Below, in pieces: positions 1-64,000 of a DNA stretch of 64,000 nucleotides (position 1 is the stretch's first letter; every line of letters begins with the position of its first letter). The notes under the pieces are model-generated. The model was given only the letters and a program-made list of their open reading frames with translations, was not told the DNA's origin and did not search any database. Location of the stretch: positions 1 through 64,000 of IMG/VR virus record IMGVR_UViG_3300009128_001633; one strand, given 5' to 3'. The translations under genes were made by a program, and so were the position numbers. This DNA comes from a virus.

Positions 1-1
1 T

Positions 2-664
2 GACAAGAAAAAGAAAAAAGAGAGGAAAGTGAAGAAAGACAAAAAGAAGAAAAAGAAGGAGAAAGAAAAGAAGAAAATGAAGTCTTTCAAAAAGAAAGAC
101 AAAAATGTAATTGATAACGGAATCATCCCAGTTGAATATGCTGAGGTTATTGAAAAAATCACAGAAGACTTCGAACTGGAATGCGTACACAAATCTTCAA
201 TTACAACATTTAAAATCAACAATGTTATCGTCCTGTCTATCATTAAAGCCAAAAATTCCAAATCTGGCCTCGCATTTATGTTCAACGGAATGTCACCCAA
301 AAAGCTGAAAGACATAAAGGGCATTGTTAAACTCATTAAACTCCAGAAAGCAAGAGAGCCTTATGCATCACTTGCTGCTGTTGAACTCACCAGTAAGCTT
401 CCCTCTAACTTCAAAAAGGGTATGAAGCTTGCAATTAAGAGAGCTGAAAAGGCTGCAAAGGAACGAAAGGCTAAGGGTAAAGCACTTGCTGAAAAAGCTA
501 AAGAAAAATCCAGCAAGAAAAAGGACAAAAAGTCCGATAAGAAAAAGGACGATAAGAAAAAGGACGATAAGAAAAAGGACGATAAAAAGAAGGACAAAAA
601 GAAGGACAAAAAGTCCGATAAGAAAAAGGACGATAAAAAGAAGGACAAAAAGAAAAAGAAGTAG
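2..664 (+). CDS. Lys-rich protein with KKKDD-repeat tail (probably 5'-truncated by the window edge)
   Basis: The frame of ORF 29..664 is open from base 2. Very basic N- and C-terminal low-complexity tails; a terminator follows. Confidence 0.7.
   Translation, partial: DKKKKKERKVKKDKKKKKKEKEKKKMKSFKKKDKNVIDNGIIPVEYAEVIEKITEDFELECVHKSSITTFKINNVIVLSIIKAKNSKSGLAFMFNGMSPKKLKDIKGIVKLIKLQKAREPYASLAAVELTSKLPSNFKKGMKLAIKRAEKAAKERKAKGKALAEKAKEKSSKKKDKKSDKKKDDKKKDDKKKDDKKKDKKKDKKSDKKKDDKKKDKKKKK
515..660 (+). repeat. Coding tandem repeats (15-nt GATAAGAAAAAGGAC and 12-nt variants)
   Basis: Directly visible; encodes (KKKDD)n/(KKKD)n. Confidence 0.9.
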
Positions 665-688
665 CACATAAACAATAAACACCAATCC

Positions 689-720
689 AAAGCGGGACAG
701 TCCTTGTCCCGCTTTATTTT
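689..720 (+). terminator. Rho-independent terminator
   Basis: AAAGCGGGACA-GTCCT-TGTCCCGCTTT followed by ATTTTT. Confidence 0.85.
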
Positions 721-748
721 TATCATTTATCATAACAAGGAGACAAAA

Positions 749-1612
749 ATGAATTTCTTCACAAAAGAAGGGAATATTTTTGTACAAAAAGGCTTCAAAA
801 TCCCTCAAAAATCATTTACAACAGATATGAGTGGCAAAAACACATTCAATCCATCTAAAATGAGATGGTATAACACATTCGAAATATCACAATTTATAAG
901 ATTTATGATTGCTATACACTGGACAAAAAAACATTTTGATAAGTTGTTAAAATCTAACAAAAAGAGAAGATATGTTGCTGACTTTGGGTGCTCATGGTCG
1001 CAATTTTATTCATACTGGCGTAGCAATTGTAATTACTTTGGATGGCCACAGATAGCTTATCATGGCGTTGATGCAAACATAGATAGACTTGTGTTTGGCA
1101 AAACAACAATAACGCCAAAAAGAAATGATCGTTTTAAACATTACCTTGCAGATTTAACAGTACCGTTCAAACTTAAAAAACGTATGGACGTAATAGTGTG
1201 TCTGGAAACAATTGAACATGTACCAAAGAAAAAAGTTATTGAAGTTTTGAAAAACATTAAAAGAAATTTAAAACGTGACGGTGTTGCAATTTTATCATCT
1301 CCAAATCCAAGAAAAGATAAAGGTGAAGAATGGGCATGGGGTGAATCATCACATGGGGATCACAGCTATGAATGGAGTTTTGGAGAAATAACAAAGTTAT
1401 TACAAGATAATGTTGGACTAAAAATCATAGACTGTTGTGGATGCTTGCCGAGAAGAGAATTTAAGAACAGAACATCGTGGAAATCACCAAGAGATGCATT
1501 GGCAAGCAGACTACCACCATCACTTGTGAACAGTATTTTATGTACAATAGATAATATGGATTTATGCATACAATGGATGACAATTGTCAGAAAGAGAGGT
1601 ATTGACGAATGA
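749..1612 (+). CDS. Class I SAM-dependent methyltransferase
   Basis: VADFGC motif I, HGVD, DVIVCLETIEHV, ILSSPN. Start moved to ATG 749 because AAGGAG lies upstream and 704 falls inside the terminator. Confidence 0.8.
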   Translation: MNFFTKEGNIFVQKGFKIPQKSFTTDMSGKNTFNPSKMRWYNTFEISQFIRFMIAIHWTKKHFDKLLKSNKKRRYVADFGCSWSQFYSYWRSNCNYFGWPQIAYHGVDANIDRLVFGKTTITPKRNDRFKHYLADLTVPFKLKKRMDVIVCLETIEHVPKKKVIEVLKNIKRNLKRDGVAILSSPNPRKDKGEEWAWGESSHGDHSYEWSFGEITKLLQDNVGLKIIDCCGCLPRREFKNRTSWKSPRDALASRLPPSLVNSILCTIDNMDLCIQWMTIVRKRGIDE

Positions 1613-1827
1613 AATATATTAAAGACAAATATTATCACATACTTTCAGAAACAGACAATAAAGCTGCGGCACTATTAGTAGAATTGGTTAAAGCTGAGGC
1701 ACTTCTCAAACTAGCTAACCAATTAGAAAGATTTAATGATTTATTTGGATCACTTACAGTACCCGAAGCAGAAAATAGCGTTCGTAAGATGAAAGTCCAT
1801 TTAAGTGGAACTGTAGTGGGATCATAG
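1609..1827 (+). CDS. Hypothetical protein
   Basis: ATGA overlap with the upstream gene; GAGG RBS. Confidence 0.65.
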   Translation: MKYIKDKYYHILSETDNKAAALLVELVKAEALLKLANQLERFNDLFGSLTVPEAENSVRKMKVHLSGTVVGS

Positions 1828-1838
1828 GAGAAGCTAAA

Positions 1839-3059
1839 ATGAAGATAGGATATTTGAAATTCTGTATGCAGATGGAACTTGACATCACTAACGCTAAAGT
1901 TGGAAACATAGAAGGTCGTGCAACTTTGTTCCGTGCGATCATAGATGCTGGATGGGACTTAACATTATATTCACAAGTAACAAAACACGATGAAAATTTA
2001 TTAGCTGGATATGACATTAGAAATAACTATGGCATAGATAACAGATGGATACGATCAATTAAATATAAGCCTGACCAACCAGCTGACCAAGACACAAAAC
2101 TTTTGATAGTTGAAAATGGACCTGACAATTGGATGTTTAAAACAAGATACAATGATAATCAACCATTCATAAGAAGATGTGCCGAAGTTATGAATTCATA
2201 TTCAGGATTAGTATTCATATTTGGAATACATCCTGATGTGCCTTTTCCCCTGGATAAACTCGCTCATTGCAAAGTGGGATTTAATAGTAAACATAATGTT
2301 TATCGCAGAGGAAAAGGAAGTCACGTAGATCATGGTTGGGCATCATATGATGAAATTTGCAAACACAAAAAACTCATATTTTTCAACCAAGCTTATAATC
2401 AAGAAAAATATCTAGACAATTATGATAGGAAAAGGCAAGGTTATCGAAAACACAAAGTCAAATTTTACAGGCTTCCAATATTGTATGGCAGATGGTTACT
2501 GCCAAAATACATTAGAGACACTCCTTATCGTGAAGAAGTTAAGCTTGAATTTGTTTATTTGGGATATCCACGCTATAGAGAAAAAGAATATAGATATTAT
2601 TTATTTGATCAAAAATTTAGAATTGATGCATGGGGACCGTGGCATAAGAAAGCTAACTTGGAATTTAATCAAGAAGCAAGTGAACATGGTACCGTTGTTC
2701 ATAATTTTCTACCCGCTCAGGTGATGTGTACAGATATATATTGGCAAGCACATCTTTCATTTGGATTAATATCACAAAAACTCCAAGAATGTGGATGGGT
2801 AACGCATAGGACACTAGAGACTATCCAGTCTGGTTGTATATTGTTAGGCATACATGGAGTTGATGGAGTTGATGATTATCTTTATCCAGCATTTCAAATG
2901 TCAAGTAGAAAAGAACTGGGAGCAAAAGTTAAACAAATATTAAGTTTAAATCACAAGAAAAAGAAACAATTATGGAGAGATCAATTTGAAAAGATAAAAA
3001 AATATGATGGTAAGTTTATGCTAAAATATTTAATGAAGATTTTTAGAAAAGAATCATGA
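1839..3059 (+). CDS. T4-type DNA beta-glucosyltransferase homolog (GT-B fold)
   Basis: Colinear similarity to T4 BGT as recalled: MKIG/MKIA, LLIVENG/RLIVVNS, VMNSYSGLVF/FMAKYKSKIY, LEFVYLG/LDVIYGG, REKEYRYYLFD/RESKMVEFLFD, WVTHRTLETIQS/FITLRVWETMAS, FQMSSRKEL/FYVNNRAEL. Confidence 0.75.
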   Translation: MKIGYLKFCMQMELDITNAKVGNIEGRATLFRAIIDAGWDLTLYSQVTKHDENLLAGYDIRNNYGIDNRWIRSIKYKPDQPADQDTKLLIVENGPDNWMFKTRYNDNQPFIRRCAEVMNSYSGLVFIFGIHPDVPFPLDKLAHCKVGFNSKHNVYRRGKGSHVDHGWASYDEICKHKKLIFFNQAYNQEKYLDNYDRKRQGYRKHKVKFYRLPILYGRWLLPKYIRDTPYREEVKLEFVYLGYPRYREKEYRYYLFDQKFRIDAWGPWHKKANLEFNQEASEHGTVVHNFLPAQVMCTDIYWQAHLSFGLISQKLQECGWVTHRTLETIQSGCILLGIHGVDGVDDYLYPAFQMSSRKELGAKVKQILSLNHKKKKQLWRDQFEKIKKYDGKFMLKYLMKIFRKES

Positions 3060-3232
3060 ATAATATAACATACAAAGCTTTTGAAATAATATGTGCAATA
3101 ATTATAATATATTTGATAATGTGCAATATTATGTTTTCATTTAATCATCCAAACTTAAATCAATTTCAGCTATTTAGACATCCAATAGAATTTCTTTTAT
3201 GGGATAGAGTGAATGGGGGGGAAAATGAATAA
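3056..3232 (+). CDS. Small membrane protein (58 aa, below the ORF-track cutoff)
   Basis: ATGA overlap; MNNITYKAFEIICAIIIIYLIMCNIMF... has one hydrophobic segment; fills the intergenic gap. Confidence 0.55.
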   Translation: MNNITYKAFEIICAIIIIYLIMCNIMFSFNHPNLNQFQLFRHPIEFLLWDRVNGGENE

Positions 3233-3521
3233 AAATATCTGGCAAGTATATTTATTAAAATGTTATAAAGATGGGACATATTATTGTGGCATAACCAATG
3301 AAATAGTTAGCAGACTACTAAGACATCATAATGGTACGGCTTCTAAATATACAAGAGGAAGAGGACCATTTAAACTTCTAGCAATAACTGGACTTATAAC
3401 AAGAAGCAGAGCACTTAAAATAGAACATCTTATAAAGAAAACTAAAAAGAAAAATAAAATAATGAAAATGATATTAATATCGAAAAAGATTGAAAGAGAA
3501 AGGATGGAAGATGAAAAATAA
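3225..3521 (+). CDS. GIY-YIG nuclease (UPF0213/YhbQ-like)
   Basis: WQVYLLKC..GTYYCGITN....RL..HHNG.ASKYTRGRGP...ALKIEHLIKK. Confidence 0.9.
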   Translation: MNKNIWQVYLLKCYKDGTYYCGITNEIVSRLLRHHNGTASKYTRGRGPFKLLAITGLITRSRALKIEHLIKKTKKKNKIMKMILISKKIERERMEDEK

Positions 3522-3711
3522 TGGCGCGGACTTAGAAACTGTAAATAACTTGACAAGCATTTTAATTATATTTCTAAAAGATAGACCAGAAAGTTTAATA
3601 GAGAAAACAACAGCATTAAAATCCGCTGCACATATGATAGATGAATCAATACTCTCAACATCATCAGCTATGAATTTGAAAAAAATCTTTGAAAGCATAG
3701 GGAAAGGATAA
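3511..3711 (+). CDS. Hypothetical protein
   Basis: ORF tiling the operon. Confidence 0.55.
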   Translation: MKNNGADLETVNNLTSILIIFLKDRPESLIEKTTALKSAAHMIDESILSTSSAMNLKKIFESIGKG

Positions 3712-3716
3712 TTAAA

Positions 3717-4343
3717 ATGAAAAAGAAACCATTGTTAGAAATATTTGATAACCTAAAATATCCAGAATGCTTCAGTGGGTTCTATTTATTAAGAACTGGA
3801 TGGATAGAACTAGATTTAGTGGCAAGATTAAAATGCTATCAATGCGGAATTTACAAAAGAGCAATATTATGTCCACCATATCTATGGCAAACATATTCTC
3901 AATTTAAAACATTTAAATCAACAAGAAAATTCATAGATAGTTTTGATTTCGTGGCTATTTTCATATGGAAAAATGATGGAACTAAATCATGGAAAATTAA
4001 CAAATCTGAACTAAGCCACGTGACTTTTAAAAAGAAAATGGGTAGAAGTCTAAAGGGTACAGAAAGTGGACAAGCAAGAGAAATAACTATGCTTATGAAA
4101 AAGTATAGAAGGGAGATTAAGAAAAATGGATATGATAACTTTTGTTTCATCCCCGGACATTGTGACTTATGTGGGCGTAAGTGTCCTAATCGCGACAACC
4201 CTCCTTGTAAGAGGAAAGGAATGCCTAGTATGGAATCTGTTGGGATTGATGTATATAAACTACTTGAAAAGATAGAAGTAGAATACGAATATCCTGTAAT
4301 TAATTATATGACTAATGTTACAATGATGTTAGTAAAGAGGTAG
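3717..4343 (+). CDS. DUF2284-family Cys-rich metal-binding protein
   Basis: RLKC..CG.Y.....CPP, G.CDLC...C......C and PSMESVGIDV motifs. Confidence 0.8.
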   Translation: MKKKPLLEIFDNLKYPECFSGFYLLRTGWIELDLVARLKCYQCGIYKRAILCPPYLWQTYSQFKTFKSTRKFIDSFDFVAIFIWKNDGTKSWKINKSELSHVTFKKKMGRSLKGTESGQAREITMLMKKYRREIKKNGYDNFCFIPGHCDLCGRKCPNRDNPPCKRKGMPSMESVGIDVYKLLEKIEVEYEYPVINYMTNVTMMLVKR

Positions 4344-4424
4344 AAATATGGAAATGAAATATTAGGGATTCAACTAATGTAATTGTAGAATGGGAGAATA
4401 TATTTTAAAAAAGGAGGAAGAAAA

Positions 4425-4871
4425 ATGCCAAACGGACACAGAAAAAGACCATTGAGTGAATTCGGAAAACATGATTATGCAGATCATGGAACATCAAGCT
4501 GTAAATATGGATGCGGATGTTGGGCGGGGTCAACCATGTCAGGTGGTCCAGTCGGAATAGACCCATTCGGACAATGTCATGAAAATGTACCCGACGAGAG
4601 CCGTGACACAGACTATGAAGATCTCGTAAACGGACGTATTGATAAACTTGAATCTGAAGTGTATAGACTTAAAGAATTTGAAGAGATAGTTATCAAAAGT
4701 AGAGAAAATTCAAAGGTTAATTTAGTTCAGGAAAACAGCGAAATTAGATCAAAAATAAATAGGTTGTCACATTTTATACATAATACATTTAAAGAAATTG
4801 ATACACTTAGTGACAAACATGATAAACTAAGGAAGGAAATTATGGAGCATGAAGAAGACAACAGTGGTTAA
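4425..4871 (+). CDS. Hypothetical protein (Cys/His N-terminus plus coiled coil)
   Basis: AGGAGG RBS; CKYGCGC motif. Confidence 0.7.
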   Translation: MPNGHRKRPLSEFGKHDYADHGTSSCKYGCGCWAGSTMSGGPVGIDPFGQCHENVPDESRDTDYEDLVNGRIDKLESEVYRLKEFEEIVIKSRENSKVNLVQENSEIRSKINRLSHFIHNTFKEIDTLSDKHDKLRKEIMEHEEDNSG

Positions 4872-5151
4872 CTGTAAAAGAGAAGAATACGATATATTAA
4901 TAGATAGAAAAACACCATATGGTAATCCATTCGTAGTTGGAAAAGATGGAGATCGCAAAACAGTTATTAAAAAACACAAAGATTGGTTATCAGGTAAAAA
5001 ATTTAAGAAGTTCTTGCAAAAAAGAAGAAAATATGTCTTACAACGAATACCATTAATGCAAGGAGAACGCTTAGGATGATGGTGTGACCCATCGCCGTGT
5101 CACGGTGATACGTATGCTGAGTTAGCAGATGCATATAAGGAGAAGGAATAA
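4849..5151 (+). CDS. DUF4326-family protein with in-frame TGA (candidate selenocysteine) at 5077-5079
   Basis: N-terminal YDILIDR.TPYGNPF..GKDG.R is DUF4326-like. Reading through TGA gives LG*WCDPSPCHGDTYAELA, matching the family motif LGCWC.P..CHGD.L. TAA at 5149-5151 lies 2 nt before the next ATG. Confidence 0.75.
5091..5109 (+). promoter_or_regulatory. Candidate bacterial SECIS hairpin
   Basis: ATCGCCG-TGTCA-CGGTGAT stem-loop with a GU-containing loop, starting 11 nt after the TGA; GC-rich in an AT-rich genome. Confidence 0.6.
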
Positions 5152-5153
5152 AT

Positions 5154-5462
5154 ATGGATAATGGCAGAAGAGATTTTATAAAAACAATGGCACTAACAAT
5201 AGTTGGATCTACACTCATTGGTATAAGGTTTCCTGCTGAAGATTTCCTTTTAACGAAACCAAAATTTTTTGATAAATCTGTAAATATAGTCGCAATAAAT
5301 TTTGAATCTGGCATTCAACTACAGTTTTCTGTTGCTAGGAATGTATGTCCGATACTTGAATTAGAAGATGTTATAAAAGTAAACTGCAATCATGGTAGTC
5401 AACAATTAATTAAAAACCAATCTTTTACAATAACAAATATAGAGGAGATTAGTGATGCATAA
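5154..5462 (+). CDS. Small protein with twin-arginine (Tat)-like signal
   Basis: N-terminal GRRDFIK followed by a hydrophobic stretch. Confidence 0.6.
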   Translation: MDNGRRDFIKTMALTIVGSTLIGIRFPAEDFLLTKPKFFDKSVNIVAINFESGIQLQFSVARNVCPILELEDVIKVNCNHGSQQLIKNQSFTITNIEEISDA

Positions 5463-6000
5463 TTTTAAACTAGTAGAAAGGTTTACAATAAAGAAACCAA
5501 CATTAGTTCTAGATGAAAAATCTTTAAACTGTTTTTTATACCAGTTTAAAGAAGGTGGTTTTTCTATAAAGCAATTCACAGATTGGTTAGAAGGGAAAAT
5601 AATAGATGTGTTTGAGTTTACTGGAAGATTTGGTAAAAGCACAACATGTCCTTGGTGTGATAATGTAATTTATAGCGTTGAAGATTGTGCAAAAGATCAT
5701 AAAAAGACAGAAGAAGATGTTGAAACAATTAAACTATCAAATCACTTATATAAGCTACAATTAGAATATACAAGGAATGGCAATTATGATGCACTACACC
5801 TCTTAATGAACAAATCGTGTCAATATTGTATTAATCCAACCATTAAAGGTCGTGAAGGTAAATGTGCAATACCTGAAAGTTCTCGTAATAAACCACGCAG
5901 TGTTAGAACATTAGGTCTAGGATTCAGAGGGTTTAACCATAAAAAGTATGGGTCAAATACTGTATGCATACTGTATAGACGTAAACCAATAAATAAATAA
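5455..6000 (+). CDS. Divergent DUF2284-like Cys-rich protein
   Basis: FGKSTTCP, SCQYC, KCAIPE...PRSVRTLGL resemble the DUF2284 motifs of 3717..4343. Confidence 0.5.
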   Translation: MHNFKLVERFTIKKPTLVLDEKSLNCFLYQFKEGGFSIKQFTDWLEGKIIDVFEFTGRFGKSTTCPWCDNVIYSVEDCAKDHKKTEEDVETIKLSNHLYKLQLEYTRNGNYDALHLLMNKSCQYCINPTIKGREGKCAIPESSRNKPRSVRTLGLGFRGFNHKKYGSNTVCILYRRKPINK

Positions 6001-6013
6001 GGAGGGCAATAAA

Positions 6014-7066
6014 ATGATAGACTTAATAGAGAATGAAACAAAAAACTTTAAAAATCTCAAAAGATTCAAAGAGTACGTTAAAGACCAAGATGTAAGAAAA
6101 CGTGAAAGATTAGTACAATTTTCTGATTGGGAAATGGGTAAAAATGGTTTAAGATTAAAAACAAAAAAAGGAAAATTCACAACATTTCCAATAAGAGATT
6201 CTGGTATGAAAACTTTGCTCCGAACTTTTCAAATGCCAGTTAACTTTTACTATAGAAAATCACCAACCGATATGCTAGTTAGAGACATAAACAGAATGAG
6301 AGATGAATATTCACCAGATAGTGAATTTATTGTTTTCTTACAAAAACCAGAAAACGGTGGTAGAAAAGAAGTTAGAGCAGTAGCCAAACCAAACACAAGA
6401 CATGTAACTGATCATATCACACTTCTTGATAGTACAGACCTTAATAAAAAATTATTTGAACGAGCATCTTATAGCGATCTAGGAGTAAGGATCACAACGT
6501 CAGACGAATCTAAAGCAATAAAAGTAACAAAGGGTGATATAATTAATATGGGCGTAGAACTAATGTATTCAGACGTAGGATTTTTTACAACTTCTGGCAA
6601 CCCATTTCTTAATAGATTAGTTTGTACAAATGGAATGGTTATGAAAGAAAAAAATCCATTATTAACAAATTTCACTATGTCATTCGGTCCAAGAATGACT
6701 GAAGAAAACTTTTTATCAACACTAAATCACAATATAGATACAGTTGAAGCAGATACAAAGATTTTAAAAAGAACATTTAAATCAATGAAAAGTAATCCTG
6801 TGATGGCTCTTCCAATGGGTCTTTCACAAATGAAAAAGATAAGATCTGCCATAGGTATAGAAAAATTTGATGCACATGAAAAATTATCAACTAAAATAAT
6901 GGAAGGTGAAACAGAAAAAAGAATGATAAATACTGATCTTGAACTATATTCAGCACTTGACGTTGTAACCAGAATGGCTAAGGGATATGATTATTTAAGT
7001 CGCAGAAGAATAGAAGGACTTGCAGGTGGATTAATATTAATGAGTGCAGAGAGTTTGCCAAGCTAA
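6014..7066 (+). CDS. DUF932-like phage protein
   Basis: G.ELMYSDVG......PFLNRLVCTNGMV signature; GGAGG RBS. Confidence 0.7.
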   Translation: MIDLIENETKNFKNLKRFKEYVKDQDVRKRERLVQFSDWEMGKNGLRLKTKKGKFTTFPIRDSGMKTLLRTFQMPVNFYYRKSPTDMLVRDINRMRDEYSPDSEFIVFLQKPENGGRKEVRAVAKPNTRHVTDHITLLDSTDLNKKLFERASYSDLGVRITTSDESKAIKVTKGDIINMGVELMYSDVGFFTTSGNPFLNRLVCTNGMVMKEKNPLLTNFTMSFGPRMTEENFLSTLNHNIDTVEADTKILKRTFKSMKSNPVMALPMGLSQMKKIRSAIGIEKFDAHEKLSTKIMEGETEKRMINTDLELYSALDVVTRMAKGYDYLSRRRIEGLAGGLILMSAESLPS

Positions 7067-7434
7067 TGAATAAAATAATAGGAATAGTTGGATCTAGAAA
7101 AAGAAATAGTACGAAAGATTACAAAAAAGTTAAACGCAAATTTCTTTTTTTATATGAAGGTGGCGATTTCATTTGTTCAGGAAAATGTCCAAAAGGAGCT
7201 GACAAATTTGCTGTAATCTTAGCAAGCTTATTTGTACCTCCGGAAAATAGGTTGTGGTTTCCACCTAATTGGAACAAATATGGTAAATCAGCAGGATTTA
7301 TAAGAAACACAAAAATAGCAAGAGTTTCAGAATATCTCATAGCTTGTGTAACAAAAAATAGAAAAGGAGGCACTGAAGATACTATTGAAAAGTTTATTAA
7401 ATTTCATGGAAAGGAGAATTTGTACATACTGTGA
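7066..7434 (+). CDS. SLOG/YspA (DUF2493)-like nucleotide-binding protein
   Basis: IGIVGSR, SG.CPKGAD, W.KYGKSAGFIRN..I, GGT..TI. Confidence 0.85.
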   Translation: MNKIIGIVGSRKRNSTKDYKKVKRKFLFLYEGGDFICSGKCPKGADKFAVILASLFVPPENRLWFPPNWNKYGKSAGFIRNTKIARVSEYLIACVTKNRKGGTEDTIEKFIKFHGKENLYIL

Positions 7435-7673
7435 AACCAATAAAAAAGATTTTTACTAGAGCGTTCAGTATTGTATTTGCCGGAGGTCCAATTCTATAGC
7501 TTCAGTGGGAAAATATTCAAAGCATGACAATCTATGATGTTATAATGATGATACTATTTATGTTGGTAGTATTTTCATGGTTATTTTTTGTATTTTATTC
7601 TTTCATGGGAGATGGATTCATAAAAGTTCTAGATCTTAACCTTTTAAAGAAAGGAAAAACTTTTGAAATTTAA
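7431..7673 (+). pseudogene. Small membrane protein interrupted by an in-frame TAG (7497-7499)
   Basis: GTGA overlap and AAGGAG RBS; MKPIKKIFTRAFSIVFAGGPIL*LQWENIQSMTIYDVIMMILFMLVVFSWLFFVFYSF... continues in frame to TAA 7671-7673. Confidence 0.45.
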
Positions 7674-7686
7674 TAAGGAGGAAAAA

Positions 7687-7947
7687 ATGAATGATAAATC
7701 AAGACAAGTACAAAGAAGACCAGGAATTTATCCAGAATGCGATGTTGATGGATGTGGTGACCCAGTACAATACGAGATTGGATTAAAAAGCAGAATAGTA
7801 TTCAAACTATGCAGATTTCACGTTGAACCTGGAAGAGATAAGCTGGATGAATTTACAGTGGAATATTTAAAACTTGAACAGAAAATGCATAAAGAATTAC
7901 GAAGTGCCATAAGGGGTTTACCACTAAGAAAGGGGATGGAACAATGA
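7687..7947 (+). CDS. Hypothetical zinc-finger-like protein
   Basis: AAGGAGG RBS; CDVDGC...LCRFH. Confidence 0.7.
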   Translation: MNDKSRQVQRRPGIYPECDVDGCGDPVQYEIGLKSRIVFKLCRFHVEPGRDKLDEFTVEYLKLEQKMHKELRSAIRGLPLRKGMEQ

Positions 7948-9146
7948 AAAATGAAATAATATACGCAGAGATTTCTAAAGACATAAATGACTCTTTTGAA
8001 ACAGCATTATGTAACTTAAATGAAATAGAAGATGAAGATGCACTAATGATAAGAGGCAAATCAGTAAAGGAAATAGTTGATTACAAATTTGTTATAGAAA
8101 ACCCAATAAGAAGATTTTTGACGTGTCCATATAGATATAACAACATAATGGCAACAGTCGCAGAAGTCTTATGGGTTTTTTCTGGAAGAAACGATCTTGG
8201 ATATCTTAGCTACTTTCTGCCAAATGCAGCAGACTTTAGTGATAACGAAGGACAAACTTGGGGAGGAGCATATGGACCTAGATTAAGATATTTTTCTATA
8301 TTTAATAGGGATTATGCATATGATCCAGAATCCATGCCATCAAAAATCCCATCGTATGATCAGATTAAAAACGTTATAGAAACTTTAAAAGAAGATCCAT
8401 TCTCACGACAAGCAATAATAGAAATTGCACAACCAGACGTTGACTATGATCACAGAATTAAAACAAAGGATAGACCATGCACATTATTCATTCAATTTCT
8501 CATAAGAGATGGCAAGCTAGATTGTTTTGTTAAAATGAGATCAAACGATGTTATGTGGGGATGTTATAATATTAATGTATTTGAATGGACTTTTCTTCAG
8601 GAAATAATAGCTGGAATTTTAAATGTAGAAGTTGGATACTATAACCATAATGCAGTATCTTTTCATCTATACATGTCAATGAATGACAGAGTCCAAAAGA
8701 TGATAAATGCAAAAAAGTATAATGTGTATAATGTTGAAAGAGTGTTAATACAACCAATTAAGTTCGCACAACTTGATGGGTTCTATATCGCAACTGAACA
8801 TTGGATGAGATGTATAGAAAAATCAATTGCTGATCCTAAATGGGAATATAATGAAGAAGATGCGTATAATTATCTTGGAACAAATACAATGCCATACCTA
8901 CATTACTTGAATTTGGTTCTTGCTTTTATTGCCATGAAACAAAAGAAATATGAAAAAGCATATCAGCTTCTATGCTTCATTGATCAATGGGACATATTAA
9001 TAGCTGGACTAGAATATTTCATTCGTTATATTAAAAGAAATACAGATGACAATACAGAACGTAATATGATAAACAAAATATCAAACCAATCAAACATGAC
9101 ACAAGATAGTTTTAAATTCATAATAGGATTATGGGATGAAGTATAG
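7944..9146 (+). CDS. Thymidylate-synthase-family enzyme, likely dUMP hydroxymethylase
   Basis: AYGPRL, DPFSRQAII, catalytic PCT, MRSND, SFHLY. The Asn in INVFEW aligns with E. coli ThyA Asn177. Long C-terminal extension. Confidence 0.8.
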   Translation: MKNEIIYAEISKDINDSFETALCNLNEIEDEDALMIRGKSVKEIVDYKFVIENPIRRFLTCPYRYNNIMATVAEVLWVFSGRNDLGYLSYFLPNAADFSDNEGQTWGGAYGPRLRYFSIFNRDYAYDPESMPSKIPSYDQIKNVIETLKEDPFSRQAIIEIAQPDVDYDHRIKTKDRPCTLFIQFLIRDGKLDCFVKMRSNDVMWGCYNINVFEWTFLQEIIAGILNVEVGYYNHNAVSFHLYMSMNDRVQKMINAKKYNVYNVERVLIQPIKFAQLDGFYIATEHWMRCIEKSIADPKWEYNEEDAYNYLGTNTMPYLHYLNLVLAFIAMKQKKYEKAYQLLCFIDQWDILIAGLEYFIRYIKRNTDDNTERNMINKISNQSNMTQDSFKFIIGLWDEV

Positions 9147-9155
9147 GAGAAACAT

Positions 9156-11840
9156 ATGAAGTCAAAGGAGATGAATAAGATAATACATGAAAATACAGAC
9201 ATAATAATAACTAAAATAAGTAAAAGAAAAGGAGATGAATTTGCATTAGCTAAATCAAGCATTGGAAATTTATTTATATACGATGCCAAATACACTTTTA
9301 GAGAATTAAAAGAAACCAACATACCAATCCATGTCTATAATAGCATTCCAGATGGAAGAATAAAAATAATTTTCATCTGGAATGCTAAACCATATCTAGT
9401 TAACATAGAAGACATTATAACAAAACCCAGAATAAATAGAAAATTAAAGTTAGCAATATTTCCAGTTCAACTTTCCCGTCTTAAACTCCTCAAAAAACAA
9501 GAACAACCAAAAAATCAAACCAAATTTATACACACGCATGTCCATACAGATCATAGTTTAATTGATGGAATCAGTACATGCATTTCTTATGTAAATAAAG
9601 CAAAAAACTTAGGAATGCCAGCAATAGCAATAACTGATCATGGTAATATTTCTGCACATCTATATTTGCAGTTAGAAGCAGAAAAATTAGGAATAAAACC
9701 AATATTTGGCGTAGAGGCATATGTTGTTCAAGATGCAACAATACACGATAGTGATCACAGATCTAACAACCATATAGTTTTATTAGCTAAGAATAAAACT
9801 GGATATAAAAACATTTTGACACTACAAAAACTATCTTGGTCCCCAGAAAACTTCTATTACAGACCAAGAATAGGTTATAAAACTCTCAAAAAATATCATA
9901 AAGGTTTAATTGCTTTAACTGCATGTATTAAAGGTTTGATGGGCTTAGACATCTTAAATGGAGAGCTCAGCGTGGCATATAGGACAGCCAAATGGTTAAA
10001 AAAAGTTTTTGGTGATGACCTATACTTGGAAATACAATTACATAATATATTTGATAATCAGGGTAATGATCTCCAAAAAATATATAACAAAGAGTTAATA
10101 AAAATGTCTAGAAAATTAGACATAGAACTTGTATTAACAAATGATGTGCATTATGCAGATAAGGGTATGCACAAAGTACAAGAAAAAGTAATTAAAATGA
10201 AAAGTGATTCTGATCTCGCGGATGCGTATTGTAGATCAATATGGTTTAAGAGTTTAAAAGAGTTAACAGAAACAAGAAAAAATGAGTGTAGTTATATAAA
10301 AATTCCAACATTCAAGAAAGCTGTCTCAAATACACTTAAAATAGCAGATAAATGTAATTATAAAATACCAACAGGAGGCCTTAGAATACCATCCATAGAC
10401 ATAAGTGAATTTCCTGGACATAAATCGTGGATGACCGAAGAAGATTATTTAACACATAGAATAAAAAAAGGAATAAGAAAAAGAGTAAAAGAAAACAAGA
10501 AAAAATTAACATCAGAATATAGTGAACGTATAAAAATAGAAATGAATGCATTTATTAAAATGAAAGTTATATCGTACATATTAATATATGATGATTTAGT
10601 ACGTTTTTTAAAGAAAAAAGGATGCCTCTGCTCATTAAGAGGTTCTGCAAATGGAAGCATTGTTCTATGGTTAATAGGATTGTCAATAGTTGATCCTATA
10701 AAGTTTAATATTTTGTTTGAAAGATTCATTAGCCCTGCAAGAATAGAGGCTGAAATGGCAGACATAGATATTGACCTTGATATTTCACATGAATATAGAG
10801 ATGTAGCTATTAACTATTTAAAAGAAAAATATGGCGAAGATCATATATGTATAGTTGGTACATTTGGTAGAACACAACTAAAAGCTTCTGTTAAAAACAT
10901 GGCAAGAGTTGAGGCAATTAAAATCAAGAAGCGTATTGATAAAACAAGAACAAAAACTAAAATTAAAAAACTAGAGAAAAAACTAGAACAATTCTCATAT
11001 AAAGAAATAAATAAAGTTACAAAACTTATGCCATTGGAATTTGATAAACTAAAAGATTCATCTGTATCTGATTGGTATAAAAAAAATAAAAAGTGGTTAA
11101 AGAAATACATAAAACCGATATTGGGCAACGTGTATTCAGAATCATTACATCCTGCCGGAATAGTAATTTCGCCAGAACCATATCATGAGTGGCTTCCTGT
11201 GAGAACAAACAAGCTTTCACAGGCAAAAGGTGGGCATAGGGTATTCGCCACACAATGGGAAAACTCACACACAAGTGTAGAACATCTAAATGAACGTGGT
11301 GTGATGGTTATGGATATATTAGGTGTGAAAACCTTAACAATCGTCGATGAAACTCTCAAACTAATAAAGAAAAGACACGGTGAGAAATTGAAGCTTGAAG
11401 CAATACCACTTAATAACAGAAAGACTTACAAAACATTATCAAAAGGTGAAAACCTTGGTATATTTCAACTGAGTGAAGGATTTTTAAAACCAATATTAAG
11501 ACAAACAAAACCAGACAATATAGAGGATATAATATTCATGGTTGCCGCAGATCGCCCAGGACCTATGGCATCCGGTGCGTTCGACCATTATGCAAAAAGA
11601 AAACATGGTAAGGAAAAAGTTAAGGTCCCACACCCATCTATGAAGATAGTGTTAAAAGATACTCTTGGTGTACTAACATACAGTGAACATGTTATGAGAA
11701 CAGCAACCTTTTTCGCAGGAATGGATCCAATTGATTCTGAAAAAATGAGGAAAGTTGTTAAGTCAAAAAATCCTGCAGATTTTATAAAATTTAAAGAAAA
11801 GTTTATTTCAGGAGCAATAAAAAAATGGACAAAAAAATAA
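9156..11840 (+). CDS. dnaE: DNA polymerase III alpha, N-terminal piece (PHP, palm, thumb, part of fingers)
   Basis: HTHVHTDHSLIDG, AITDHG, TNDVHY, RGSANGS, FERFISPAR, DIDID, HPAGIVIS, DILGVKTL, RPGPM; ends FISGAIKKWTKK*. Confidence 0.95.
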   Translation: MKSKEMNKIIHENTDIIITKISKRKGDEFALAKSSIGNLFIYDAKYTFRELKETNIPIHVYNSIPDGRIKIIFIWNAKPYLVNIEDIITKPRINRKLKLAIFPVQLSRLKLLKKQEQPKNQTKFIHTHVHTDHSLIDGISTCISYVNKAKNLGMPAIAITDHGNISAHLYLQLEAEKLGIKPIFGVEAYVVQDATIHDSDHRSNNHIVLLAKNKTGYKNILTLQKLSWSPENFYYRPRIGYKTLKKYHKGLIALTACIKGLMGLDILNGELSVAYRTAKWLKKVFGDDLYLEIQLHNIFDNQGNDLQKIYNKELIKMSRKLDIELVLTNDVHYADKGMHKVQEKVIKMKSDSDLADAYCRSIWFKSLKELTETRKNECSYIKIPTFKKAVSNTLKIADKCNYKIPTGGLRIPSIDISEFPGHKSWMTEEDYLTHRIKKGIRKRVKENKKKLTSEYSERIKIEMNAFIKMKVISYILIYDDLVRFLKKKGCLCSLRGSANGSIVLWLIGLSIVDPIKFNILFERFISPARIEAEMADIDIDLDISHEYRDVAINYLKEKYGEDHICIVGTFGRTQLKASVKNMARVEAIKIKKRIDKTRTKTKIKKLEKKLEQFSYKEINKVTKLMPLEFDKLKDSSVSDWYKKNKKWLKKYIKPILGNVYSESLHPAGIVISPEPYHEWLPVRTNKLSQAKGGHRVFATQWENSHTSVEHLNERGVMVMDILGVKTLTIVDETLKLIKKRHGEKLKLEAIPLNNRKTYKTLSKGENLGIFQLSEGFLKPILRQTKPDNIEDIIFMVAADRPGPMASGAFDHYAKRKHGKEKVKVPHPSMKIVLKDTLGVLTYSEHVMRTATFFAGMDPIDSEKMRKVVKSKNPADFIKFKEKFISGAIKKWTKK

Positions 11841-12208
11841 TAAGAACACCAATTGCCAAAATTAAAAGAACACCTTATCTAAAGAAAACAAAGAATAGAT
11901 GGTTTAAGAAAAATCTTGTAACTATGAAAGGTGGTTATGACATATGGAAATGCACAGAGTGCGGATACGAAGAAAAAACTATTCTAAATAGAAAATGTGA
12001 TTGCCCAGAATGTTCAAAAAAAGATTTGAAAGGAAAACCACTTGGATGGTGGAGAACAATTTCATCAAAAAACAAAAGGTGTCCAAAATGCAAAAGGAAA
12101 GGAAAAGTTGTTCCTAAAAAAGGACATCCTCTAAGTGCTTATTGGATTGAACAAATTAGAAACGATGAATCGTTGATGTGCTGTACGCACAAATGTCTTG
12201 AGTCATAA
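11825..12208 (+). CDS. Cys-rich zinc-ribbon protein inserted within dnaE
   Basis: CTEC, CPEC, CPKC and CCTHKC motifs. Confidence 0.7.
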   Translation: MDKKIIRTPIAKIKRTPYLKKTKNRWFKKNLVTMKGGYDIWKCTECGYEEKTILNRKCDCPECSKKDLKGKPLGWWRTISSKNKRCPKCKRKGKVVPKKGHPLSAYWIEQIRNDESLMCCTHKCLES

Positions 12209-12220
12209 GGAGGTGGTAAG

Positions 12221-12478
12221 ATGTTAGTAACTTTTTTTAAAAATGACAAACAAATATTTCAATTAAAAACAGATCTTGTTCCAGCAAAAAATGAAATTGT
12301 TAGTTTTATAAATAACAATAATAGAATAACATATGAAGTTATTAACTGTGAAAACGTATACGAAGTTATAAAACAAGGAGAAGTTCATGTGATAACATCT
12401 TGTAATATTTCTGTAATAGAAATAGCTAATCAACCTGAAAAGGAGAAACGTAATGACAATATATCTAATGAAGTGTAA
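12221..12478 (+). CDS. Hypothetical protein inserted within dnaE
   Basis: AAGGAGGT RBS. Confidence 0.7.
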   Translation: MLVTFFKNDKQIFQLKTDLVPAKNEIVSFINNNNRITYEVINCENVYEVIKQGEVHVITSCNISVIEIANQPEKEKRNDNISNEV

Positions 12479-12722
12479 AGAATGCAAATCAATAAAAAAT
12501 ATAGGTAGCAATGGAATGATAAACATTGTTACACAAAAGGAAGATATTTTTAAAGAAGAGTGGGTATGCAAGGAATGCTGGCCTGAATCAATTTCTGATT
12601 GGGAATATTATCACAAAGTAACAAAAGAAGAAAAAACAACAACAAGAAAAAATCCAGCTGAAATAATTAGGACACAAGAAGAATTAACAATGTCAGTACA
12701 TGATGACATTGAAGGAGAATAG
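12453..12722 (+). CDS. Zinc-finger-like protein inserted within dnaE
   Basis: AAGGAG RBS; CKEC...CKEC. Confidence 0.7.
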   Translation: MTIYLMKCKECKSIKNIGSNGMINIVTQKEDIFKEEWVCKECWPESISDWEYYHKVTKEEKTTTRKNPAEIIRTQEELTMSVHDDIEGE

Positions 12723-12724
12723 TA

Positions 12725-12823
12725 ATGGATCAAAATGGATATGGAACACCAGATGAAATAAGGAGGATTGCGGAAAGCGTATGGGAGGAAATGATGGGTT
12801 TCTCCAAATACGCTTTCCCGTAA
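12725..12823 (+). CDS. dnaE: DNA polymerase III alpha, 32-aa middle piece (not in the ORF track)
   Basis: AAGGAG RBS 7 nt upstream. MDQNGYGTPDEIRRIAESVWEEMMGFSKYAFP* is the otherwise missing NGY...A..IW..M..F..Y.F segment of DnaE. Confidence 0.85.
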   Translation: MDQNGYGTPDEIRRIAESVWEEMMGFSKYAFP

Positions 12824-12828
12824 AAAAA

Positions 12829-13680
12829 ATGAAAGCTCACGCCACATCTTACGCTATTCTAGCAAATGCAACACAATTCTTAAAAGTAAAGTATCCTATA
12901 GAATTTTTCTGTTCACATCTCCAACAAGCTGTTGATGAAAATTATAATCTAATCAAAAATGTTGCAAAAAGAAAATATGGTGTAAAATTTTATATGCCAG
13001 AGATAAATAAATCATCTGATAAGTTTACTATATATGACAATAAAATAGTATGGTCACTATCAAGTATGAAAGGAGTAGGCTTAAAAGCTGCAAAAGAAAT
13101 TATATCAAAGCAACCATTTACAAGCTTTCATGACTTCTTTGAAAGAATTAACAAAAGAATTGTCAATATAAAAGTTGTAAAAGTTCTAATAATAGCAAAT
13201 GTATTTAGGGAATTTGGAAAAAGAAACAGAATAGCAAAAATATATGGTAAACTTAGAAAAGACAAAGAATATCTAAAAATGACTAAAGAAGAATGGGAAT
13301 TAGAAGCAAGTAAGGTAATGACTTATTTCAAACAATCTGTAAGAGACTTATTTCCAACTAAAACAAAGTCTGCCATAACGTATGAAGAATTTTCAGAAGC
13401 AAAAATTGGGAAGAGGGTCATAGTAGCAGGAATAATAGAAAACTATCGTGAAATAAACAGTAAACGTGGTATGATGATTTTAATGAAAGTCTCTGACTCT
13501 GGAGAAAATTTTGCAATTGTTTGTTGGAACAATTTTTATAATAGACTATCTGAAAACGGAATAAAATTAGATAATGGATTAGCAGTAAGGGTTTCTGGTT
13601 ATAAAAACCTCTCTAACTTAGAAGAAGAACAAATAACACTTGGCAGAGAATCAGGTGCATATGTGAAAGTATTAACATAA
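12829..13680 (+). CDS. dnaE: DNA polymerase III alpha, C-terminal piece (fingers end, HhH, OB fold)
   Basis: MKAHATSYAIL...FLKVKYPIEFF, PEINKS, LSSMKGVG, PFTSFHDF, OB fold VIVAGII. Confidence 0.92.
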   Translation: MKAHATSYAILANATQFLKVKYPIEFFCSHLQQAVDENYNLIKNVAKRKYGVKFYMPEINKSSDKFTIYDNKIVWSLSSMKGVGLKAAKEIISKQPFTSFHDFFERINKRIVNIKVVKVLIIANVFREFGKRNRIAKIYGKLRKDKEYLKMTKEEWELEASKVMTYFKQSVRDLFPTKTKSAITYEEFSEAKIGKRVIVAGIIENYREINSKRGMMILMKVSDSGENFAIVCWNNFYNRLSENGIKLDNGLAVRVSGYKNLSNLEEEQITLGRESGAYVKVLT

Positions 13681-13690
13681 AATGTACTTT

Positions 13691-13721
13691 TTTATTATAA
13701 CTTTATATCTGATTTTGTATA
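13691..13721 (+). promoter_or_regulatory. Putative phage promoter TTTATTATAA-N14-TTGTATA
   Basis: The same two boxes with the same spacing occur on the - strand at 45231-45261. Confidence 0.55.
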
Positions 13722-13723
13722 AC

Positions 13724-13745
13724 TATAAAGTTAGTTAACTTTATA
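13724..13745. promoter_or_regulatory. Perfect inverted repeat (operator-like)
   Basis: TATAAAGTTA-GT-TAACTTTATA; a third half-site TAACTTTATA at 13698-13707. Confidence 0.5.
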
Positions 13746-13762
13746 TAGGAAGGAGGTGAATT

Positions 13763-13954
13763 ATGCCAGAAGGCTATGAAAAATTAAGAGATAAATTTAT
13801 AAAGGATGGTATGAACGAAAAAGAAGCAAAAAAGAAGGCAGTAAGAATATGGAATGCACAAAATCCCGACAACCCTGTGACGAAAACTCATGAAGACTTT
13901 AGACATCTTGACTTGGAGGGAATAGAAGATGACAGACCTATTAAACTTCTTTAA
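13763..13954 (+). CDS. Small hypothetical protein
   Basis: Strong AAGGAGGTG RBS. Confidence 0.75.
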   Translation: MPEGYEKLRDKFIKDGMNEKEAKKKAVRIWNAQNPDNPVTKTHEDFRHLDLEGIEDDRPIKLL

Positions 13955-14624
13955 AACGGTAAGGAGGCTTACATTTATTGAACGATGTTCTAATATCCTG
14001 CACATACATAAAAGTACGGTTTCTGATCATTCGTTTTATGTCGCATTATATGCAATGGTATTTGCAGATATGGAAAATTATAAAATATTAAATGAAGTAG
14101 GAGAAGCAATTGGAAATGGAGTTGGCAATGATAAAAAACTTTCGAAAGAAAAAGTAAGAAATTTATTATACAATACATCGGAAGTTGTTAAACGTTCCCT
14201 AATACATGATTTAGAAGAGTCATTGACTGGCGACATTTTGTATCCAGTAAAGCATGAAGTAAGACCTGCCAAACTACTTTTAGATCAAGCGATTCAGAGT
14301 ATTGTTAATAACGAATTGTTTGAAAGCATACCAGATTACTCAACAAAAAAATATTATAAAATCCTTTGGCAAAAATCAAAAGATAACTCAAAAGAAGGTA
14401 GATTAGTTGCTGCAATGGATAAATTTGAAATATTAATGTATTCATTGCAAGAAATTTTGCTTGGTAATAAACAATTTGGAATTATTTTCAAAACTGCTTT
14501 TGATATCTTAAGAACTGAATTCAAGAGCATAGAAACGCTACAGGGCGTTTTGGATTCTATTGAAAAGGAGGTGAGTACATACGGTCTTAATCTAGTTTCA
14601 CAAAAAGATGTTAATAATGAATGA
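13929..14624 (+). CDS. HD-domain 5'-deoxynucleotidase (YfbR-like)
   Basis: R....ER......TVSDHSFYVA, LIHDLEESLTGDI..PVK, AAMDKFE. Confidence 0.9.
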   Translation: MTDLLNFFKTVRRLTFIERCSNILHIHKSTVSDHSFYVALYAMVFADMENYKILNEVGEAIGNGVGNDKKLSKEKVRNLLYNTSEVVKRSLIHDLEESLTGDILYPVKHEVRPAKLLLDQAIQSIVNNELFESIPDYSTKKYYKILWQKSKDNSKEGRLVAAMDKFEILMYSLQEILLGNKQFGIIFKTAFDILRTEFKSIETLQGVLDSIEKEVSTYGLNLVSQKDVNNE

Positions 14625-14639
14625 ACAAGGAGGGTTTAA

Positions 14640-14984
14640 ATGATTCTACTCGATGTAGCCAAAAAATTAAAAGAAGGTGAATATGAGGATGTTCCAACAG
14701 CAGATCTTGTAAACGTTTTAAGAGATGGTTTTGAAGAAATAAAGAAACTCGCACTGGAAGAAGGTGAAGGGTTTACATTACAAGTTCCAAAGTTTGGTAC
14801 ATTTAAAGTTAAAAAACAACAAGCTAAGACTGGCTTTAATCCTCAAACGAAAAAGAAGATTAAGATACCTGCAAAACTCGCATTTAAACTACAAGCTTCT
14901 TCTGTGTTTAAAGGCGAACTTGCGGAAATAAAAGTTAGCAGTAGTGAAAAAAAGAAAACAAAAAAGAAGAAGAAAAAGAAATAA
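14640..14984 (+). CDS. HU/IHF-family DNA-binding protein with poly-Lys tail
   Basis: FGTFKVK...AKTGFNPQTKKKIKIPAK. Confidence 0.92.
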   Translation: MILLDVAKKLKEGEYEDVPTADLVNVLRDGFEEIKKLALEEGEGFTLQVPKFGTFKVKKQQAKTGFNPQTKKKIKIPAKLAFKLQASSVFKGELAEIKVSSSEKKKTKKKKKKK

Positions 14985-14989
14985 ACATA

Positions 14990-15040
14990 AAAATGCGGTA
15001 ACTTAGAGGATGGTATCTTCTGAGTTCCCGCATTTTTTGT
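14990..15040 (+). terminator. Rho-independent terminator
   Basis: AAAATGCGG.AACTTAGAGGAT-GGT-ATCTTCTGAGTT.CCGCATTTTTT. Confidence 0.8.
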
Positions 15041-15059
15041 TTAAAGGGTTAAATATGCT

Positions 15060-15566
15060 ATGAAAAAAGAAGATCTTAAAGATGTAATGGAAATTGATCT
15101 AAGTGAAGAAGGTCTGTCGTTTGATGCTGTTGAATTATATGAACAGTTAGTTGTATCAGACGACATAGATGAAGACTTAGATAAAACTCATGTACTTTAT
15201 TCATTTTGTGTTATTTTGGGTGAAGAATTTAATCACATGGCTGAAGTTGCCGAAGCTAAATTAAACAAATGGGTTGGAGCAAAATGGACTAAATTAAAAA
15301 ATTCAACGAGAAGAAAATACACTGACCATGATGCCAAAAAGAAAATAGAAGGTTCTAACAAATTTGTTAGAGAAAAAATAAAAATATCAAGATATCGCAA
15401 ACTATATAAACAGTTAGCTTTCGGTGGTGGGAAGGCATTGGAAATAAAAGCTAATAATCTAAGACAAAAAATATTTAGAATAAGTAAGGCACTTGATGAT
15501 GATTTTAATGTGAGAGATAATGATGTTGGTCAATTCATTAAGTCTAAACTAAAAAAGGAGGATTAA
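15060..15566 (+). CDS. Helical protein, possible UvsY-like recombination mediator
   Basis: Position before the SSB-like and recA genes; helical character with a KYTD..AK..IEG pattern. Confidence 0.45.
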   Translation: MKKEDLKDVMEIDLSEEGLSFDAVELYEQLVVSDDIDEDLDKTHVLYSFCVILGEEFNHMAEVAEAKLNKWVGAKWTKLKNSTRRKYTDHDAKKKIEGSNKFVREKIKISRYRKLYKQLAFGGGKALEIKANNLRQKIFRISKALDDDFNVRDNDVGQFIKSKLKKED

Positions 15567-15571
15567 AGAAG

Positions 15572-16687
15572 ATGGGCGTAAAAATGGGAAAAACAAATAT
15601 GAAAGACATAAAAAAGGACAAAAAAGAAAGAGGTAGTAAAAGGAAAGGTAGCTTCGGAAAATTCCATGCATTTAAGACCGGAACCACATTCATAAAAATG
15701 CTTCCACCGGTAGAAAACATGACAGTACCGTGGATAGAAACAAAGAAACATTTTAGTCTTGGAAAAAGTCTAAAAGGTTTTTCACCATGTACTGAAACAG
15801 GAAAAGATTGTTTCATATGCAAAAAAGTTAGAAAAGGTGAAAATGCCAAAAAGAAAGCAACAAGAGAACTAGCTACAAAAAGAAGTGTATCAATGTCAAA
15901 CACATTTCAAATGATTGATGTAACACCACTATATACAAAGAAAAAGAAAAAATGGGTAGCTGATAATCCACCCCCGAATTGTTGGGGTAAAGTTAAAATA
16001 GATGAAGATGGAGATTTTGTTGGAAAGTGCCAGAAGTGTTCGTGGAACGCTTCATGCCAAGAAGGTGTTACAAAAGGTAGTTTAAGTGGACAAAGAATAG
16101 ATGATCTTTCAGAATTTTTTAGTAAAGAAGTTGATATAACTGATTTAAGGGAAGGCAGAAATATTAAGGTTGTTAAGAAAGGTAAGACTTTTGGCAACAT
16201 ATCATATTCTGTAGATGCAAGTGAAAAATATAAGTGGAAAGTTCCAAAAGAAATGAAAAAGTTTATAAAGAAAAACTTCATTGATCTAGTTGAAGCAACG
16301 AAACCAGCAACATCACAAGAAACAGAAGATGCTTGGAAAGGTAGGACAGAATCTGATGATTTACCAGAATGTTTTGGCGATTTTAAAGAAGGTAAAAAGA
16401 AATGTAAAAAATGTGAGTACAAGGATATATGTTCTGAAGAAAAAGGTCTAGCCGATGATGATGATGATGATGACGACGATGATGACGACGATGATGCATT
16501 AAAAGACATGAATAGAAAAGAATTAAAAGAATTTATTAAGGTCAACAAACTAAAAATTAAGACAAAAAGCAAAAAAGACAAAAAGATAGTAAAAGAAATC
16601 GAAAAAGCACTAAACAAAAAGAAAGGCGAAGATATAAAGAAGAAACTAAAAGACAAAGCAGGTAAAAAGAAGAAAAATAAAAAGTGA
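15572..16687 (+). CDS. Putative ssDNA-binding protein (gp32-like) with Cys clusters, Asp run and basic tail
   Basis: FIKMLPP, KHF, C....DCFIC, DITDLREGRNIKVVKKG.....Y.V pattern; context with recA. Confidence 0.6.
   Translation: MGVKMGKTNMKDIKKDKKERGSKRKGSFGKFHAFKTGTTFIKMLPPVENMTVPWIETKKHFSLGKSLKGFSPCTETGKDCFICKKVRKGENAKKKATRELATKRSVSMSNTFQMIDVTPLYTKKKKKWVADNPPPNCWGKVKIDEDGDFVGKCQKCSWNASCQEGVTKGSLSGQRIDDLSEFFSKEVDITDLREGRNIKVVKKGKTFGNISYSVDASEKYKWKVPKEMKKFIKKNFIDLVEATKPATSQETEDAWKGRTESDDLPECFGDFKEGKKKCKKCEYKDICSEEKGLADDDDDDDDDDDDDDALKDMNRKELKEFIKVNKLKIKTKSKKDKKIVKEIEKALNKKKGEDIKKKLKDKAGKKKKNKK
16454..16495 (+). repeat. GAT/GAC trinucleotide run (14 Asp)
   Basis: Directly visible. Confidence 0.9.
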
Positions 16688-16697
16688 GGCACTTATT

Positions 16698-17270
16698 ATG
16701 CCAACAACAGAATTTGAACTATCTATAAGAATGGATACAAAGGAGAAAAAAATGGATGATAACGAAAAAAAGGGAATACTTAAACGTGGAATGAAAAGAC
16801 CAGACTGGGATCAATATTATCTAAATTTAGTTCCACTAATTGGCAAAAGAGCAACATGTGATAGAGGAAGAAGTGGAGCATTACTTGTAAGAGACCACAA
16901 GATTATAGCAAGTGGATACGTTGGAAGCACTCCAGGAGAACCACACTGTGACGATATTGGTCACGAAATTATTACAGTTTGGCATCACGATACAGGTAAA
17001 AAATCAGATCACTGTGATAGAACTCTTCATGCAGAAGAAAATGTAATACTGCAATGTGCTGAATTTGGGATACCTGCAAAAGGGAGTACATTGTATTGTT
17101 GGATGACACCATGTTTTAAATGTGCAAGAAGAATAGTTAGAGTTGGAATAGTTAGAGTTGTTGCAGTGATGAGGTATCACGATGAAAAAAGAACAATAGA
17201 CCTTTTTGGAAGAAGAGGGATTGAATTTAAGGTGTCTACAGATAAAGTAGAGGATTATAAAAATGAGTAA
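16698..17270 (+). CDS. dCMP deaminase (ComEB/DCD family)
   Basis: RPDWDQYY, RATC.R...GA, HAEEN, TPC..C. The true start may be a downstream ATG. Confidence 0.92.
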   Translation: MPTTEFELSIRMDTKEKKMDDNEKKGILKRGMKRPDWDQYYLNLVPLIGKRATCDRGRSGALLVRDHKIIASGYVGSTPGEPHCDDIGHEIITVWHHDTGKKSDHCDRTLHAEENVILQCAEFGIPAKGSTLYCWMTPCFKCARRIVRVGIVRVVAVMRYHDEKRTIDLFGRRGIEFKVSTDKVEDYKNE

Positions 17271-18363
17271 CTATAGAAAAAAGCTGATTAAAAACATAAT
17301 TAAACAAGGTGTTAAAAAATATGGTGAAGACTCAACTTTTATATTGTCTTCTGACGATGTGACATCCGTTGTTAAAAAAACCATATCAACTAACTCCCCT
17401 GAACTGGATAGAATACTTGCTAAAGATCAAGAAGGTAATTTTGGTATGCCAGTTGGTAGAATTATTGGAGTTAGTGGTAAGGAAGCAAGTGGTAAAACTA
17501 CCTTGATGATAATGTTAATGAAGAGAATACAAGAATTAGGTGGCATTGCTTCTTTAGTAGAAACAGAATATGCTTTTGATCCTGGATATGCAGAAGAACT
17601 TGGACTAAATGTAAATGAGTTAATATTGTCACAACCAAAATATCTTGAAGAAGCACTCGATATGATAGCTCTTCATGTTAAAATGTTTAGAGAAGCTAAG
17701 GCAGAATATTTAAAAGAAGAAGATGAAGAACTAGATATCCCAATGTTTGTTGGCATGGACAGTATAGCAGGAGTTCCACCCAAAGCTGAATTTGAAGCAG
17801 ATAGTTATGAGGCGGAACAAGCCTTGGGATTACATGCAAGGAGATTATCAAAGTTCTTCAGGAAGATAACAAGATCAATAGCCAGAGAACAAATATGTCT
17901 TGTATGTACAAATCAACTTAAAACAAATACTTCTGTGAGATTCGGTAATAAAGATACAGAGATAGGAGGTAAAGCATTAAAATTCCATGCTTCATTGAGA
18001 CTTGACATAAGACATGCAGGTTTCATAAGACCGTCAAAAGATGCTGACCCTATTGGTATTGAAGTCTTAGCTAAAACCGTTAAAAACAAGTGTATGCTGC
18101 CATATAAGAAAGTGACAGTACCGCTGATATTTGGTGAAGGTTTTAGTTACACACAAGGACTATTTAATGCATTGCTTGAAGCAGGAATTATAAAAAAGAG
18201 CAAAAATACATTTAGGCTTAAATATAAATTAGGAAAAAGTAAACGAGTGTTGCAAATAGCTTATAAGAAAAACTTCATAGAAGCATTAGATGAATTAATT
18301 ACAGATACACCAAGATTAAAACGTGTATTTGAAAAAAAGTTAAACAAAACGTTAGAAGAATAA
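17263..18363 (+). CDS. recA: RecA recombinase
   Basis: G.P.GRII...GKEASGKTT, FDPGYAEELG, DSIA, NQL, GGKALKFHASLRLDIR, VKNK. Confidence 0.95.
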   Translation: MSNYRKKLIKNIIKQGVKKYGEDSTFILSSDDVTSVVKKTISTNSPELDRILAKDQEGNFGMPVGRIIGVSGKEASGKTTLMIMLMKRIQELGGIASLVETEYAFDPGYAEELGLNVNELILSQPKYLEEALDMIALHVKMFREAKAEYLKEEDEELDIPMFVGMDSIAGVPPKAEFEADSYEAEQALGLHARRLSKFFRKITRSIAREQICLVCTNQLKTNTSVRFGNKDTEIGGKALKFHASLRLDIRHAGFIRPSKDADPIGIEVLAKTVKNKCMLPYKKVTVPLIFGEGFSYTQGLFNALLEAGIIKKSKNTFRLKYKLGKSKRVLQIAYKKNFIEALDELITDTPRLKRVFEKKLNKTLEE

Positions 18364-18367
18364 TTAT

Positions 18368-18500
18368 GTCCCGGTGGCGGAAATTGCAGACGCAACGAAT
18401 TACCTAAGTTGATGGGAAATAGTGGGTAGGGTCGTAGGACGACAGGCCGAGTCCATGGCATACTGAAACCATCGTGCAGGTTCGAGTCCTGCTCGGGACA
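18368..18500 (+). ncRNA. tRNA-Leu-like RNA with an expanded central domain (133 nt)
   Basis: Acceptor GTCCCGG/TCGGGAC+A, Leu-type D arm GCGGAAATTGCAGACGC, T arm GCAGG-TTCGAGT-CCTGC; about 80 nt between the D and T arms; no canonical anticodon loop. Confidence 0.75.
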
Positions 18501-18516
18501 TTAAGGAGCTTATATT

Positions 18517-18645
18517 ATGGAAATCTTTGATAAAAACATCCATAGAGACGAATTTATATTAGATAATGATCGATGGATAGATGATCTTGAACAAGCTTAC
18601 GAACTACACAGGTTTGAAGATGAAATTCAAAACGATATTGCTTAA
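18517..18645 (+). CDS. Small acidic protein (42 aa, not in the ORF track)
   Basis: AAGGAG RBS; MEIFDKNIHRDEFILDNDRWIDDLEQAYELHRFEDEIQNDIA*. Confidence 0.5.
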   Translation: MEIFDKNIHRDEFILDNDRWIDDLEQAYELHRFEDEIQNDIA

Positions 18646-19771
18646 AAGCAAAGATATTCATGACATCAAAGTTAAAAATGGATTTATAGTCATAGGCGAT
18701 ATCCACTTATTTAATTCATATCCATATAGTTTGCATTCTGATCTAATATCATCAAGACTAAAAGATTTGTCTAACGTACTAAAAGAAGTTAGCAAGGTTC
18801 GTAGACGTTTAAAACTCCCACTTGTGCTTAATGGTGATACAATTCATTCTGGTATATTAGATTATCCAGTAGAACTTATATTAACTGAATTTTTATTAAG
18901 AAACAGTAAAGGAACAGTTCTGATTAACCTAGGCAACCATGATTTGGATGGAGAAGTTAGCGTTTTAGACCCACTCATTAAATTTAGCGAGAATAACTCA
19001 CATATTGTATTTACAAAATCTCAAATATATAATATAAATAAAGTAAACTATTGTTTTATGCCGTTCATGACAGAAGCACAAGCTATAATTAAATTAAAAA
19101 GACTTGCTAAAAAAGTAGAAGATCATGAAACTAACATACTATTTATCCATAACTCATTTTCTGGTTCATCGTTTCCATCAAATGTTAAGAGTAAATCTGG
19201 ACTAAGTCAGAGATTAAAAGAACTTAAAAAATTTGATCTCATAGTCGCAAGCCATATACATAAATATCAGAAAATATGTAATGGTCGTGGCTTCTATACA
19301 TCGTCACCAATACCGTTAAATTTTGGTGAAAAGGATAAAGAACATGGATACCATATAGTTGATTTAGAAAAGCATGTAAGATATTTTGTTATACCAAAAG
19401 CACCAAAATTCAGATATATTAACGTATCAAAGATGCTTGAGATGAACGTGGACAAAATAAAGAAAAAAGTTAGTGGCAATATAATATGTGTTAAGATAGA
19501 TAGGCCAGAATATATGTCTGAAAAAAGCTCCATCAACAAGAAATTAACAAAGTACGGAGCATTATTTGTAACATTTAAAAATGAATTAGTCAAAAGCGTA
19601 GAAAAAAAGGCTGATATTAAATTAGTTAACGACTTAACATCGGTTGTTAGTTCTTACTCTAAAATTATAGCCAAGAAATTTCATCTAAAAAGAAAGGAGG
19701 TGGAAAAACAAGGATTAAGAATATTAAATAAAGCAAAGAAACAAATCTCAAAGGAGAAACAAAGGAGATAG
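18581..19771 (+). CDS. sbcD: SbcD/Mre11-like metallophosphoesterase nuclease
   Basis: GDIH, NGD, GNHD, FIHN, SHIH. The true start is probably slightly downstream. Confidence 0.9.
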   Translation: MILNKLTNYTGLKMKFKTILLKSKDIHDIKVKNGFIVIGDIHLFNSYPYSLHSDLISSRLKDLSNVLKEVSKVRRRLKLPLVLNGDTIHSGILDYPVELILTEFLLRNSKGTVLINLGNHDLDGEVSVLDPLIKFSENNSHIVFTKSQIYNINKVNYCFMPFMTEAQAIIKLKRLAKKVEDHETNILFIHNSFSGSSFPSNVKSKSGLSQRLKELKKFDLIVASHIHKYQKICNGRGFYTSSPIPLNFGEKDKEHGYHIVDLEKHVRYFVIPKAPKFRYINVSKMLEMNVDKIKKKVSGNIICVKIDRPEYMSEKSSINKKLTKYGALFVTFKNELVKSVEKKADIKLVNDLTSVVSSYSKIIAKKFHLKRKEVEKQGLRILNKAKKQISKEKQRR

Positions 19772-19773
19772 AA

Positions 19774-19968
19774 ATGGACTGTAAAAAAATCAACGTTATA
19801 CCTGAAAAGAAAGCTGTTACACTTGTCTTCAAAGACATAGCACAAACATTGTCCATGATATGGAGACTTGTTTTCAAATTATTCAAAAGCTATGGCAGTC
19901 TAGGAATACCAGTTAGAATAACTGGTGAGGAATATAATGAAATAAGTTACTCAGACAAAAAGAAATAG
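19774..19968 (+). CDS. Hypothetical protein
   Basis: GGAG RBS; tiles the operon. Confidence 0.55.
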   Translation: MDCKKINVIPEKKAVTLVFKDIAQTLSMIWRLVFKLFKSYGSLGIPVRITGEEYNEISYSDKKK

Positions 19969-19969
19969 C

Positions 19970-20167
19970 ATGATAGCAATGCTGACCATATTTTATTTAT
20001 GTCCGGGAAGTCAGGATGGTTGCCATAGTATTATAGATGCTGAATTTGAATTAGATATACATGAAGTTAGTAATGATGCTCACCAAACTTTTTTAGAGGA
20101 ACATGGATGGTTGTTGATTGGAGACATGGCATATTGTCCAGTATGTAGATATGAATTGCATGATTAG
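19970..20167 (+). CDS. Hypothetical zinc-binding protein
   Basis: C.....GC...GW......YCPVC. Confidence 0.6.
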   Translation: MIAMLTIFYLCPGSQDGCHSIIDAEFELDIHEVSNDAHQTFLEEHGWLLIGDMAYCPVCRYELHD

Positions 20168-20249
20168 GGGGAAGAGGTTTTGAAGAAAAATTTAGATACA
20201 ATAGGAACATTTAACGCACACAAACTATTCCAAAAAAGTAGAAATCAAA

Positions 20250-22196
20250 ATGTTGCAAATAGATAAACTTAAACTAACAAACTTCATAGTATATAAAAAA
20301 CAAACATTCAACTTTTCAGAAATGTTTGATGATACAAATTTATTATTAATCTATGGTAAAAATCTTGACGATACTTCTTTTGCAAACGATAACGGAGCAG
20401 GAAAAAGTATAATATATGAAGCACTACTATTCTTATTATGTAATAGAACCACTAGGAATAGTAACAAAAATCTATTAATCGGTAAGTTTGCAACTTCAAT
20501 GAATGTTGAAGGAACTTTATTAGATGATTCTGGTACAGAATACTGGATAAAAAGATACAGGAAAAACAAAGTATATGTAAATGGTGTAAGATTTAAAATT
20601 AATGGGAAAGAAATAAAGAAGGGAACTCCAACAGAACTATCTAACTTCATTTTAAATGCTTTAGGTATATCATACAGAAGAATAATAAACACATCTATAT
20701 TTGAAAGTAATGATGAAAGGTCGAGATTAATTTATTTAGGTGACAAAGATGGCAAATCACTGCTTTCTCAAATGAAAGGTCTTGGCATATTTAATAGGTG
20801 TGAACAAATAGCCAAAGACGAATTAAAAGATGTAGAAAAAAATACAGAAATTATTAAAAATGATATAGACAAACTTAAAACGCTAATAAATAGAATTAAA
20901 AATGAAAAAGAAATAAATAAAAAATTAAGTAGAAGTTTTGAAAAAGATAGAAAAGAAAAAATATCGGAACTTAAAAATAAGTTGTCGTCATCCAGCAAAT
21001 TGGCTAAAAAAGAAGAAGATGAAAGAAATAAAGAAATAGAAAATGAAACTAAAAAATTAAACGATTTCAAAGATAAGAAAAAAAGAATACGTAGTCTTGA
21101 AAATACTAATGAAAAACTAAAAGAAACAAAAAAATCAATAAAAGCATATGAAGAGCAAATCACAATACAAAAACTAACAATAAGAAACAACAAACAAATA
21201 GTAAAAGATTTAAAAAGTAATAGAGAAATGGTGGGATCTGTATGTGATTATTGTGGCAACGAAGTTAAAAAGAAAAATCTAATTAAACATTTAGAAAAAA
21301 CAAAAAGATTTATAAGACTAACAAAAACTAATTTAGAAGCGTTTGAAAGTAAACTAAATTCATTGAAGAAAACTAGAAAGAAACTAGAAAGAAAAATAGA
21401 TAAAAGAAAAAAAACAAGAGAAGCTAATAATTTGCTTGATGCCAAAATAAACTCAATTGTAAATAACATAGAAACATTTAAAAAATGGTTAGAAAAATTA
21501 GAAAAATCACAAAAAAAGCTTAAAAAATCGTTAAAGAAATCGTTAAAATCTCTACAAGAACAGGAAAATACACATGAAAAGTTGATAAGAAAACTAGATA
21601 TAGAATTAAGTGCAACCAAAAAAGACAAAAATGTTTTAAAAGAACAACTCAACAAACTTAAAATAAAGTTCAAATATAAAAATGCATGGTATAATGGGTA
21701 TGGTAAAGAAGAGATACAATCATTTGCATTACAATCAACTGTAAATGAACTGAATGAACAAATGTCAAGAGTATCAGAAGAATTAACTAATGGTACTGTA
21801 GATATAAAACTATTAACACAAAAGACTCAAGGCAACAAGAGGATAAGAAATGTATTTGAATTTAGTATTAGCGATCTTAATAAAAAAGATCTTCCATTTA
21901 AAGAATGGTCCAAAGGACAGAAAAAGAGAATAGAAATAATAGTAAGTTTTGCATTAATGAACTTAGAAAATAGTTTACTAATGGAAGTGTTTTTAGATGA
22001 ATTGTTTGATGGAATAGATCAAGTTGGTATTGTTAAAATTAAAGAAATGTTGGAACGCAGAGGTAGTAAAGATAATAGAAGATTCATAATATTTTCACAC
22101 TCAAACAATGTAAAGCAGTTATTCACAAACAAAGCTTATGTGGAATTAAAAAACGGAAGGAGTAGATTATGGACACAGAAACATTTAATAAGGTAG
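20250..22196 (+). CDS. sbcC: SbcC/Rad50-like ATPase
   Basis: NGAGKS Walker A, CDYC zinc hook, WSKGQ signature, FLDE.FDG.D, IFSH. Confidence 0.93.
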   Translation: MLQIDKLKLTNFIVYKKQTFNFSEMFDDTNLLLIYGKNLDDTSFANDNGAGKSIIYEALLFLLCNRTTRNSNKNLLIGKFATSMNVEGTLLDDSGTEYWIKRYRKNKVYVNGVRFKINGKEIKKGTPTELSNFILNALGISYRRIINTSIFESNDERSRLIYLGDKDGKSLLSQMKGLGIFNRCEQIAKDELKDVEKNTEIIKNDIDKLKTLINRIKNEKEINKKLSRSFEKDRKEKISELKNKLSSSSKLAKKEEDERNKEIENETKKLNDFKDKKKRIRSLENTNEKLKETKKSIKAYEEQITIQKLTIRNNKQIVKDLKSNREMVGSVCDYCGNEVKKKNLIKHLEKTKRFIRLTKTNLEAFESKLNSLKKTRKKLERKIDKRKKTREANNLLDAKINSIVNNIETFKKWLEKLEKSQKKLKKSLKKSLKSLQEQENTHEKLIRKLDIELSATKKDKNVLKEQLNKLKIKFKYKNAWYNGYGKEEIQSFALQSTVNELNEQMSRVSEELTNGTVDIKLLTQKTQGNKRIRNVFEFSISDLNKKDLPFKEWSKGQKKRIEIIVSFALMNLENSLLMEVFLDELFDGIDQVGIVKIKEMLERRGSKDNRRFIIFSHSNNVKQLFTNKAYVELKNGRSRLWTQKHLIR

Positions 22197-22513
22197 TAGA
22201 AGAACAGATTGAAATATGCAAAGAAACACTTGGTTTAAAAGAAAAACAGTATGCTCCAGGAAGAGATAGGTTAGAACAATTTAAAAAAGGTGATGCCATA
22301 ATGCATAGAACGCCATTACAAACTCTTTCTGGTATGTTATTCAAACACACAACTAAACTTTATGATATGCTGGAAGGGGTTATTAAAGACCCTTCACTAG
22401 AACAATGGAATGAAACCATAAAGGATCATATAAATTATTTGTTATTAGCTAAAGGTTTAGTTGTGGAAGAAAGGAGAATAAACTATGATAATAAAAGGCC
22501 CACTATTATATGA
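22169..22513 (+). CDS. Nucleotide-modification-associated (DUF1599/MazG-like) helical protein
   Basis: K...YA...D.L..F, KH......, ETIKDHINY pattern. Confidence 0.6.
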   Translation: MDTETFNKVVEEQIEICKETLGLKEKQYAPGRDRLEQFKKGDAIMHRTPLQTLSGMLFKHTTKLYDMLEGVIKDPSLEQWNETIKDHINYLLLAKGLVVEERRINYDNKRPTII

Positions 22514-22865
22514 CCCAAGGACAAACAAATTTAATGGAAGATCATCAAATCCCGCACTAATACTTTTTGATATGACTGAAAGGACTAAAGCAACAGTAAA
22601 TAATAATTTTGAAAGTGCAATTTGTAAAATTGCTGATTTTTGTGACAAGGAAAACTTAGAAGTAAATATGGCAATAGGAGGAAACAACAACATGACAGAT
22701 TTAGTTAATCAAGGCAAAGGCAATATGCTGAAAATATGGGGAACAAACAACGAAATAATATTGAGAGAAATTTACAATGTGTGTAAAGAGAATAATGAAG
22801 ATTTTTATAATCCAAGTGAAAAGTTTCGTAATGAAATAATAAAAGAAAGGAGAAACATTAAATGA
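22485..22865 (+). CDS. Hypothetical protein
   Basis: AAGGAG RBS; tiles the operon. Confidence 0.55.
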   Translation: MIIKGPLLYDPRTNKFNGRSSNPALILFDMTERTKATVNNNFESAICKIADFCDKENLEVNMAIGGNNNMTDLVNQGKGNMLKIWGTNNEIILREIYNVCKENNEDFYNPSEKFRNEIIKERRNIK

Positions 22866-23494
22866 AATGGGAAGTAACTGAACTAACAGAAAAGGTTGAC
22901 CGAATAAAAATACTAGCAGACAAAGGTTTAAATCCGCCAAGAATGTTTTATATACCAAAATACGACGAGAGTAACATAAAAGAAGCTATGGTTTGGGCAG
23001 CAGATATTCATGCAAAAGAACCAAAACAGATATTTAATATAAGGACATATCAACGTGCAGGAGATAAAGAATCACTACAAACAAAACATTATACTGATAT
23101 AACATTTGATAAGTTGCCAGAGATACTTCCTGAAGCCTTAAACAAATTTATTTGTATGATAGACGCAGAAACACCAGACGATGGACGTGTAGCTGGAAAC
23201 ATAATAATATCAGTTGAAGAACTTAGAGGTAGACCAGACAATATAGTCATAGAATACTGTGAAAAAAAGGTAAGGGCTATGGTGAGAGACGCAGATAAAC
23301 ATATAGCAATTCCTATAAATCAAAATTTAGTTGGAAAACTAAATAATGCTGTAACAGAAAGTATATTAAATGAAGTCATTAAAAAGGTAAAAATGGCAAA
23401 GTTATTTGATGTTATTGTTGAATGGACCTACTTTTGCAAACCATCTGGAATTCTTGGTGAGAACATAGTATGGTGGGAATATCGTAAGTATTAG
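22862..23494 (+). CDS. Hypothetical protein
   Basis: AAGGAG RBS; 210-aa ORF. Confidence 0.75.
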   Translation: MKWEVTELTEKVDRIKILADKGLNPPRMFYIPKYDESNIKEAMVWAADIHAKEPKQIFNIRTYQRAGDKESLQTKHYTDITFDKLPEILPEALNKFICMIDAETPDDGRVAGNIIISVEELRGRPDNIVIEYCEKKVRAMVRDADKHIAIPINQNLVGKLNNAVTESILNEVIKKVKMAKLFDVIVEWTYFCKPSGILGENIVWWEYRKY

Positions 23495-23503
23495 GAGATA
23501 CAA

Positions 23504-23740
23504 ATGATAGGCAAACCTATAAATTGGAAAGCAATAACTACTTTTAATAAGTCCAAAAATACAAGAGACCTTATTAAGAAATTAAGATCAACAAAAGGTC
23601 TTTCATATAAACAGATAGCTATAATACTTGGTATCTCCAAATCTGCAGTATGGAATAAAGCACAAAAACTTGTAGAAGAAGGAAAATTAAAAACATTTGA
23701 ATTAACAAGAACCAAAAAGGAGGGCAAAAATGGAAAGTAA
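23504..23740 (+). CDS. Helix-turn-helix DNA-binding protein
   Basis: GLSYKQIAIILGISKSAVWN. Confidence 0.85.
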   Translation: MIGKPINWKAITTFNKSKNTRDLIKKLRSTKGLSYKQIAIILGISKSAVWNKAQKLVEEGKLKTFELTRTKKEGKNGK

Positions 23741-24398
23741 AATAATCTTACCATTAGATGGAATGACAATTAGTGAAACGACAAACATTGCTTCACAAAC
23801 TAAAGGAAAAGTGTGGGGTTTTAAAGTTAATGATCTTTTAATAGATCATGGGTTAGAAATTGTTAGAGGTCTAAAAACATTTGGCAAAGTAATGGCGGAT
23901 CCTAAATTATACGATATACCAAACACAATGACCAATTCAATTAAAAAACTAACAAATGCCGGAGCAGACATCATCACTGTTCATATGGAACCAAAATATA
24001 AACCACCATCTGAATATCTTCAAAAAATAGCAGGAGTAACTATATTAACAACTATGGATGACAATAGATGTGAAGATGTTTATGAAGCTCCTGCAGTTGA
24101 AATTATTGAATATTTTAAAGAAGACGCTGTTGATCTTGGGTATGGATATTTAGTGTGTTCAGGAGGAGATTTAAAAGATCTACATTTTAATGGTTGTTAT
24201 ATTAAAAAAATATGTCCCGGAATAAGACCCAAATGGGCTATAGTTAAAGATGATGATCAGAAAAGAATAACGACACCAAAACAAGCAATAGAATTAGGTG
24301 CAGATCTTCTTGTTATAGGCCGTCCAATTACACAAGCTAAAGATATAATTAAAGCATTGGATTTAACAAATAAAGAGATAGAGGAGGCATTAAAATGA
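23730..24398 (+). CDS. pyrF: Orotidine-5'-phosphate decarboxylase
   Basis: ILPLD, DPKLYDIPNT, ITVH, VTILTT, PGIRP, DDQKR..TP, VIGRPIT. Confidence 0.95.
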   Translation: MESKIILPLDGMTISETTNIASQTKGKVWGFKVNDLLIDHGLEIVRGLKTFGKVMADPKLYDIPNTMTNSIKKLTNAGADIITVHMEPKYKPPSEYLQKIAGVTILTTMDDNRCEDVYEAPAVEIIEYFKEDAVDLGYGYLVCSGGDLKDLHFNGCYIKKICPGIRPKWAIVKDDDQKRITTPKQAIELGADLLVIGRPITQAKDIIKALDLTNKEIEEALK

Positions 24399-25018
24399 GA
24401 AACGAAGAATATTTAATAGATCTTTTAGAGAAAGCAAATGTAATTAAATATGGACATTTTGTCGGCACATCAGGAAAACACTTAGATACATATGTTCTAA
24501 AAGATGCTATAATAAGAAACGGAGAAGCTTTTCCAGAAATTTGTAATGAATTGGCAAGATTAATAATAAGAAATATACAAAACTGGAAAAGGGTACATTT
24601 TCTAACAGGACCTGCGACAGTCGGTGCTGTATTTGCTGGAATAATTGGGTTTATATTAAATAAGCCATTCGTTTTTCCAGAAAAAGAAAATGTATCACCA
24701 ATTGAAGTGGAACCTGATGGTTTGATAAATGATACTAGAATGGTTTTTCGTCGTGGACACAACAGAGCAATAAAAGGTAAAAGTTTAATAATTGTAGAAG
24801 ATGTTGCAACAACCGGAGGGTCAATAACTAAAACAGCAAATGCTATAAGTGAAAATGGAGGGATCGTGATAGGAGTTGCACTAATATGGAACAGGTCAAA
24901 CTTTCATTTACAAGGTGTTCCAACATTTTCTCTTATAAATAGAGAACTTGATAGTTGGAAAAAATTAAATTGTCCTATGTGCATGAAGGGTATTAAAATA
25001 GATGACATTAAAGCTTAA
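24395..25018 (+). CDS. pyrE: Orotate phosphoribosyltransferase
   Basis: GHF..TSGKH...Y, PRPP motif IIVEDVATTGGS, C-terminal CPMC..G. Confidence 0.92.
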   Translation: MRNEEYLIDLLEKANVIKYGHFVGTSGKHLDTYVLKDAIIRNGEAFPEICNELARLIIRNIQNWKRVHFLTGPATVGAVFAGIIGFILNKPFVFPEKENVSPIEVEPDGLINDTRMVFRRGHNRAIKGKSLIIVEDVATTGGSITKTANAISENGGIVIGVALIWNRSNFHLQGVPTFSLINRELDSWKKLNCPMCMKGIKIDDIKA

Positions 25019-25238
25019 GATAAAACCAATAAATATTTTATGGACACCAGAGATTAATAAACTTAGATTAAAATGCAAATGTGGAAAGTTGTTTACAAGT
25101 CCAGTAAATAGATGGAAAGCTATATGTCCATCGTGTGGTACAAGAGAATCAACGTCATTGTTAAGGAATATATTAGCTAAAAGGTTTTGGAGGAAATATG
25201 CCAAAAAAGAAAAGATTAACAAAAGCAGAAAAAGATGA
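25002..25238 (+). CDS. Zinc-ribbon protein
   Basis: CKCG...CPSCG. Confidence 0.6.
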   Translation: MTLKLKIKPINILWTPEINKLRLKCKCGKLFTSPVNRWKAICPSCGTRESTSLLRNILAKRFWRKYAKKEKINKSRKR

Positions 25239-25836
25239 TGTTTTTAAAATCAACAGAAGAATATTGAAACATCATTTTAGAAATAGAAAAGAAATTATAG
25301 GTCTTGATCTTGGCACTCATATTACGGGATTATATAATAATAAATTTGGGTCACAAATATGGTCAGGTGGTGGAGATCCCAATATATATGCAAGAATATC
25401 AATTATTAAAAAAGAATTTCTTGTGTACTTATCATTCAAAAACTCCAAAAAGTGTTTTTTTCTTATAGAAGATTATGCTTTTTCTAGGAGTAAAATGGTT
25501 CAAACAGCTGAGTTGGGAGGCATTATAAGAGTTTTATTATATGAGTCTGGCATGCCATACTTAACAATTGCTCCCAATACACTAAAAAAGTTTGTCTTAG
25601 GACCAAGTGAGCACCAAAAAAAGGGTAGTCAAAAAGCACCCGTCATGGTAGAGGTACTCGATAGATGGGGTATTAAATTTACTGACGACAATGCATGTGA
25701 TGCATATTGCATCGTAAAATTTATGGAATATTTAAGAGTATACATCCTAGGTGGAGAAATAGACAATAGATCATTACTAAAATGGGAAGAACAAATGTTT
25801 TATGATTTTGCAGTAAATAGGGGGATACCAAAATGA
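25198..25836 (+). CDS. RuvC-like Holliday junction resolvase
   Basis: IIGLDLG...TG, FLIEDY, AELGG, P.TLKKF, DDNACDA. Confidence 0.88.
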   Translation: MPKKKRLTKAEKDDVFKINRRILKHHFRNRKEIIGLDLGTHITGLYNNKFGSQIWSGGGDPNIYARISIIKKEFLVYLSFKNSKKCFFLIEDYAFSRSKMVQTAELGGIIRVLLYESGMPYLTIAPNTLKKFVLGPSEHQKKGSQKAPVMVEVLDRWGIKFTDDNACDAYCIVKFMEYLRVYILGGEIDNRSLLKWEEQMFYDFAVNRGIPK

Positions 25837-26059
25837 CTGTTGAACTAAATTTTTCCTGTAATTTGTGTGAGCTTCCTTCTGATAATGAAGGTGTAACTAT
25901 GATATTTGAAATAGACCAAAATAACGAACATAATGCTATAATGCTCCTAAATGGAGTTTAGTAAGAGTTGTAAAAGGAATGGTTAGAAATACTTCAAATC
26001 AAATAAAAGACATACACGTTTGCAAGCATTGTCATAAAAAGATAAAATTTGCTAAATAA
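25833..26059 (+). pseudogene. CxxC...CxxC protein frameshifted by an 8-bp tandem duplication
   Basis: ATAATGCT occurs twice at 25930-25945. Removing one copy gives a 72-aa ORF, MTVELNFSCNLC...EHNAPKWSLV...HVCKHCHKKIKFAK*. Confidence 0.7.
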
Positions 26060-26100
26060 AAAGGGGAGCCTGAAGGGAGGGCGTTTCCCCAGACTCCCCT
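26055..26100 (-). terminator. Rho-independent terminator at the convergence of the two blocks
   Basis: On the - strand, AGGGGAGTCTGGGG...CTTCAGGCTCCCCT followed by TTTTATTT. Confidence 0.8.
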
Positions 26101-26158
26101 AGATGGGACATGATGGCCGATTACCATGCCCCACCGTCGCCGACTGACAGAATGGAGC

Positions 26159-27160
26159 CTACCAGTCGGCGATTCCTTTTATTTTTGAAGCTAAGTTGTC
26201 TACCACTTTTTGAAGACTGAAATATTTTTGATAAAACTTTCTAGGCTTAAATTCACGTTCCTTATCAAGAACATACTTCAAGGCATGAACAAAATCACTG
26301 CCATCTATTCTGACACAAGAGTCATCATAAAAATAATCATCCCATATATATAGTCCATCATTATCTCTAACAACAACTGGTATATCCATGCATAACATCT
26401 CTGGAATAACTCTTGGGCAACTATCACCTTCACTACAACAAACGCCTACCCTTGCCATACAAGCTAATTCAGGAATATCTTTACGAGGAACCCATCCATT
26501 AAACGTTATATTTAAATCTAAATTTTTAGCCAATTCAATAATCTCAGGATCAGTATTACCTATTTGTAATATTTTCAACCCACTGCCATCCATTATTTCA
26601 AGAAACCATTTATGACCTTTTATCTTTTTTTGTTTAGCATTAGCGATAAAAACAACATCATAGATTTTTTCTTTAGAAATAGGATAAAATATATTCCCAC
26701 AAGCAGGTTTTAAAAACTTGTGAACCTCATACCCACTATCTTTTAGTTCCAAAAATTGTTTTCTACTGTCAGCCAATACAAGGTTATAATCCGTAAGGTC
26801 TCCATTGGCCTTTGGGTTAAATCTAGCTTTAAAAATAGCCCCATAGTATAGCTTAAAAGCCTTTGAACATGCTTGCATAACCGGCATGTATTCTTTGAAT
26901 CCACCACGACTAAATATGAAATCAAAGTTCAAATTATCTATCGGAAATTCTCTCCACCACCATTCAATGAAATCATCCAAATATCTAACTGATCTAGGAC
27001 CACCATTCCACATCCATATTTCACTGTGGTTAAACTCAAACTTTTTATGTAACATAAAAAACAACCATATCCACATGTCATCAACTTCATATATAGAATC
27101 AAACATTATTCTTTCTTTATCTTTTGGAACTTCCTGTCTTAACATTAGTCCGGTCTTCAT
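26159..27160 (-). CDS. Glycosyltransferase (GT-B, GT4-like)
   Basis: YDVVFIA.....KG, F.GWVPR..I, DSCPRVIPE.L....PVV. Confidence 0.8.
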   Translation of the reverse strand: MKTGLMLRQEVPKDKERIMFDSIYEVDDMWIWLFFMLHKKFEFNHSEIWMWNGGPRSVRYLDDFIEWWWREFPIDNLNFDFIFSRGGFKEYMPVMQACSKAFKLYYGAIFKARFNPKANGDLTDYNLVLADSRKQFLELKDSGYEVHKFLKPACGNIFYPISKEKIYDVVFIANAKQKKIKGHKWFLEIMDGSGLKILQIGNTDPEIIELAKNLDLNITFNGWVPRKDIPELACMARVGVCCSEGDSCPRVIPEMLCMDIPVVVRDNDGLYIWDDYFYDDSCVRIDGSDFVHALKYVLDKEREFKPRKFYQKYFSLQKVVDNLASKIKGIADW

Positions 27161-28245
27161 AGTTCACTCCTACTTATTATTTCAGCTATTTTAGCTCCCG
27201 CCATACCATCTCCAATTGCTTTTGATTCCAATTGATCTTTTCTTTTAAAAGCATAAGAAGCCCTTTCGCTTATTGCGTTCGGATTAACACCAACTAAATC
27301 AACGTGACCAGATTTAACTAGATTATCCCACTCTGTTACATTTCTTAAAACAATACATGGCACACCGAAGAATGCTGATTCCTTCTGTACTCCACCAGAA
27401 TCTGTTATTATAACTTTTGCATTTTTCTCCAATGACAACATATCGTTGTAACCAACAGGATTTATGACAAAAAAATCTTTAGTCATCCTAAATAACTTAT
27501 CCAACCCAATATTTTCTATAGCTTCCATTGTCCTGGGATGCATTGGAAAAACAATAGGACATCTACCAATACAAAGCATTAATAATCCTTCAACTATTTG
27601 TTTGAGATTGTCATTATCTGGAGAAGTATTTATTTCCCTATGAACAGTGACCAATATATACTTTCTTTTTTCAACTTCTAATTTATTAAGTATATTGTCA
27701 ACTATCTTGTCTTTAAATTGAAGAAACATATCATACATTACATCACCAACTAAATAAACATTTGATTCTATTCTTTCATTCGATAAATTTTCCATAGATT
27801 CAATAGTTGGACAAAAAAGAATCTCAGACATGTGGTCTATTACTATTCTATTCATTTCTTCAGGCATCATTTCAAAACTTCTCATACCTGCTTCTATATG
27901 TATTAGTGGAATTTCCATCTTACAACAAGCAACTGCTCCAGATATAGCTGAATCTGTATCACCAAAAACTATGACATAGTCAGGTGAATCCATTTCTATT
28001 ATTTTCTTTATTTCAGTTATTGTTTGTGAAAGTCTTAACATGCGATTTTCTCTAGACACATTAAGCATATATCTACATTTACCATTCATATTAAAATCAT
28101 TAAAAAATATATCTGACATATTTTCATCATAATGATGACCAGTATGTATTAGTTTTTCTTCTATTCCATACTCTTTTAAATGTTTAGAAATTCCAGCAGA
28201 TTTTATGAATGTTGGTCTAGCACCAATAACAGTAAGAACTTTCAT
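27157..28245 (-). CDS. wecB: UDP-N-acetylglucosamine 2-epimerase (non-hydrolysing)
   Basis: VIGARP.FIK, HTG.HYD, GDT, HIEAG.RS, MPEE.NR, T.HR..N, TDSGGVQKE, R..TEW. Confidence 0.95.
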   Translation of the reverse strand: MKVLTVIGARPTFIKSAGISKHLKEYGIEEKLIHTGHHYDENMSDIFFNDFNMNGKCRYMLNVSRENRMLRLSQTITEIKKIIEMDSPDYVIVFGDTDSAISGAVACCKMEIPLIHIEAGMRSFEMMPEEMNRIVIDHMSEILFCPTIESMENLSNERIESNVYLVGDVMYDMFLQFKDKIVDNILNKLEVEKRKYILVTVHREINTSPDNDNLKQIVEGLLMLCIGRCPIVFPMHPRTMEAIENIGLDKLFRMTKDFFVINPVGYNDMLSLEKNAKVIITDSGGVQKESAFFGVPCIVLRNVTEWDNLVKSGHVDLVGVNPNAISERASYAFKRKDQLESKAIGDGMAGAKIAEIISRSEL

Positions 28246-28811
28246 TTTATTATTCCTTTAAACAAAAATATCTTAGAATTCTTTTTATGGTTCATTAATA
28301 TAACCTGCATTGATTCAAAGTCCACAACTTCTTTATATCTATCAACAACAAGCTCAACTGTTGCAAAATATCTAACATGAGAAGCAAAATCCCTGTTAGG
28401 CACAGAACATATTATTGTAGATCTCTTAGGTATGCTTTTTAGAACTTCTATGTCTTTAGTTATGTGTTCAAGAACCTCCAAACATACGAATATCATATCA
28501 CTTTCATATAATTTTAATATGTTAACATCTAATAAATTGCTACAAATAAATTTATAATCTGAAACACGATTAATTGCCTTGCTTATAACTTCTTTAGAAA
28601 AATCAATGCCTATATAATTCTTATAGTTTTTCTTTGAAAGCATTTCAGCAAAAAAACCAGCACCACAACCAAGATCCACTATGGTTGGACAAAAATTTGA
28701 TGACGGTAAATAATTAATGACTTGTTCATATAACTTAAAATAACGCTTAAATCTATTTCCTTTTATATAACCATCACCAGTATAATATTCTGGACCTCTT
28801 TCAGTTCCCAT
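28242..28811 (-). CDS. SAM-dependent methyltransferase
   Basis: IVDLGCGAG, GIDFS, CLEVLEHI, SVPN. Confidence 0.9.
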   Translation of the reverse strand: MGTERGPEYYTGDGYIKGNRFKRYFKLYEQVINYLPSSNFCPTIVDLGCGAGFFAEMLSKKNYKNYIGIDFSKEVISKAINRVSDYKFICSNLLDVNILKLYESDMIFVCLEVLEHITKDIEVLKSIPKRSTIICSVPNRDFASHVRYFATVELVVDRYKEVVDFESMQVILMNHKKNSKIFLFKGIIK

Positions 28812-29748
28812 ATAATTCCTCTGTAATAATATCTGTCATTTGTTTCACTCTCACCTCACAACTGTGATTTTTTCTAACAAATTTCATGCCATTATTAGCT
28901 ATTTTTTCTCTCTCATTATCATTTTCTGGTTTTATATAATACAATATTTTCTCTTTAAAATCATCAAAACCATCATAAACAACAAAATGCTTACCATCTT
29001 CATAACCGAGCCTATTCAAATCTTTTGGTCTATCAGCTAAAAGAAAACCACCACAAGCAAGAGTTTCAGTGTATCTCATACTAAATGATTCAAAAATATT
29101 ATTACTTGTAACTACTATTTTTGAACGATTAATTGCCTTAACTAATCGTTTATGTATCACTCTTTTAACTATTGAATTTAAATCCATATTAATCAATATA
29201 TCACGAATGATATGCCTATATGGATAAACTTCTGGTCTAACTGTATAAGCGACTAATACATCACTATCTTTAGAAATATCTAATTTTCTAAAGACGTTTG
29301 TATCTACAGAAAATGGTAAAAAACGAATCTTTTTACAAGCCTTATGTTCTTTTAAAAGATTAACTGCTGGAGTAGTAATACCAAATATAAGATCATAGTT
29401 ATTCTCTTCAAAAAAAGCACGTTGTACATCTGCTCTTATTCTTATTCTTCTTTTGCTAATATCACTTATGCGAATATAATCGACTGCTACATGAATCCTT
29501 TTTATATCTGACACTTTACTTATATCTTTAAATTTTAAACTATATTTCAAACCATATGTCATAATCAAATCTGGTTTTGAGTTACAGTACCTATCTATAA
29601 CTTCCTTAGTAGTAAAACTTTCATCAAAATCAGGATATCCTTCACCCCAGTAAACAACTTCATGATGTTTACTAATTTCGTTTCTGAATAATTGATGTCC
29701 CCAATTATATCTACTAATTTGATTGGGACTTAACAATAATATCTTCAT
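28801..29748 (-). CDS. Glycosyltransferase (CgeB/Glyco_trans_1_2-like)
   Basis: LPFSVD...F, INRSKI, RY.E.LACG.FLL, REKIANNG..FV...H. Confidence 0.88.
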   Translation of the reverse strand: MKILLLSPNQISRYNWGHQLFRNEISKHHEVVYWGEGYPDFDESFTTKEVIDRYCNSKPDLIMTYGLKYSLKFKDISKVSDIKRIHVAVDYIRISDISKRRIRIRADVQRAFFEENNYDLIFGITTPAVNLLKEHKACKKIRFLPFSVDTNVFRKLDISKDSDVLVAYTVRPEVYPYRHIIRDILINMDLNSIVKRVIHKRLVKAINRSKIVVTSNNIFESFSMRYTETLACGGFLLADRPKDLNRLGYEDGKHFVVYDGFDDFKEKILYYIKPENDNEREKIANNGMKFVRKNHSCEVRVKQMTDIITEELYGN

Positions 29749-29749
29749 A

Positions 29750-30268
29750 CTATATCCTTTCGTCTTCTCTAACTTCTCCTATTTTAGTTGCCGGTCTACC
29801 TCTATATATGCAATTAGGACTTGTATTTTTAGCCACCAATGATCCAGCTTGAACCATAGAGTTTCTGGCTATTCTCACTGATGGCATGATAATAACTCCT
29901 GCACCTATGCGTGTTCCGCATTCAATATATGGAGGTTCTGATAATGGCTTATAATGTCTGGCATGAGATATTTCTTTTGTGTTAGTAGTTACGACACCCA
30001 TTCCAATGAAAACATTATCTTCAATTACACAACCTTTACATATGTTAGAGAATTGCATAACTCTAACATTTTGTCCAATACGAGCTCCTTCGGCTATAAA
30101 ACAAAAGGATCTAACTTCCGACTTATTGCCAATTATAACACTAGGTCTAATAACAGTGTGATGACCAATGAAACAATCATTCCCAATATTTGTATCTTCT
30201 GATACCACTGCACCATATTCTATTCTTGTATAATTCCCTATTATAGCCAAATCACTAATCTCATTCAT
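29750..30268 (-). CDS. Hexapeptide-repeat acetyltransferase
   Basis: Left-handed beta-helix repeats; G.PA..I C-terminus. Confidence 0.9.
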   Translation of the reverse strand: MNEISDLAIIGNYTRIEYGAVVSEDTNIGNDCFIGHHTVIRPSVIIGNKSEVRSFCFIAEGARIGQNVRVMQFSNICKGCVIEDNVFIGMGVVTTNTKEISHARHYKPLSEPPYIECGTRIGAGVIIMPSVRIARNSMVQAGSLVAKNTSPNCIYRGRPATKIGEVREDERI

Positions 30269-30269
30269 A

Positions 30270-30779
30270 TTAGCTCCTTAAAAGGAATACCTCTTTTTCA
30301 GTAACATCTCGTAATTTCCTAGCTGGAATTCCAACGTATAGACCATACGGTTCTGTGTTCTTATTCACAAGGCTACATGCTCCAATGATACAATTCGAAG
30401 CAATTTTCACTCCATTCATAATAACAACGTCATCACCAACAAAGCAACCATTACCAACAATTAATGGGTTTGAAATAGCTCTTTTATTATAGATTGTTTC
30501 AACCCCAACTGAAAAATATACATTATCTTCAATTATAACATTTCTTGCTATAACTGATTTATATCTTAAAGTGACATTATCACCAATAACATTACCACCA
30601 GATGATATAACATAACTATCTATAAAAACATTATTACCTATTCTTGTCCCTTTTTTAAGAAACACATGATTGCAAATTTCAACATTATATCCAACAACAA
30701 CATTTTCCTCAATAATATTAAAATGTCCAATTTTTAAACCATTACCACTCATGAATGAATTGTGTATTATGTTATACAT
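30270..30779 (-). CDS. Hexapeptide-repeat acetyltransferase
   Basis: Hexapeptide repeats; IGACSLV.K......VGIPAR. Confidence 0.9.
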   Translation of the reverse strand: MYNIIHNSFMSGNGLKIGHFNIIEENVVVGYNVEICNHVFLKKGTRIGNNVFIDSYVISSGGNVIGDNVTLRYKSVIARNVIIEDNVYFSVGVETIYNKRAISNPLIVGNGCFVGDDVVIMNGVKIASNCIIGACSLVNKNTEPYGLYVGIPARKLRDVTEKEVFLLRS

Positions 30780-31551
30780 GATTTAATCTCCCGTATATTG
30801 TTAATACATTTTCATAAAACAATCCATTCTTAACTTCATCAGTAATATTAGATAAATTAATGCAATATATAGCCATTCTTAAATCAGCATATGGTTCATC
30901 AGATCCAAATATGATTTTACGTTTTCCTAATTTATCTACAGCTTTTTCAATAAGCCACGGAAGTTTAACAGAAGAAGTATCCAGATATACATTATCTAAT
31001 CTCTCAATATATAATAAGTCTATGGCTCTTTCAATAAGATCTGCTGCATTGCCGCCAAGATGAGCAGCAATAAAATTTATAGTCTTAAATCTTTTGGCGG
31101 CATCTATCAAATACTTAATATCACTTCGCCAATGTCTTCCGCAATGTACTAATATTGGAAGACTAAATTCAGCAGCACACTCGAGAAAATCATCCATTTC
31201 CGGAACATCAAAGGTTGTTTCAGATATACTAGGATGATATTTTAGACCGCATATTATATCATTATAAAGAGATATCTGTTTCAAAGTCTCACTATCTTTT
31301 GGATCAATAACAAGTAACGGATAAAAAACTACTGGAAAAGACCATTTAGAATACTCTTCAATGAATTGCATATTCAGTGTAGAACTCTTCACTATATTAG
31401 ACAAATTAGGCATAACTACAGATCCATAAATACAATTTTCCATTTCCATAATTAATTCATGATAACTTTTTAACGAAAAGAACCTTTCTGTTTTTTCAGT
31501 TTTTCCTATATGTACATGACTATCAATTATAATGTTTTCAACTTTTTTCAT
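30772..31551 (-). CDS. Amidohydrolase-family metal-dependent hydrolase
   Basis: IDSHVHIG, GLKYHP, PILVHCG, AAHLGG, YLDTS, IFGSDEP. Confidence 0.92.
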   Translation of the reverse strand: MKKVENIIIDSHVHIGKTEKTERFFSLKSYHELIMEMENCIYGSVVMPNLSNIVKSSTLNMQFIEEYSKWSFPVVFYPLLVIDPKDSETLKQISLYNDIICGLKYHPSISETTFDVPEMDDFLECAAEFSLPILVHCGRHWRSDIKYLIDAAKRFKTINFIAAHLGGNAADLIERAIDLLYIERLDNVYLDTSSVKLPWLIEKAVDKLGKRKIIFGSDEPYADLRMAIYCINLSNITDEVKNGLFYENVLTIYGRLNHV

Positions 31552-32207
31552 AACCTATCTTCCTCCAGAACTTCACCTTTTTCTTTTGCAGGACTACCAA
31601 AAACTATTTTATTTTCAGGAACATCTTTCGTGACTACAGATCCGGCACCAATAATAGCATTATCTTTTATTATAACTCCTGGAAGAATACTTGCCATGTT
31701 TCCAATTCTCACACCTCTACCAATAGTAGGACCTATCAAGTTTTTACCATGACCGCTTCTTTTGAATCGCATCTTATAATCATTAGTAGTGCAAACCATA
31801 GGTCCAAGAAAAGTATAGTCACCAATAACAGTAAATTTAGTAATGTGACACTGAGCATTAATACCGCAATTATTACCAATCCTAGTATCTCCTTCACAAT
31901 TAACTAATCCTCCTACATAAGTATTGTTCCCTATTATGGTACGAGGAAGGATGATTGAATTATGACCTATGAATACTTTGTTTCCAAACTTACATCCTCC
32001 GTAAATAACACAACCAGATGAAAGTCTACACCAATCACCCAACTCAATTCTTCCATTTAATGGAAGTATATCCACAAAAGATACAGTTTCATCTATCGAA
32101 ACATTATCGCCAACTTTCAAGTAGTTACGTTCAATTAGATGTTTGAATTTTTCTGGTATTTTCGGAACTAACACTTCCGCTACTCCTTCTTTCTCTAACA
32201 CTAACAA
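31548..32207 (-). CDS. Hexapeptide-repeat acetyltransferase
   Basis: FLGP.VCTTND, IGAGSVVTKDVP....FGSPAK. The start may be slightly downstream. Confidence 0.9.
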   Translation of the reverse strand: MLVLEKEGVAEVLVPKIPEKFKHLIERNYLKVGDNVSIDETVSFVDILPLNGRIELGDWCRLSSGCVIYGGCKFGNKVFIGHNSIILPRTIIGNNTYVGGLVNCEGDTRIGNNCGINAQCHITKFTVIGDYTFLGPMVCTTNDYKMRFKRSGHGKNLIGPTIGRGVRIGNMASILPGVIIKDNAIIGAGSVVTKDVPENKIVFGSPAKEKGEVLEEDRL

Positions 32208-32700
32208 TACTAAAAACAGCTGGTTTTGAGATATGTACTAATTTAGCTAATTGTCCATAAGAAAAACCCATTTTCTTTCTCAGAATATATATCTCATCTT
32301 TTTGTTTTTTATTTAATTTCCATGTTGCTTTATTACTAACACGAAATCTATTTTTAGAATAAAAATAATTTTTTGTACTCTTCACTGGACCAACACTTTT
32401 TTCTTTAACTCTGCTGAGTAAATGTTTTATCCGATCATATATTTCCCTTATTTCTCTAAGTGCTTTATTATAAGAAGGATCGTTAACACCTAAACTGTTA
32501 TGTATTTTCATAACCTTTTTTCTATACAACCAATCTGCCCAACTTAATTGTTCGCCAATACATAACTTGTCATCTATATTAACAACTTCTTCTTCAAGAG
32601 CACCTAATGCGACAAAACACTTTTTCTTATTTAATGACTTTCTAACAACACTATATTTAACTTTCTTAGAAGGAAGTAGAGTATCCATATTATATACCAT
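32131..32700 (-). CDS. Hypothetical protein with C-terminal HTH
   Basis: GFSYGQLAKLVHISKPAVFSIV. Confidence 0.6.
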   Translation of the reverse strand: MVYNMDTLLPSKKVKYSVVRKSLNKKKCFVALGALEEEVVNIDDKLCIGEQLSWADWLYRKKVMKIHNSLGVNDPSYNKALREIREIYDRIKHLLSRVKEKSVGPVKSTKNYFYSKNRFRVSNKATWKLNKKQKDEIYILRKKMGFSYGQLAKLVHISKPAVFSIVSVRERRSSGSVSSENTRKIQTSN

Positions 32701-33604
32701 ATACAGATTTTAATTTATCACCAATAGCTTTATAACTATGGTGATTTTCAACCCATAATCTAGTGTTTTTCTTGCATGAAAGTAGCTCCGAATTATTGAA
32801 TTTAAGAAATTCTTTTAAGACACTTCTTAGTTCATTAATGTTATTAGCCACAATCAACTCAGGATTATTATTGTATTCTCTAACATATCTATTGTAACTA
32901 TTAAAATTAGTTATTACTAATTTTCCAAGAGCAGCAGCTTCTAACGCAGACACACCCCATTCACCTAATCTCATCTGCTCTATATAAATATCACATTCAT
33001 TAACTCTTTCCATTTGCTCCTTCCAAGTAACTCTTTCTATAGAAAACCTGTATATGAATCTGCTTGCAACATCTCTATTGTGCTTTAATTCACTTATTGC
33101 TTTATTAACTATATTTGAACCTTTCGTATCAGCAGAAGATGGATAATGACCTACAATTATTTTTTCACCTTCATTGAAGGAATAATCAGGCTTAATAGCT
33201 TCAATGTCTACAGCAGGAAGAACCCACTTCTCATTCTTGGCTCCCCTACCTAACAGATCACCAGTTTGTATTAATGTTCTTTCTACAATGGGATTAAATA
33301 CAGCATTTACTTTAGCAGGATTATCTCTATAGTGACCACCACCATGAAAAACAAACACTCTTTTTTTAGATAAATCAATACCGGTATCTATATAACTACT
33401 ATGCATAAATTGTATAATGTCTGCTTCCTCAGCATAGTGTCTAACGTTTTCTAATGCAAAAGCTTTGTTTGGGTATTTATAGTAGTTAGGAGATTTACCC
33501 AACATTACAGCATCAACGCCAACTTTCTGTAGACACATGGAAAATGTGTACCCCAAATTAGCCCAATCATTTTTTGCAAGTAACAAAACTCTCATTTCAT
33601 CCAC
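32690..33604 (-). CDS. Glycosyltransferase (GT-B)
   Basis: VGHYPS....KG, CDIYIEQ...G.WG.SALEAAALGK.VI. Confidence 0.85.
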   Translation of the reverse strand: MDEMRVLLLAKNDWANLGYTFSMCLQKVGVDAVMLGKSPNYYKYPNKAFALENVRHYAEEADIIQFMHSSYIDTGIDLSKKRVFVFHGGGHYRDNPAKVNAVFNPIVERTLIQTGDLLGRGAKNEKWVLPAVDIEAIKPDYSFNEGEKIIVGHYPSSADTKGSNIVNKAISELKHNRDVASRFIYRFSIERVTWKEQMERVNECDIYIEQMRLGEWGVSALEAAALGKLVITNFNSYNRYVREYNNNPELIVANNINELRSVLKEFLKFNNSELLSCKKNTRLWVENHHSYKAIGDKLKSVYGI

Positions 33605-34515
33605 CTCTCACAAACAAGATCTGTGAATTTATCAACCATGACCTTATTATTATAATGTTTTCTAACAAATTCCATACCATTATTGGCAATCCACTCACGT
33701 TCGTGTTCTTGCTCTAAATAATATAGTATTTTTTTTCTCAAATCATTAAGACCATTATAGATAACTAAATGTTTTCCATCAATGTAACCAAATTCTTTAA
33801 GATCCTCTGGTTTATCAGCTAATAAGAAAGATCCACAAGCCATCACTTCAGTATATTTTCTACTTAGTGATCCAAAAATATTATTACTTGTGACAACTAT
33901 CCTTGAATAATTAATATCATCAACATATTGACTAACTGTTGTTTTATTACGTTTATAAGATACATTCATGGTTGATAACATATCCAACAACTTAGCTCTT
34001 AATGGATACACATCATCACGAATTGTGTATCTTGCACAAACATCATACTCTTTAAAAAAATTAAGTCTCTTTCTAAACACCTTAGTATTTACAGAAAATG
34101 GCATCAAAAAAGATTCTCTGCAAGCACCACATTCAACAACATATTTTCCCATATATGACACTGGAACAAATGCTAAATCATATTTACTTCTTTCCATATA
34201 TTCTTGATATTGCGGCTGACATCCTCTATAATTACCCTTCGGTGGAAAATAATCAACAAGATAAATAAGTTTAGGTATAGTGACCTTATCCATATCTATT
34301 TCAAATGGCATTCTGAACCCATACTTAAATATAATATCAGGCTTATATTGGCTAACAACATCTGTAATTGGCCTGTTTTCATCATAACCATCTCTAAGTG
34401 GACCCCACCATATAACCTCATGATATTTTGCAAACTCACTTACAAAATAGTGATGACCAAGCAAATTCTGTTTCCCAACCTTCAACATATCTCTTACAAT
34501 TAACAATATTCTCAT
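33592..34515 (-). CDS. Glycosyltransferase (CgeB-like), paralog of 28801..29748
   Basis: Shares SRIVVTSNNIF.S.S.KYTEV.ACG.FLLAD.P.DL...GY.DGKH with 28801..29748. Confidence 0.88.
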   Translation of the reverse strand: MRILLIVRDMLKVGKQNLLGHHYFVSEFAKYHEVIWWGPLRDGYDENRPITDVVSQYKPDIIFKYGFRMPFEIDMDKVTIPKLIYLVDYFPPKGNYRGCQPQYQEYMERSKYDLAFVPVSYMGKYVVECGACRESFLMPFSVNTKVFRKRLNFFKEYDVCARYTIRDDVYPLRAKLLDMLSTMNVSYKRNKTTVSQYVDDINYSRIVVTSNNIFGSLSRKYTEVMACGSFLLADKPEDLKEFGYIDGKHLVIYNGLNDLRKKILYYLEQEHEREWIANNGMEFVRKHYNNKVMVDKFTDLVCERWMK

Positions 34516-35099
34516 TTTTTTATAAATAACCTTGTGCGTAGTTTTAATCTTCTAAAAACACTATTAAATTCATGTGCATAGAATCCAAACAATATTTTTC
34601 TCACTTCATCAGCATAATTATTAAACACTTCAGTTTCCCAATCATGAACACCGAGCATATCCCCAGATTTTAAATATTCAGCATACATAATTATTTCTTT
34701 ACCTTTATCACCATTATCACAATATAAAAATTTTCTACGAGGATTTGAAAGTAAAGAAACTAATAATTCATTTTTTTTATTCAAAATATTATCAACTATA
34801 AAAACTACATTACTATTAAACCCTTTTTCAACTAATTCAGTAATATCTTCGCTTGTAACTAACCCTCTGATTTTTTTACTTTCATATATAGAATTATTAT
34901 CAAAAGAATATAGTAGAATGTTTTCATTACATTCATGCAATAATAAAGTAAACCCTCCAGTTCCTGTTCCCAATTCTATAATGATTTCAGGATCACGAAG
35001 TCTCACAGCATTTCTGATATATTGTTCAACTTCTTTTTCATGACACATTAACGCTTTCAACTCTGGAAAATATCTACTTTTATAAAAGTTTCTAATCAT
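34512..35099 (-). CDS. SAM-dependent methyltransferase (CmcI-like)
   Basis: PEIIIELGTGTGG, YSFD, CDNG.K..E, LK.GD...VHD. Confidence 0.8.
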   Translation of the reverse strand: MIRNFYKSRYFPELKALMCHEKEVEQYIRNAVRLRDPEIIIELGTGTGGFTLLLHECNENILLYSFDNNSIYESKKIRGLVTSEDITELVEKGFNSNVVFIVDNILNKKNELLVSLLSNPRRKFLYCDNGDKGKEIIMYAEYLKSGDMLGVHDWETEVFNNYADEVRKILFGFYAHEFNSVFRRLKLRTRLFIKK

Positions 35100-35611
35100 T
35101 TTTTCACCATAGATTTAGCTGGAATACCAATAACTATATCACCTTCCTCAACGTTTTTTATCACAAGTGACATTGCTCCAACAACAGCATTCTCATCAAC
35201 AACAACTCCTGGCATTATAGTTGACCCTGCACCAATATACGCACCATCGCATATGATAGGAGGTAATTGAACACCTTTTACTTTACCTCTTAAAGTCATA
35301 ACCATTGGACCAATAAAGACATCATTTCCTACAACAGTGCCGTCGGCTATGGATGCCGACGGCTTCCATTGTATGCGATTACCAAAAGAAGAATCAGTAC
35401 CGGTTTTACAATAATGATCAATGAAAACATTATTACCTATTTTTGTTCCTTCCTTTAATAAAACCCAATTTTCTAATGTTACATCATCACCCACAATAAC
35501 ATTTTTTTCTATAACACACCAGCATCCAATCTTAAAATTACTTCCATGCTTAAAAGTAGGATGTACCGCATTGTTACCATAGCCCTCAACTTCTTTCCAA
35601 TTTTCTAACAT
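35096..35611 (-). CDS. Hexapeptide-repeat acetyltransferase
   Basis: Hexapeptide repeats; VGAMSLV.K.V.....IGIPAK. Confidence 0.9.
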   Translation of the reverse strand: MLENWKEVEGYGNNAVHPTFKHGSNFKIGCWCVIEKNVIVGDDVTLENWVLLKEGTKIGNNVFIDHYCKTGTDSSFGNRIQWKPSASIADGTVVGNDVFIGPMVMTLRGKVKGVQLPPIICDGAYIGAGSTIMPGVVVDENAVVGAMSLVIKNVEEGDIVIGIPAKSMVKK

Positions 35612-36222
35612 AACGCCCTCCTATATATTAACTTTCTTACAATAAATGCTTCTGCATATGCTTTTTCTGCATCTGTAATCAATGATGCCCAATATGCTTC
35701 TTTTTTCTTTATTATATTGATTTTTATAGTCTTCCTTTCAATTTGAGATTTAAAATGTTTAACAAGTTTTAGTTTTAAATCAAAATCTATTAAACTAAAC
35801 ACATTCGGATGAAAATCATATGCACTACCACTATCATATATGTATGTTGTTATATATTTTTTTCTACCAACCGACATGCCTATCCTAGAAGCTCTTATGT
35901 GATGTTGATGAGTATCCTTTTTAAATGGGACAAAGATAATATCAGGATGAAGATCATCTAATTCCTTTATAACGGAATGATCTTCATCCATACTACAGAA
36001 TGTAATGATATTAAACCTAGAAAATACATTAGCTTCTAACTGTTCTAAATATCTCTTCTTAGGATCTCCGGCCAAATCATCATCACTATTAGTTATACCA
36101 ACAACAACTTTATCACCTCTCATTACATGCATATATAATGTTCCACCACAACTCATCTCAGCATCATCGTAATGTGCTCCGACTGCCAATATGGTTTTAC
36201 TCATACACCCTCCTTCATCCAA
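35605..36222 (-). CDS. PIG-L/LmbE-family N-acetylglucosaminyl deacetylase
   Basis: LAVGAHYDDAE..CGG, R..E...A, D.HQHH, HFKSQ, AEAF. The likely start is MSKTIL. Confidence 0.9.
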   Translation of the reverse strand: MDEGGCMSKTILAVGAHYDDAEMSCGGTLYMHVMRGDKVVVGITNSDDDLAGDPKKRYLEQLEANVFSRFNIITFCSMDEDHSVIKELDDLHPDIIFVPFKKDTHQHHIRASRIGMSVGRKKYITTYIYDSGSAYDFHPNVFSLIDFDLKLKLVKHFKSQIERKTIKINIIKKKEAYWASLITDAEKAYAEAFIVRKLIYRRALC

Positions 36223-36395
36223 TCTTTTATTTTTTTATAATCATTTTTAGTCCACTTTTCTTCTTTAGGATACACACAATATTTCGTACAATCAGGATGC
36301 ATATCTCTAATGTTCTTCTTGTCTTGCTCGGTCAAAATAACCATCACCGGCTCTTTCTCTCTATCATAAACTTTATTACCAACTTTTACTTTCAT
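36201..36395 (-). CDS. Hypothetical protein
   Basis: Tiles the operon; GAGGGGG RBS. Confidence 0.6.
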   Translation of the reverse strand: MKVKVGNKVYDREKEPVMVILTEQDKKNIRDMHPDCTKYCVYPKEEKWTKNDYKKIKDWMKEGV

Positions 36396-37150
36396 TAGAA
36401 GTTATACCCCCCCTCATATGGTTTTTGATATTTTGCTGGTCTACCAAAATAAATCCCAGGTTTTTCTATATTTTTCATGACTAATGAACCCATTCCGATA
36501 ATGACATTATCACAAATACTTACACCGTTTTTTATCGCAGTAGTTGCACCTATCCAACAATTCTTACCAATTGTAACAGAACCACATATATGAACTGCTC
36601 CTGCTATAACTGTATTCTTACCTATGTAGCAATTGTGACCAACATTTGATTGAACAGCAATTTTGACACCATTTTTTATTATCGTTGAATCCATAGCTGC
36701 TCTATGCACTATTGCATGAGCTCCTATTTCAACATTATTACCAATGACAACATTTCCAACATGTATGAATTGTACTTTGCTTCCATCTGGACAATTAGCA
36801 AATTTGAATCCCTCAACACCAAGAACTGCTTTTGGATGTATTCTACAATTATTACCTATAAAAACAGATTGTATATCGAGTTTCATTCTACTTTTATTTA
36901 TTTCATTATGTGTTACAGTAAACTCATAATCAGGATCATCAACAAAACAAATGTTAAGACTTTTATCTAAATTCAAACAGTTTCTCATATTTTTTGGAGC
37001 ATATATAATAACATCAAACTCTTTACACTTATCTAATAGGTGTAGATAACTAAGATCTCTTATGAATGTCATACAGCCATCTCTTGGTTTTAATAATGAA
37101 CATGTATCAGTGTATTCTTTTTCAACTTTATACATCATACGCCCTCCCAT
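36395..37150 (-). CDS. LpxD-like acyltransferase
   Basis: LG.EGF, H.GNVVIGNNVEIGA...V.R.....TII..GVKI.....GHN. Confidence 0.88.
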   Translation of the reverse strand: MGGRMMYKVEKEYTDTCSLLKPRDGCMTFIRDLSYLHLLDKCKEFDVIIYAPKNMRNCLNLDKSLNICFVDDPDYEFTVTHNEINKSRMKLDIQSVFIGNNCRIHPKAVLGVEGFKFANCPDGSKVQFIHVGNVVIGNNVEIGAHAIVHRAAMDSTIIKNGVKIAVQSNVGHNCYIGKNTVIAGAVHICGSVTIGKNCWIGATTAIKNGVSICDNVIIGMGSLVMKNIEKPGIYFGRPAKYQKPYEGGYNF

Positions 37151-37896
37151 GATAAAAATTGATTTTTACTTGGTTTGTTGTAACCCATTTTCTCTCTCCA
37201 GTATCTACCACGTTTACCATCAACTAATGCATGATCTCCTGGATTGCCATATATGGCATAATCCCATTTCATAACTAACTGACTAAGGATTGGATCTTTT
37301 CTACGAAACTGCTTTTCTGGATTTACATCTCTTCTCATTAGTGGCAAAGCTTCTTTCATAAAAGATGTTCTTATTAAAGAAGGATTTAGAGAGAACGAAT
37401 TTCCTGGGCTTTTAGATATACAAAAACCATCATGAACATCAAAAAACAAACCACTAACTTCAACTATCCTTTTCGTATATGACTTTAGTTTTCTATTACA
37501 AAACCTTATAGAAGCCACACTATTATTTTTTTTCATAATTCGTATTAGACGACTTATATCCACATCCCTAAATATTTGCCAATCATCTTCTAAATGAAAA
37601 AAATAATCAGATTCAACTTGATTCCATGCCCATATAACTGCGTTAGGGAAAGATGGCTTTGGTGATATGTTATATATAACATTTTTTCTGTTAAAAAATT
37701 TGTAACACATCTCAAGAACAACTTGTGGTATATGATTTTCACCAACAACATCTATATTTATAATAAGCCTATAACTACCTTTTTCTTTAAAGACACGTTT
37801 AGTAAATGTTTCAAGTGTTCTTTTGACTATTTTGGGACGTATAACAGAAGTCATAGCTATGTCAATTTTTTTATTCAATTTCATCTCCATTTCCAA
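37135..37896 (-). CDS. Glycosyltransferase (GT-A, GT2-like)
   Basis: MTS..RP, IINID, DYFFHLEDDW, FSLNPSL.R. Confidence 0.85.
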   Translation of the reverse strand: MEMEMKLNKKIDIAMTSVIRPKIVKRTLETFTKRVFKEKGSYRLIINIDVVGENHIPQVVLEMCYKFFNRKNVIYNISPKPSFPNAVIWAWNQVESDYFFHLEDDWQIFRDVDISRLIRIMKKNNSVASIRFCNRKLKSYTKRIVEVSGLFFDVHDGFCISKSPGNSFSLNPSLIRTSFMKEALPLMRRDVNPEKQFRRKDPILSQLVMKWDYAIYGNPGDHALVDGKRGRYWREKMGYNKPSKNQFLSWEGV

Positions 37897-38668
37897 ATTG
37901 GAATGCTAACTCATTATTGTCACTAAAACAGCACATAGTAGACATTCGCTTATCTATCCTTCTAGTAACCCAAGCATCAACAACTTTACCAACATCTATG
38001 GACCTACCACCATTTCTACGTATTTCACCACTATAAATCCGGCCTAATTCACCAGAAGCTAATATCCAAAGATCATAATCATTTGCCTCTTTTCTTATTT
38101 CATCTATAATACTATCATATGAAACATCATAATGATTACCAAAAAATCCAGGAATTAGTTTAACTGTAACAGATCTTGTATGTCTTGATAAAATTCTGTC
38201 AACCCTATAATAATTTGATATACAACATATGGAACGATGTCTAATTGTTTCAATTAGATTATGTCTAGCATTTTCAGCAAATAATAAAATACCCATTTCT
38301 GGACTACAAAACTTTCTGTTAATATTAATTCCTATCTCTGAATAAATTTCCTTCCATTGAGATAACAATTTCCAATTATCAGGTGATGTTTTGCCTCTTT
38401 TTTTATGAGTTTTTTCAATAAAATAGAACTCAGGAGAATCAATATAATCAGCTTCGTTCGCACTATTTATCCAACTTTTTATTAAATTTTTAAAAAAGAA
38501 ATGAGGAATGCCCTCCTGTCTACTGGTGGAATAGTCTGTGGTTCCATCTATAAATCTTTTCATGACCTTTAAACCACCATCATTAAACCTAATCATTGAA
38601 AATGGACTCCTAGAAACAATAGCCACTTGAAGATCACGAACAACCTCAGATACAGTTGACAATTTCAT
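37871..38668 (-). CDS. Putative GT-D-fold (DUF1792-like) glycosyltransferase
   Basis: PFSMIRFNDG, DLWILASG.LG......I...GG.SIDVG...D.W. Confidence 0.7.
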   Translation of the reverse strand: MKLSTVSEVVRDLQVAIVSRSPFSMIRFNDGGLKVMKRFIDGTTDYSTSRQEGIPHFFFKNLIKSWINSANEADYIDSPEFYFIEKTHKKRGKTSPDNWKLLSQWKEIYSEIGININRKFCSPEMGILLFAENARHNLIETIRHRSICCISNYYRVDRILSRHTRSVTVKLIPGFFGNHYDVSYDSIIDEIRKEANDYDLWILASGELGRIYSGEIRRNGGRSIDVGKVVDAWVTRRIDKRMSTMCCFSDNNELAFQFGNGDEIE

Positions 38669-38677
38669 TTTAAACTC

Positions 38678-39742
38678 CTAAAGCACAGATTCAAATATGG
38701 TTTGCATTTTTATAGCATTGTCTTTAACACTACCAATTTTTTCATGCAGTAATTGTTTTAAATTAGATTTATGATTATTGGCCAAATCCAAATTTTCAGC
38801 GTACATAAATATTGAATGAATCGCATCAGGAATGCTTATATAATTAAGTGATGTGAAATTGTTTATAGCATAATCACTTACACCTGACTTAGTGCAATCT
38901 CTAACAACTAAATTACAATTGCATAATCCAGCTTCCATTGGTGGTATATGTAGTCCTTCAAGTATGGTTGTTGAAAGCCATATATCACACAAAGACATAA
39001 TTTCGATTTTCTTCTCAAATGTAGGTCTTAAGAAAAACTTAAACGGAATATAAGATAAACCATCAACAACTTGAGGCATGAGTGTTTTATCTCCAAATAA
39101 AATTAACTCATGTAATAAACCAATTGTTTGAAGATGATAAGCCATTTGCAATATATCCATAAACTTTTTTGTATGTTTGTCCATATAATACAAAGCACCA
39201 ATGGTAACTTTTCCCGTAGGACTTTCAGTCATACCATGCTTTAGACAAGAAAATATTTCATCTATAGGTAATCCCGGATATTGAATTTTAGAATCAACAA
39301 GACAAACATCATTAAGCATTCTTTTTAACCACTCTGAATTAACAAGAAGATTTAATCCTGATTTATATTTTTTAAAAAGTTGCTCCTCTGGATTAGCCCA
39401 CGTTTCATGTCCCCTTATCCAATAAAACTTATTTTTCATTGATAAATGTGGATAACTAACCGTACTTTCCACTGTATTACATCCAGTGGCTACAATTATA
39501 TCATATTTCGGCCATCTACTAACATCTCTATCTATACCTGTGACAAAATGTTTCAAACGTGCAGGTATTTCAAACCAAGTAAATCTATCTGGACTATCTA
39601 ATAAAATTTTAACACTATGGCTTAATTCATCCAAAGCCATAGCCATTCTTGCTATTGATTGACTACCTCCATTATTGGCAAGCCCACATGAAACCAAATT
39701 GAATGCTATATTAATTCCTGGCATAAAATTACACCTCCGCAA
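38678..39742 (-). CDS. Glycosyltransferase (GT4)
   Basis: NGGS..I, IVATG..T, VNSEWL, EGLHIPPMEA.LC. Confidence 0.88.
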   Translation of the reverse strand: MRRCNFMPGINIAFNLVSCGLANNGGSQSIARMAMALDELSHSVKILLDSPDRFTWFEIPARLKHFVTGIDRDVSRWPKYDIIVATGCNTVESTVSYPHLSMKNKFYWIRGHETWANPEEQLFKKYKSGLNLLVNSEWLKRMLNDVCLVDSKIQYPGLPIDEIFSCLKHGMTESPTGKVTIGALYYMDKHTKKFMDILQMAYHLQTIGLLHELILFGDKTLMPQVVDGLSYIPFKFFLRPTFEKKIEIMSLCDIWLSTTILEGLHIPPMEAGLCNCNLVVRDCTKSGVSDYAINNFTSLNYISIPDAIHSIFMYAENLDLANNHKSNLKQLLHEKIGSVKDNAIKMQTIFESVL

Positions 39743-39813
39743 AATTACTAAAACACTGGCCTTCTCATATTGTGATTAACAATTTCTCAATCCACAATTA
39801 ACAAGGTTAAAAG

Positions 39814-41697
39814 TTACATCCATATTCTACCCTCCTTTACTTGCTCTGCAAATTTCAAAACTTCCTCTACACACTTTTCTTTGTTAATTATATAGCCTAT
39901 ATCACTTTTTAAGCCTTCGAAAAATCCAGCAAATGTTTTAGCCCAATTTTCCTCAATCATGTGTCTCTTCTTTTCATGACCAACAATGAAAGAAGGTATG
40001 CCGCATAATAAAGAAATTTTAGATAATCCAGACTGAGGACCAAATGTGAACATTGCTTTATTGAGATTACAAAAAGCAACCAATATATCTAAGGTTTCAT
40101 TATCATTAAAGTAAACAAGATCACGATGCACTATCTCATCTTTTAGTTCATATGCACCGCTCTTAGAGCCAATTGATATTAATAAATGATTAGGAAACTT
40201 ATTACGCAATTCATGGCAAAGATCTACATAAAACCTATATGATAAATTCCTGTCACCATGTATTCCTTCTCTTCTTCTGGGAAAAATTAATATGCTATTA
40301 TCTTTGCCACACAATTTTCTAACATAATCTCTAGCTTTTTTACTTGAAATATACGGCGTATAAAACTTATTGGAAACATATTTCACTTTATCAAAACTAT
40401 TAAAAATATCGCATTGTGGATAAATCTTACTTAATATTGAAGACATTTTTTTACCAACAAAACGATTATTTATATTATGAGGATCTATCATGAAATGTTG
40501 TTCTGCTGACATATTTTTTGTCATTTCTTTAATTTTATCTGGCAATTCAAGTAAATCATCACAACAATCTCTATAAAATACAAATTTAGCTTTTGAAGTT
40601 ATGACTATTAATCTTCTCCACGGATGTTTTTCTCTAAACTTTTTAACAAAAGCAACTAAATATTGAGTCCAACCAACTTCACCAACATCACAAAACAGTA
40701 ATGGGTCATCATTGTAAAATCTACTTATGGGATGCGATGCTCGATCTTCCCTTACAACCTTTTCATCAAAAATAATAGGCTTATCTATATTACCAAACCT
40801 AATTATTTCATCTATACATTTTTTATGATTATTTAATCTGTATTTACCATTTACTCTCTTAACAACATGAAATCCAACTCTTGTATTCATCCAATTATCA
40901 TCGATCATATGTCTTTTCTTTTCATGCCCCATTATGAATGTTGGTACACCGCACATTAAAGAAATTTTTGGTAACGAAGATTGGGAACCAACAGCAAAAT
41001 CAACTTTTTGATACACACATGCTGCTATCATTAAATCCAAACTTTGTAGATCAGACCAAGTTGTTAGATCTACAAAATTGTCGTACTTAATATTAGAATC
41101 GATATGATGGGATCCAACCACTGAACCCATGGCTGATACTGTATGCATGGGATAGTCGTTGCATAGTCTATTACACAAATTTATATAAAATTTTTCTGTC
41201 AAATTTCTATTGCCAAACTTACCTTTTCTTTTTCTTGGAAAAACTAATATTAATGGTTTATCACTAAAAAGATTTTTGCATGTTTTCATTGCTTTTTGAG
41301 ATGAATTGAACCTATACGGCATTCTTTTATTAAAAAAAGCACCATATTCATTAACAACTTCATAACTATCACGGAAATGTTTGTTTATATATTTAAAAAG
41401 TATGTCATTCGTTATGCATTTTTTCTTTTTATGTGAATATAAATGCGTACCGTCTTGATCAAGACTACTATCGTTTATATTATCAAATATTTTATCAGGA
41501 ATTGGTATCCTTTCAATTTTTATGCCGTTATACAGTACAAAACGCTCTGGAAATGTACAAACTGCTATCTTGCGGTTGTCATTTATGAGAAGCCAGTTCA
41601 TATGAGCAGTTAACGGCAAGCTCCAACCTAATTCACCAACATCATAAAATAATAATGGTTTCTTTTCATTTCCCATTTGCTTCCCCCAACATTTCAT
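39814..41697 (-). CDS. Protein of two tandem GT9-like glycosyltransferase domains
   Basis: Internal duplication: PLLF.DVGE.GW, IFPR.R.G..G.RNL...FY..LC..L and KISL.CG.P.FI.GHEKKRHMI..NW each occur twice. Confidence 0.65.
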   Translation of the reverse strand: MKCWGKQMGNEKKPLLFYDVGELGWSLPLTAHMNWLLINDNRKIAVCTFPERFVLYNGIKIERIPIPDKIFDNINDSSLDQDGTHLYSHKKKKCITNDILFKYINKHFRDSYEVVNEYGAFFNKRMPYRFNSSQKAMKTCKNLFSDKPLILVFPRKRKGKFGNRNLTEKFYINLCNRLCNDYPMHTVSAMGSVVGSHHIDSNIKYDNFVDLTTWSDLQSLDLMIAACVYQKVDFAVGSQSSLPKISLMCGVPTFIMGHEKKRHMIDDNWMNTRVGFHVVKRVNGKYRLNNHKKCIDEIIRFGNIDKPIIFDEKVVREDRASHPISRFYNDDPLLFCDVGEVGWTQYLVAFVKKFREKHPWRRLIVITSKAKFVFYRDCCDDLLELPDKIKEMTKNMSAEQHFMIDPHNINNRFVGKKMSSILSKIYPQCDIFNSFDKVKYVSNKFYTPYISSKKARDYVRKLCGKDNSILIFPRRREGIHGDRNLSYRFYVDLCHELRNKFPNHLLISIGSKSGAYELKDEIVHRDLVYFNDNETLDILVAFCNLNKAMFTFGPQSGLSKISLLCGIPSFIVGHEKKRHMIEENWAKTFAGFFEGLKSDIGYIINKEKCVEEVLKFAEQVKEGRIWM

Positions 41698-43570
41698 CTA
41701 ATTTTTGTAGAGTGTTAAAAAATTTTGGATATAATATATCAATTACACTTCTCATATTCTCAACCCTTGGATATTCATGAGCAAAATGCATAATATAAGC
41801 TTCTGTTTTATTTGGATTTTGACCTCTGGAAGTAAACCCATTTATTTCCATACCATTAAACTTTTTATCAAGTGGAAAAAACTTATACCCATTTCTAAAT
41901 AAATTAAAGTTCAAAAGAGTCTGGTCTTTAAATTGAGAATTAAACCTTTCTCTTAACTCTGGATTACTAAACAGACCTTTATGGTGTTTAGAAAATAACA
42001 ACACTCCAGAATTGAAGTATCCAGAATGCCAACCAACAAAACCTAATGCTCTTTGAACTTCCATTGCTTCATCGTATCTATTTAGATTACCCCATATACC
42101 ATCAAAATTATCTGCAACAGCAGCAACATGATCGAAAGGTACTATATTAAATAAATCTGGACAATCAGGATGAATAACTATGTCTACATCTAAATATAAT
42201 ATCCTATCATATTTATCCAAAAACTCAGCCATTTGAAATTTTTCTAAATTTGGGTACATGCCATTAATTTTTTCATCATCAATTACTATAACCTCTGCAT
42301 TTGTCTTACTACCATAATTCATAAAACAATCTAGCGTAACCCCCAACATCTCTTTTGCTTCATCACCAATAGCCAACGTAACTATTGCTCTTTTTTCATC
42401 TACATCATGCTCAAGTTGTTTAGACTTAGGTGTCATATGCTTTGTTACACTATATAATGGCAATAACTCATTGTTAATTGTATCAACAATAACATCTGGC
42501 TCTATAACCACTAAACATGGACTATAGCCATCGGATAGAGCATGACGACATGGTCTATTGCCATGCAAAAAACATGGAGAACAGTTTGTCGCACCATCAA
42601 TACCTATTGCATTATCGAAATATTTAATCCTGAGTTCACTTGGTATCGGACCAAATAATCCAATCATTGGTTTGTTAAGTGCTCCCGCTATATGTAACCC
42701 CGAAGTGTCTGCCCCAACAAATATGTTACAACAATTTATTATTGAAAATAAATGTTTTAAAGAAAGACAATGACGAGCAAAGTTAAATGACATCTTTTCG
42801 TCACACATATCGTATCTATTTATTAATTCAGTAACATTAGGTTCACCTATTATTACTGTTTTTATATCTTGTGCGTTCAATAGTGAAACGAGATGCTTGA
42901 ATTTTTCTAACGGATAATTCCTCAATATTGTTGAAGTTTGTAACTGAATCCCAACAACAGGATAACCTTCAGCTAAACCCAATCCTTCAAAAGTTATTGC
43001 CACATCATGATCTATGTCAGGGTTGAAATGTATTTCAGGTATTTTATCGATTCTTGGAAAATCATCATGATTCATTGAGAACGCTTTTATAAACAAATCA
43101 TAAATATTTATAGTAGTTGAATCCACTGTTTTTGTTTCAACTAAACCTTGAAAAAATATTGTATAATCTGATTCGTTTACTATTTCGAGTGGATATGGTA
43201 GGTGTACATATTTGTCAACAAAAGGATTGTTGACAAACAATTCACTGTACATTTCAGAACTGCCAACTATAACTTTACACGAAGGATTTCTTTTCTTTAT
43301 GATTTTAATAGGGACCATCATTGCCATAAGGTCCCCAATACCAGAAGTTCTAAAAGCAAATATTGTTTTACCTTCTAAATTCTGACCAGTATATGGCTTC
43401 ATGTATTTATAAAAACTAAGTTCTTCACTTATAGCCCTTTCACCATATACAAGCTTTATTTCTGTTATCAACCTTTCATCCAAAATGTAAAACTTGCCCT
43501 TATCGACCTTAGTTGAGTCTCCCTTCGACAGAGGTAAATCTATATCTGTCGTAAATGAAAATATTCTCAT
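41666..43570 (-). CDS. GT9 heptosyltransferase-like plus GT8-like fusion
   Basis: R..GIGD, FVGADTSGLHIAGAL.KP.IGLFGP, CSPC; then YDRILYLDVD, YFNSGVLL, DQTLLN, IMHFA. Confidence 0.9.
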   Translation of the reverse strand: MRIFSFTTDIDLPLSKGDSTKVDKGKFYILDERLITEIKLVYGERAISEELSFYKYMKPYTGQNLEGKTIFAFRTSGIGDLMAMMVPIKIIKKRNPSCKVIVGSSEMYSELFVNNPFVDKYVHLPYPLEIVNESDYTIFFQGLVETKTVDSTTINIYDLFIKAFSMNHDDFPRIDKIPEIHFNPDIDHDVAITFEGLGLAEGYPVVGIQLQTSTILRNYPLEKFKHLVSLLNAQDIKTVIIGEPNVTELINRYDMCDEKMSFNFARHCLSLKHLFSIINCCNIFVGADTSGLHIAGALNKPMIGLFGPIPSELRIKYFDNAIGIDGATNCSPCFLHGNRPCRHALSDGYSPCLVVIEPDVIVDTINNELLPLYSVTKHMTPKSKQLEHDVDEKRAIVTLAIGDEAKEMLGVTLDCFMNYGSKTNAEVIVIDDEKINGMYPNLEKFQMAEFLDKYDRILYLDVDIVIHPDCPDLFNIVPFDHVAAVADNFDGIWGNLNRYDEAMEVQRALGFVGWHSGYFNSGVLLFSKHHKGLFSNPELRERFNSQFKDQTLLNFNLFRNGYKFFPLDKKFNGMEINGFTSRGQNPNKTEAYIMHFAHEYPRVENMRSVIDILYPKFFNTLQKLDEMLGEANGK

Positions 43571-43579
43571 TTTGCCCTC

Positions 43580-43945
43580 CTAACTTAAATTGTATTTAAT
43601 TATCTCTATATCCCCATTCACCACCCCCTCTTGACTTACAATAATTTCATTAGACATATATGTTGCGAATCTATTAACTATTATCTGATGTGGCATGTTT
43701 AAGACATCAGATAATAGTTTTAACAAAGAATTTGCAATAACACTTTGAATTGAGCATTCCCTACGCAACTGAACAAAACCTTCTTTCATGTCAAGACTAT
43801 CTTGTGTAGATGAGATTTTAAAATTAACAAAATCTCTAGCAATTACTGATATCATTTGATTCGTTCTATAGTCAGATTCAGTTCTACTAAGACTTTTTGA
43901 TCTTGGCGGTTTTTTCTTTCCAACTTTACTCCTATTTTTACCCAT
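43580..43945 (-). CDS. Hypothetical protein
   Basis: AGGAGG RBS. Confidence 0.7.
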   Translation of the reverse strand: MGKNRSKVGKKKPPRSKSLSRTESDYRTNQMISVIARDFVNFKISSTQDSLDMKEGFVQLRRECSIQSVIANSLLKLLSDVLNMPHQIIVNRFATYMSNEIIVSQEGVVNGDIEIIKYNLS

Positions 43946-43964
43946 ATCGCCCTCCTAAAGTTAA

Positions 43965-44198
43965 TCAATAACTTTCTAACTTTTTTTCCTTCTTCGGCTC
44001 TTCACTTAGCATATTGTATAATTTCTCTATATTTTTTACAGAATCGTTACCTTCGAATCCAACAGAGATTTGCATACCTGCTGGAGTATATGTCTTTGTA
44101 ATATGAGCTTTTTCAACACGCTCACCCTTAAACAATACAGTAAAACATCCAGATAACAATAACGACAATAATATTATACTAAGCAGTAATTTTTTCAT
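43965..44198 (-). CDS. Small lipoprotein
   Basis: MKK, hydrophobic core, then an LSGC lipobox. Confidence 0.7.
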   Translation of the reverse strand: MKKLLLSIILLSLLLSGCFTVLFKGERVEKAHITKTYTPAGMQISVGFEGNDSVKNIEKLYNMLSEEPKKEKKLESY

Positions 44199-44955
44199 AA
44201 TATTCTATTAACACTCCTATTACGCCGACCTTCTGACCATAATCATCGTTACCATCATGATCTCTATAGAGTTTCAACATAACAGTTTCACCCGCTACTA
44301 AATCTGTCACTGTAACTGTATTACTTAATGGAGTCATAAAAATATCATATTGAGCATGTGTCATTCCAGTTTCATTAGAAGCAATCTCATCACCAAATGT
44401 ACCATTCAAAGAATCTCCATCTCCTATTGAATATCCACTTAGTTTAAATTCAACTTCTTCGTTGCTGGGACCAGTCGCATTGGTTACTAAACATTTGACA
44501 ATGAATTTTATTCCTGAAGATGCTATGATATTGGTTGGCACTTCCCACCCATAAACTAGATCCTCACTAGAATCATTAGCAAAAGTTCTAGCAGATATAG
44601 CACCATTACCACTTGTGTAATTAGAAGCACTATCCGGCGGAGAAGATCCGTTTAGCCAATCTCTTACGGGAATAAAACTATACGTCTTTCGTATAGTTAC
44701 AGGGCCAACAGAAGTCCAATCTGTTCCATTCCATGCCACTTCGTCATTAGCATAGAATGATTGACCAGTGTTTGTCTTAGTACCGTCGTTATCTGTAACA
44801 TCAGCGGTTACTCTATAAAACCAACCAGTTTCAACAGCGGCAGATGTTGGAAAATCAGCAGCAACACCAATTGCGCCCTTAAACTGTAAAGGAGAAGATA
44901 TGTTCTGGACTTGATCAAAACTTCCAGAAATTGGATTTATCGTATGCTTTTTCAT
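44179..44955 (-). CDS. Putative virion protein; C-terminal domain related to 56280/57073
   Basis: AGGAGGT RBS; QFKG......PT.....GW.Y.V repeat-type N-part; C-part aligns with the tail paralogs. Confidence 0.65.
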   Translation of the reverse strand: MKKHTINPISGSFDQVQNISSPLQFKGAIGVAADFPTSAAVETGWFYRVTADVTDNDGTKTNTGQSFYANDEVAWNGTDWTSVGPVTIRKTYSFIPVRDWLNGSSPPDSASNYTSGNGAISARTFANDSSEDLVYGWEVPTNIIASSGIKFIVKCLVTNATGPSNEEVEFKLSGYSIGDGDSLNGTFGDEIASNETGMTHAQYDIFMTPLSNTVTVTDLVAGETVMLKLYRDHDGNDDYGQKVGVIGVLIEYYEKITA

Positions 44956-44966
44956 TTATATACCTC

Positions 44967-45194
44967 CTAACTATAGGAATATCCTGCTCTTTCATCCCAC
45001 TCTTTGTCAAACTCATTAGTACCATCTGCAAATTGAACATCTGTGACGTTGCCATCACCATCAACTGTTACTTTTCTAATTTGCCATTCTGTATCACTTG
45101 TGGCAGTTCCTGGAGCAGCATATCCTATATAAACAGGATTACCACCAGAATACGTCGCTTTCATAGTCAGTGAAGTCTCTTGAAACGGTAACAT
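44967..45194 (-). CDS. Small putative virion protein
   Basis: AAGGAGGTG RBS; YIGYA.PG.ATS...WQIRK...FADG...FDK.WD.R..YSYS. Confidence 0.7.
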   Translation of the reverse strand: MLPFQETSLTMKATYSGGNPVYIGYAAPGTATSDTEWQIRKVTVDGDGNVTDVQFADGTNEFDKEWDERAGYSYS

Positions 45195-45230
45195 TTTTCC
45201 ACCTCCTTTAAATTAGTATAATATAGTTAA

Positions 45231-45261
45231 TATACAAGTTAAGAAGCTAATTTATAATAAA
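45231..45261 (-). promoter_or_regulatory. Putative phage promoter TTTATTATAA-N14-TTGTATA
   Basis: Second copy of the 13691-13721 motif. Confidence 0.55.
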
Positions 45262-45909
45262 TTAATTTTTCAAATTCCCATCATTCAATCGCATCATGAA
45301 CTTAGCTATCCTTCTATCTGAAAACCACCATGACACACAAGTTACTGTCAAATAAATAGCAGCATCAACAGATAACATCACTATTTTAACAGCTTGTTCA
45401 ACAGTCCATTGATGATTAGAAACTTTTAATATGCCCAATGCTTCCGTTAATATTTTACCAAAAACAATAATAAGAAAAATTGTAATTCCAGGTCTCATTA
45501 AGTGTTTTATGAAATCAACAAGTCCGAAAGCAAAAGCAACAATAGTGGCAATTGGAATTGTAAAATATCTAGGCCATCCCTCTACTTCCATCATCTTAGT
45601 CATAAAAGAAGCCTTAAACAAAGAAACCATAGCATTCTTTTGACTTTGCATAAATGATTCAGCTTCTTTAAGATTAATAGCACCTTCAATTTCTGACTTC
45701 TTGATCTGCATATTCATATCAGCTTCGGCCATAGCATAAATATGATCTTGTCTATCTGCCTTAATTTCAAGCTCTTTCAACTCCATCTTTTGCTTGTGAG
45801 CCTGTTTTTGTTTGAAATAGTTAAATATGTTGGAGAACAATGATCCAAAAATACCAGTTACGACTCCTCCAACAGGTCCACCGAAAATAGTTGCTAATGT
45901 TGATAACAT
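45262..45909 (-). CDS. Membrane protein, holin-like
   Basis: Several hydrophobic segments; MRP.IT and WWFSDR motifs; adjacent to the DUF5675 gene. Confidence 0.6.
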   Translation of the reverse strand: MLSTLATIFGGPVGGVVTGIFGSLFSNIFNYFKQKQAHKQKMELKELEIKADRQDHIYAMAEADMNMQIKKSEIEGAINLKEAESFMQSQKNAMVSLFKASFMTKMMEVEGWPRYFTIPIATIVAFAFGLVDFIKHLMRPGITIFLIIVFGKILTEALGILKVSNHQWTVEQAVKIVMLSVDAAIYLTVTCVSWWFSDRRIAKFMMRLNDGNLKN

Positions 45910-46328
45910 TAGAATTCCTCCCTTATTTTAAGTAAATACGTTTCACCGCACATAATTCTCATAAACTTCTTTACTATTGGGCGAGAACACAAAACAGCTT
46001 CTTGCCCTTTTAGCTTTCCAAGATATTTTCCTAATAACTGGCATCCATTTGTATGTGTAAATAATCCTAAAGAAACATCTCCACATAGATTCCCAGAATG
46101 TTGTAATATATATAATCTGCCGGGAACATTTGTAATATGATAAGTTATCCCATATTTAGGAGATTCTCTTAGCTTAACCAAATAATCTCCTACTGGAATG
46201 CAAGATATACTTCTTACATTATTTCTCCATGGCAATTCACCAACAAAAAAAGAAAACTCAGGAATTATAATACGACCAAACGTCCCATGATCTGATTTTT
46301 TGATTCTTATGTGTATTACTTCTATCAT
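45909..46328 (-). CDS. DUF5675-family protein (putative endolysin/peptidase)
   Basis: TFG.I, ELPWRNN...SCIP.G.Y, VPGR..IL.H.GN, HTNGC.LLG. Confidence 0.8.
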   Translation of the reverse strand: MIEVIHIRIKKSDHGTFGRIIIPEFSFFVGELPWRNNVRSISCIPVGDYLVKLRESPKYGITYHITNVPGRLYILQHSGNLCGDVSLGLFTHTNGCQLLGKYLGKLKGQEAVLCSRPIVKKFMRIMCGETYLLKIREEF

Positions 46329-46726
46329 TATATATCCCCTAGACATTCTGGTTTAACACTAAGTGCAGATGGATAAGGAGACCCGTTAAAAAATTTATCA
46401 ACTTTTCTATCAAAATCACTATCAATGTATAAAAATTTTAGTTTATAATCAAATATAACAAAAGGTTGTTTCATTTTAACTCCATTACAAACAAGAAAAA
46501 CAGCATTAAAAGCACAATTATCATTTTTATCATGATAATGATGCAATATTGCATCATTAGGACTTATATTACGAACTAGACTAGTGAAAACAATATTATA
46601 TCCACTAAGATCTGGCATAAAACGTTTATCAGAAGAATCAACATTATGTGGAGATGAAAAAACTATGAAGGGATAAAAAAAACATAAAAACAAAATAAAC
46701 AACGAAAATCTTTTTAAAGTACACAT
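46328..46726 (-). CDS. Hypothetical exported protein
   Basis: AGGAG RBS; N-terminal hydrophobic signal. Confidence 0.6.
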   Translation of the reverse strand: MCTLKRFSLFILFLCFFYPFIVFSSPHNVDSSDKRFMPDLSGYNIVFTSLVRNISPNDAILHHYHDKNDNCAFNAVFLVCNGVKMKQPFVIFDYKLKFLYIDSDFDRKVDKFFNGSPYPSALSVKPECLGDI

Positions 46727-46752
46727 AGTTATATCTCCTGTTTTGCTATGAA

Positions 46753-47229
46753 CTATCTTATGTTTTTGTTACTAAAAAACTTAAATATTTTTTCATATTT
46801 TTTTACAATCCATCTACTAAAACCATTAGCAATTTTTAAATCTCTTAATCTACAATAAATATGCAATGGATTTAAAAAATGACTAAAACCACCTTTCCTT
46901 AAAACAAATTTCTCAAGAAACATACGATAAATCATTGTGATCATTATTAAAAATGTACCAATCACAATAAATAAATCTTTTACTTTCCAATACCATCTAT
47001 GCAAAAAATCAAAATCATAAAACGTACTTCCAATTCTACCGTAAACTAACATGTAATAATGTAATACAATCCCCGCCATGGTTATTCCTACAGAAAAATA
47101 TACATGACCAATACTTCCACGTTTAACCCATTTTCTTGTCCAATCCCAAACAAACAAACATAAAGTTATATAAGAAAACAAAGATATTGAAATATAACTC
47201 CAAAGAGTCCAATCATTTAGCACATCCAT
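46753..47229 (-). CDS. Membrane protein (about 3 TM)
   Basis: GGAGG RBS before MDVLNDW; hydrophobic segments. Confidence 0.6.
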   Translation of the reverse strand: MDVLNDWTLWSYISISLFSYITLCLFVWDWTRKWVKRGSIGHVYFSVGITMAGIVLHYYMLVYGRIGSTFYDFDFLHRWYWKVKDLFIVIGTFLIMITMIYRMFLEKFVLRKGGFSHFLNPLHIYCRLRDLKIANGFSRWIVKKYEKIFKFFSNKNIR

Positions 47230-47404
47230 TAGACATCCTCCCCCACTTATTTTCACCATTAAGAGTAACTTCAGCATTCTCTAATAAACAGTTAGCATTT
47301 TTAATCGATTTTTTTGTTTCACTTATGACCTTTAACACTTCTTCTCTTGATGTTCTTAAAGGCTTCCTCCACAAATGAAATTCTATATTCCCAAATAGTT
47401 TCAT
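47213..47404 (-). CDS. Hypothetical protein
   Basis: AAGGAG RBS. Confidence 0.6.
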   Translation of the reverse strand: MKLFGNIEFHLWRKPLRTSREEVLKVISETKKSIKNANCLLENAEVTLNGENKWGRMSNGCAK

Positions 47405-47419
47405 TTTTCGTTAACTCCT

Positions 47420-47650
47420 TTACGGTTTTTGGATGACTTTCATAATACCATCAAGTACACCTGAAAAATGATCTACCGAAGTCCTAACATCCTTAAATGT
47501 ATCCTGCATATCACCAATGGTACTCCAAGCCTTATCAGCTTCTTTTTCTCTTGCTTTTTCTTGCCAATATATAACAACTAAAAGACAAAACATACCAACA
47601 AGAGGCAATGGAATAACATTAAAAGCATCAGCTAACCATTTCATAAACAT
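47420..47650 (-). CDS. Small membrane protein, holin-like
   Basis: One TM plus coiled coil; AGGAG RBS. Confidence 0.55.
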   Translation of the reverse strand: MFMKWLADAFNVIPLPLVGMFCLLVVIYWQEKAREKEADKAWSTIGDMQDTFKDVRTSVDHFSGVLDGIMKVIQKP

Positions 47651-47653
47651 CTC

Positions 47654-47854
47654 CTATATTACAAACATTTTACCATTCTCTGTTATGTCAATTGTGGCAG
47701 TTTCAACTATGAATTCTCCACCGACTATTAGCTGTTCATATTCATCTATTGTTAATGTTCCACTTGCTATTTTCCAATCCGTCACATTTTCAGCAGCATG
47801 TTCATCAGCATCTAATGTGCCATCAATGTCAAGAGATGTAGTTTGTATAGCCAT
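47654..47854 (-). CDS. Small putative virion protein
   Basis: GAGGT RBS; acidic and beta-rich; N-terminal MAIQTT shared with 51655..52185. Confidence 0.65.
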   Translation of the reverse strand: MAIQTTSLDIDGTLDADEHAAENVTDWKIASGTLTIDEYEQLIVGGEFIVETATIDITENGKMFVI

Positions 47855-47864
47855 AATGAATACC

Positions 47865-49109
47865 TCATAATGATGTCTTACTTAAAACTAATGAACAAAT
47901 ATCAAGAACTGCCTTCAGATGTCTGACTGTAAGTTCTTTTACACCACTTTTCGCTATTGCTAATTCATACAACACAACGAATAACAATTTCTGCAAATCA
48001 TTCAATATCGCAGAATTGATTCTTATTTCCTTACCAACTAATTTAGCATCCGAACTAAGAAAATTATACGGATTAATAACTATGTTTGAATCAACAATGG
48101 CGACCAATTTTCTACAAACACTAAGATTTCCATCTTCATCATCGCTCAGAATACTCTTGCTAATCATAACTTCCTTCTTTTCATCCAATGCTTCAACAAC
48201 TTTAGCATCTGTATTAATAAATTCTGCAAGAATATTTGTTAAATCTTTTGGAAAAGATACAACAACATATTTATCAATTGATTTAAGCCTTTTAGAAGCA
48301 GATTTATCAACAGAAAGAACAGCATTGTTGCCATATTCTTTGTAAAAAGCTTTTTTCCAACGACCAATGTTTTCCTTTTGAATTGAAACTAAATCAGCAC
48401 CATATTCACCTTTTTTAGTCCTGACGGCCTTGTAAAAAGTTCTTATTAGAGAAACATCATCTACGGAAGACCATATATAACCAATACACCTTCTTATATC
48501 ATACGGATCAGCAACATTTCCTTCATCTAATTTTATAAAAGGAGAATTATAACTATATCTATATTGACTTATTCCCTGACAAAATATGTCTCTGACATAC
48601 AAACCTGAAGGTCTTTCTGCAACTATCTGTCCTTTGTTAGAAGAAAAAATTATTCTTTTATCACCTTTCTTAATTATTCTATTTTCAAAAACATCACCAT
48701 TATACCCTTTTATGAAAACAGTTGTTCCATTCTTATGTTTAGCGTTATTTGTATATTCAACAGCAAAAACAGATTCATTTTCTATTTCTTCAACAACAGA
48801 TGATATCAACAAATCACCAGTATGGACTTTGACAACATAACCATTACGCAGAAACACTATCATCGCTATTTTTAAACCTTCTCCATGTTTACCTCTTGGA
48901 TTTTTAATCTTCTTATCCGTAACACCTAATATCAAATGTTTGAAGCTGAAACCATTACCATTATCAAATATGGTGACACCTTCAAGAGATTTTTTAACAA
49001 TAAAATACCCCGCTTCATCAAGCGAATTTTGATAAATCTCTCTAAAAGCTTCCCAAAATCCCCAATTTTTACGATATTGAATGCTTATTGGATATACTAT
49101 TTTCTCCAT
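47865..49109 (-). CDS. GHKL (HATPase) ATP-binding protein
   Basis: REIYQNSLDE, DNGNG, GKHGEGLK, GTTV. Confidence 0.85.
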   Translation of the reverse strand: MEKIVYPISIQYRKNWGFWEAFREIYQNSLDEAGYFIVKKSLEGVTIFDNGNGFSFKHLILGVTDKKIKNPRGKHGEGLKIAMIVFLRNGYVVKVHTGDLLISSVVEEIENESVFAVEYTNNAKHKNGTTVFIKGYNGDVFENRIIKKGDKRIIFSSNKGQIVAERPSGLYVRDIFCQGISQYRYSYNSPFIKLDEGNVADPYDIRRCIGYIWSSVDDVSLIRTFYKAVRTKKGEYGADLVSIQKENIGRWKKAFYKEYGNNAVLSVDKSASKRLKSIDKYVVVSFPKDLTNILAEFINTDAKVVEALDEKKEVMISKSILSDDEDGNLSVCRKLVAIVDSNIVINPYNFLSSDAKLVGKEIRINSAILNDLQKLLFVVLYELAIAKSGVKELTVRHLKAVLDICSLVLSKTSL

Positions 49110-49111
49110 AA

Positions 49112-49888
49112 CTAATATCTTTCTGGATACTTTTCTTTTAATAAACTTAAATTATGTTTCCGCAATTTCTCATATTCATCATCATTAAACATAATTTTAA
49201 ATGTAGCTTTTGAATGGTGTATTACATAACAACTTAATGCTAATGCTAATTCTAAGCCACTCTGTTCTAATCTCCTTGCATAATCATCGTCATCACCTAG
49301 CCCAACACCAAACCTTTTATCCAAAAGCCCGACCCTCTTGATCGTTTCTCTACGAAATGCGACACAAAAGAAAGCCAACATGCCTCTAATTCTTAAAAAA
49401 GTTGACCCATATTTATCTTCTAAAATCTTATTACATTCTTTGAGATTATTTGGATTATCAAATTTCGGCAAATCATAAACTAGTTTTTCCCTCACCCTAC
49501 CAAAATATTGCCAATCATGATCATTTGAATTAATTGGACCACATGCACCTATGTCCGGATTATTAAGTGGAGACAAAAGTTTTTGAATCCATCCATCACT
49601 AACAACAACATCATTATTCATAAAAATAACATATTTTCCATTAGTAGCTTTTATGCCTTGATTCAAACCACTAATCCACCCTAAATTTACATTATTATTA
49701 ATTACATTCACCCAACTATGCTTCTTTAACCTATCAAGATATTGACACGTACCATCAGTGGAATTATTATTTATAATAGTCAATTTAAAATTCATTCCTC
49801 CACTACCATGAAGCATTGAAGTGATACACCTATGAGTATATTTTAAATTATTCCACACTGGGATTAATATATCTATATAGCTACCCAT
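49112..49888 (-). CDS. Glycosyltransferase (GT2)
   Basis: ILIPVWN, INNNSTDGT, FMNNDVVV, VGLLD.RF..G..DDDDY..R. Confidence 0.92.
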   Translation of the reverse strand: MGSYIDILIPVWNNLKYTHRCITSMLHGSGGMNFKLTIINNNSTDGTCQYLDRLKKHSWVNVINNNVNLGWISGLNQGIKATNGKYVIFMNNDVVVSDGWIQKLLSPLNNPDIGACGPINSNDHDWQYFGRVREKLVYDLPKFDNPNNLKECNKILEDKYGSTFLRIRGMLAFFCVAFRRETIKRVGLLDKRFGVGLGDDDDYARRLEQSGLELALALSCYVIHHSKATFKIMFNDDEYEKLRKHNLSLLKEKYPERY

Positions 49889-49890
49889 TT

Positions 49891-50934
49891 TTAATTCCTC
49901 TTATTACTTATATCCACAACTTCTTCATATAATTTTAGATATTTCTTCGTTGCATTATCCATGCAAAAGTTTTCTTGAGCATATTTAAGTGTTTCATTAA
50001 AAACATTTTCTGGATTATCATTTATGTTTTTCCAACATTCATAAATTGCATTTGCTATTGAAACTGGATCCATAACAATGGCATGATATCTAGTATATCC
50101 ACCACGATATGAAACGACCGGAATGCCCATAGCCATAGCTTCCAAAGTATCTCTACTAGTTATACCATTTATGTTTGAATTAAATGAAATATCGGCACCT
50201 CTTAAAAATGGCCTTAAATCCCTTAACTGTAGTTGAACATTTTCACAATATATGCTTAAATTTTTTGCTTTCAATATTGTTTCTCTCCATAATGAAACAT
50301 CTGTAAGTCTGATGCAAAATATGTTCAACCTTGCCTTGGGGATTAACTTTATAACTTCAGACATAGACCATAATAAAGACATAGGAGTTTTATTAAACCG
50401 TATGTTGGCAGTAGATATTATTGCTGGTCTATAGTCATATTCCCACTTAAACCCATCAGGATTAAATCTTTGCAGATCAACAGAATCCTGTATGAACACT
50501 AAATTATTACCACGCTCATACATTTTCATTATATAATAATCAGACTCATTTATTGCAACAACTTTGTCAAATCGTTCTAAAAACGAAATATGTATATCAA
50601 ACTTTTGCTGACCAGTTTGAGTTTCTAACATAACCATATATTCAGCAGTTCCATGCATAATTGCTATATTACCATGTTTCCTAACATAAGGAACTAACTT
50701 CATCGGAACTGACCTATGCACGACCCAAACATCACATTCGTGTGCGTTTTTCCAAGGTTTACAAACAATACCACGATCAGTAAACCTTTCTGGATCTGGG
50801 TTTTCTTCATCGCAGTTTATTAAAATAGAATCCAATTCAGCTCTACGTTCACAAGTAATCTGGTCTATAACAAATTCGTGTAATCCAGATCTCCTTGGAG
50901 CCCATAAGCTAAAGTGAGCTATTTTCACTATCAA
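49891..50934 (-). CDS. Glycosyltransferase (GT4)
   Basis: VDLQRF.P, ADIS, TLEAMAMGIPVV. Confidence 0.88.
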   Translation of the reverse strand: MIVKIAHFSLWAPRRSGLHEFVIDQITCERRAELDSILINCDEENPDPERFTDRGIVCKPWKNAHECDVWVVHRSVPMKLVPYVRKHGNIAIMHGTAEYMVMLETQTGQQKFDIHISFLERFDKVVAINESDYYIMKMYERGNNLVFIQDSVDLQRFNPDGFKWEYDYRPAIISTANIRFNKTPMSLLWSMSEVIKLIPKARLNIFCIRLTDVSLWRETILKAKNLSIYCENVQLQLRDLRPFLRGADISFNSNINGITSRDTLEAMAMGIPVVSYRGGYTRYHAIVMDPVSIANAIYECWKNINDNPENVFNETLKYAQENFCMDNATKKYLKLYEEVVDISNKRN

Positions 50935-51655
50935 CCTCCCTAAAGAACCTTTTCCACTTTATCATCTTCTTATATTGCTTCCACTCATTTTTACAAAATA
51001 AGTTAAAATCTTTTTCAGGTTCATCAATTTCTACATTCATAGCACCTAAACAAAAACCAAAAATTCCAGCAAGAATGAAACCACTTTTTTCATTTAACCA
51101 TTTTTCGCACAATATGTTGAAATGTTCAAAATCTACATCAAAGAAAGAAGCAAATTTTTGACCAGTTCCATAAAATCTTTTAAAATACCCTTCTTCAGAA
51201 ATTTCAGGCATATGTATTCCTAAATTTCTACAAATCTTATGCTCCTCATATCCCCATTTTTGTTTTATACTTCCCAAAGCCCATCTATCCCAGCCTATTT
51301 GATTTTTTATTTCTATATCTTTAATATAAGCTGTCTTCCATATGCGTACACCATATATTGTTGTTTGTAAAGTTACATCAAATAAACTACCAATGACAGA
51401 AGCAACATTTATCCTAGATATTATTTTATATAGTACATCTATTGCACTTGGAAATAAAATACAATCAGAATCCAATATTATTAAGTATTCATAATTACAT
51501 TCATTTATAGCCTCTGATACAGCATTATATAATGGCTTATTTTCTATAATACGAATACTAAACTTTTTAAACGTTTGATGTTGGAGAGAGTCGATGCATT
51601 TATTAAAACGACTCTCTCCAACAGTCAATATTACTATTTCTAGCTGTTTATTCAT
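50909..51655 (-). CDS. Glycosyltransferase (GT2-like)
   Basis: CIDSL..QT, YLIILDSDCIL. Confidence 0.75.
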   Translation of the reverse strand: MNKQLEIVILTVGESRFNKCIDSLQHQTFKKFSIRIIENKPLYNAVSEAINECNYEYLIILDSDCILFPSAIDVLYKIISRINVASVIGSLFDVTLQTTIYGVRIWKTAYIKDIEIKNQIGWDRWALGSIKQKWGYEEHKICRNLGIHMPEISEEGYFKRFYGTGQKFASFFDVDFEHFNILCEKWLNEKSGFILAGIFGFCLGAMNVEIDEPEKDFNLFCKNEWKQYKKMIKWKRFFREVDSENSSL

Positions 51656-52185
51656 TATGCAACCGAAACATCATTCCATCTAAATACAAAATCTCCAGCA
51701 GAATCTCTACGAATATCCGTAACACGATATTCTTCAGAAACTGGTATTGACTTAATGTATTGTTCTAAACTAACTTCACTCTCGGCTTTTCGTGCCATTG
51801 AAATAGCTTTTTCAGCTTCTGAATCGACAATAACAGCATATGACTCTGCTATATCGGCTATTGAATCACCAACGACACCAAAAGACTCTCCACGACGTGC
51901 AATCGAGATAGATTTCTCACCTTCAGACTTGGCAAGTTCAGTTTCTGAATCAACAATAACAGCATATGACTGTGCTAACACAGCTATTGATCTTGCTTCA
52001 GAAGGATCAGTAGAAAGATCAGCTTCCGACCTAGCTTCACTGGCTTCATCTTCAGCTATTCTTGCAATTGATATTGCCTTCTCAACTTCCGATTTTGAAA
52101 GTTCAGTTTCTGAGTCAACAATAGTAGCATATGACTTTGCAGTAGAAACATCATTTGGATCAAACTTAGTAGTTTGTATTGCCAT
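51655..52185 (-). CDS. Acidic Ser/Ala-rich repeat protein (putative virion fibre)
   Basis: Three repeats of SYA.IVDSE...EK.IS.AR; C-terminus shared with 53325..53510. Confidence 0.7.
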   Translation of the reverse strand: MAIQTTKFDPNDVSTAKSYATIVDSETELSKSEVEKAISIARIAEDEASEARSEADLSTDPSEARSIAVLAQSYAVIVDSETELAKSEGEKSISIARRGESFGVVGDSIADIAESYAVIVDSEAEKAISMARKAESEVSLEQYIKSIPVSEEYRVTDIRRDSAGDFVFRWNDVSVA

Positions 52186-52186
52186 A

Positions 52187-53308
52187 TCATACCTCCATAA
52201 TCTTAATTATGTCACTAACCATACTATCTAATTGATAATCTCTTAAATGAGAAAACTTCTCCTCATAAGCATGTTCACCAACTTTCTTGACACTATGGTT
52301 GAATAATTCTTTATTTTTTAAGTAACTATATAACTCTTTGTGACTTTCTGATTTAAGGGAGACCTCTCTCTTTAACGCTTCCTCTAAACCATCACAAAAC
52401 TTTTGCCAACTAAACTGTTTAATTTTTACCAATCCAGATCTAGAAAGAATTACTCTAAGTTCACCATTATTTTTCAAAATACTATAAAACCTAGCTATTG
52501 TTTCTGGATTTACGTCAGGAATAACTAACGCTGTCTCATTGTTTATGGCAAAATTAGTAGTTCCAGCACTTGTACAAATAACTGGAGTTCCACACGCCAT
52601 CGCTTCAGCAGCAGTATTACACCATCCAGCAAGACCTTCGGCACTTATGAAAATATCAGCTTTACTATACATTTCCCTTAAACTATCTTGCGGTGGATTA
52701 ACGTAATGTTCTATTTCTAATGGTGTGTCATACTTCCATTTCTGTACATCATATAGCATTAATACTGGTGGATCTTTAACTAATTCTAATGCCTTAACGA
52801 TATTACCAGTATTTTTCCATCCACGATCAAACTTTGCATAAATAAGAACTCTAAATTTATCATCTTTCTCAACTTCAACAGGATAAAATTGCTCAAGATT
52901 CACACCACCACTTATTGTATAACCTTTATTATTGAACTTTTGTGGAAACCTTTTCTCCCAACCATTTGAAACACCTATTAATATATAATCACTTTTAATA
53001 TCATATGTACCAATACCATACCTTCTTGTATATGGAAAAATAATAAAAACAAATTTCTTTTGAGCATTGCATCTATCAAATATATCTAATGAAGGTGCAT
53101 CACCACACATAAGCACTTCATGTTTAACACTATGTACATTTTCAATTGGTGACAATTTACCATTATATTTAAACCAATCTGGAGGAGAACCATCACTGTG
53201 ATATATTGTATAATCATATCCCCTGATAACCATCTCATTACCTATCTCAAGAAATCTCTTAACTCCTCCGTATAATTTCAAATGTGGTAATATAACGCTT
53301 ATTTTCAT
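52187..53308 (-). CDS. Glycosyltransferase (GT4)
   Basis: LPHL..YGGVK, YSKADIF, AEAMACGTPVI, FSW. Confidence 0.9.
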   Translation of the reverse strand: MKISVILPHLKLYGGVKRFLEIGNEMVIRGYDYTIYHSDGSPPDWFKYNGKLSPIENVHSVKHEVLMCGDAPSLDIFDRCNAQKKFVFIIFPYTRRYGIGTYDIKSDYILIGVSNGWEKRFPQKFNNKGYTISGGVNLEQFYPVEVEKDDKFRVLIYAKFDRGWKNTGNIVKALELVKDPPVLMLYDVQKWKYDTPLEIEHYVNPPQDSLREMYSKADIFISAEGLAGWCNTAAEAMACGTPVICTSAGTTNFAINNETALVIPDVNPETIARFYSILKNNGELRVILSRSGLVKIKQFSWQKFCDGLEEALKREVSLKSESHKELYSYLKNKELFNHSVKKVGEHAYEEKFSHLRDYQLDSMVSDIIKIMEV

Positions 53309-53324
53309 TTTGCCCTCCTAAGAA

Positions 53325-53510
53325 TTAAATCGGACTATCATCCCATTCCAAAGCAAATTGTCCATCGGCCTCTCTTTTAATCCTAACAACAGTATATTGT
53401 CCAGGATCTGGAATTGACTGTACTGCTCTCTGTAAAACAAGTTTATTAGCATCTGTCAATAGTCTACTTTCATCATCATTAACTTGTGTACTCATTCTTA
53501 CTTGAGACAT
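53325..53510 (-). CDS. Small putative virion protein
   Basis: AGGAG RBS; SIP..QY.V..I.R...G.F...W.D motif. Confidence 0.65.
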   Translation of the reverse strand: MSQVRMSTQVNDDESRLLTDANKLVLQRAVQSIPDPGQYTVVRIKREADGQFALEWDDSPI

Positions 53511-53519
53511 AATAAACTC

Positions 53520-53765
53520 CTAACTACTTTTTATATAATGAACCCATAAAGTGTCAGCCGGAACAGGAGTTGACAATGGTGCATTAGTCATAACGAAACC
53601 ATTAAGATTACCATTTTCAGCATAATCAGTATCTCTGATTTGTAATAAACCATTCAAATATACTTCTAGAGATTCAGTAACAAAAGTATATGAACAAGAG
53701 AATGTTTTATTAGAACCATCTATCGTTCCTGATGGTGTTTCATGAAATTCATGTTCGTGAGTCAT
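53520..53765 (-). CDS. Small putative tail protein
   Basis: Start reassigned to MTHEHEFHETPSG; ETPSG.IDG.N..F...VYLNG.......DY motif. Confidence 0.7.
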   Translation of the reverse strand: MTHEHEFHETPSGTIDGSNKTFSCSYTFVTESLEVYLNGLLQIRDTDYAENGNLNGFVMTNAPLSTPVPADTLWVHYIKSS

Positions 53766-53772
53766 AACAAAC

Positions 53773-54192
53773 CTACATAGTTGATTTAAGATAAATACCC
53801 CAAACAACATCACCACTCTCAGGAGCAGTCGTAAAAATAACCTTATTACTCTGCACTCGCTCCTGATAATCAATATTATATTGCAACTGCAAACCATTCA
53901 TAAAAAGCCTGACTGACCTTCCGACAAACTGTTGAGAAAAAATAAATTCAGTATTAGTGCCATTTATTAAGCCTGTTGGTATCTCGCACACATGATCATG
54001 ATCAACAAGGAAACCATAGAAACTAACCTCATAATCAAGCTCATTAGAAAGCTGTTCAGCGACAATTCCAACTTGTGAAGTTGTTACATTATAATTAATC
54101 TCATTTTTGTCAATCTCATAAGTTAATGTTTGAGCTGACAGAAATTCATAATTAATCTCATTTGTTATCTGTTCTGAAACTATTTTTCCCAT
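53773..54192 (-). CDS. Putative tail protein, paralog of 53520..53765
   Basis: EIPTG.INGTN..F...LFMNG......DY.E.......AP..GD. Confidence 0.7.
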   Translation of the reverse strand: MGKIVSEQITNEINYEFLSAQTLTYEIDKNEINYNVTTSQVGIVAEQLSNELDYEVSFYGFLVDHDHVCEIPTGLINGTNTEFIFSQQFVGRSVRLFMNGLQLQYNIDYQERVQSNKVIFTTAPESGDVVWGIYLKSTM

Positions 54193-54470
54193 TATACTGC
54201 CAACACTTCTATATTTTCATCTATGATGGTATATATCTCAGTATCCTTAGTGACAACCCAAATAAATTTATACTCTCCAGCAGCAGCAGTGACATTAGAA
54301 AAAGTAATTGTGTAATAAATTTGATTACCAGAAGCTCCAGCATTAGTAGTATCGACAATAGTTGTTCCACCTTTTGTAATTTTTATAGTAGCAGAATCTG
54401 GCTCAAAATCGGCATTATCTAAGTATAACGCTAAAGTTATTATTCTCGCATCACCGACATAAAGTTTCAT
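54192..54470 (-). CDS. Small beta-rich putative virion protein
   Basis: Tail context; AGEY...W. Confidence 0.6.
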   Translation of the reverse strand: MKLYVGDARIITLALYLDNADFEPDSATIKITKGGTTIVDTTNAGASGNQIYYTITFSNVTAAAGEYKFIWVVTKDTEIYTIIDENIEVLAV

Positions 54471-54472
54471 TT

Positions 54473-54982
54473 CTAATCTCCAATCGTAGGATCACTAGGC
54501 CATCTATTACTTTGAACTTCATCTATAACCTCAGTATTCCAATTAAATTCAACAAGACTATCATAATCATTAAGAGCATTTATTTCATCTTCAATTGTAT
54601 TAGATAAAGCTCTGACATTACTTCTAAAATCAGAAATATTTTTTGGAACATCAATGCTTTCAACACTCCTTATTACATACCAATCTGTATTATTAAGAAG
54701 AGATTTAGCTTGTTCTTTAACTTTTTTAATTAACATACCTTTAAGATCATCAATGGACATTTTCGGTTCTATCTTATGAACTCTAGTAACAACTCCATTT
54801 AATTCAGAATCAACATGACTAACGGATTTATAGTAAATTTGATTAAATCCTTTTTCTACAAATTGTTTGATGTTAAGTTCATCAAGTGTATCTGGTTTAT
54901 CAAAAATATTTGATTTGTGAAACTTTCCATCTAATATAAACTCTTTTCTATTAATCACTCTTCCATCTGGTAATAACCACAT
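54473..54982 (-). CDS. Tail fibre assembly/chaperone-like protein
   Basis: LL..TDWYV.R......P.....R..VR...WP..P C-terminus. Confidence 0.7.
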   Translation of the reverse strand: MWLLPDGRVINRKEFILDGKFHKSNIFDKPDTLDELNIKQFVEKGFNQIYYKSVSHVDSELNGVVTRVHKIEPKMSIDDLKGMLIKKVKEQAKSLLNNTDWYVIRSVESIDVPKNISDFRSNVRALSNTIEDEINALNDYDSLVEFNWNTEVIDEVQSNRWPSDPTIGD

Positions 54983-55000
54983 TTGTTTTTTCCTCCTTTA

Positions 55001-55312
55001 TTATAATACTTTATCAGGATCCCAGTTATCCGTTCCTTTTGGAACAACCTGAAAACAATCCTTATTATCCACTACTCTCTGTATGCCATTAGGATGCAAG
55101 GACTCAAGTTCCTCCATATTCATAATATACCTTCCATCCGGAACATATTCCTGATCTTCATCCACGGCAACCAAACAAGAAACATCTTCAATTTCATCCA
55201 TTTTCATTATCGCTGCAAGACATTGATTACCTCTATTAACAACATAAGTACCACCATCCCTAATATTAGAACAGGATAGAGGATTTTTCAGTCCAATGAT
55301 TACCATTTCCAC
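55001..55312 (-). CDS. Hypothetical protein
   Basis: ORF in the tail block. Confidence 0.55.
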   Translation of the reverse strand: MEMVIIGLKNPLSCSNIRDGGTYVVNRGNQCLAAIMKMDEIEDVSCLVAVDEDQEYVPDGRYIMNMEELESLHPNGIQRVVDNKDCFQVVPKGTDNWDPDKVL

Positions 55313-55351
55313 TTACGTCCGTTCCAGCGCCATTCCCTTCCTCTATCATCT

Positions 55352-56269
55352 CTATGCTGCATCGTCTATTAAAAGGTCTGTTGACATCAAATGATAAAAT
55401 AAATTTCCGCTCATACTTTCAGCTCCATGCCCTGTCATTATATAATTTTTCGTAAAATCACCATTGGCAAATCCCCATGCGGCAGCACTATCCCATGACC
55501 AGGTCAGGTCTGACTTTTTTGTGGGCTGCCCATTGACGCCGCTGCCTCCTGTCCCATTCTGAAAGCCAATGACAAACTTGGAACCGGTTACATTATACGC
55601 TACAAAATAGACGACCCCACCGCCGACATCCACGGCGGTATCTCCCGTATGGTTACCGGTCTGAACGGTAGCATCCATCACATTAACGTTTATAAAACTG
55701 TTTGCTGATAATACTGCAATGGCAATATGATCAGTAGCCCACACACCTTCTAAATTGATCCAGGAAGGGTTGTTGTCGGTAAGGGTAACGTTAGAAATCT
55801 TGGTGATTATAGTACAGTTACCGCCACCATTAGCAGCGAAGTTATTGCAAAGACCGGTTGTGAACGAAAAATAATCTTCCGCATCCAACGCCCTTGACGG
55901 TGGTGATCCTGTTGCCCCAGCTATGCTGGCACCTGCATCCGTAAAAACAAGATCAGCTCCAGCAGCAACGCCCTGAGATGTTTCATTCGCATTGGCCGAG
56001 GTGTTCTCCATCATACAGAGGTTTATAGCCTCGCTTGCCCCACCATTAGTAAGGTCAAGCCCGCTTTCTGTTGATTCGTCCCAGTTGACATACAGCGACG
56101 TGCCACCTCCAAAAGCTTTCCTCCTATGTGATAAAACTGGTTGAACATAACCATTATTATTTTGAAGAATTTTTTTAACTGTACCAGAACTTAAAATATT
56201 TCTTTGAAATGGGAATAGCCCTTTATGAATAAGATCCAATGTAAAATTTTTAAACTTATCAAGTATCAT
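55352..56269 (-). CDS. Putative receptor-binding/tail protein with a GC-richer C-terminal domain
   Basis: GGAGG RBS; Gly/Thr/Asn-rich beta-sandwich-like C-part. Confidence 0.6.
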   Translation of the reverse strand: MILDKFKNFTLDLIHKGLFPFQRNILSSGTVKKILQNNNGYVQPVLSHRRKAFGGGTSLYVNWDESTESGLDLTNGGASEAINLCMMENTSANANETSQGVAAGADLVFTDAGASIAGATGSPPSRALDAEDYFSFTTGLCNNFAANGGGNCTIITKISNVTLTDNNPSWINLEGVWATDHIAIAVLSANSFINVNVMDATVQTGNHTGDTAVDVGGGVVYFVAYNVTGSKFVIGFQNGTGGSGVNGQPTKKSDLTWSWDSAAAWGFANGDFTKNYIMTGHGAESMSGNLFYHLMSTDLLIDDAA

Positions 56270-56279
56270 CTTAAACCTC

Positions 56280-57059
56280 CTACCAAGCTGCTACAGCTTT
56301 ATCTACTTTATATTGAATCCAACAACCAAACAACCATGCATCTTCTGTCATGTCGTCTGTTCCGCTCACATTTCTAGATACTTTGAATAAAACAAGATCT
56401 CCCAACGCTGGAGTACCACCAATTGTTACAGCAGGAGTTGGCCCGGACACATGTAGATCAGCATCTTTACCTGCCAAAACTGTATCTGAAATTACTTCTC
56501 CTGCATCACCTAATGCAACATCTATGGCATCATCATCACTAATTGCCTGACCTGCAATTTGCCATTCTACAGTATCTGCAGCAGAACAAGCAGAATCACC
56601 TGGAGCCCAATAGAACTTGACTTTAATGGTTCCACGATCCCAATTCTCAGGCATGGCAAACTTGAAATTTACAAATTCCTCAGTTGCCCCATCAAAAGCA
56701 AAATAATCTAGATCCCAATCATTTGTTGTAAATTCACTAGAACCAGATTCAGCACCATTAGTTGTTCCTGTAAGCATTGCTCCAGCATCTATATATATAT
56801 TTTGATACTGCAAAAGATCACCTAATCCATCAGCAGTTATAGCTCTTGCAGTATCAGTCATGGCGATAATTTCAGCATTAGTTGCTATTTCTATTTTACC
56901 TTTAACAGTAGTTGAAGCATCAGCAACTCCTCCCATTAATGTTTCTGTTCCAGCATCATCCTTTTGATACATTAATCCATCTGATTTTGGATATATAGAA
57001 ACTCTATTAGATGCAGGAGTATCAGGAGCAGCTTGCTCCGTCATTACTATTTTACCCAT
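56280..57059 (-). CDS. Tail fibre-like protein
   Basis: DASTTVKG.IEIAT.AE fibre repeat; C-domain duplicated in 57073..58311. Confidence 0.75.
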   Translation of the reverse strand: MGKIVMTEQAAPDTPASNRVSIYPKSDGLMYQKDDAGTETLMGGVADASTTVKGKIEIATNAEIIAMTDTARAITADGLGDLLQYQNIYIDAGAMLTGTTNGAESGSSEFTTNDWDLDYFAFDGATEEFVNFKFAMPENWDRGTIKVKFYWAPGDSACSAADTVEWQIAGQAISDDDAIDVALGDAGEVISDTVLAGKDADLHVSGPTPAVTIGGTPALGDLVLFKVSRNVSGTDDMTEDAWLFGCWIQYKVDKAVAAW

Positions 57060-57072
57060 AATAAATATCTCC

Positions 57073-58311
57073 TTATGACCAAGCTGTTACTGCTTGATTT
57101 ATTTTATATTGTATAGCACAACCGAACAACCATGCATCCTCAGTCATATCGTCTGTTCCACTCACATTTCTACTTATCTTAAATAATATAATATCATCAA
57201 GAGCAGGAGTTCCACCTACGGTCACAGCAGGAGTTACCCCAGAAACATGTAGGTCATCATTTTTCCCTGCTAAAACAATATCTGATATGACTTGAGTTGT
57301 CCCAAGCGTAGCATCAATTGCATCATCATCACTAATTGCAACACCACCAATCTCCCACTCAACAGTATCTGCAGCAGTACAAGCACTGTCTCCAGGAGCC
57401 CAATAGAACTTGACTCTTATTGTACTGCGATCCCATGCTGATGGAAATCTAAATTTAAAGCAAACAAATTCCTCAGTTGCCCCATCAAAAGCAAAATAAT
57501 CAATCTTATGATCATTTGTTGCATATTCGTTGGATCCAGATCCTGCTCCATTAGTTGTTGTTGCAACCATTGCTCCAGCATCTATGTATATTTCTTGATA
57601 TTGTAAAATGTCAGCTACAAGATCAGCAGTAATGTATCTAGTAGCATCTGTCATAGTTAAAAATTCTGCCTGAGTAGCCAACTCAACAATACCCTTAGCT
57701 GTAGCTGAGGCATCATCGTATATTCCAGTATTGTATTGTGGTTGTCCATAAAAAACACCACTTAAAGAACCATCCAAAACAGCATCTTGTATGACTATTG
57801 ATGTTGAAGATGTATAAGTAGAACTAACAACTCTAGAATATTGTGGAGCTCCAGCAACTCCCGAAAAATAAACTGGTCTTCCGACTGTATAGACAGCTGT
57901 CTGATCACCTGGAAGTGTAAACGTTGTCGTGTTAACATACGTTGCAGTTTCACCTTCCGTAGACCACCATCCAGATGCAGGAGCAGAACCTTTTAGTGTA
58001 CCATCTTCATTTAATGCTTGATCAAGTCTAGCATCTAAAGAAGCAGCCGTTCCACGAGCTTCTATTACTTCATCATTAATAGCAGACTCATAATCTATAT
58101 CTTCCCAAGTAGCACCATTGTACTTCTTTAACATACCATTTGTGCCAAGATCAGTACGATAACATAATTGCCCTGCAACTGGACTAGAAGGGTAAGAAGT
58201 TCCAGAGAAACTACTAACAAGAGCAGCTATATGATCCCTTATGATTTGATACAATTCTCCAAGTGTAGTCACCCCACTCTCAGGCTTAGTTGAATTATAA
58301 GTTTGTGACAT
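57073..58311 (-). CDS. Tail fibre protein
   Basis: P.SPVAGQL.Y.T, EV..ARG...SL..RLD, DASATAKGIVELAT.AE motifs; immediately after the tail tip gene. Confidence 0.8.
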   Translation of the reverse strand: MSQTYNSTKPESGVTTLGELYQIIRDHIAALVSSFSGTSYPSSPVAGQLCYRTDLGTNGMLKKYNGATWEDIDYESAINDEVIEARGTAASLDARLDQALNEDGTLKGSAPASGWWSTEGETATYVNTTTFTLPGDQTAVYTVGRPVYFSGVAGAPQYSRVVSSTYTSSTSIVIQDAVLDGSLSGVFYGQPQYNTGIYDDASATAKGIVELATQAEFLTMTDATRYITADLVADILQYQEIYIDAGAMVATTTNGAGSGSNEYATNDHKIDYFAFDGATEEFVCFKFRFPSAWDRSTIRVKFYWAPGDSACTAADTVEWEIGGVAISDDDAIDATLGTTQVISDIVLAGKNDDLHVSGVTPAVTVGGTPALDDIILFKISRNVSGTDDMTEDAWLFGCAIQYKINQAVTAWS

Positions 58312-58323
58312 TTTTTGACCTCC

Positions 58324-61300
58324 TTAAAAACCTTTAATTCTAAATTTAACTGTACCATCTGATGTATTTCCATCGGAATCATATAACTTAACATCGAAAA
58401 CGGTAAGCGTATCATTGCTCATCACAGGATAAAGACCAGTAGATCCAATAACCGTTATACCAACAACATAATGATCCTGAAATGTTAGCCCAAAATCAGA
58501 TGACATATTAAAAGTTGTCCCACTGGCAGATACACTCTGATTAGAAGATACATAATCAATATCAGGAACATCAACTGTCATTGCCAATTTCGTAAACTTT
58601 AAATATGAAGTAGTATTGTCTAATTCAAATGCAAACTTTATTTGAAAAGTTCTAGCCTCAACTTCTACAGACGATGAATATGGCAACCAAGATTCTCCAG
58701 TTGGATCAGCTCCTGTGGAATATCTATAGTAATAGCTTAACGCCAGTTCAGAAGTTATACTTATATCCGTATCATTAGGATATGTTGTATCCAATCTATC
58801 AGGATATGTAAGATCAGTAGTTGATATGTTTTGTGATTCCCATTCAGTGTCAAGTTTTATACTTATATCATCGCTAATGGTACAATCTATAATTTCTGTT
58901 ATATATGAACCAGTTAGAACAGAATCACCTTCGTAACTTGTTATGTCTGGATTAGCAGTTGTGTCAAGCCAACCAGTAATAATTTCGTCATCATCCAGAA
59001 ACGCATGTGGTACTCCCAAATATGGCGTTGAAGCAGCAACAAATAAACAATTATCCTTAGTTCCAGGACATGGAGTTGGGCTTAGAGTTATTTCATCTCT
59101 TGTTATAATTACGTTAAGATTATTTAAAACATTTCTAACAGTTAAACTAACAGAATCTTCTGTGCTTGACTCATTTCCACTGTCATCAACAGCTTTGATC
59201 ATGTAAATCTTGCTACCATCACTTGTTGGCATGAAATCATAACTATTCTGTTGAACGAGATTGACGACAATTGTTCCAGCTCCCCATGTTGGCCCTTCTT
59301 TTATTCTGTACCCATCCCTATCAACATCAGTTATGTGATCCCAATTAAAATATACCCTCCTATCACTGTCTTGATAAACTGTAAAGTTTTCAACATCATC
59401 TGGCTTAGCTTGCTTCCATCTAATTGTTATTCTCTCAGTTGTTACGTTTTCAACAGAATCAGTTGCTCCGGTTAAATCAGATACTCCAACAACAGCTATC
59501 TCATACTGATTATTCATTTGCCAATTATCAGATGAAATAAAAGTATTTTCACTTGTTTCACCTAAATATTGCCAAAATGCATCATCGGCAGTCAAATTTT
59601 TCCTATGTATTCTCCAAAAACCCTCAGCAGAACCAGAAGTCTGTTCCCAAGTTATATGTAATTCAGATACATAAGCACCACCTTTATTGAATCTTAATCT
59701 CTCAGCAATATCGAGTTCAGTCGCGACAGGATAGACAGTTAATGCAGATTCTGTTAAATAAGTTGGTGTACCCTCCACATACATGGAAGCATTATACTCC
59801 GCACCTTGTATTGTTCTTTTAAGTTCACCATTTCTACTTATTGCAGATATTCTGAAATTTTTGTACTCAGAACCATCTACACCAAATAGAAAAATATCAT
59901 ATTTCTCAGGAGTTATTGTCCAAGTTCCGCTAATGGTTAGTGTATCAGTTGTTGTATTTGAAGTTGTTACAGTTTGTTCTTCGAAAGTATCTGTATCAGA
60001 ATCACGGATATGAATTTTATATGTGCTAACAGCATCTAGTGTAACTTCTTTATCTAATGTAACCGTATTAGAAGTAGCTGATACAACTCTGCCACTATAT
60101 CCCCATTGTGGAAGGTCACATTGAAATGCAATCACATCACCTATTTGACACCCTATTGCGTCAACATCGGCATCAAAACTAATTGCTCTTATTAGATACA
60201 AATTGCTTTTTAATAAAAAATCACCAAATTTCCAAGCACGATCATAATTGATACATCCATGTAGTGTTATTTGAGCCTTCTTCACAATTAAAGCTGTATT
60301 GTAATCATTGCCATATACAGGAAATGTTTCGCGTTGATAACTCCTATCTTCATCAAAGTATGTCACTTCTACCATATTTGCCCTATCTTCTAATGGCAAA
60401 TAGTTTATTTTAACAGAATCAGTATAAACATTAGCTGTACTGAACCATTGTCTCACAGTATCAGTTTTATCAATCACACATGAAAACTTAGTACCCTTCA
60501 TAACAACTGACCCATGACCCATTTGACCAACTTGTGCAAGAGCAGACCATATACTCATCTGTGAATCAAAATATATATCTACGGTGTATCCATAAGTATC
60601 ACAATGATTAGCCCAAACTAAAAAATCAGCATATATTATTCTTGAATAATCAACTCCCTCCAAATGATGAACATCTAAACTAGACCCATCATAATTTATA
60701 TCGTAGACAGGACGTGTAAGTATATCATAGGAAGCCCATGCTGGATTATCAGAACTTTTAGCAACCCATTCAGTCCCATCATGTACAGGGACATATCCTC
60801 TATCAGCAATACAGGTTACAGTTGGCCGATTTCCAGATATTTGCGAAGTGGCAAGGACTCTAACTCCTAACAATGCTGTACTTGGATAAGTAAAATCATC
60901 TGGAATTAATTCGGATATACCAACAAGATAAGTCTTATTAATATATCTTGCAGTTGTTCCACCAAACGAAGAAACTTTAAATCTTGCTTCATATTGACCA
61001 ACAGGAAGGTTTCTAATAGTATATGTCCTTTTTACAGAACTATTTGAAGCATCAACTATGTTAACATAACCTCCAGCACCTCCGGTATTTATATACCTTG
61101 TATGATCTGCAGTCCACCAGGTAGGTTGATTCATCGGACTTTCAGTGATCTTAACTTCAACTGGTTGTCTTCCTATACCAGTTATCGTTACGGAAACATT
61201 ATACCCAGAAAAACTACCCCAAAGTCTCCAACCACTTGTTGTATCACCACTTGGATAGGAACCTATACGATAATATACTGGCTGATTATTAGCTGCATTT

Positions 61301-62469
61301 GGAAGTTGATTAGTTGCTAATGTAAACGTTATATAATCACATGGATCAACAAACAAAAAGCCTCTTTGGGTATAAGTGGAATTAGTATATGAAGTAATTC
61401 CACCTTCACCAGAAGCAAAATTAACCCAAGATCCAGCGCCAACGATCCTATATTCCATTATAATCTCAACATTAGTGGAATTAATCGACCCATCAGCTGC
61501 AGAATAAAATAGCCCATTAGGACACGTTATTTCAAATCTTAAACCCTCGGCACTATCTCCTTCTGTTTGTTTTGTAATATATGAACCAGTAGTTAATTCA
61601 ACAGAATATGATTGCCTATTAAAAGTATCACCAAAATACTGTAGACATAGCTGGTCAGTTCTACCATGAGTAGCATTTTGCCAAGCATCTGTATAATTAC
61701 CTATTGGTTGTTTATTCAGTTCAACACTACTCGCGCTAATTATACACCCTTCACATAATGATTGTAGAATATTTATATATTGATTATTACCAGATTGCTC
61801 TATGAATCTATTTATTATATTACCCGCAATTCTACGTTTACCATACAGTCGTGGAATAGGAAACCCTTGATTCTGAAGGTTTCCCATATCACCCCAACCA
61901 TATGTCTGTGTTTGGTCCATCTCACCAAGAGCTCCGGCATGAGTGGCGGCGGTAGCTCCAAGAGTAGGCATGGTTGGAGGAGTTATCGGAAATAAAGCAT
62001 TTACTATTAATCCTCCAACAGTAGCGACTACTGCTGCCGCAGTAGCAGCGACCCAGACTGGATAGAATTTAGCTGCTGCACCATAAGTCAAAATTGTAGC
62101 AATTGTAATTACTATAAATCCAATAATCCTAGCAACACTATTACCACCACCATGAACTCTTGATATAACAACTATTTGATCACCAGGATTTGGACAAATG
62201 TGTACCGCATCATAGCTATCAAGAACACGACCATTTACAGAATAAGCAAGCTCTATACTGCTTTTAGTAATAAGATTTAACTCAGAAACATATTCACTTA
62301 CTGGTTTGGCTATTTCAAAAGGAACTTTAAACTCTTTTTTATCACGTGGATTAAACGGATTATAGAGAATGGTTATACGAACCCTCTCCCTATAAATAAC
62401 AGGCAAAAATTCTTTATTACCTTCACTATTTAGAATTATTGCTTCCACCGACCCACCTATAATATCCAA
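58324..62469 (-). CDS. Tail tip/host-specificity protein (lambda gpI+gpJ-like fusion)
   Basis: Ubiquitin-like N-part (VNG...P..GDQI......GG), IPRLYG...AGN, LCEG.I, YP.TALLG, NPAW..YDILT, FN3-like repeats. Confidence 0.9.
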   Translation of the reverse strand: MDIIGGSVEAIILNSEGNKEFLPVIYRERVRITILYNPFNPRDKKEFKVPFEIAKPVSEYVSELNLITKSSIELAYSVNGRVLDSYDAVHICPNPGDQIVVISRVHGGGNSVARIIGFIVITIATILTYGAAAKFYPVWVAATAAAVVATVGGLIVNALFPITPPTMPTLGATAATHAGALGEMDQTQTYGWGDMGNLQNQGFPIPRLYGKRRIAGNIINRFIEQSGNNQYINILQSLCEGCIISASSVELNKQPIGNYTDAWQNATHGRTDQLCLQYFGDTFNRQSYSVELTTGSYITKQTEGDSAEGLRFEITCPNGLFYSAADGSINSTNVEIIMEYRIVGAGSWVNFASGEGGITSYTNSTYTQRGFLFVDPCDYITFTLATNQLPNAANNQPVYYRIGSYPSGDTTSGWRLWGSFSGYNVSVTITGIGRQPVEVKITESPMNQPTWWTADHTRYINTGGAGGYVNIVDASNSSVKRTYTIRNLPVGQYEARFKVSSFGGTTARYINKTYLVGISELIPDDFTYPSTALLGVRVLATSQISGNRPTVTCIADRGYVPVHDGTEWVAKSSDNPAWASYDILTRPVYDINYDGSSLDVHHLEGVDYSRIIYADFLVWANHCDTYGYTVDIYFDSQMSIWSALAQVGQMGHGSVVMKGTKFSCVIDKTDTVRQWFSTANVYTDSVKINYLPLEDRANMVEVTYFDEDRSYQRETFPVYGNDYNTALIVKKAQITLHGCINYDRAWKFGDFLLKSNLYLIRAISFDADVDAIGCQIGDVIAFQCDLPQWGYSGRVVSATSNTVTLDKEVTLDAVSTYKIHIRDSDTDTFEEQTVTTSNTTTDTLTISGTWTITPEKYDIFLFGVDGSEYKNFRISAISRNGELKRTIQGAEYNASMYVEGTPTYLTESALTVYPVATELDIAERLRFNKGGAYVSELHITWEQTSGSAEGFWRIHRKNLTADDAFWQYLGETSENTFISSDNWQMNNQYEIAVVGVSDLTGATDSVENVTTERITIRWKQAKPDDVENFTVYQDSDRRVYFNWDHITDVDRDGYRIKEGPTWGAGTIVVNLVQQNSYDFMPTSDGSKIYMIKAVDDSGNESSTEDSVSLTVRNVLNNLNVIITRDEITLSPTPCPGTKDNCLFVAASTPYLGVPHAFLDDDEIITGWLDTTANPDITSYEGDSVLTGSYITEIIDCTISDDISIKLDTEWESQNISTTDLTYPDRLDTTYPNDTDISITSELALSYYYRYSTGADPTGESWLPYSSSVEVEARTFQIKFAFELDNTTSYLKFTKLAMTVDVPDIDYVSSNQSVSASGTTFNMSSDFGLTFQDHYVVGITVIGSTGLYPVMSNDTLTVFDVKLYDSDGNTSDGTVKFRIKGF

Positions 62470-62851
62470 TTATCATATTTTTCCAAAAAGGATTATCAAG
62501 TCTATCAATCATTGAACTACTATACCTTTTTAACGTATGTATGAAATCACCATTACCTATACATATTCCAACATGACCAACAAAACTTGTTTCACCATCC
62601 AAATCCCTAAATAATATTAAACACCCATCTTCTGGCTCGTTTAATTCCTCCCAATCTTCATGTATTTTTGAATATTCAACAAATTCATTAAATTTTTCTG
62701 TATCTCCAGCACTTATATTGGCATCAGGTATATTCATACCATACCTTTTAAACACTTGTATTGCAAGACCAGCACAATCTAAAGCCACTTTTGGATCACG
62801 ACCTCTATTTTTAAACGGTATTCCTACTAAATCACTAACATCTATTGACAT
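62426..62851 (-). CDS. NlpC/P60 tail-associated peptidase (gpK-like)
   Basis: LVGIPF...GR.....DC.GL, HVGI.IG.G.FIH. Confidence 0.9.
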   Translation of the reverse strand: MSIDVSDLVGIPFKNRGRDPKVALDCAGLAIQVFKRYGMNIPDANISAGDTEKFNEFVEYSKIHEDWEELNEPEDGCLILFRDLDGETSFVGHVGICIGNGDFIHTLKRYSSSMIDRLDNPFWKNMIIGYYRWVGGSNNSK

Positions 62852-62859
62852 AATATCAC

Positions 62860-63507
62860 CTATTCATTAGCAGCATATAAACCACCTTCTGGAATTCCTG
62901 GAAAACCACCAAACGGTAACGTATCAGAATCAGCAAACCTTAATCTGCAATTAGCTAATGTTTTATTACATTCCTGATAAGCATCTCCGGTGTATCCACA
63001 TCTAACATCAGTTCCAACCGGATAATTAAATTTAAACCTACACCAACTTCTAAGATACCTATTATCCGGAAATTGAACTTGAAATAAATTGGCAGCAGAC
63101 AACGACACATTTATCCACTGATTATCTGCATGCGAAGAGGTTACTGTAAAAGTTTCTTCTATTGCGGGATTTGCTTCACCTAAATTATCAGAATGAACGA
63201 CATATAGCGTACAATCACAACCAACAAGACCTTTTTCGCCTTCCATATAGACCATCAAAGCTCGTGTTACGTTACCGACTCTAATATTCAATATAGTATG
63301 TTCGCCACCCTTTTCCTCTTTAAGATCATCAATTACAAGAGGAAACTTTTGATATGTTTGCCCATCCCAAACTATATCATCTGTATTTTTAGCTAATCTA
63401 ACATGCGTAGTTCCATCAGAAAGAGTTAGATCAATTAAAATAATCCAAGCACCAGACGAACTTAGTTTATTCTTTTCAGCTAAATATGCACTTGATAATG
63501 TTAACAT
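62860..63507 (-). CDS. Minor tail protein L-like
   Basis: W.G.TY..FP, C...F......CGY.G....C.KTL..C..RF.....FGGFPG. Confidence 0.88.
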   Translation of the reverse strand: MLTLSSAYLAEKNKLSSSGAWIILIDLTLSDGTTHVRLAKNTDDIVWDGQTYQKFPLVIDDLKEEKGGEHTILNIRVGNVTRALMVYMEGEKGLVGCDCTLYVVHSDNLGEANPAIEETFTVTSSHADNQWINVSLSAANLFQVQFPDNRYLRSWCRFKFNYPVGTDVRCGYTGDAYQECNKTLANCRLRFADSDTLPFGGFPGIPEGGLYAANE

Positions 63508-63509
63508 AA

Positions 63510-63860
63510 TTATTCCTGAGCTAAATCAAACTCACATGACCAATAATCATCGTTTTCATTTGGTTTATATACTATTGGAGCCATAAATGTCACATCATAA
63601 ACTGTATTATCCATTGGATTAGTCCAATCAAAATTCCCAGCAAAGTTAATAGTTGTTTGCTCAAATGTTTTTAAAGTATTCTTGTCAGCAGTTGGCAATA
63701 CTTCATATGCAACATGCCACTTCTGTGGGGTTCTTGTATACCTTGCTCTCTTCTGAACATATCCAGCTTCAAAAGGAGACCTTATTACAGGATCACTAAC
63801 AACAGTTTCTTTCCATGCTTTAACAGACGGTTTTTCAGTTAATGTTGGAAAAGTTGGCAT
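63510..63860 (-). CDS. Minor tail (distal tail, gpM-like) protein
   Basis: IRS.FE.GY...R.R, F.WT.P.......V.F; position before gpL. Confidence 0.8.
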   Translation of the reverse strand: MPTFPTLTEKPSVKAWKETVVSDPVIRSPFEAGYVQKRARYTRTPQKWHVAYEVLPTADKNTLKTFEQTTINFAGNFDWTNPMDNTVYDVTFMAPIVYKPNENDDYWSCEFDLAQE

Positions 63861-63862
63861 TT

Positions 63863-64000
63863 TTACCTCGCATTCATTGTATCACGAAACTGCTTTGATG
63901 TTTGTTGTTTACTAACAACAACATCTATTATCATACTTTGAAAATCTATTTTTGGAATAACATCAGCTGCTTCAAGGTTTTCACCTGTATTATTAATTAC
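63863..64000 (-). CDS. C-terminus of probable tape measure protein (truncated by the window)
   Basis: Open frame VINNTGENLEAADVIPKIDFQSMIIDVVVSK...NAR* directly upstream of gpM. Confidence 0.6.
   Translation of the reverse strand, partial: VINNTGENLEAADVIPKIDFQSMIIDVVVSKQQTSKQFRDTMNAR

Follow-up and report, generated by a model that had tools for sequence, protein, structure and literature searches.

A large, wholly soluble glycan-assembly island in the late operon of an uncultured marine phage, most likely directed at the virus particle

Results

A glycan island embedded in the late operon

The window analysed here is a stretch of 64,000 nucleotides from an uncultured marine tailed phage (IMG/VR record IMGVR_UViG_3300009128_001633), whose 95.9-kb record is labelled 'linear' and has a CheckV completeness estimate of 69%. 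On the minus strand, between positions 26159 and 53308, lies a glycan island of about 27 kb (Table 1). It forms the distal end of the late operon that begins with TerL and includes the tail genes, and its genes are tightly packed: of the 46 junctions between the J-distal genes and the last glycosyltransferase (GT), 39 overlap or are at most 15 nt apart, and the biggest gap measures 71 nt. GC content is even across the whole island, and neither terminator-like nor promoter-like signals rise above chance at its boundary with the tail genes, while a small virion-like ORF precedes the first GT4 gene by 17 nt. A hairpin in the convergent gap at the other end is probably a bidirectional terminator that ends the late operon. 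Judging by gene order, the island would be expressed late.

A preliminary description of this locus had the island tightly coupled downstream of both tail and lysis genes. The coupling is as described, but the lysis-like cassette turns out to sit inside the island, splitting it into part A (47.9-53.3 kb), which follows the J-distal fibre-like genes and precedes the cassette, and part B (26.2-43.6 kb). The cassette, which is syntenic in a related phage (L020), includes a candidate endolysin and a 258-aa ORF related to the J-distal proteins; the latter, although we call them fibre-like, match no known fibre family. A 176-aa repeat protein lies among the GT genes of part A, its C-terminal domain paralogous to a 61-aa ORF just outside the island; speculatively, it might be an acceptor or a virion protein. 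In three relatives (L020, L022, L049) the gene for a 121-aa long-helix protein is always found directly upstream of the GT9-GT8 gene.

Table 1. Features of the island and its surroundings, in window coordinates
Position	Strand	Feature	Support
7944-9146		thymidylate-synthase-family gene	
25962-26158	.	convergent intergenic gap	GC-rich hairpin (GGGGAG...CTCCCC) flanked by A/T runs
26159-27160	-	GT4, 333 aa, terminal gene	
27157-28245	-	WecB, non-hydrolysing UDP-GlcNAc 2-epimerase (makes UDP-ManNAc)	Pfam Epimerase_2 E 2e-88
28242-28811	-	class I SAM methyltransferase, 189 aa	strong call
28801-29748	-	CgeB-like GT-B, 315 aa	Pfam Glyco_trans_1_2 E 2.7e-22
29750-30268, 30270-30779, 31548-32207	-	three hexapeptide acyltransferases	flank the metallohydrolase
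30772-31551	-	Amidohydro_2/TatD-like metallohydrolase	
32131-32700	-	very basic protein (pI 10.1), 189 aa	weak sigma-like HTH signal
32690-33604	-	GT1, GT-B, 304 aa, borderline	Pfam Glycos_transf_1 E 5.5e-6
33592-34515	-	CgeB-like GT-B	Pfam Glyco_trans_1_2 E 1.2e-15
34512-35099	-	195-aa protein, weak N-terminal SAM-methyltransferase signal	NCBIfam Erm/KsgA E about 1e-3
35096-35611	-	hexapeptide acyltransferase, 171 aa	L021 orthologue 77% identical
35605-36222	-	PIG-L family de-N-acetylase, 205 aa, core	Pfam PIG-L E 3e-9
36395-37150	-	LpxD-like left-handed beta-helix acyltransferase, 251 aa, core	Pfam Hexapep
37135-37896	-	GT-A (GT2-like), 253 aa, core	Atlas structure, TM 0.7-0.8 to GT2 clusters
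37871-38668	-	GT-D-like, 265 aa, weak, core	Pfam GT-D-like E 2.4e-4; NCBIfam GT-D_rel E 1.8e-5
38678-39742	-	GT4-type GT-B, 354 aa, core	no Pfam match; AF2 pLDDT 83.7
39814-41697	-	tandem of two GT9-like GT-B domains, 627 aa, core	
41666-43570	-	GT9 + GT8, two domains, 634 aa, core	Pfam Glyco_transf_9 E 1.6e-15, Glyco_transf_8 E 4.6e-11
43580-43945	-	basic long-helix protein (p121), 121 aa	
43965-47854	-	lysis-like cassette (about 43.6-47.9 kb)	small 1-3-TM proteins, DUF5675 protein
44179-44955	-	258-aa ORF in the cassette	C-terminal domain common to J-distal fibre-like paralogues, E 4e-7
45909-46346	-	candidate endolysin	DUF5675 (C82-like peptidase)
47865-49109	-	phrog_6077 protein, 414 aa	weak GHKL-ATPase (HATPase_c_3) signal
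49112-49888	-	GT2, 258 aa	Pfam Glycos_transf_2 E 1.5e-26
49891-50934	-	GT-B/GT4-like, 347 aa, weak	Pfam Glyco_trans_1_4 E 1e-5, just below cutoff
50909-51655	-	GT2, 248 aa	Pfam Glycos_transf_2 E 4e-8, above cutoff
51655-52185	-	acidic protein (pI 4.4), 176 aa	three Ser/Ala/Glu-rich repeats
52187-53308	-	GT4, 373 aa, first gene of part A	Pfam Glycos_transf_1 E 3e-13; phrog_2170 glycosyltransferase
53325-53510		61-aa ORF	

Thirteen glycosyltransferase genes and a tailoring set

The earlier count of about 13 GT genes with 15 domains is reproduced by Pfam, NCBIfam and structure, with three weak calls among them. The 347-aa protein reaches E 2.5e-4 against NCBIfam GT4 models and is homologous to a domain that is fused to a GT9-like domain elsewhere (P0051); the 304-aa protein is borderline; and the GT-D-like profile matches PDB 4pfx/4phr at just E 0.93; orthologues of this protein are 43-51% identical. 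For the 354-aa protein, Foldseek searches with the AF2 model recover PimA, BshA and PglA (E 1e-13, TM 0.7-0.78), and five relatives carry orthologues (L018, L021, L023, L026, L049). The GT-A protein has an LEDDW (DxD-type) motif that is invariant in the orthologue alignment, the two CgeB-like proteins are 41% identical to each other, and the terminal GT4 has an orthologue (53% identity) that is the last island gene in L049 too. Among cultured phages, no homologues were found for the island GTs that we searched with, and hence none with known biology.

As for tailoring, WecB, five acyltransferases and two deacetylase-like enzymes are present as first described. WecB passes the NCBIfam equivalog cutoff (TIGR00236, 264.9 versus 210 bits), the five hexapeptide acyltransferases are mutual paralogues at 29-38% identity, and the deacetylase-like enzymes belong one to the PIG-L and one to the Amidohydro_2 family, whereas only one of two proposed methyltransferases is a strong call. 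The LpxD-like acyltransferase matches TIGR01853 lpxD at E 1e-46 (159.5 bits, short of the 242.5-bit cutoff) and forms a conserved pair with the PIG-L gene, whose L021 orthologue is 62% identical.

Solubility, and what it can and cannot tell us

None of the 13 GT genes or the tailoring genes encodes a TM segment, and a hydropathy scan of the entire 95.9-kb record, island included, turns up no polytopic membrane protein. Likewise, six-frame searches with positive controls were negative for Bac_transf, Glycos_transf_4 (WecA/MraY), Polysacc_synt (Wzx), Wzy_C and GtrA, and the record holds no recognizable integrase or Gtr-type conversion genes. Note that the missing export genes describe only the DNA in hand, about 69% of a genome. 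The preliminary description had been right about these absences but had concluded from them that the glycan is built on the phage's own particle, which does not follow. Because LPS, O-antigen and capsule pathways ordinarily run on soluble GTs, solubility cannot tell the competing readings apart. In the Waa pathway, LPS-core GTs are naturally soluble, so that no phage flippase would be required; host MsbA/Lpt could export a core remodelled by soluble GT9, GT8 and GT4 enzymes, and the incompleteness of the record weakens the argument further.

Under a host-directed reading, the phage GTs would work from the cytoplasmic side of the inner membrane and modify host lipid A-core (LOS/LPS) or a host undecaprenyl-linked intermediate, after which MsbA/Lpt or Wzx/ABC systems of the host would export the altered glycan. 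Such a surface could stop superinfection or the loss of progeny on cell debris. Only LPS heptosyltransferases (I/II/III/RfaQ/RfaF) are matched by the GT9 domain, and an LPS 3-alpha-galactosyltransferase by the GT8 domain. For both domains, the closest relatives with a name are thus LPS-core enzymes and not the protein heptosyltransferases TibC/Aah; together with an LpxD-like acyltransferase that adjoins a de-N-acetylase and points to glycolipid chemistry, this speaks against a virion target. WecB and enzymes of the O-acetyltransferase type are what one typically finds in loci for O-antigen, ECA and capsule, and several island GTs are strongly basic (net charge +26 for the tandem GT9-like protein, +17 for the GT-A protein), as in peripheral membrane GTs. 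Cyanophage GT sets have been interpreted as host envelope remodelling (PMC12801897). However, the matches to LPS enzymes all fall far below equivalog cutoffs (44 versus 134.6 bits), 13 GT genes far exceed the numbers in known conversion systems, PGT, Wzx, Wzy/ligase and Gtr genes are missing from the record, and in an apparently lytic phage the LPS newly made under a late operon would presumably be a minor part of the surface. Given also the viral character of the GT9-like clade and its place in virion modules of unrelated phages, both described below, we regard host envelope remodelling as rather unlikely.

A conserved core with a variable periphery

A survey of related uncultured phages, as originally suggested, reveals a common core: the GT9+GT8 fusion (orthologues in L020, L049 and L025, 45-55% identity), the tandem GT9-like, GT4-fold, GT-D-like and GT-A genes, and the LpxD-like and PIG-L pair. 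WecB, both CgeB-like GTs, the further GT4/GT1 genes, four acyltransferase paralogues, the methyltransferases and the amidohydrolase form a lineage-specific extension. L020 and L021 are syntenic with the island studied here; between the same flanks, L022 has a single triple-domain gene (922 aa) and L049 about 9 kb, compared to about 27 kb here. This variation in size and content looks like that of a serotype locus, the pattern expected for a surface structure under diversifying selection.

The tandem GT9-like family is small, with 160 matches in a set of 1.84 billion representatives, and viral members make up 86-95% of its Atlas clusters; both facts argue against recent capture of an LPS gene from a host. 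No homologues were found in 50,697 phage records. In unrelated phages the family occurs within virion modules, namely after the portal gene (L009), after a baseplate wedge gene (L014/G002) and directly upstream of the tape measure gene (L081). Its fusion partners are exclusively other enzymes of the island toolkit. GT9+GT8 and tandem GT9-like genes are fused in P0003 (1260 aa) and P0007 (922 aa), and Rosetta-stone fusions connecting GT9, GT8, GT9-like, GT2, CgeB-like and O-methyltransferase domains place these in one pathway. Chloroviruses have multi-domain GT/methyltransferase enzymes, which these fusions resemble.

These fusions bear on whether there is a single pathway at all. Core, extension and part A might be separate acquisitions that serve different acceptors, for instance a protein of the virion, a glycolipid of the host or some product that is soluble or secreted, in which case the total GT count would overstate the size of any single glycan. 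The lysis-like cassette cuts off part A, which has no counterpart upstream of the L049 core, gene content differs widely between relatives, and unrelated genes (the GHKL-like 414-aa and the HTH-like 189-aa protein) are embedded. Yet families of core and extension are fused elsewhere (GT9-like with CgeB-like, methyltransferase, GT2 and GT8), and packing and GC are uniform throughout. We consider such a mosaic clearly unlikely.

Discussion

Where, then, does the glycan end up? One candidate is the phage DNA: an early-gene thymidylate-synthase-family hydroxymethylase and a putative beta-glucosyltransferase would supply a first sugar, which some or all island GTs would extend to oligosaccharide-bearing bases that block restriction. 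The thymidylate-synthase-family gene is present, and there is precedent for DNA-directed clusters: LPS/teichoic-acid-like phage GTs, some paired with epimerases, put mono- to trisaccharides (hexose, HexNAc, heptose, Kdo) on DNA, their clusters can adjoin structural genes and ThyS-type enzymes, and the fold class of the 354-aa protein (BshA/MshA-like) is reported for DNA-acting GTs (10.1101/2023.12.21.572611). The very basic tandem GT9-like and GT-A proteins fit as well. However, published DNA glycans comprise at most three sugars and need one to few GTs, as opposed to 13 GT genes and five acyltransferases; with a genomic GC of 31%, T makes up about a third of bases, and a long glycan on every T would outweigh the DNA, leaving rare sites only. 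Moreover, at least 17 kb separates the island, which belongs to the late operon, from the early genes for DNA modification on the other strand; sequence comparison did not confirm the BGT-like assignment; and T4 BGT does not appear in the structural matches to the 354-aa fold as far as listed (40 chains out of the top 50 ranks). DNA hypermodification is thus weaker than virion glycosylation, and in our judgement improbable.

Glycosylation of the virion is the single most likely reading, to which we assign a probability of roughly 45%. We favour it because the genes sit inside a virion/late module, here and in the unrelated phages above; because virion-like genes (for the 176-aa repeat protein and the 258-aa ORF) are interleaved with GT genes; because the GT9-like clade is virus-specific and variation between relatives is serotype-like; and because integrase and Gtr-type conversion genes are absent from the record. 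A phage-borne, wholly soluble glycan-building system in the late operon, and its large scale, are the parts of the original proposal that stand. Precedent comes from mycobacteriophages, whose own GTs glycosylate capsid and tail tube proteins (Freeman 2023, as related in PMC12363180 and PMC12619734). Against this reading, and unlike in better-supported cases, the genome in hand encodes no mucin-like or collagen-like acceptor protein and no long Ser/Thr-rich tract.

Under virion glycosylation, the phage would own a late-expressed, wholly cytoplasmic assembly and tailoring line, fed by host nucleotide sugars and its own UDP-ManNAc. The product would most likely be a heteroglycan with branches, acetyl/acyl groups and methyl groups, attached to an acceptor that the phage itself makes, and that acceptor, the most conjectural element, would most probably be one or more exposed virion proteins, modified ahead of lysis.

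Few published phages equal the scale of this island; one study describes a set of 13 GTs as perhaps the largest in any marine phage (PMC12801897). What appears to be new, from genome comparison, is a conserved core around which relatives carry islands of varying extent. The outcome would probably be a strain-variable sugar coat, most likely placed on the virus particle itself.

Genomic setting of the island

The minus-strand glycosyltransferase (GT) block, hereafter the island, forms the distal 27 kb of a longer minus-strand stretch that begins with the genes for the small and large terminase. Without interruption, that stretch takes in the portal and head genes, then those for a tape measure of 2,572 aa, for tail protein L and for a J-type tip protein, and terminates at position 26,159 (see table). 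It ends at a convergent gap containing a GC-rich hairpin, beyond which plus-strand genes for replication and nucleotide metabolism start. Genes are packed very tightly (39 of 46 junctions measure 15 nt or less), GC content is uniform across the island, and promoter and terminator scans returned fewer sites than shuffled controls, so that these scans delineate no internal transcription units. Note that the record (95,856 bp, ~31% GC, with the window as its first 64 kb) is classed as linear in IMG/VR, is estimated by CheckV to be 69% complete and has both contig ends within the plus-strand early block; claims that a gene is absent from the genome therefore need to be read with this caveat. Island DNA is present in marine metagenomes from one study only, with no RNA dataset listed for it. 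Judging by sequence similarity, the phage has no close cultured relative. Megablast of the tail region against phages gave no match, and the J protein has only distant relatives (<30% identity) in T5-like and nickie-like phages, with none found in IMG/VR.

Coordinates of the island, its neighbours and genes on the compared contigs (positions refer to the virus record unless a contig is named)
Feature	Position	Strand
Small and large terminase genes	87,991-85,595	minus
Tail protein L	62860-63507	minus
J-type tip protein	58324-62469	minus
J-distal genes	53325-58311	
J-distal gene a	57073-58311	
J-distal gene b	56280-57059	
J-distal gene c	53773-54192	
J-distal gene d	53520-53897	
61-aa ORF	53325-53510	
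Island	26159-53308	minus
Island, part A	47.9-53.3 kb	minus
347-aa GT-B protein	49891-50934	
414-aa phrog_6077 protein	47865-49109	
Lysis-like cassette	43.6-47.9 kb	
258-aa ORF	44179-44955	
121-aa gene	43580-43945	
121-aa gene, related contigs	L020:2905-3255; L022:2342-2674; L049:7772-8095	
Island, part B	26.2-43.6 kb	minus
GT9-GT8 fusion (634 aa)	41666-43570	
Tandem GT9-like protein (627 aa)	39814-41697	
354-aa protein	38678-39742	
GT-D-like protein	37871-38668	
253-aa GT-A-like protein	37135-37896	
LpxD-like acyltransferase	36395-37150	
PIG-L de-N-acetylase	35605-36222	
304-aa GT1 protein	32690-33604	
189-aa basic protein	32131-32700	
Convergent gap	25962-26158	
406-aa protein	1839-3059	
Sialyltransferase-family proteins, distant islands	L036:380-2347; L044:3777-5735	
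HNH endonuclease gene, minimal island	L022:72-1280	

Enzyme inventory

Drawing on Pfam, NCBIfam, PHROGs, the ESM Atlas, all-against-all BLAST and one AlphaFold/Foldseek run, we reproduce the gene inventory of the preliminary description: 13 GT genes with 15 GT domains, WecB, five acyltransferases and the tailoring genes. Pfam gives GT signals in 10 genes. The 627-aa protein consists of two GT9-like GT-B domains in tandem, the 354-aa protein is predicted to adopt a GT4-type fold (pLDDT 84; Foldseek E 1e-13, TM 0.7-0.78 to PimA, BshA and PglA), and the 253-aa protein resembles GT-A enzymes (Atlas TM 0.7-0.8) and has a LEDDW motif that does not vary among its orthologues. Assignment is weak for three of the GTs, namely the 347-aa GT-B, the 304-aa GT1 and the GT-D-like protein. 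The last of these matches Pfam at E 2.4e-4 and NCBIfam at E 1.8e-5, both below cutoff, and a profile of its orthologues reaches only E 0.93 against 4pfx/4phr (GT-D fold, DUF1792, SRRP adhesin glycosylation).

WecB, a non-hydrolysing UDP-GlcNAc 2-epimerase, scores 264.9 bits against TIGR00236, above the equivalog cutoff of 210, and 91.1 bits against the NeuC model, below the cutoff for NeuC. The five hexapeptide transferases are mutual paralogues (29-38% identity), and identity between the two CgeB-like GTs is 41%, indicating that part of the island grew by local duplication. Further tailoring genes encode one solid and one weak methyltransferase, a PIG-L deacetylase and an Amidohydro_2 protein. 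The PIG-L gene adjoins one for a beta-helix acyltransferase that resembles LpxD (below the TIGR01853 cutoff at E 1e-46, in an alignment that lacks LpxD's N-terminal uridine-binding part), and the pair is kept in L021, a related contig. This pairing suggests that the N-acetyl group of an amino sugar is swapped for another, possibly longer, acyl group. What lies at the end of the late operon is a soluble multi-enzyme glycan line that includes an epimerase yielding UDP-ManNAc and an extensive set of acyl- and methyl-tailoring enzymes.

Two other proteins sit among these enzymes. One, a 414-aa phrog_6077 protein with a weak GHKL-ATPase (HATPase_c_3) signal, is encoded between GT genes and the lysis-like cassette and has no obvious link to glycans. 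The other, inside part B, is a very basic 189-aa protein (pI 10.1, net charge +24) whose C-terminus weakly resembles the HTH of the sigma-like "positive control factor" (E 6.6e-4) and which may therefore be an island-internal regulator.

A virus-centred GT9-like family and its fusions

With the tandem GT9-like protein as query, HMMER found only 160 matches among 1.84 billion representatives, and the Atlas clusters of the family are 86-95% viral; the family is therefore a small virus-centred clade and not a recently captured bacterial heptosyltransferase. Many members share a GT8 plus GT9-like architecture. One (P0003, 1,260 aa) unites in a single polypeptide all four domains of the island's two adjacent genes, another (P0007, 922 aa) joins three of the four, and further fusions link GT9-like domains with CgeB-like GTs, with GT2 or with sugar O-methyltransferases. 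No virion, lipid-binding or DNA-binding domain occurs among the family's fusions. The domain fusions thus tie the island's families into one coupled pathway; they do not reveal its acceptor.

A tblastn search of 50,697 phage records with three island proteins (GT9-GT8, the tandem GT9-like protein and a CgeB-like protein) gave no homologue beyond one match of the GT8 domain, at 27% identity, in Synechococcus phage S-CAM7; no actinobacteriophage, the group of Che8, Corndog and Myrna, was matched by any of the three. An IMG/VR scan with GT9-GT8 as a single protein found nothing, a word-based protein homologue search returned only the query's own cluster, and the GT9-like family profile matched no PDB sequence. 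Single-sequence PDB searches with the 627-aa, 354-aa, 406-aa, DUF5675 and 412-aa proteins were uninformative.

A conserved core with a variable periphery

Surveying related phages for the same locus, as the preliminary description had proposed, was productive: family-based scans of IMG/VR and JGI metagenome contigs recovered relatives, and between these related phages the locus ranges from one gene to more than 25. Two contigs from the same sample (L020 and L021, 28% GC) keep the island's gene order from the lysis-like genes to a 171-aa acyltransferase, at 49-77% identity. In a 58.8-kb contig (L049) the island measures only ~9 kb: GT9-GT8 follows the 121-aa gene, and a single GT9-like gene, the GT4-fold gene, an acyltransferase and the GT-A gene lead to the same terminal GT4 (53% identity). 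Its flanks match those seen here, with homologues of the convergent plus-strand genes next. The L022 island consists of the 121-aa gene plus a triple-domain enzyme of 922 aa and directly adjoins the convergent module; L018 carries a four-domain fusion and genes of the GT4-fold and GT-D-like type, followed by nine unrelated ORFs of 200-245 aa. From this comparison we conclude that the locus combines a conserved core with a fast-turnover periphery, like bacterial serotype loci.

On contigs that are more distantly related, members of the same enzyme families are mixed in long arrays of co-directional genes. In G002, a 124-kb phage genome bounded by DTRs, a ~22-kb stretch just after the baseplate genes contains eight GT2 matches along with a GT1 and the GT9-like gene; elsewhere the cluster follows the portal gene (L009) or directly precedes the tape measure gene (L081). 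We regard as solid the gene inventory, the existence of a conserved core, the domain fusions and the gradient of island size among relatives.

Two side observations concern these contigs. Distant islands with the GT9-like family (L036 and L044) encode ~650-aa proteins that match the phage alpha-2,3-sialyltransferase family phrog_4603 (E 1e-23 to 1e-25), so that some of these phage glycans may bear sialic-acid-like sugars. Just upstream of the minimal island of L022 lies an HNH endonuclease gene, consistent with mobile-element traffic at the locus.

In four lineages the 121-aa gene lies immediately upstream of GT9-GT8. Its product has a basic N-terminus and an invariant C-terminal YN motif, and is modelled as a single long helix whose ends are disordered (pLDDT 72, pTM 0.33), a prediction that suggests no function. 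We had considered this protein as a glycan acceptor and dropped it after the long-helix fold.

Export genes, lysis genes and the host surface

Hydropathy scans of the called genes, and then of all six frames, detected no polytopic membrane protein. Six-frame profile searches, in which positive controls worked, were negative for Bac_transf (PF02397), WecA/MraY-type transferases (PF00953), Wzx (PF01943) and Wzy/ligase (PF04932), and likewise for GtrA (PF04138). The earlier observation that flippase, Wzy, undecaprenyl-P transferase and Gtr are lacking thus holds for the ~69% of the genome that the record represents and for these five families. The island had also been placed downstream of the lysis genes; instead, the lysis-like cassette, composed of DUF5675 and several small TM proteins, sits within it. 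A 2026 preprint reads DUF5675 as a C82-like peptidase fold among predicted lysins.

Does the lack of export genes make the phage's own particle the target, as was argued from the sequence? It does not discriminate. LPS-core GTs (GT9, GT8, GT4) are themselves soluble enzymes that act at the inner membrane face on a lipid A-core substrate, and MsbA of the host exports the product, so that a phage flippase would be unnecessary for a glycan destined for the host surface. Remodelling of host LPS-type glycans would fit the GT9 domain, which scores against LPS heptosyltransferase models only, and the GT8 domain, which resembles an LPS galactosyltransferase; neither GT9 protein matched a BAHT-named model (TibC/Aah, protein O-heptosylation) at E <= 0.01. 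Yet scores against LPS enzymes are all far under the equivalog cutoffs: against the WaaC/WaaF/WaaQ equivalogs, GT9 does best with TIGR02195, at 44.1 bits where the cutoff is 134.6. The tandem GT9-like protein matched no NCBIfam model, and the ORFs scanned revealed none for Kdo, heptose synthesis or lipid A. We consider a host-surface product unlikely, if still deserving of attention.

Virion proteins and DNA as possible acceptors

We favour virion proteins as the acceptor, with a probability of roughly 0.45. The island is embedded in the virion/late module and interleaved with virion-like genes (the 258-aa ORF and the 176-aa protein); the family recurs within virion modules of unrelated phages and the GT9-like clade is virus-specific; the locus varies in serotype-like fashion, and mycobacteriophages provide an experimental precedent. 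What keeps our confidence at that level is that the no-flippase argument is non-discriminating, that a Ser/Thr-rich acceptor is lacking and that a precedent exists for DNA.

Regarding candidate acceptors, mucin-like, collagen-like or long Ser/Thr tracts are absent from every real gene of the record. The 258-aa ORF carries a C-terminal domain common to two J-distal paralogues (E 4e-7), and the acidic 176-aa repeat protein is encoded between two GT genes and has its C-terminus in common with the 61-aa ORF. The J-distal genes form paralogous sets: a and b are 73% identical across the C-terminal 213 residues, while c and d are paralogues that overlap by 125 nt. No known fibre family was matched by the J-distal proteins. 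Net charge and pI, considered as a means to separate DNA, membrane and protein acceptors, were rejected as ambiguous.

Could the glycan decorate DNA instead? This phage carries a ThyS-family gene, and a preprint (10.1101/2023.12.21.572611) describes phage GTs of LPS/teichoic-acid type that attach as many as three sugars to DNA and whose genes can neighbour structural genes and those for ThyS-type enzymes. A 406-aa protein considered T4 BGT-like gave no Pfam, PHROG or PDB sequence match, leaving that identity unconfirmed by sequence, and the listed structural matches of the folded island GT (354 aa) are GT4 enzymes. Against DNA hypermodification by the whole island, its scale is far above that of published systems and its late-operon position is remote from the early genes for DNA modification. 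Moreover, at 31% GC about one third of bases are T, and if each bore a long glycan, the sugar would weigh more than the DNA. We regard DNA as a distinctly improbable target.

Returning to virion proteins, we also entertain a more elaborate proposal, which as a whole we think less likely than not: that a lineage of uncultured marine siphoviruses has a hypervariable serotype-like locus. In the present phage, enzymes of LPS-core ancestry (soluble GTs from 13 genes, with ~10 tailoring enzymes) would assemble a large heteroglycan, both acylated and methylated, on the particle, a bacterial-virus counterpart of giant-virus coats and possibly a host-surface mimic, with a virus-specific GT9+GT8+GT9-like assembly enzyme as the conserved core.

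Comparison with known systems

By analogy, the island appears to work most like the glycosylation systems of mycobacteriophages and giant viruses, and no homology places it in either. With virion glycosylation in Che8, Corndog and Myrna it shares phage-encoded, soluble, cytoplasmic GTs without export machinery and, as proposed here, a virion-protein acceptor. Those systems use a few GTs, and MS has located glycans at the C-termini of capsid and tail-tube proteins (Freeman et al. 2023, as covered in PMC12363180 and PMC12619734), whereas the present system, from a marine low-GC siphovirus, comprises 13 GT genes and ~10 tailoring genes. The multi-domain GTs of chlorovirus PBCV-1 and the fibril clusters of mimivirus (PMC4691112, PMC7019647) are likewise virus-encoded, ER-independent and soluble, with multi-domain GT/methyltransferase enzymes, clade-variable clusters and comparable scale. 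This resemblance is architectural only: giant viruses have eukaryotic hosts, use other GT families and make glycans whose structures have been solved experimentally.

LPS core assembly (WaaC/WaaF/WaaQ GT9, WaaO/R/I/J GT8, WaaG GT4) employs the same CAZy-type families as soluble or peripheral enzymes, and lipid A synthesis shares the LpxC/LpxD logic of pairing a deacetylase with an LpxD-like N-acyltransferase; the island's genes, however, are phage-borne and late, and its tandem GT9-like family is virus-specific. DNA hypermodification clusters (T4 alpha/beta-GT; 5hmC glycan BGCs, 10.1101/2023.12.21.572611) also use GTs of LPS/teichoic-acid ancestry, sometimes with an epimerase, but add 1-3 sugars with one to few GTs beside base-modifying enzymes, and the island is several-fold larger. 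Serotype conversion by GtrABC and Oac is likewise phage-encoded glycan modification that includes acetylation; those are membrane proteins of temperate phages acting in the periplasm, whereas the island's acyltransferases are of the soluble hexapeptide type. In this ~69%-complete record, the island lacks the marker genes of a Gtr/Oac conversion system and of a Wzx/Wzy locus, and its enzymes score neither as LPS heptosyltransferase equivalogs nor as BAHT enzymes. The count of 13 GTs reported in PMC12801897, possibly the highest in a marine phage, is equalled by this 96-kb siphovirus record in one contiguous block.

Implications

Little has been published on late-operon GT islands of this kind. 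Whatever the acceptor, the data define a virus-specific GT9-like clade with GT8, GT2, CgeB-like and O-methyltransferase domains as obligate fusion partners, and a locus that expands from one gene to more than 25 between related phages. They describe a previously undescribed, tractable phage glycan toolkit whose signature GTs (three tested) have no counterpart, that single GT8-domain match aside, in 50,697 phage records, and whose minimal form in L022, the 922-aa enzyme and its 121-aa partner, has a size that permits direct reconstitution in biochemical assays. Should the product coat the virion, phage self-glycosylation would extend from the few GTs of mycobacteriophages to a 27-kb system of giant-virus scale in abundant uncultured marine phages, where it could affect the adhesion of virions to particles, their evasion of grazers or host receptors, and their persistence in seawater.
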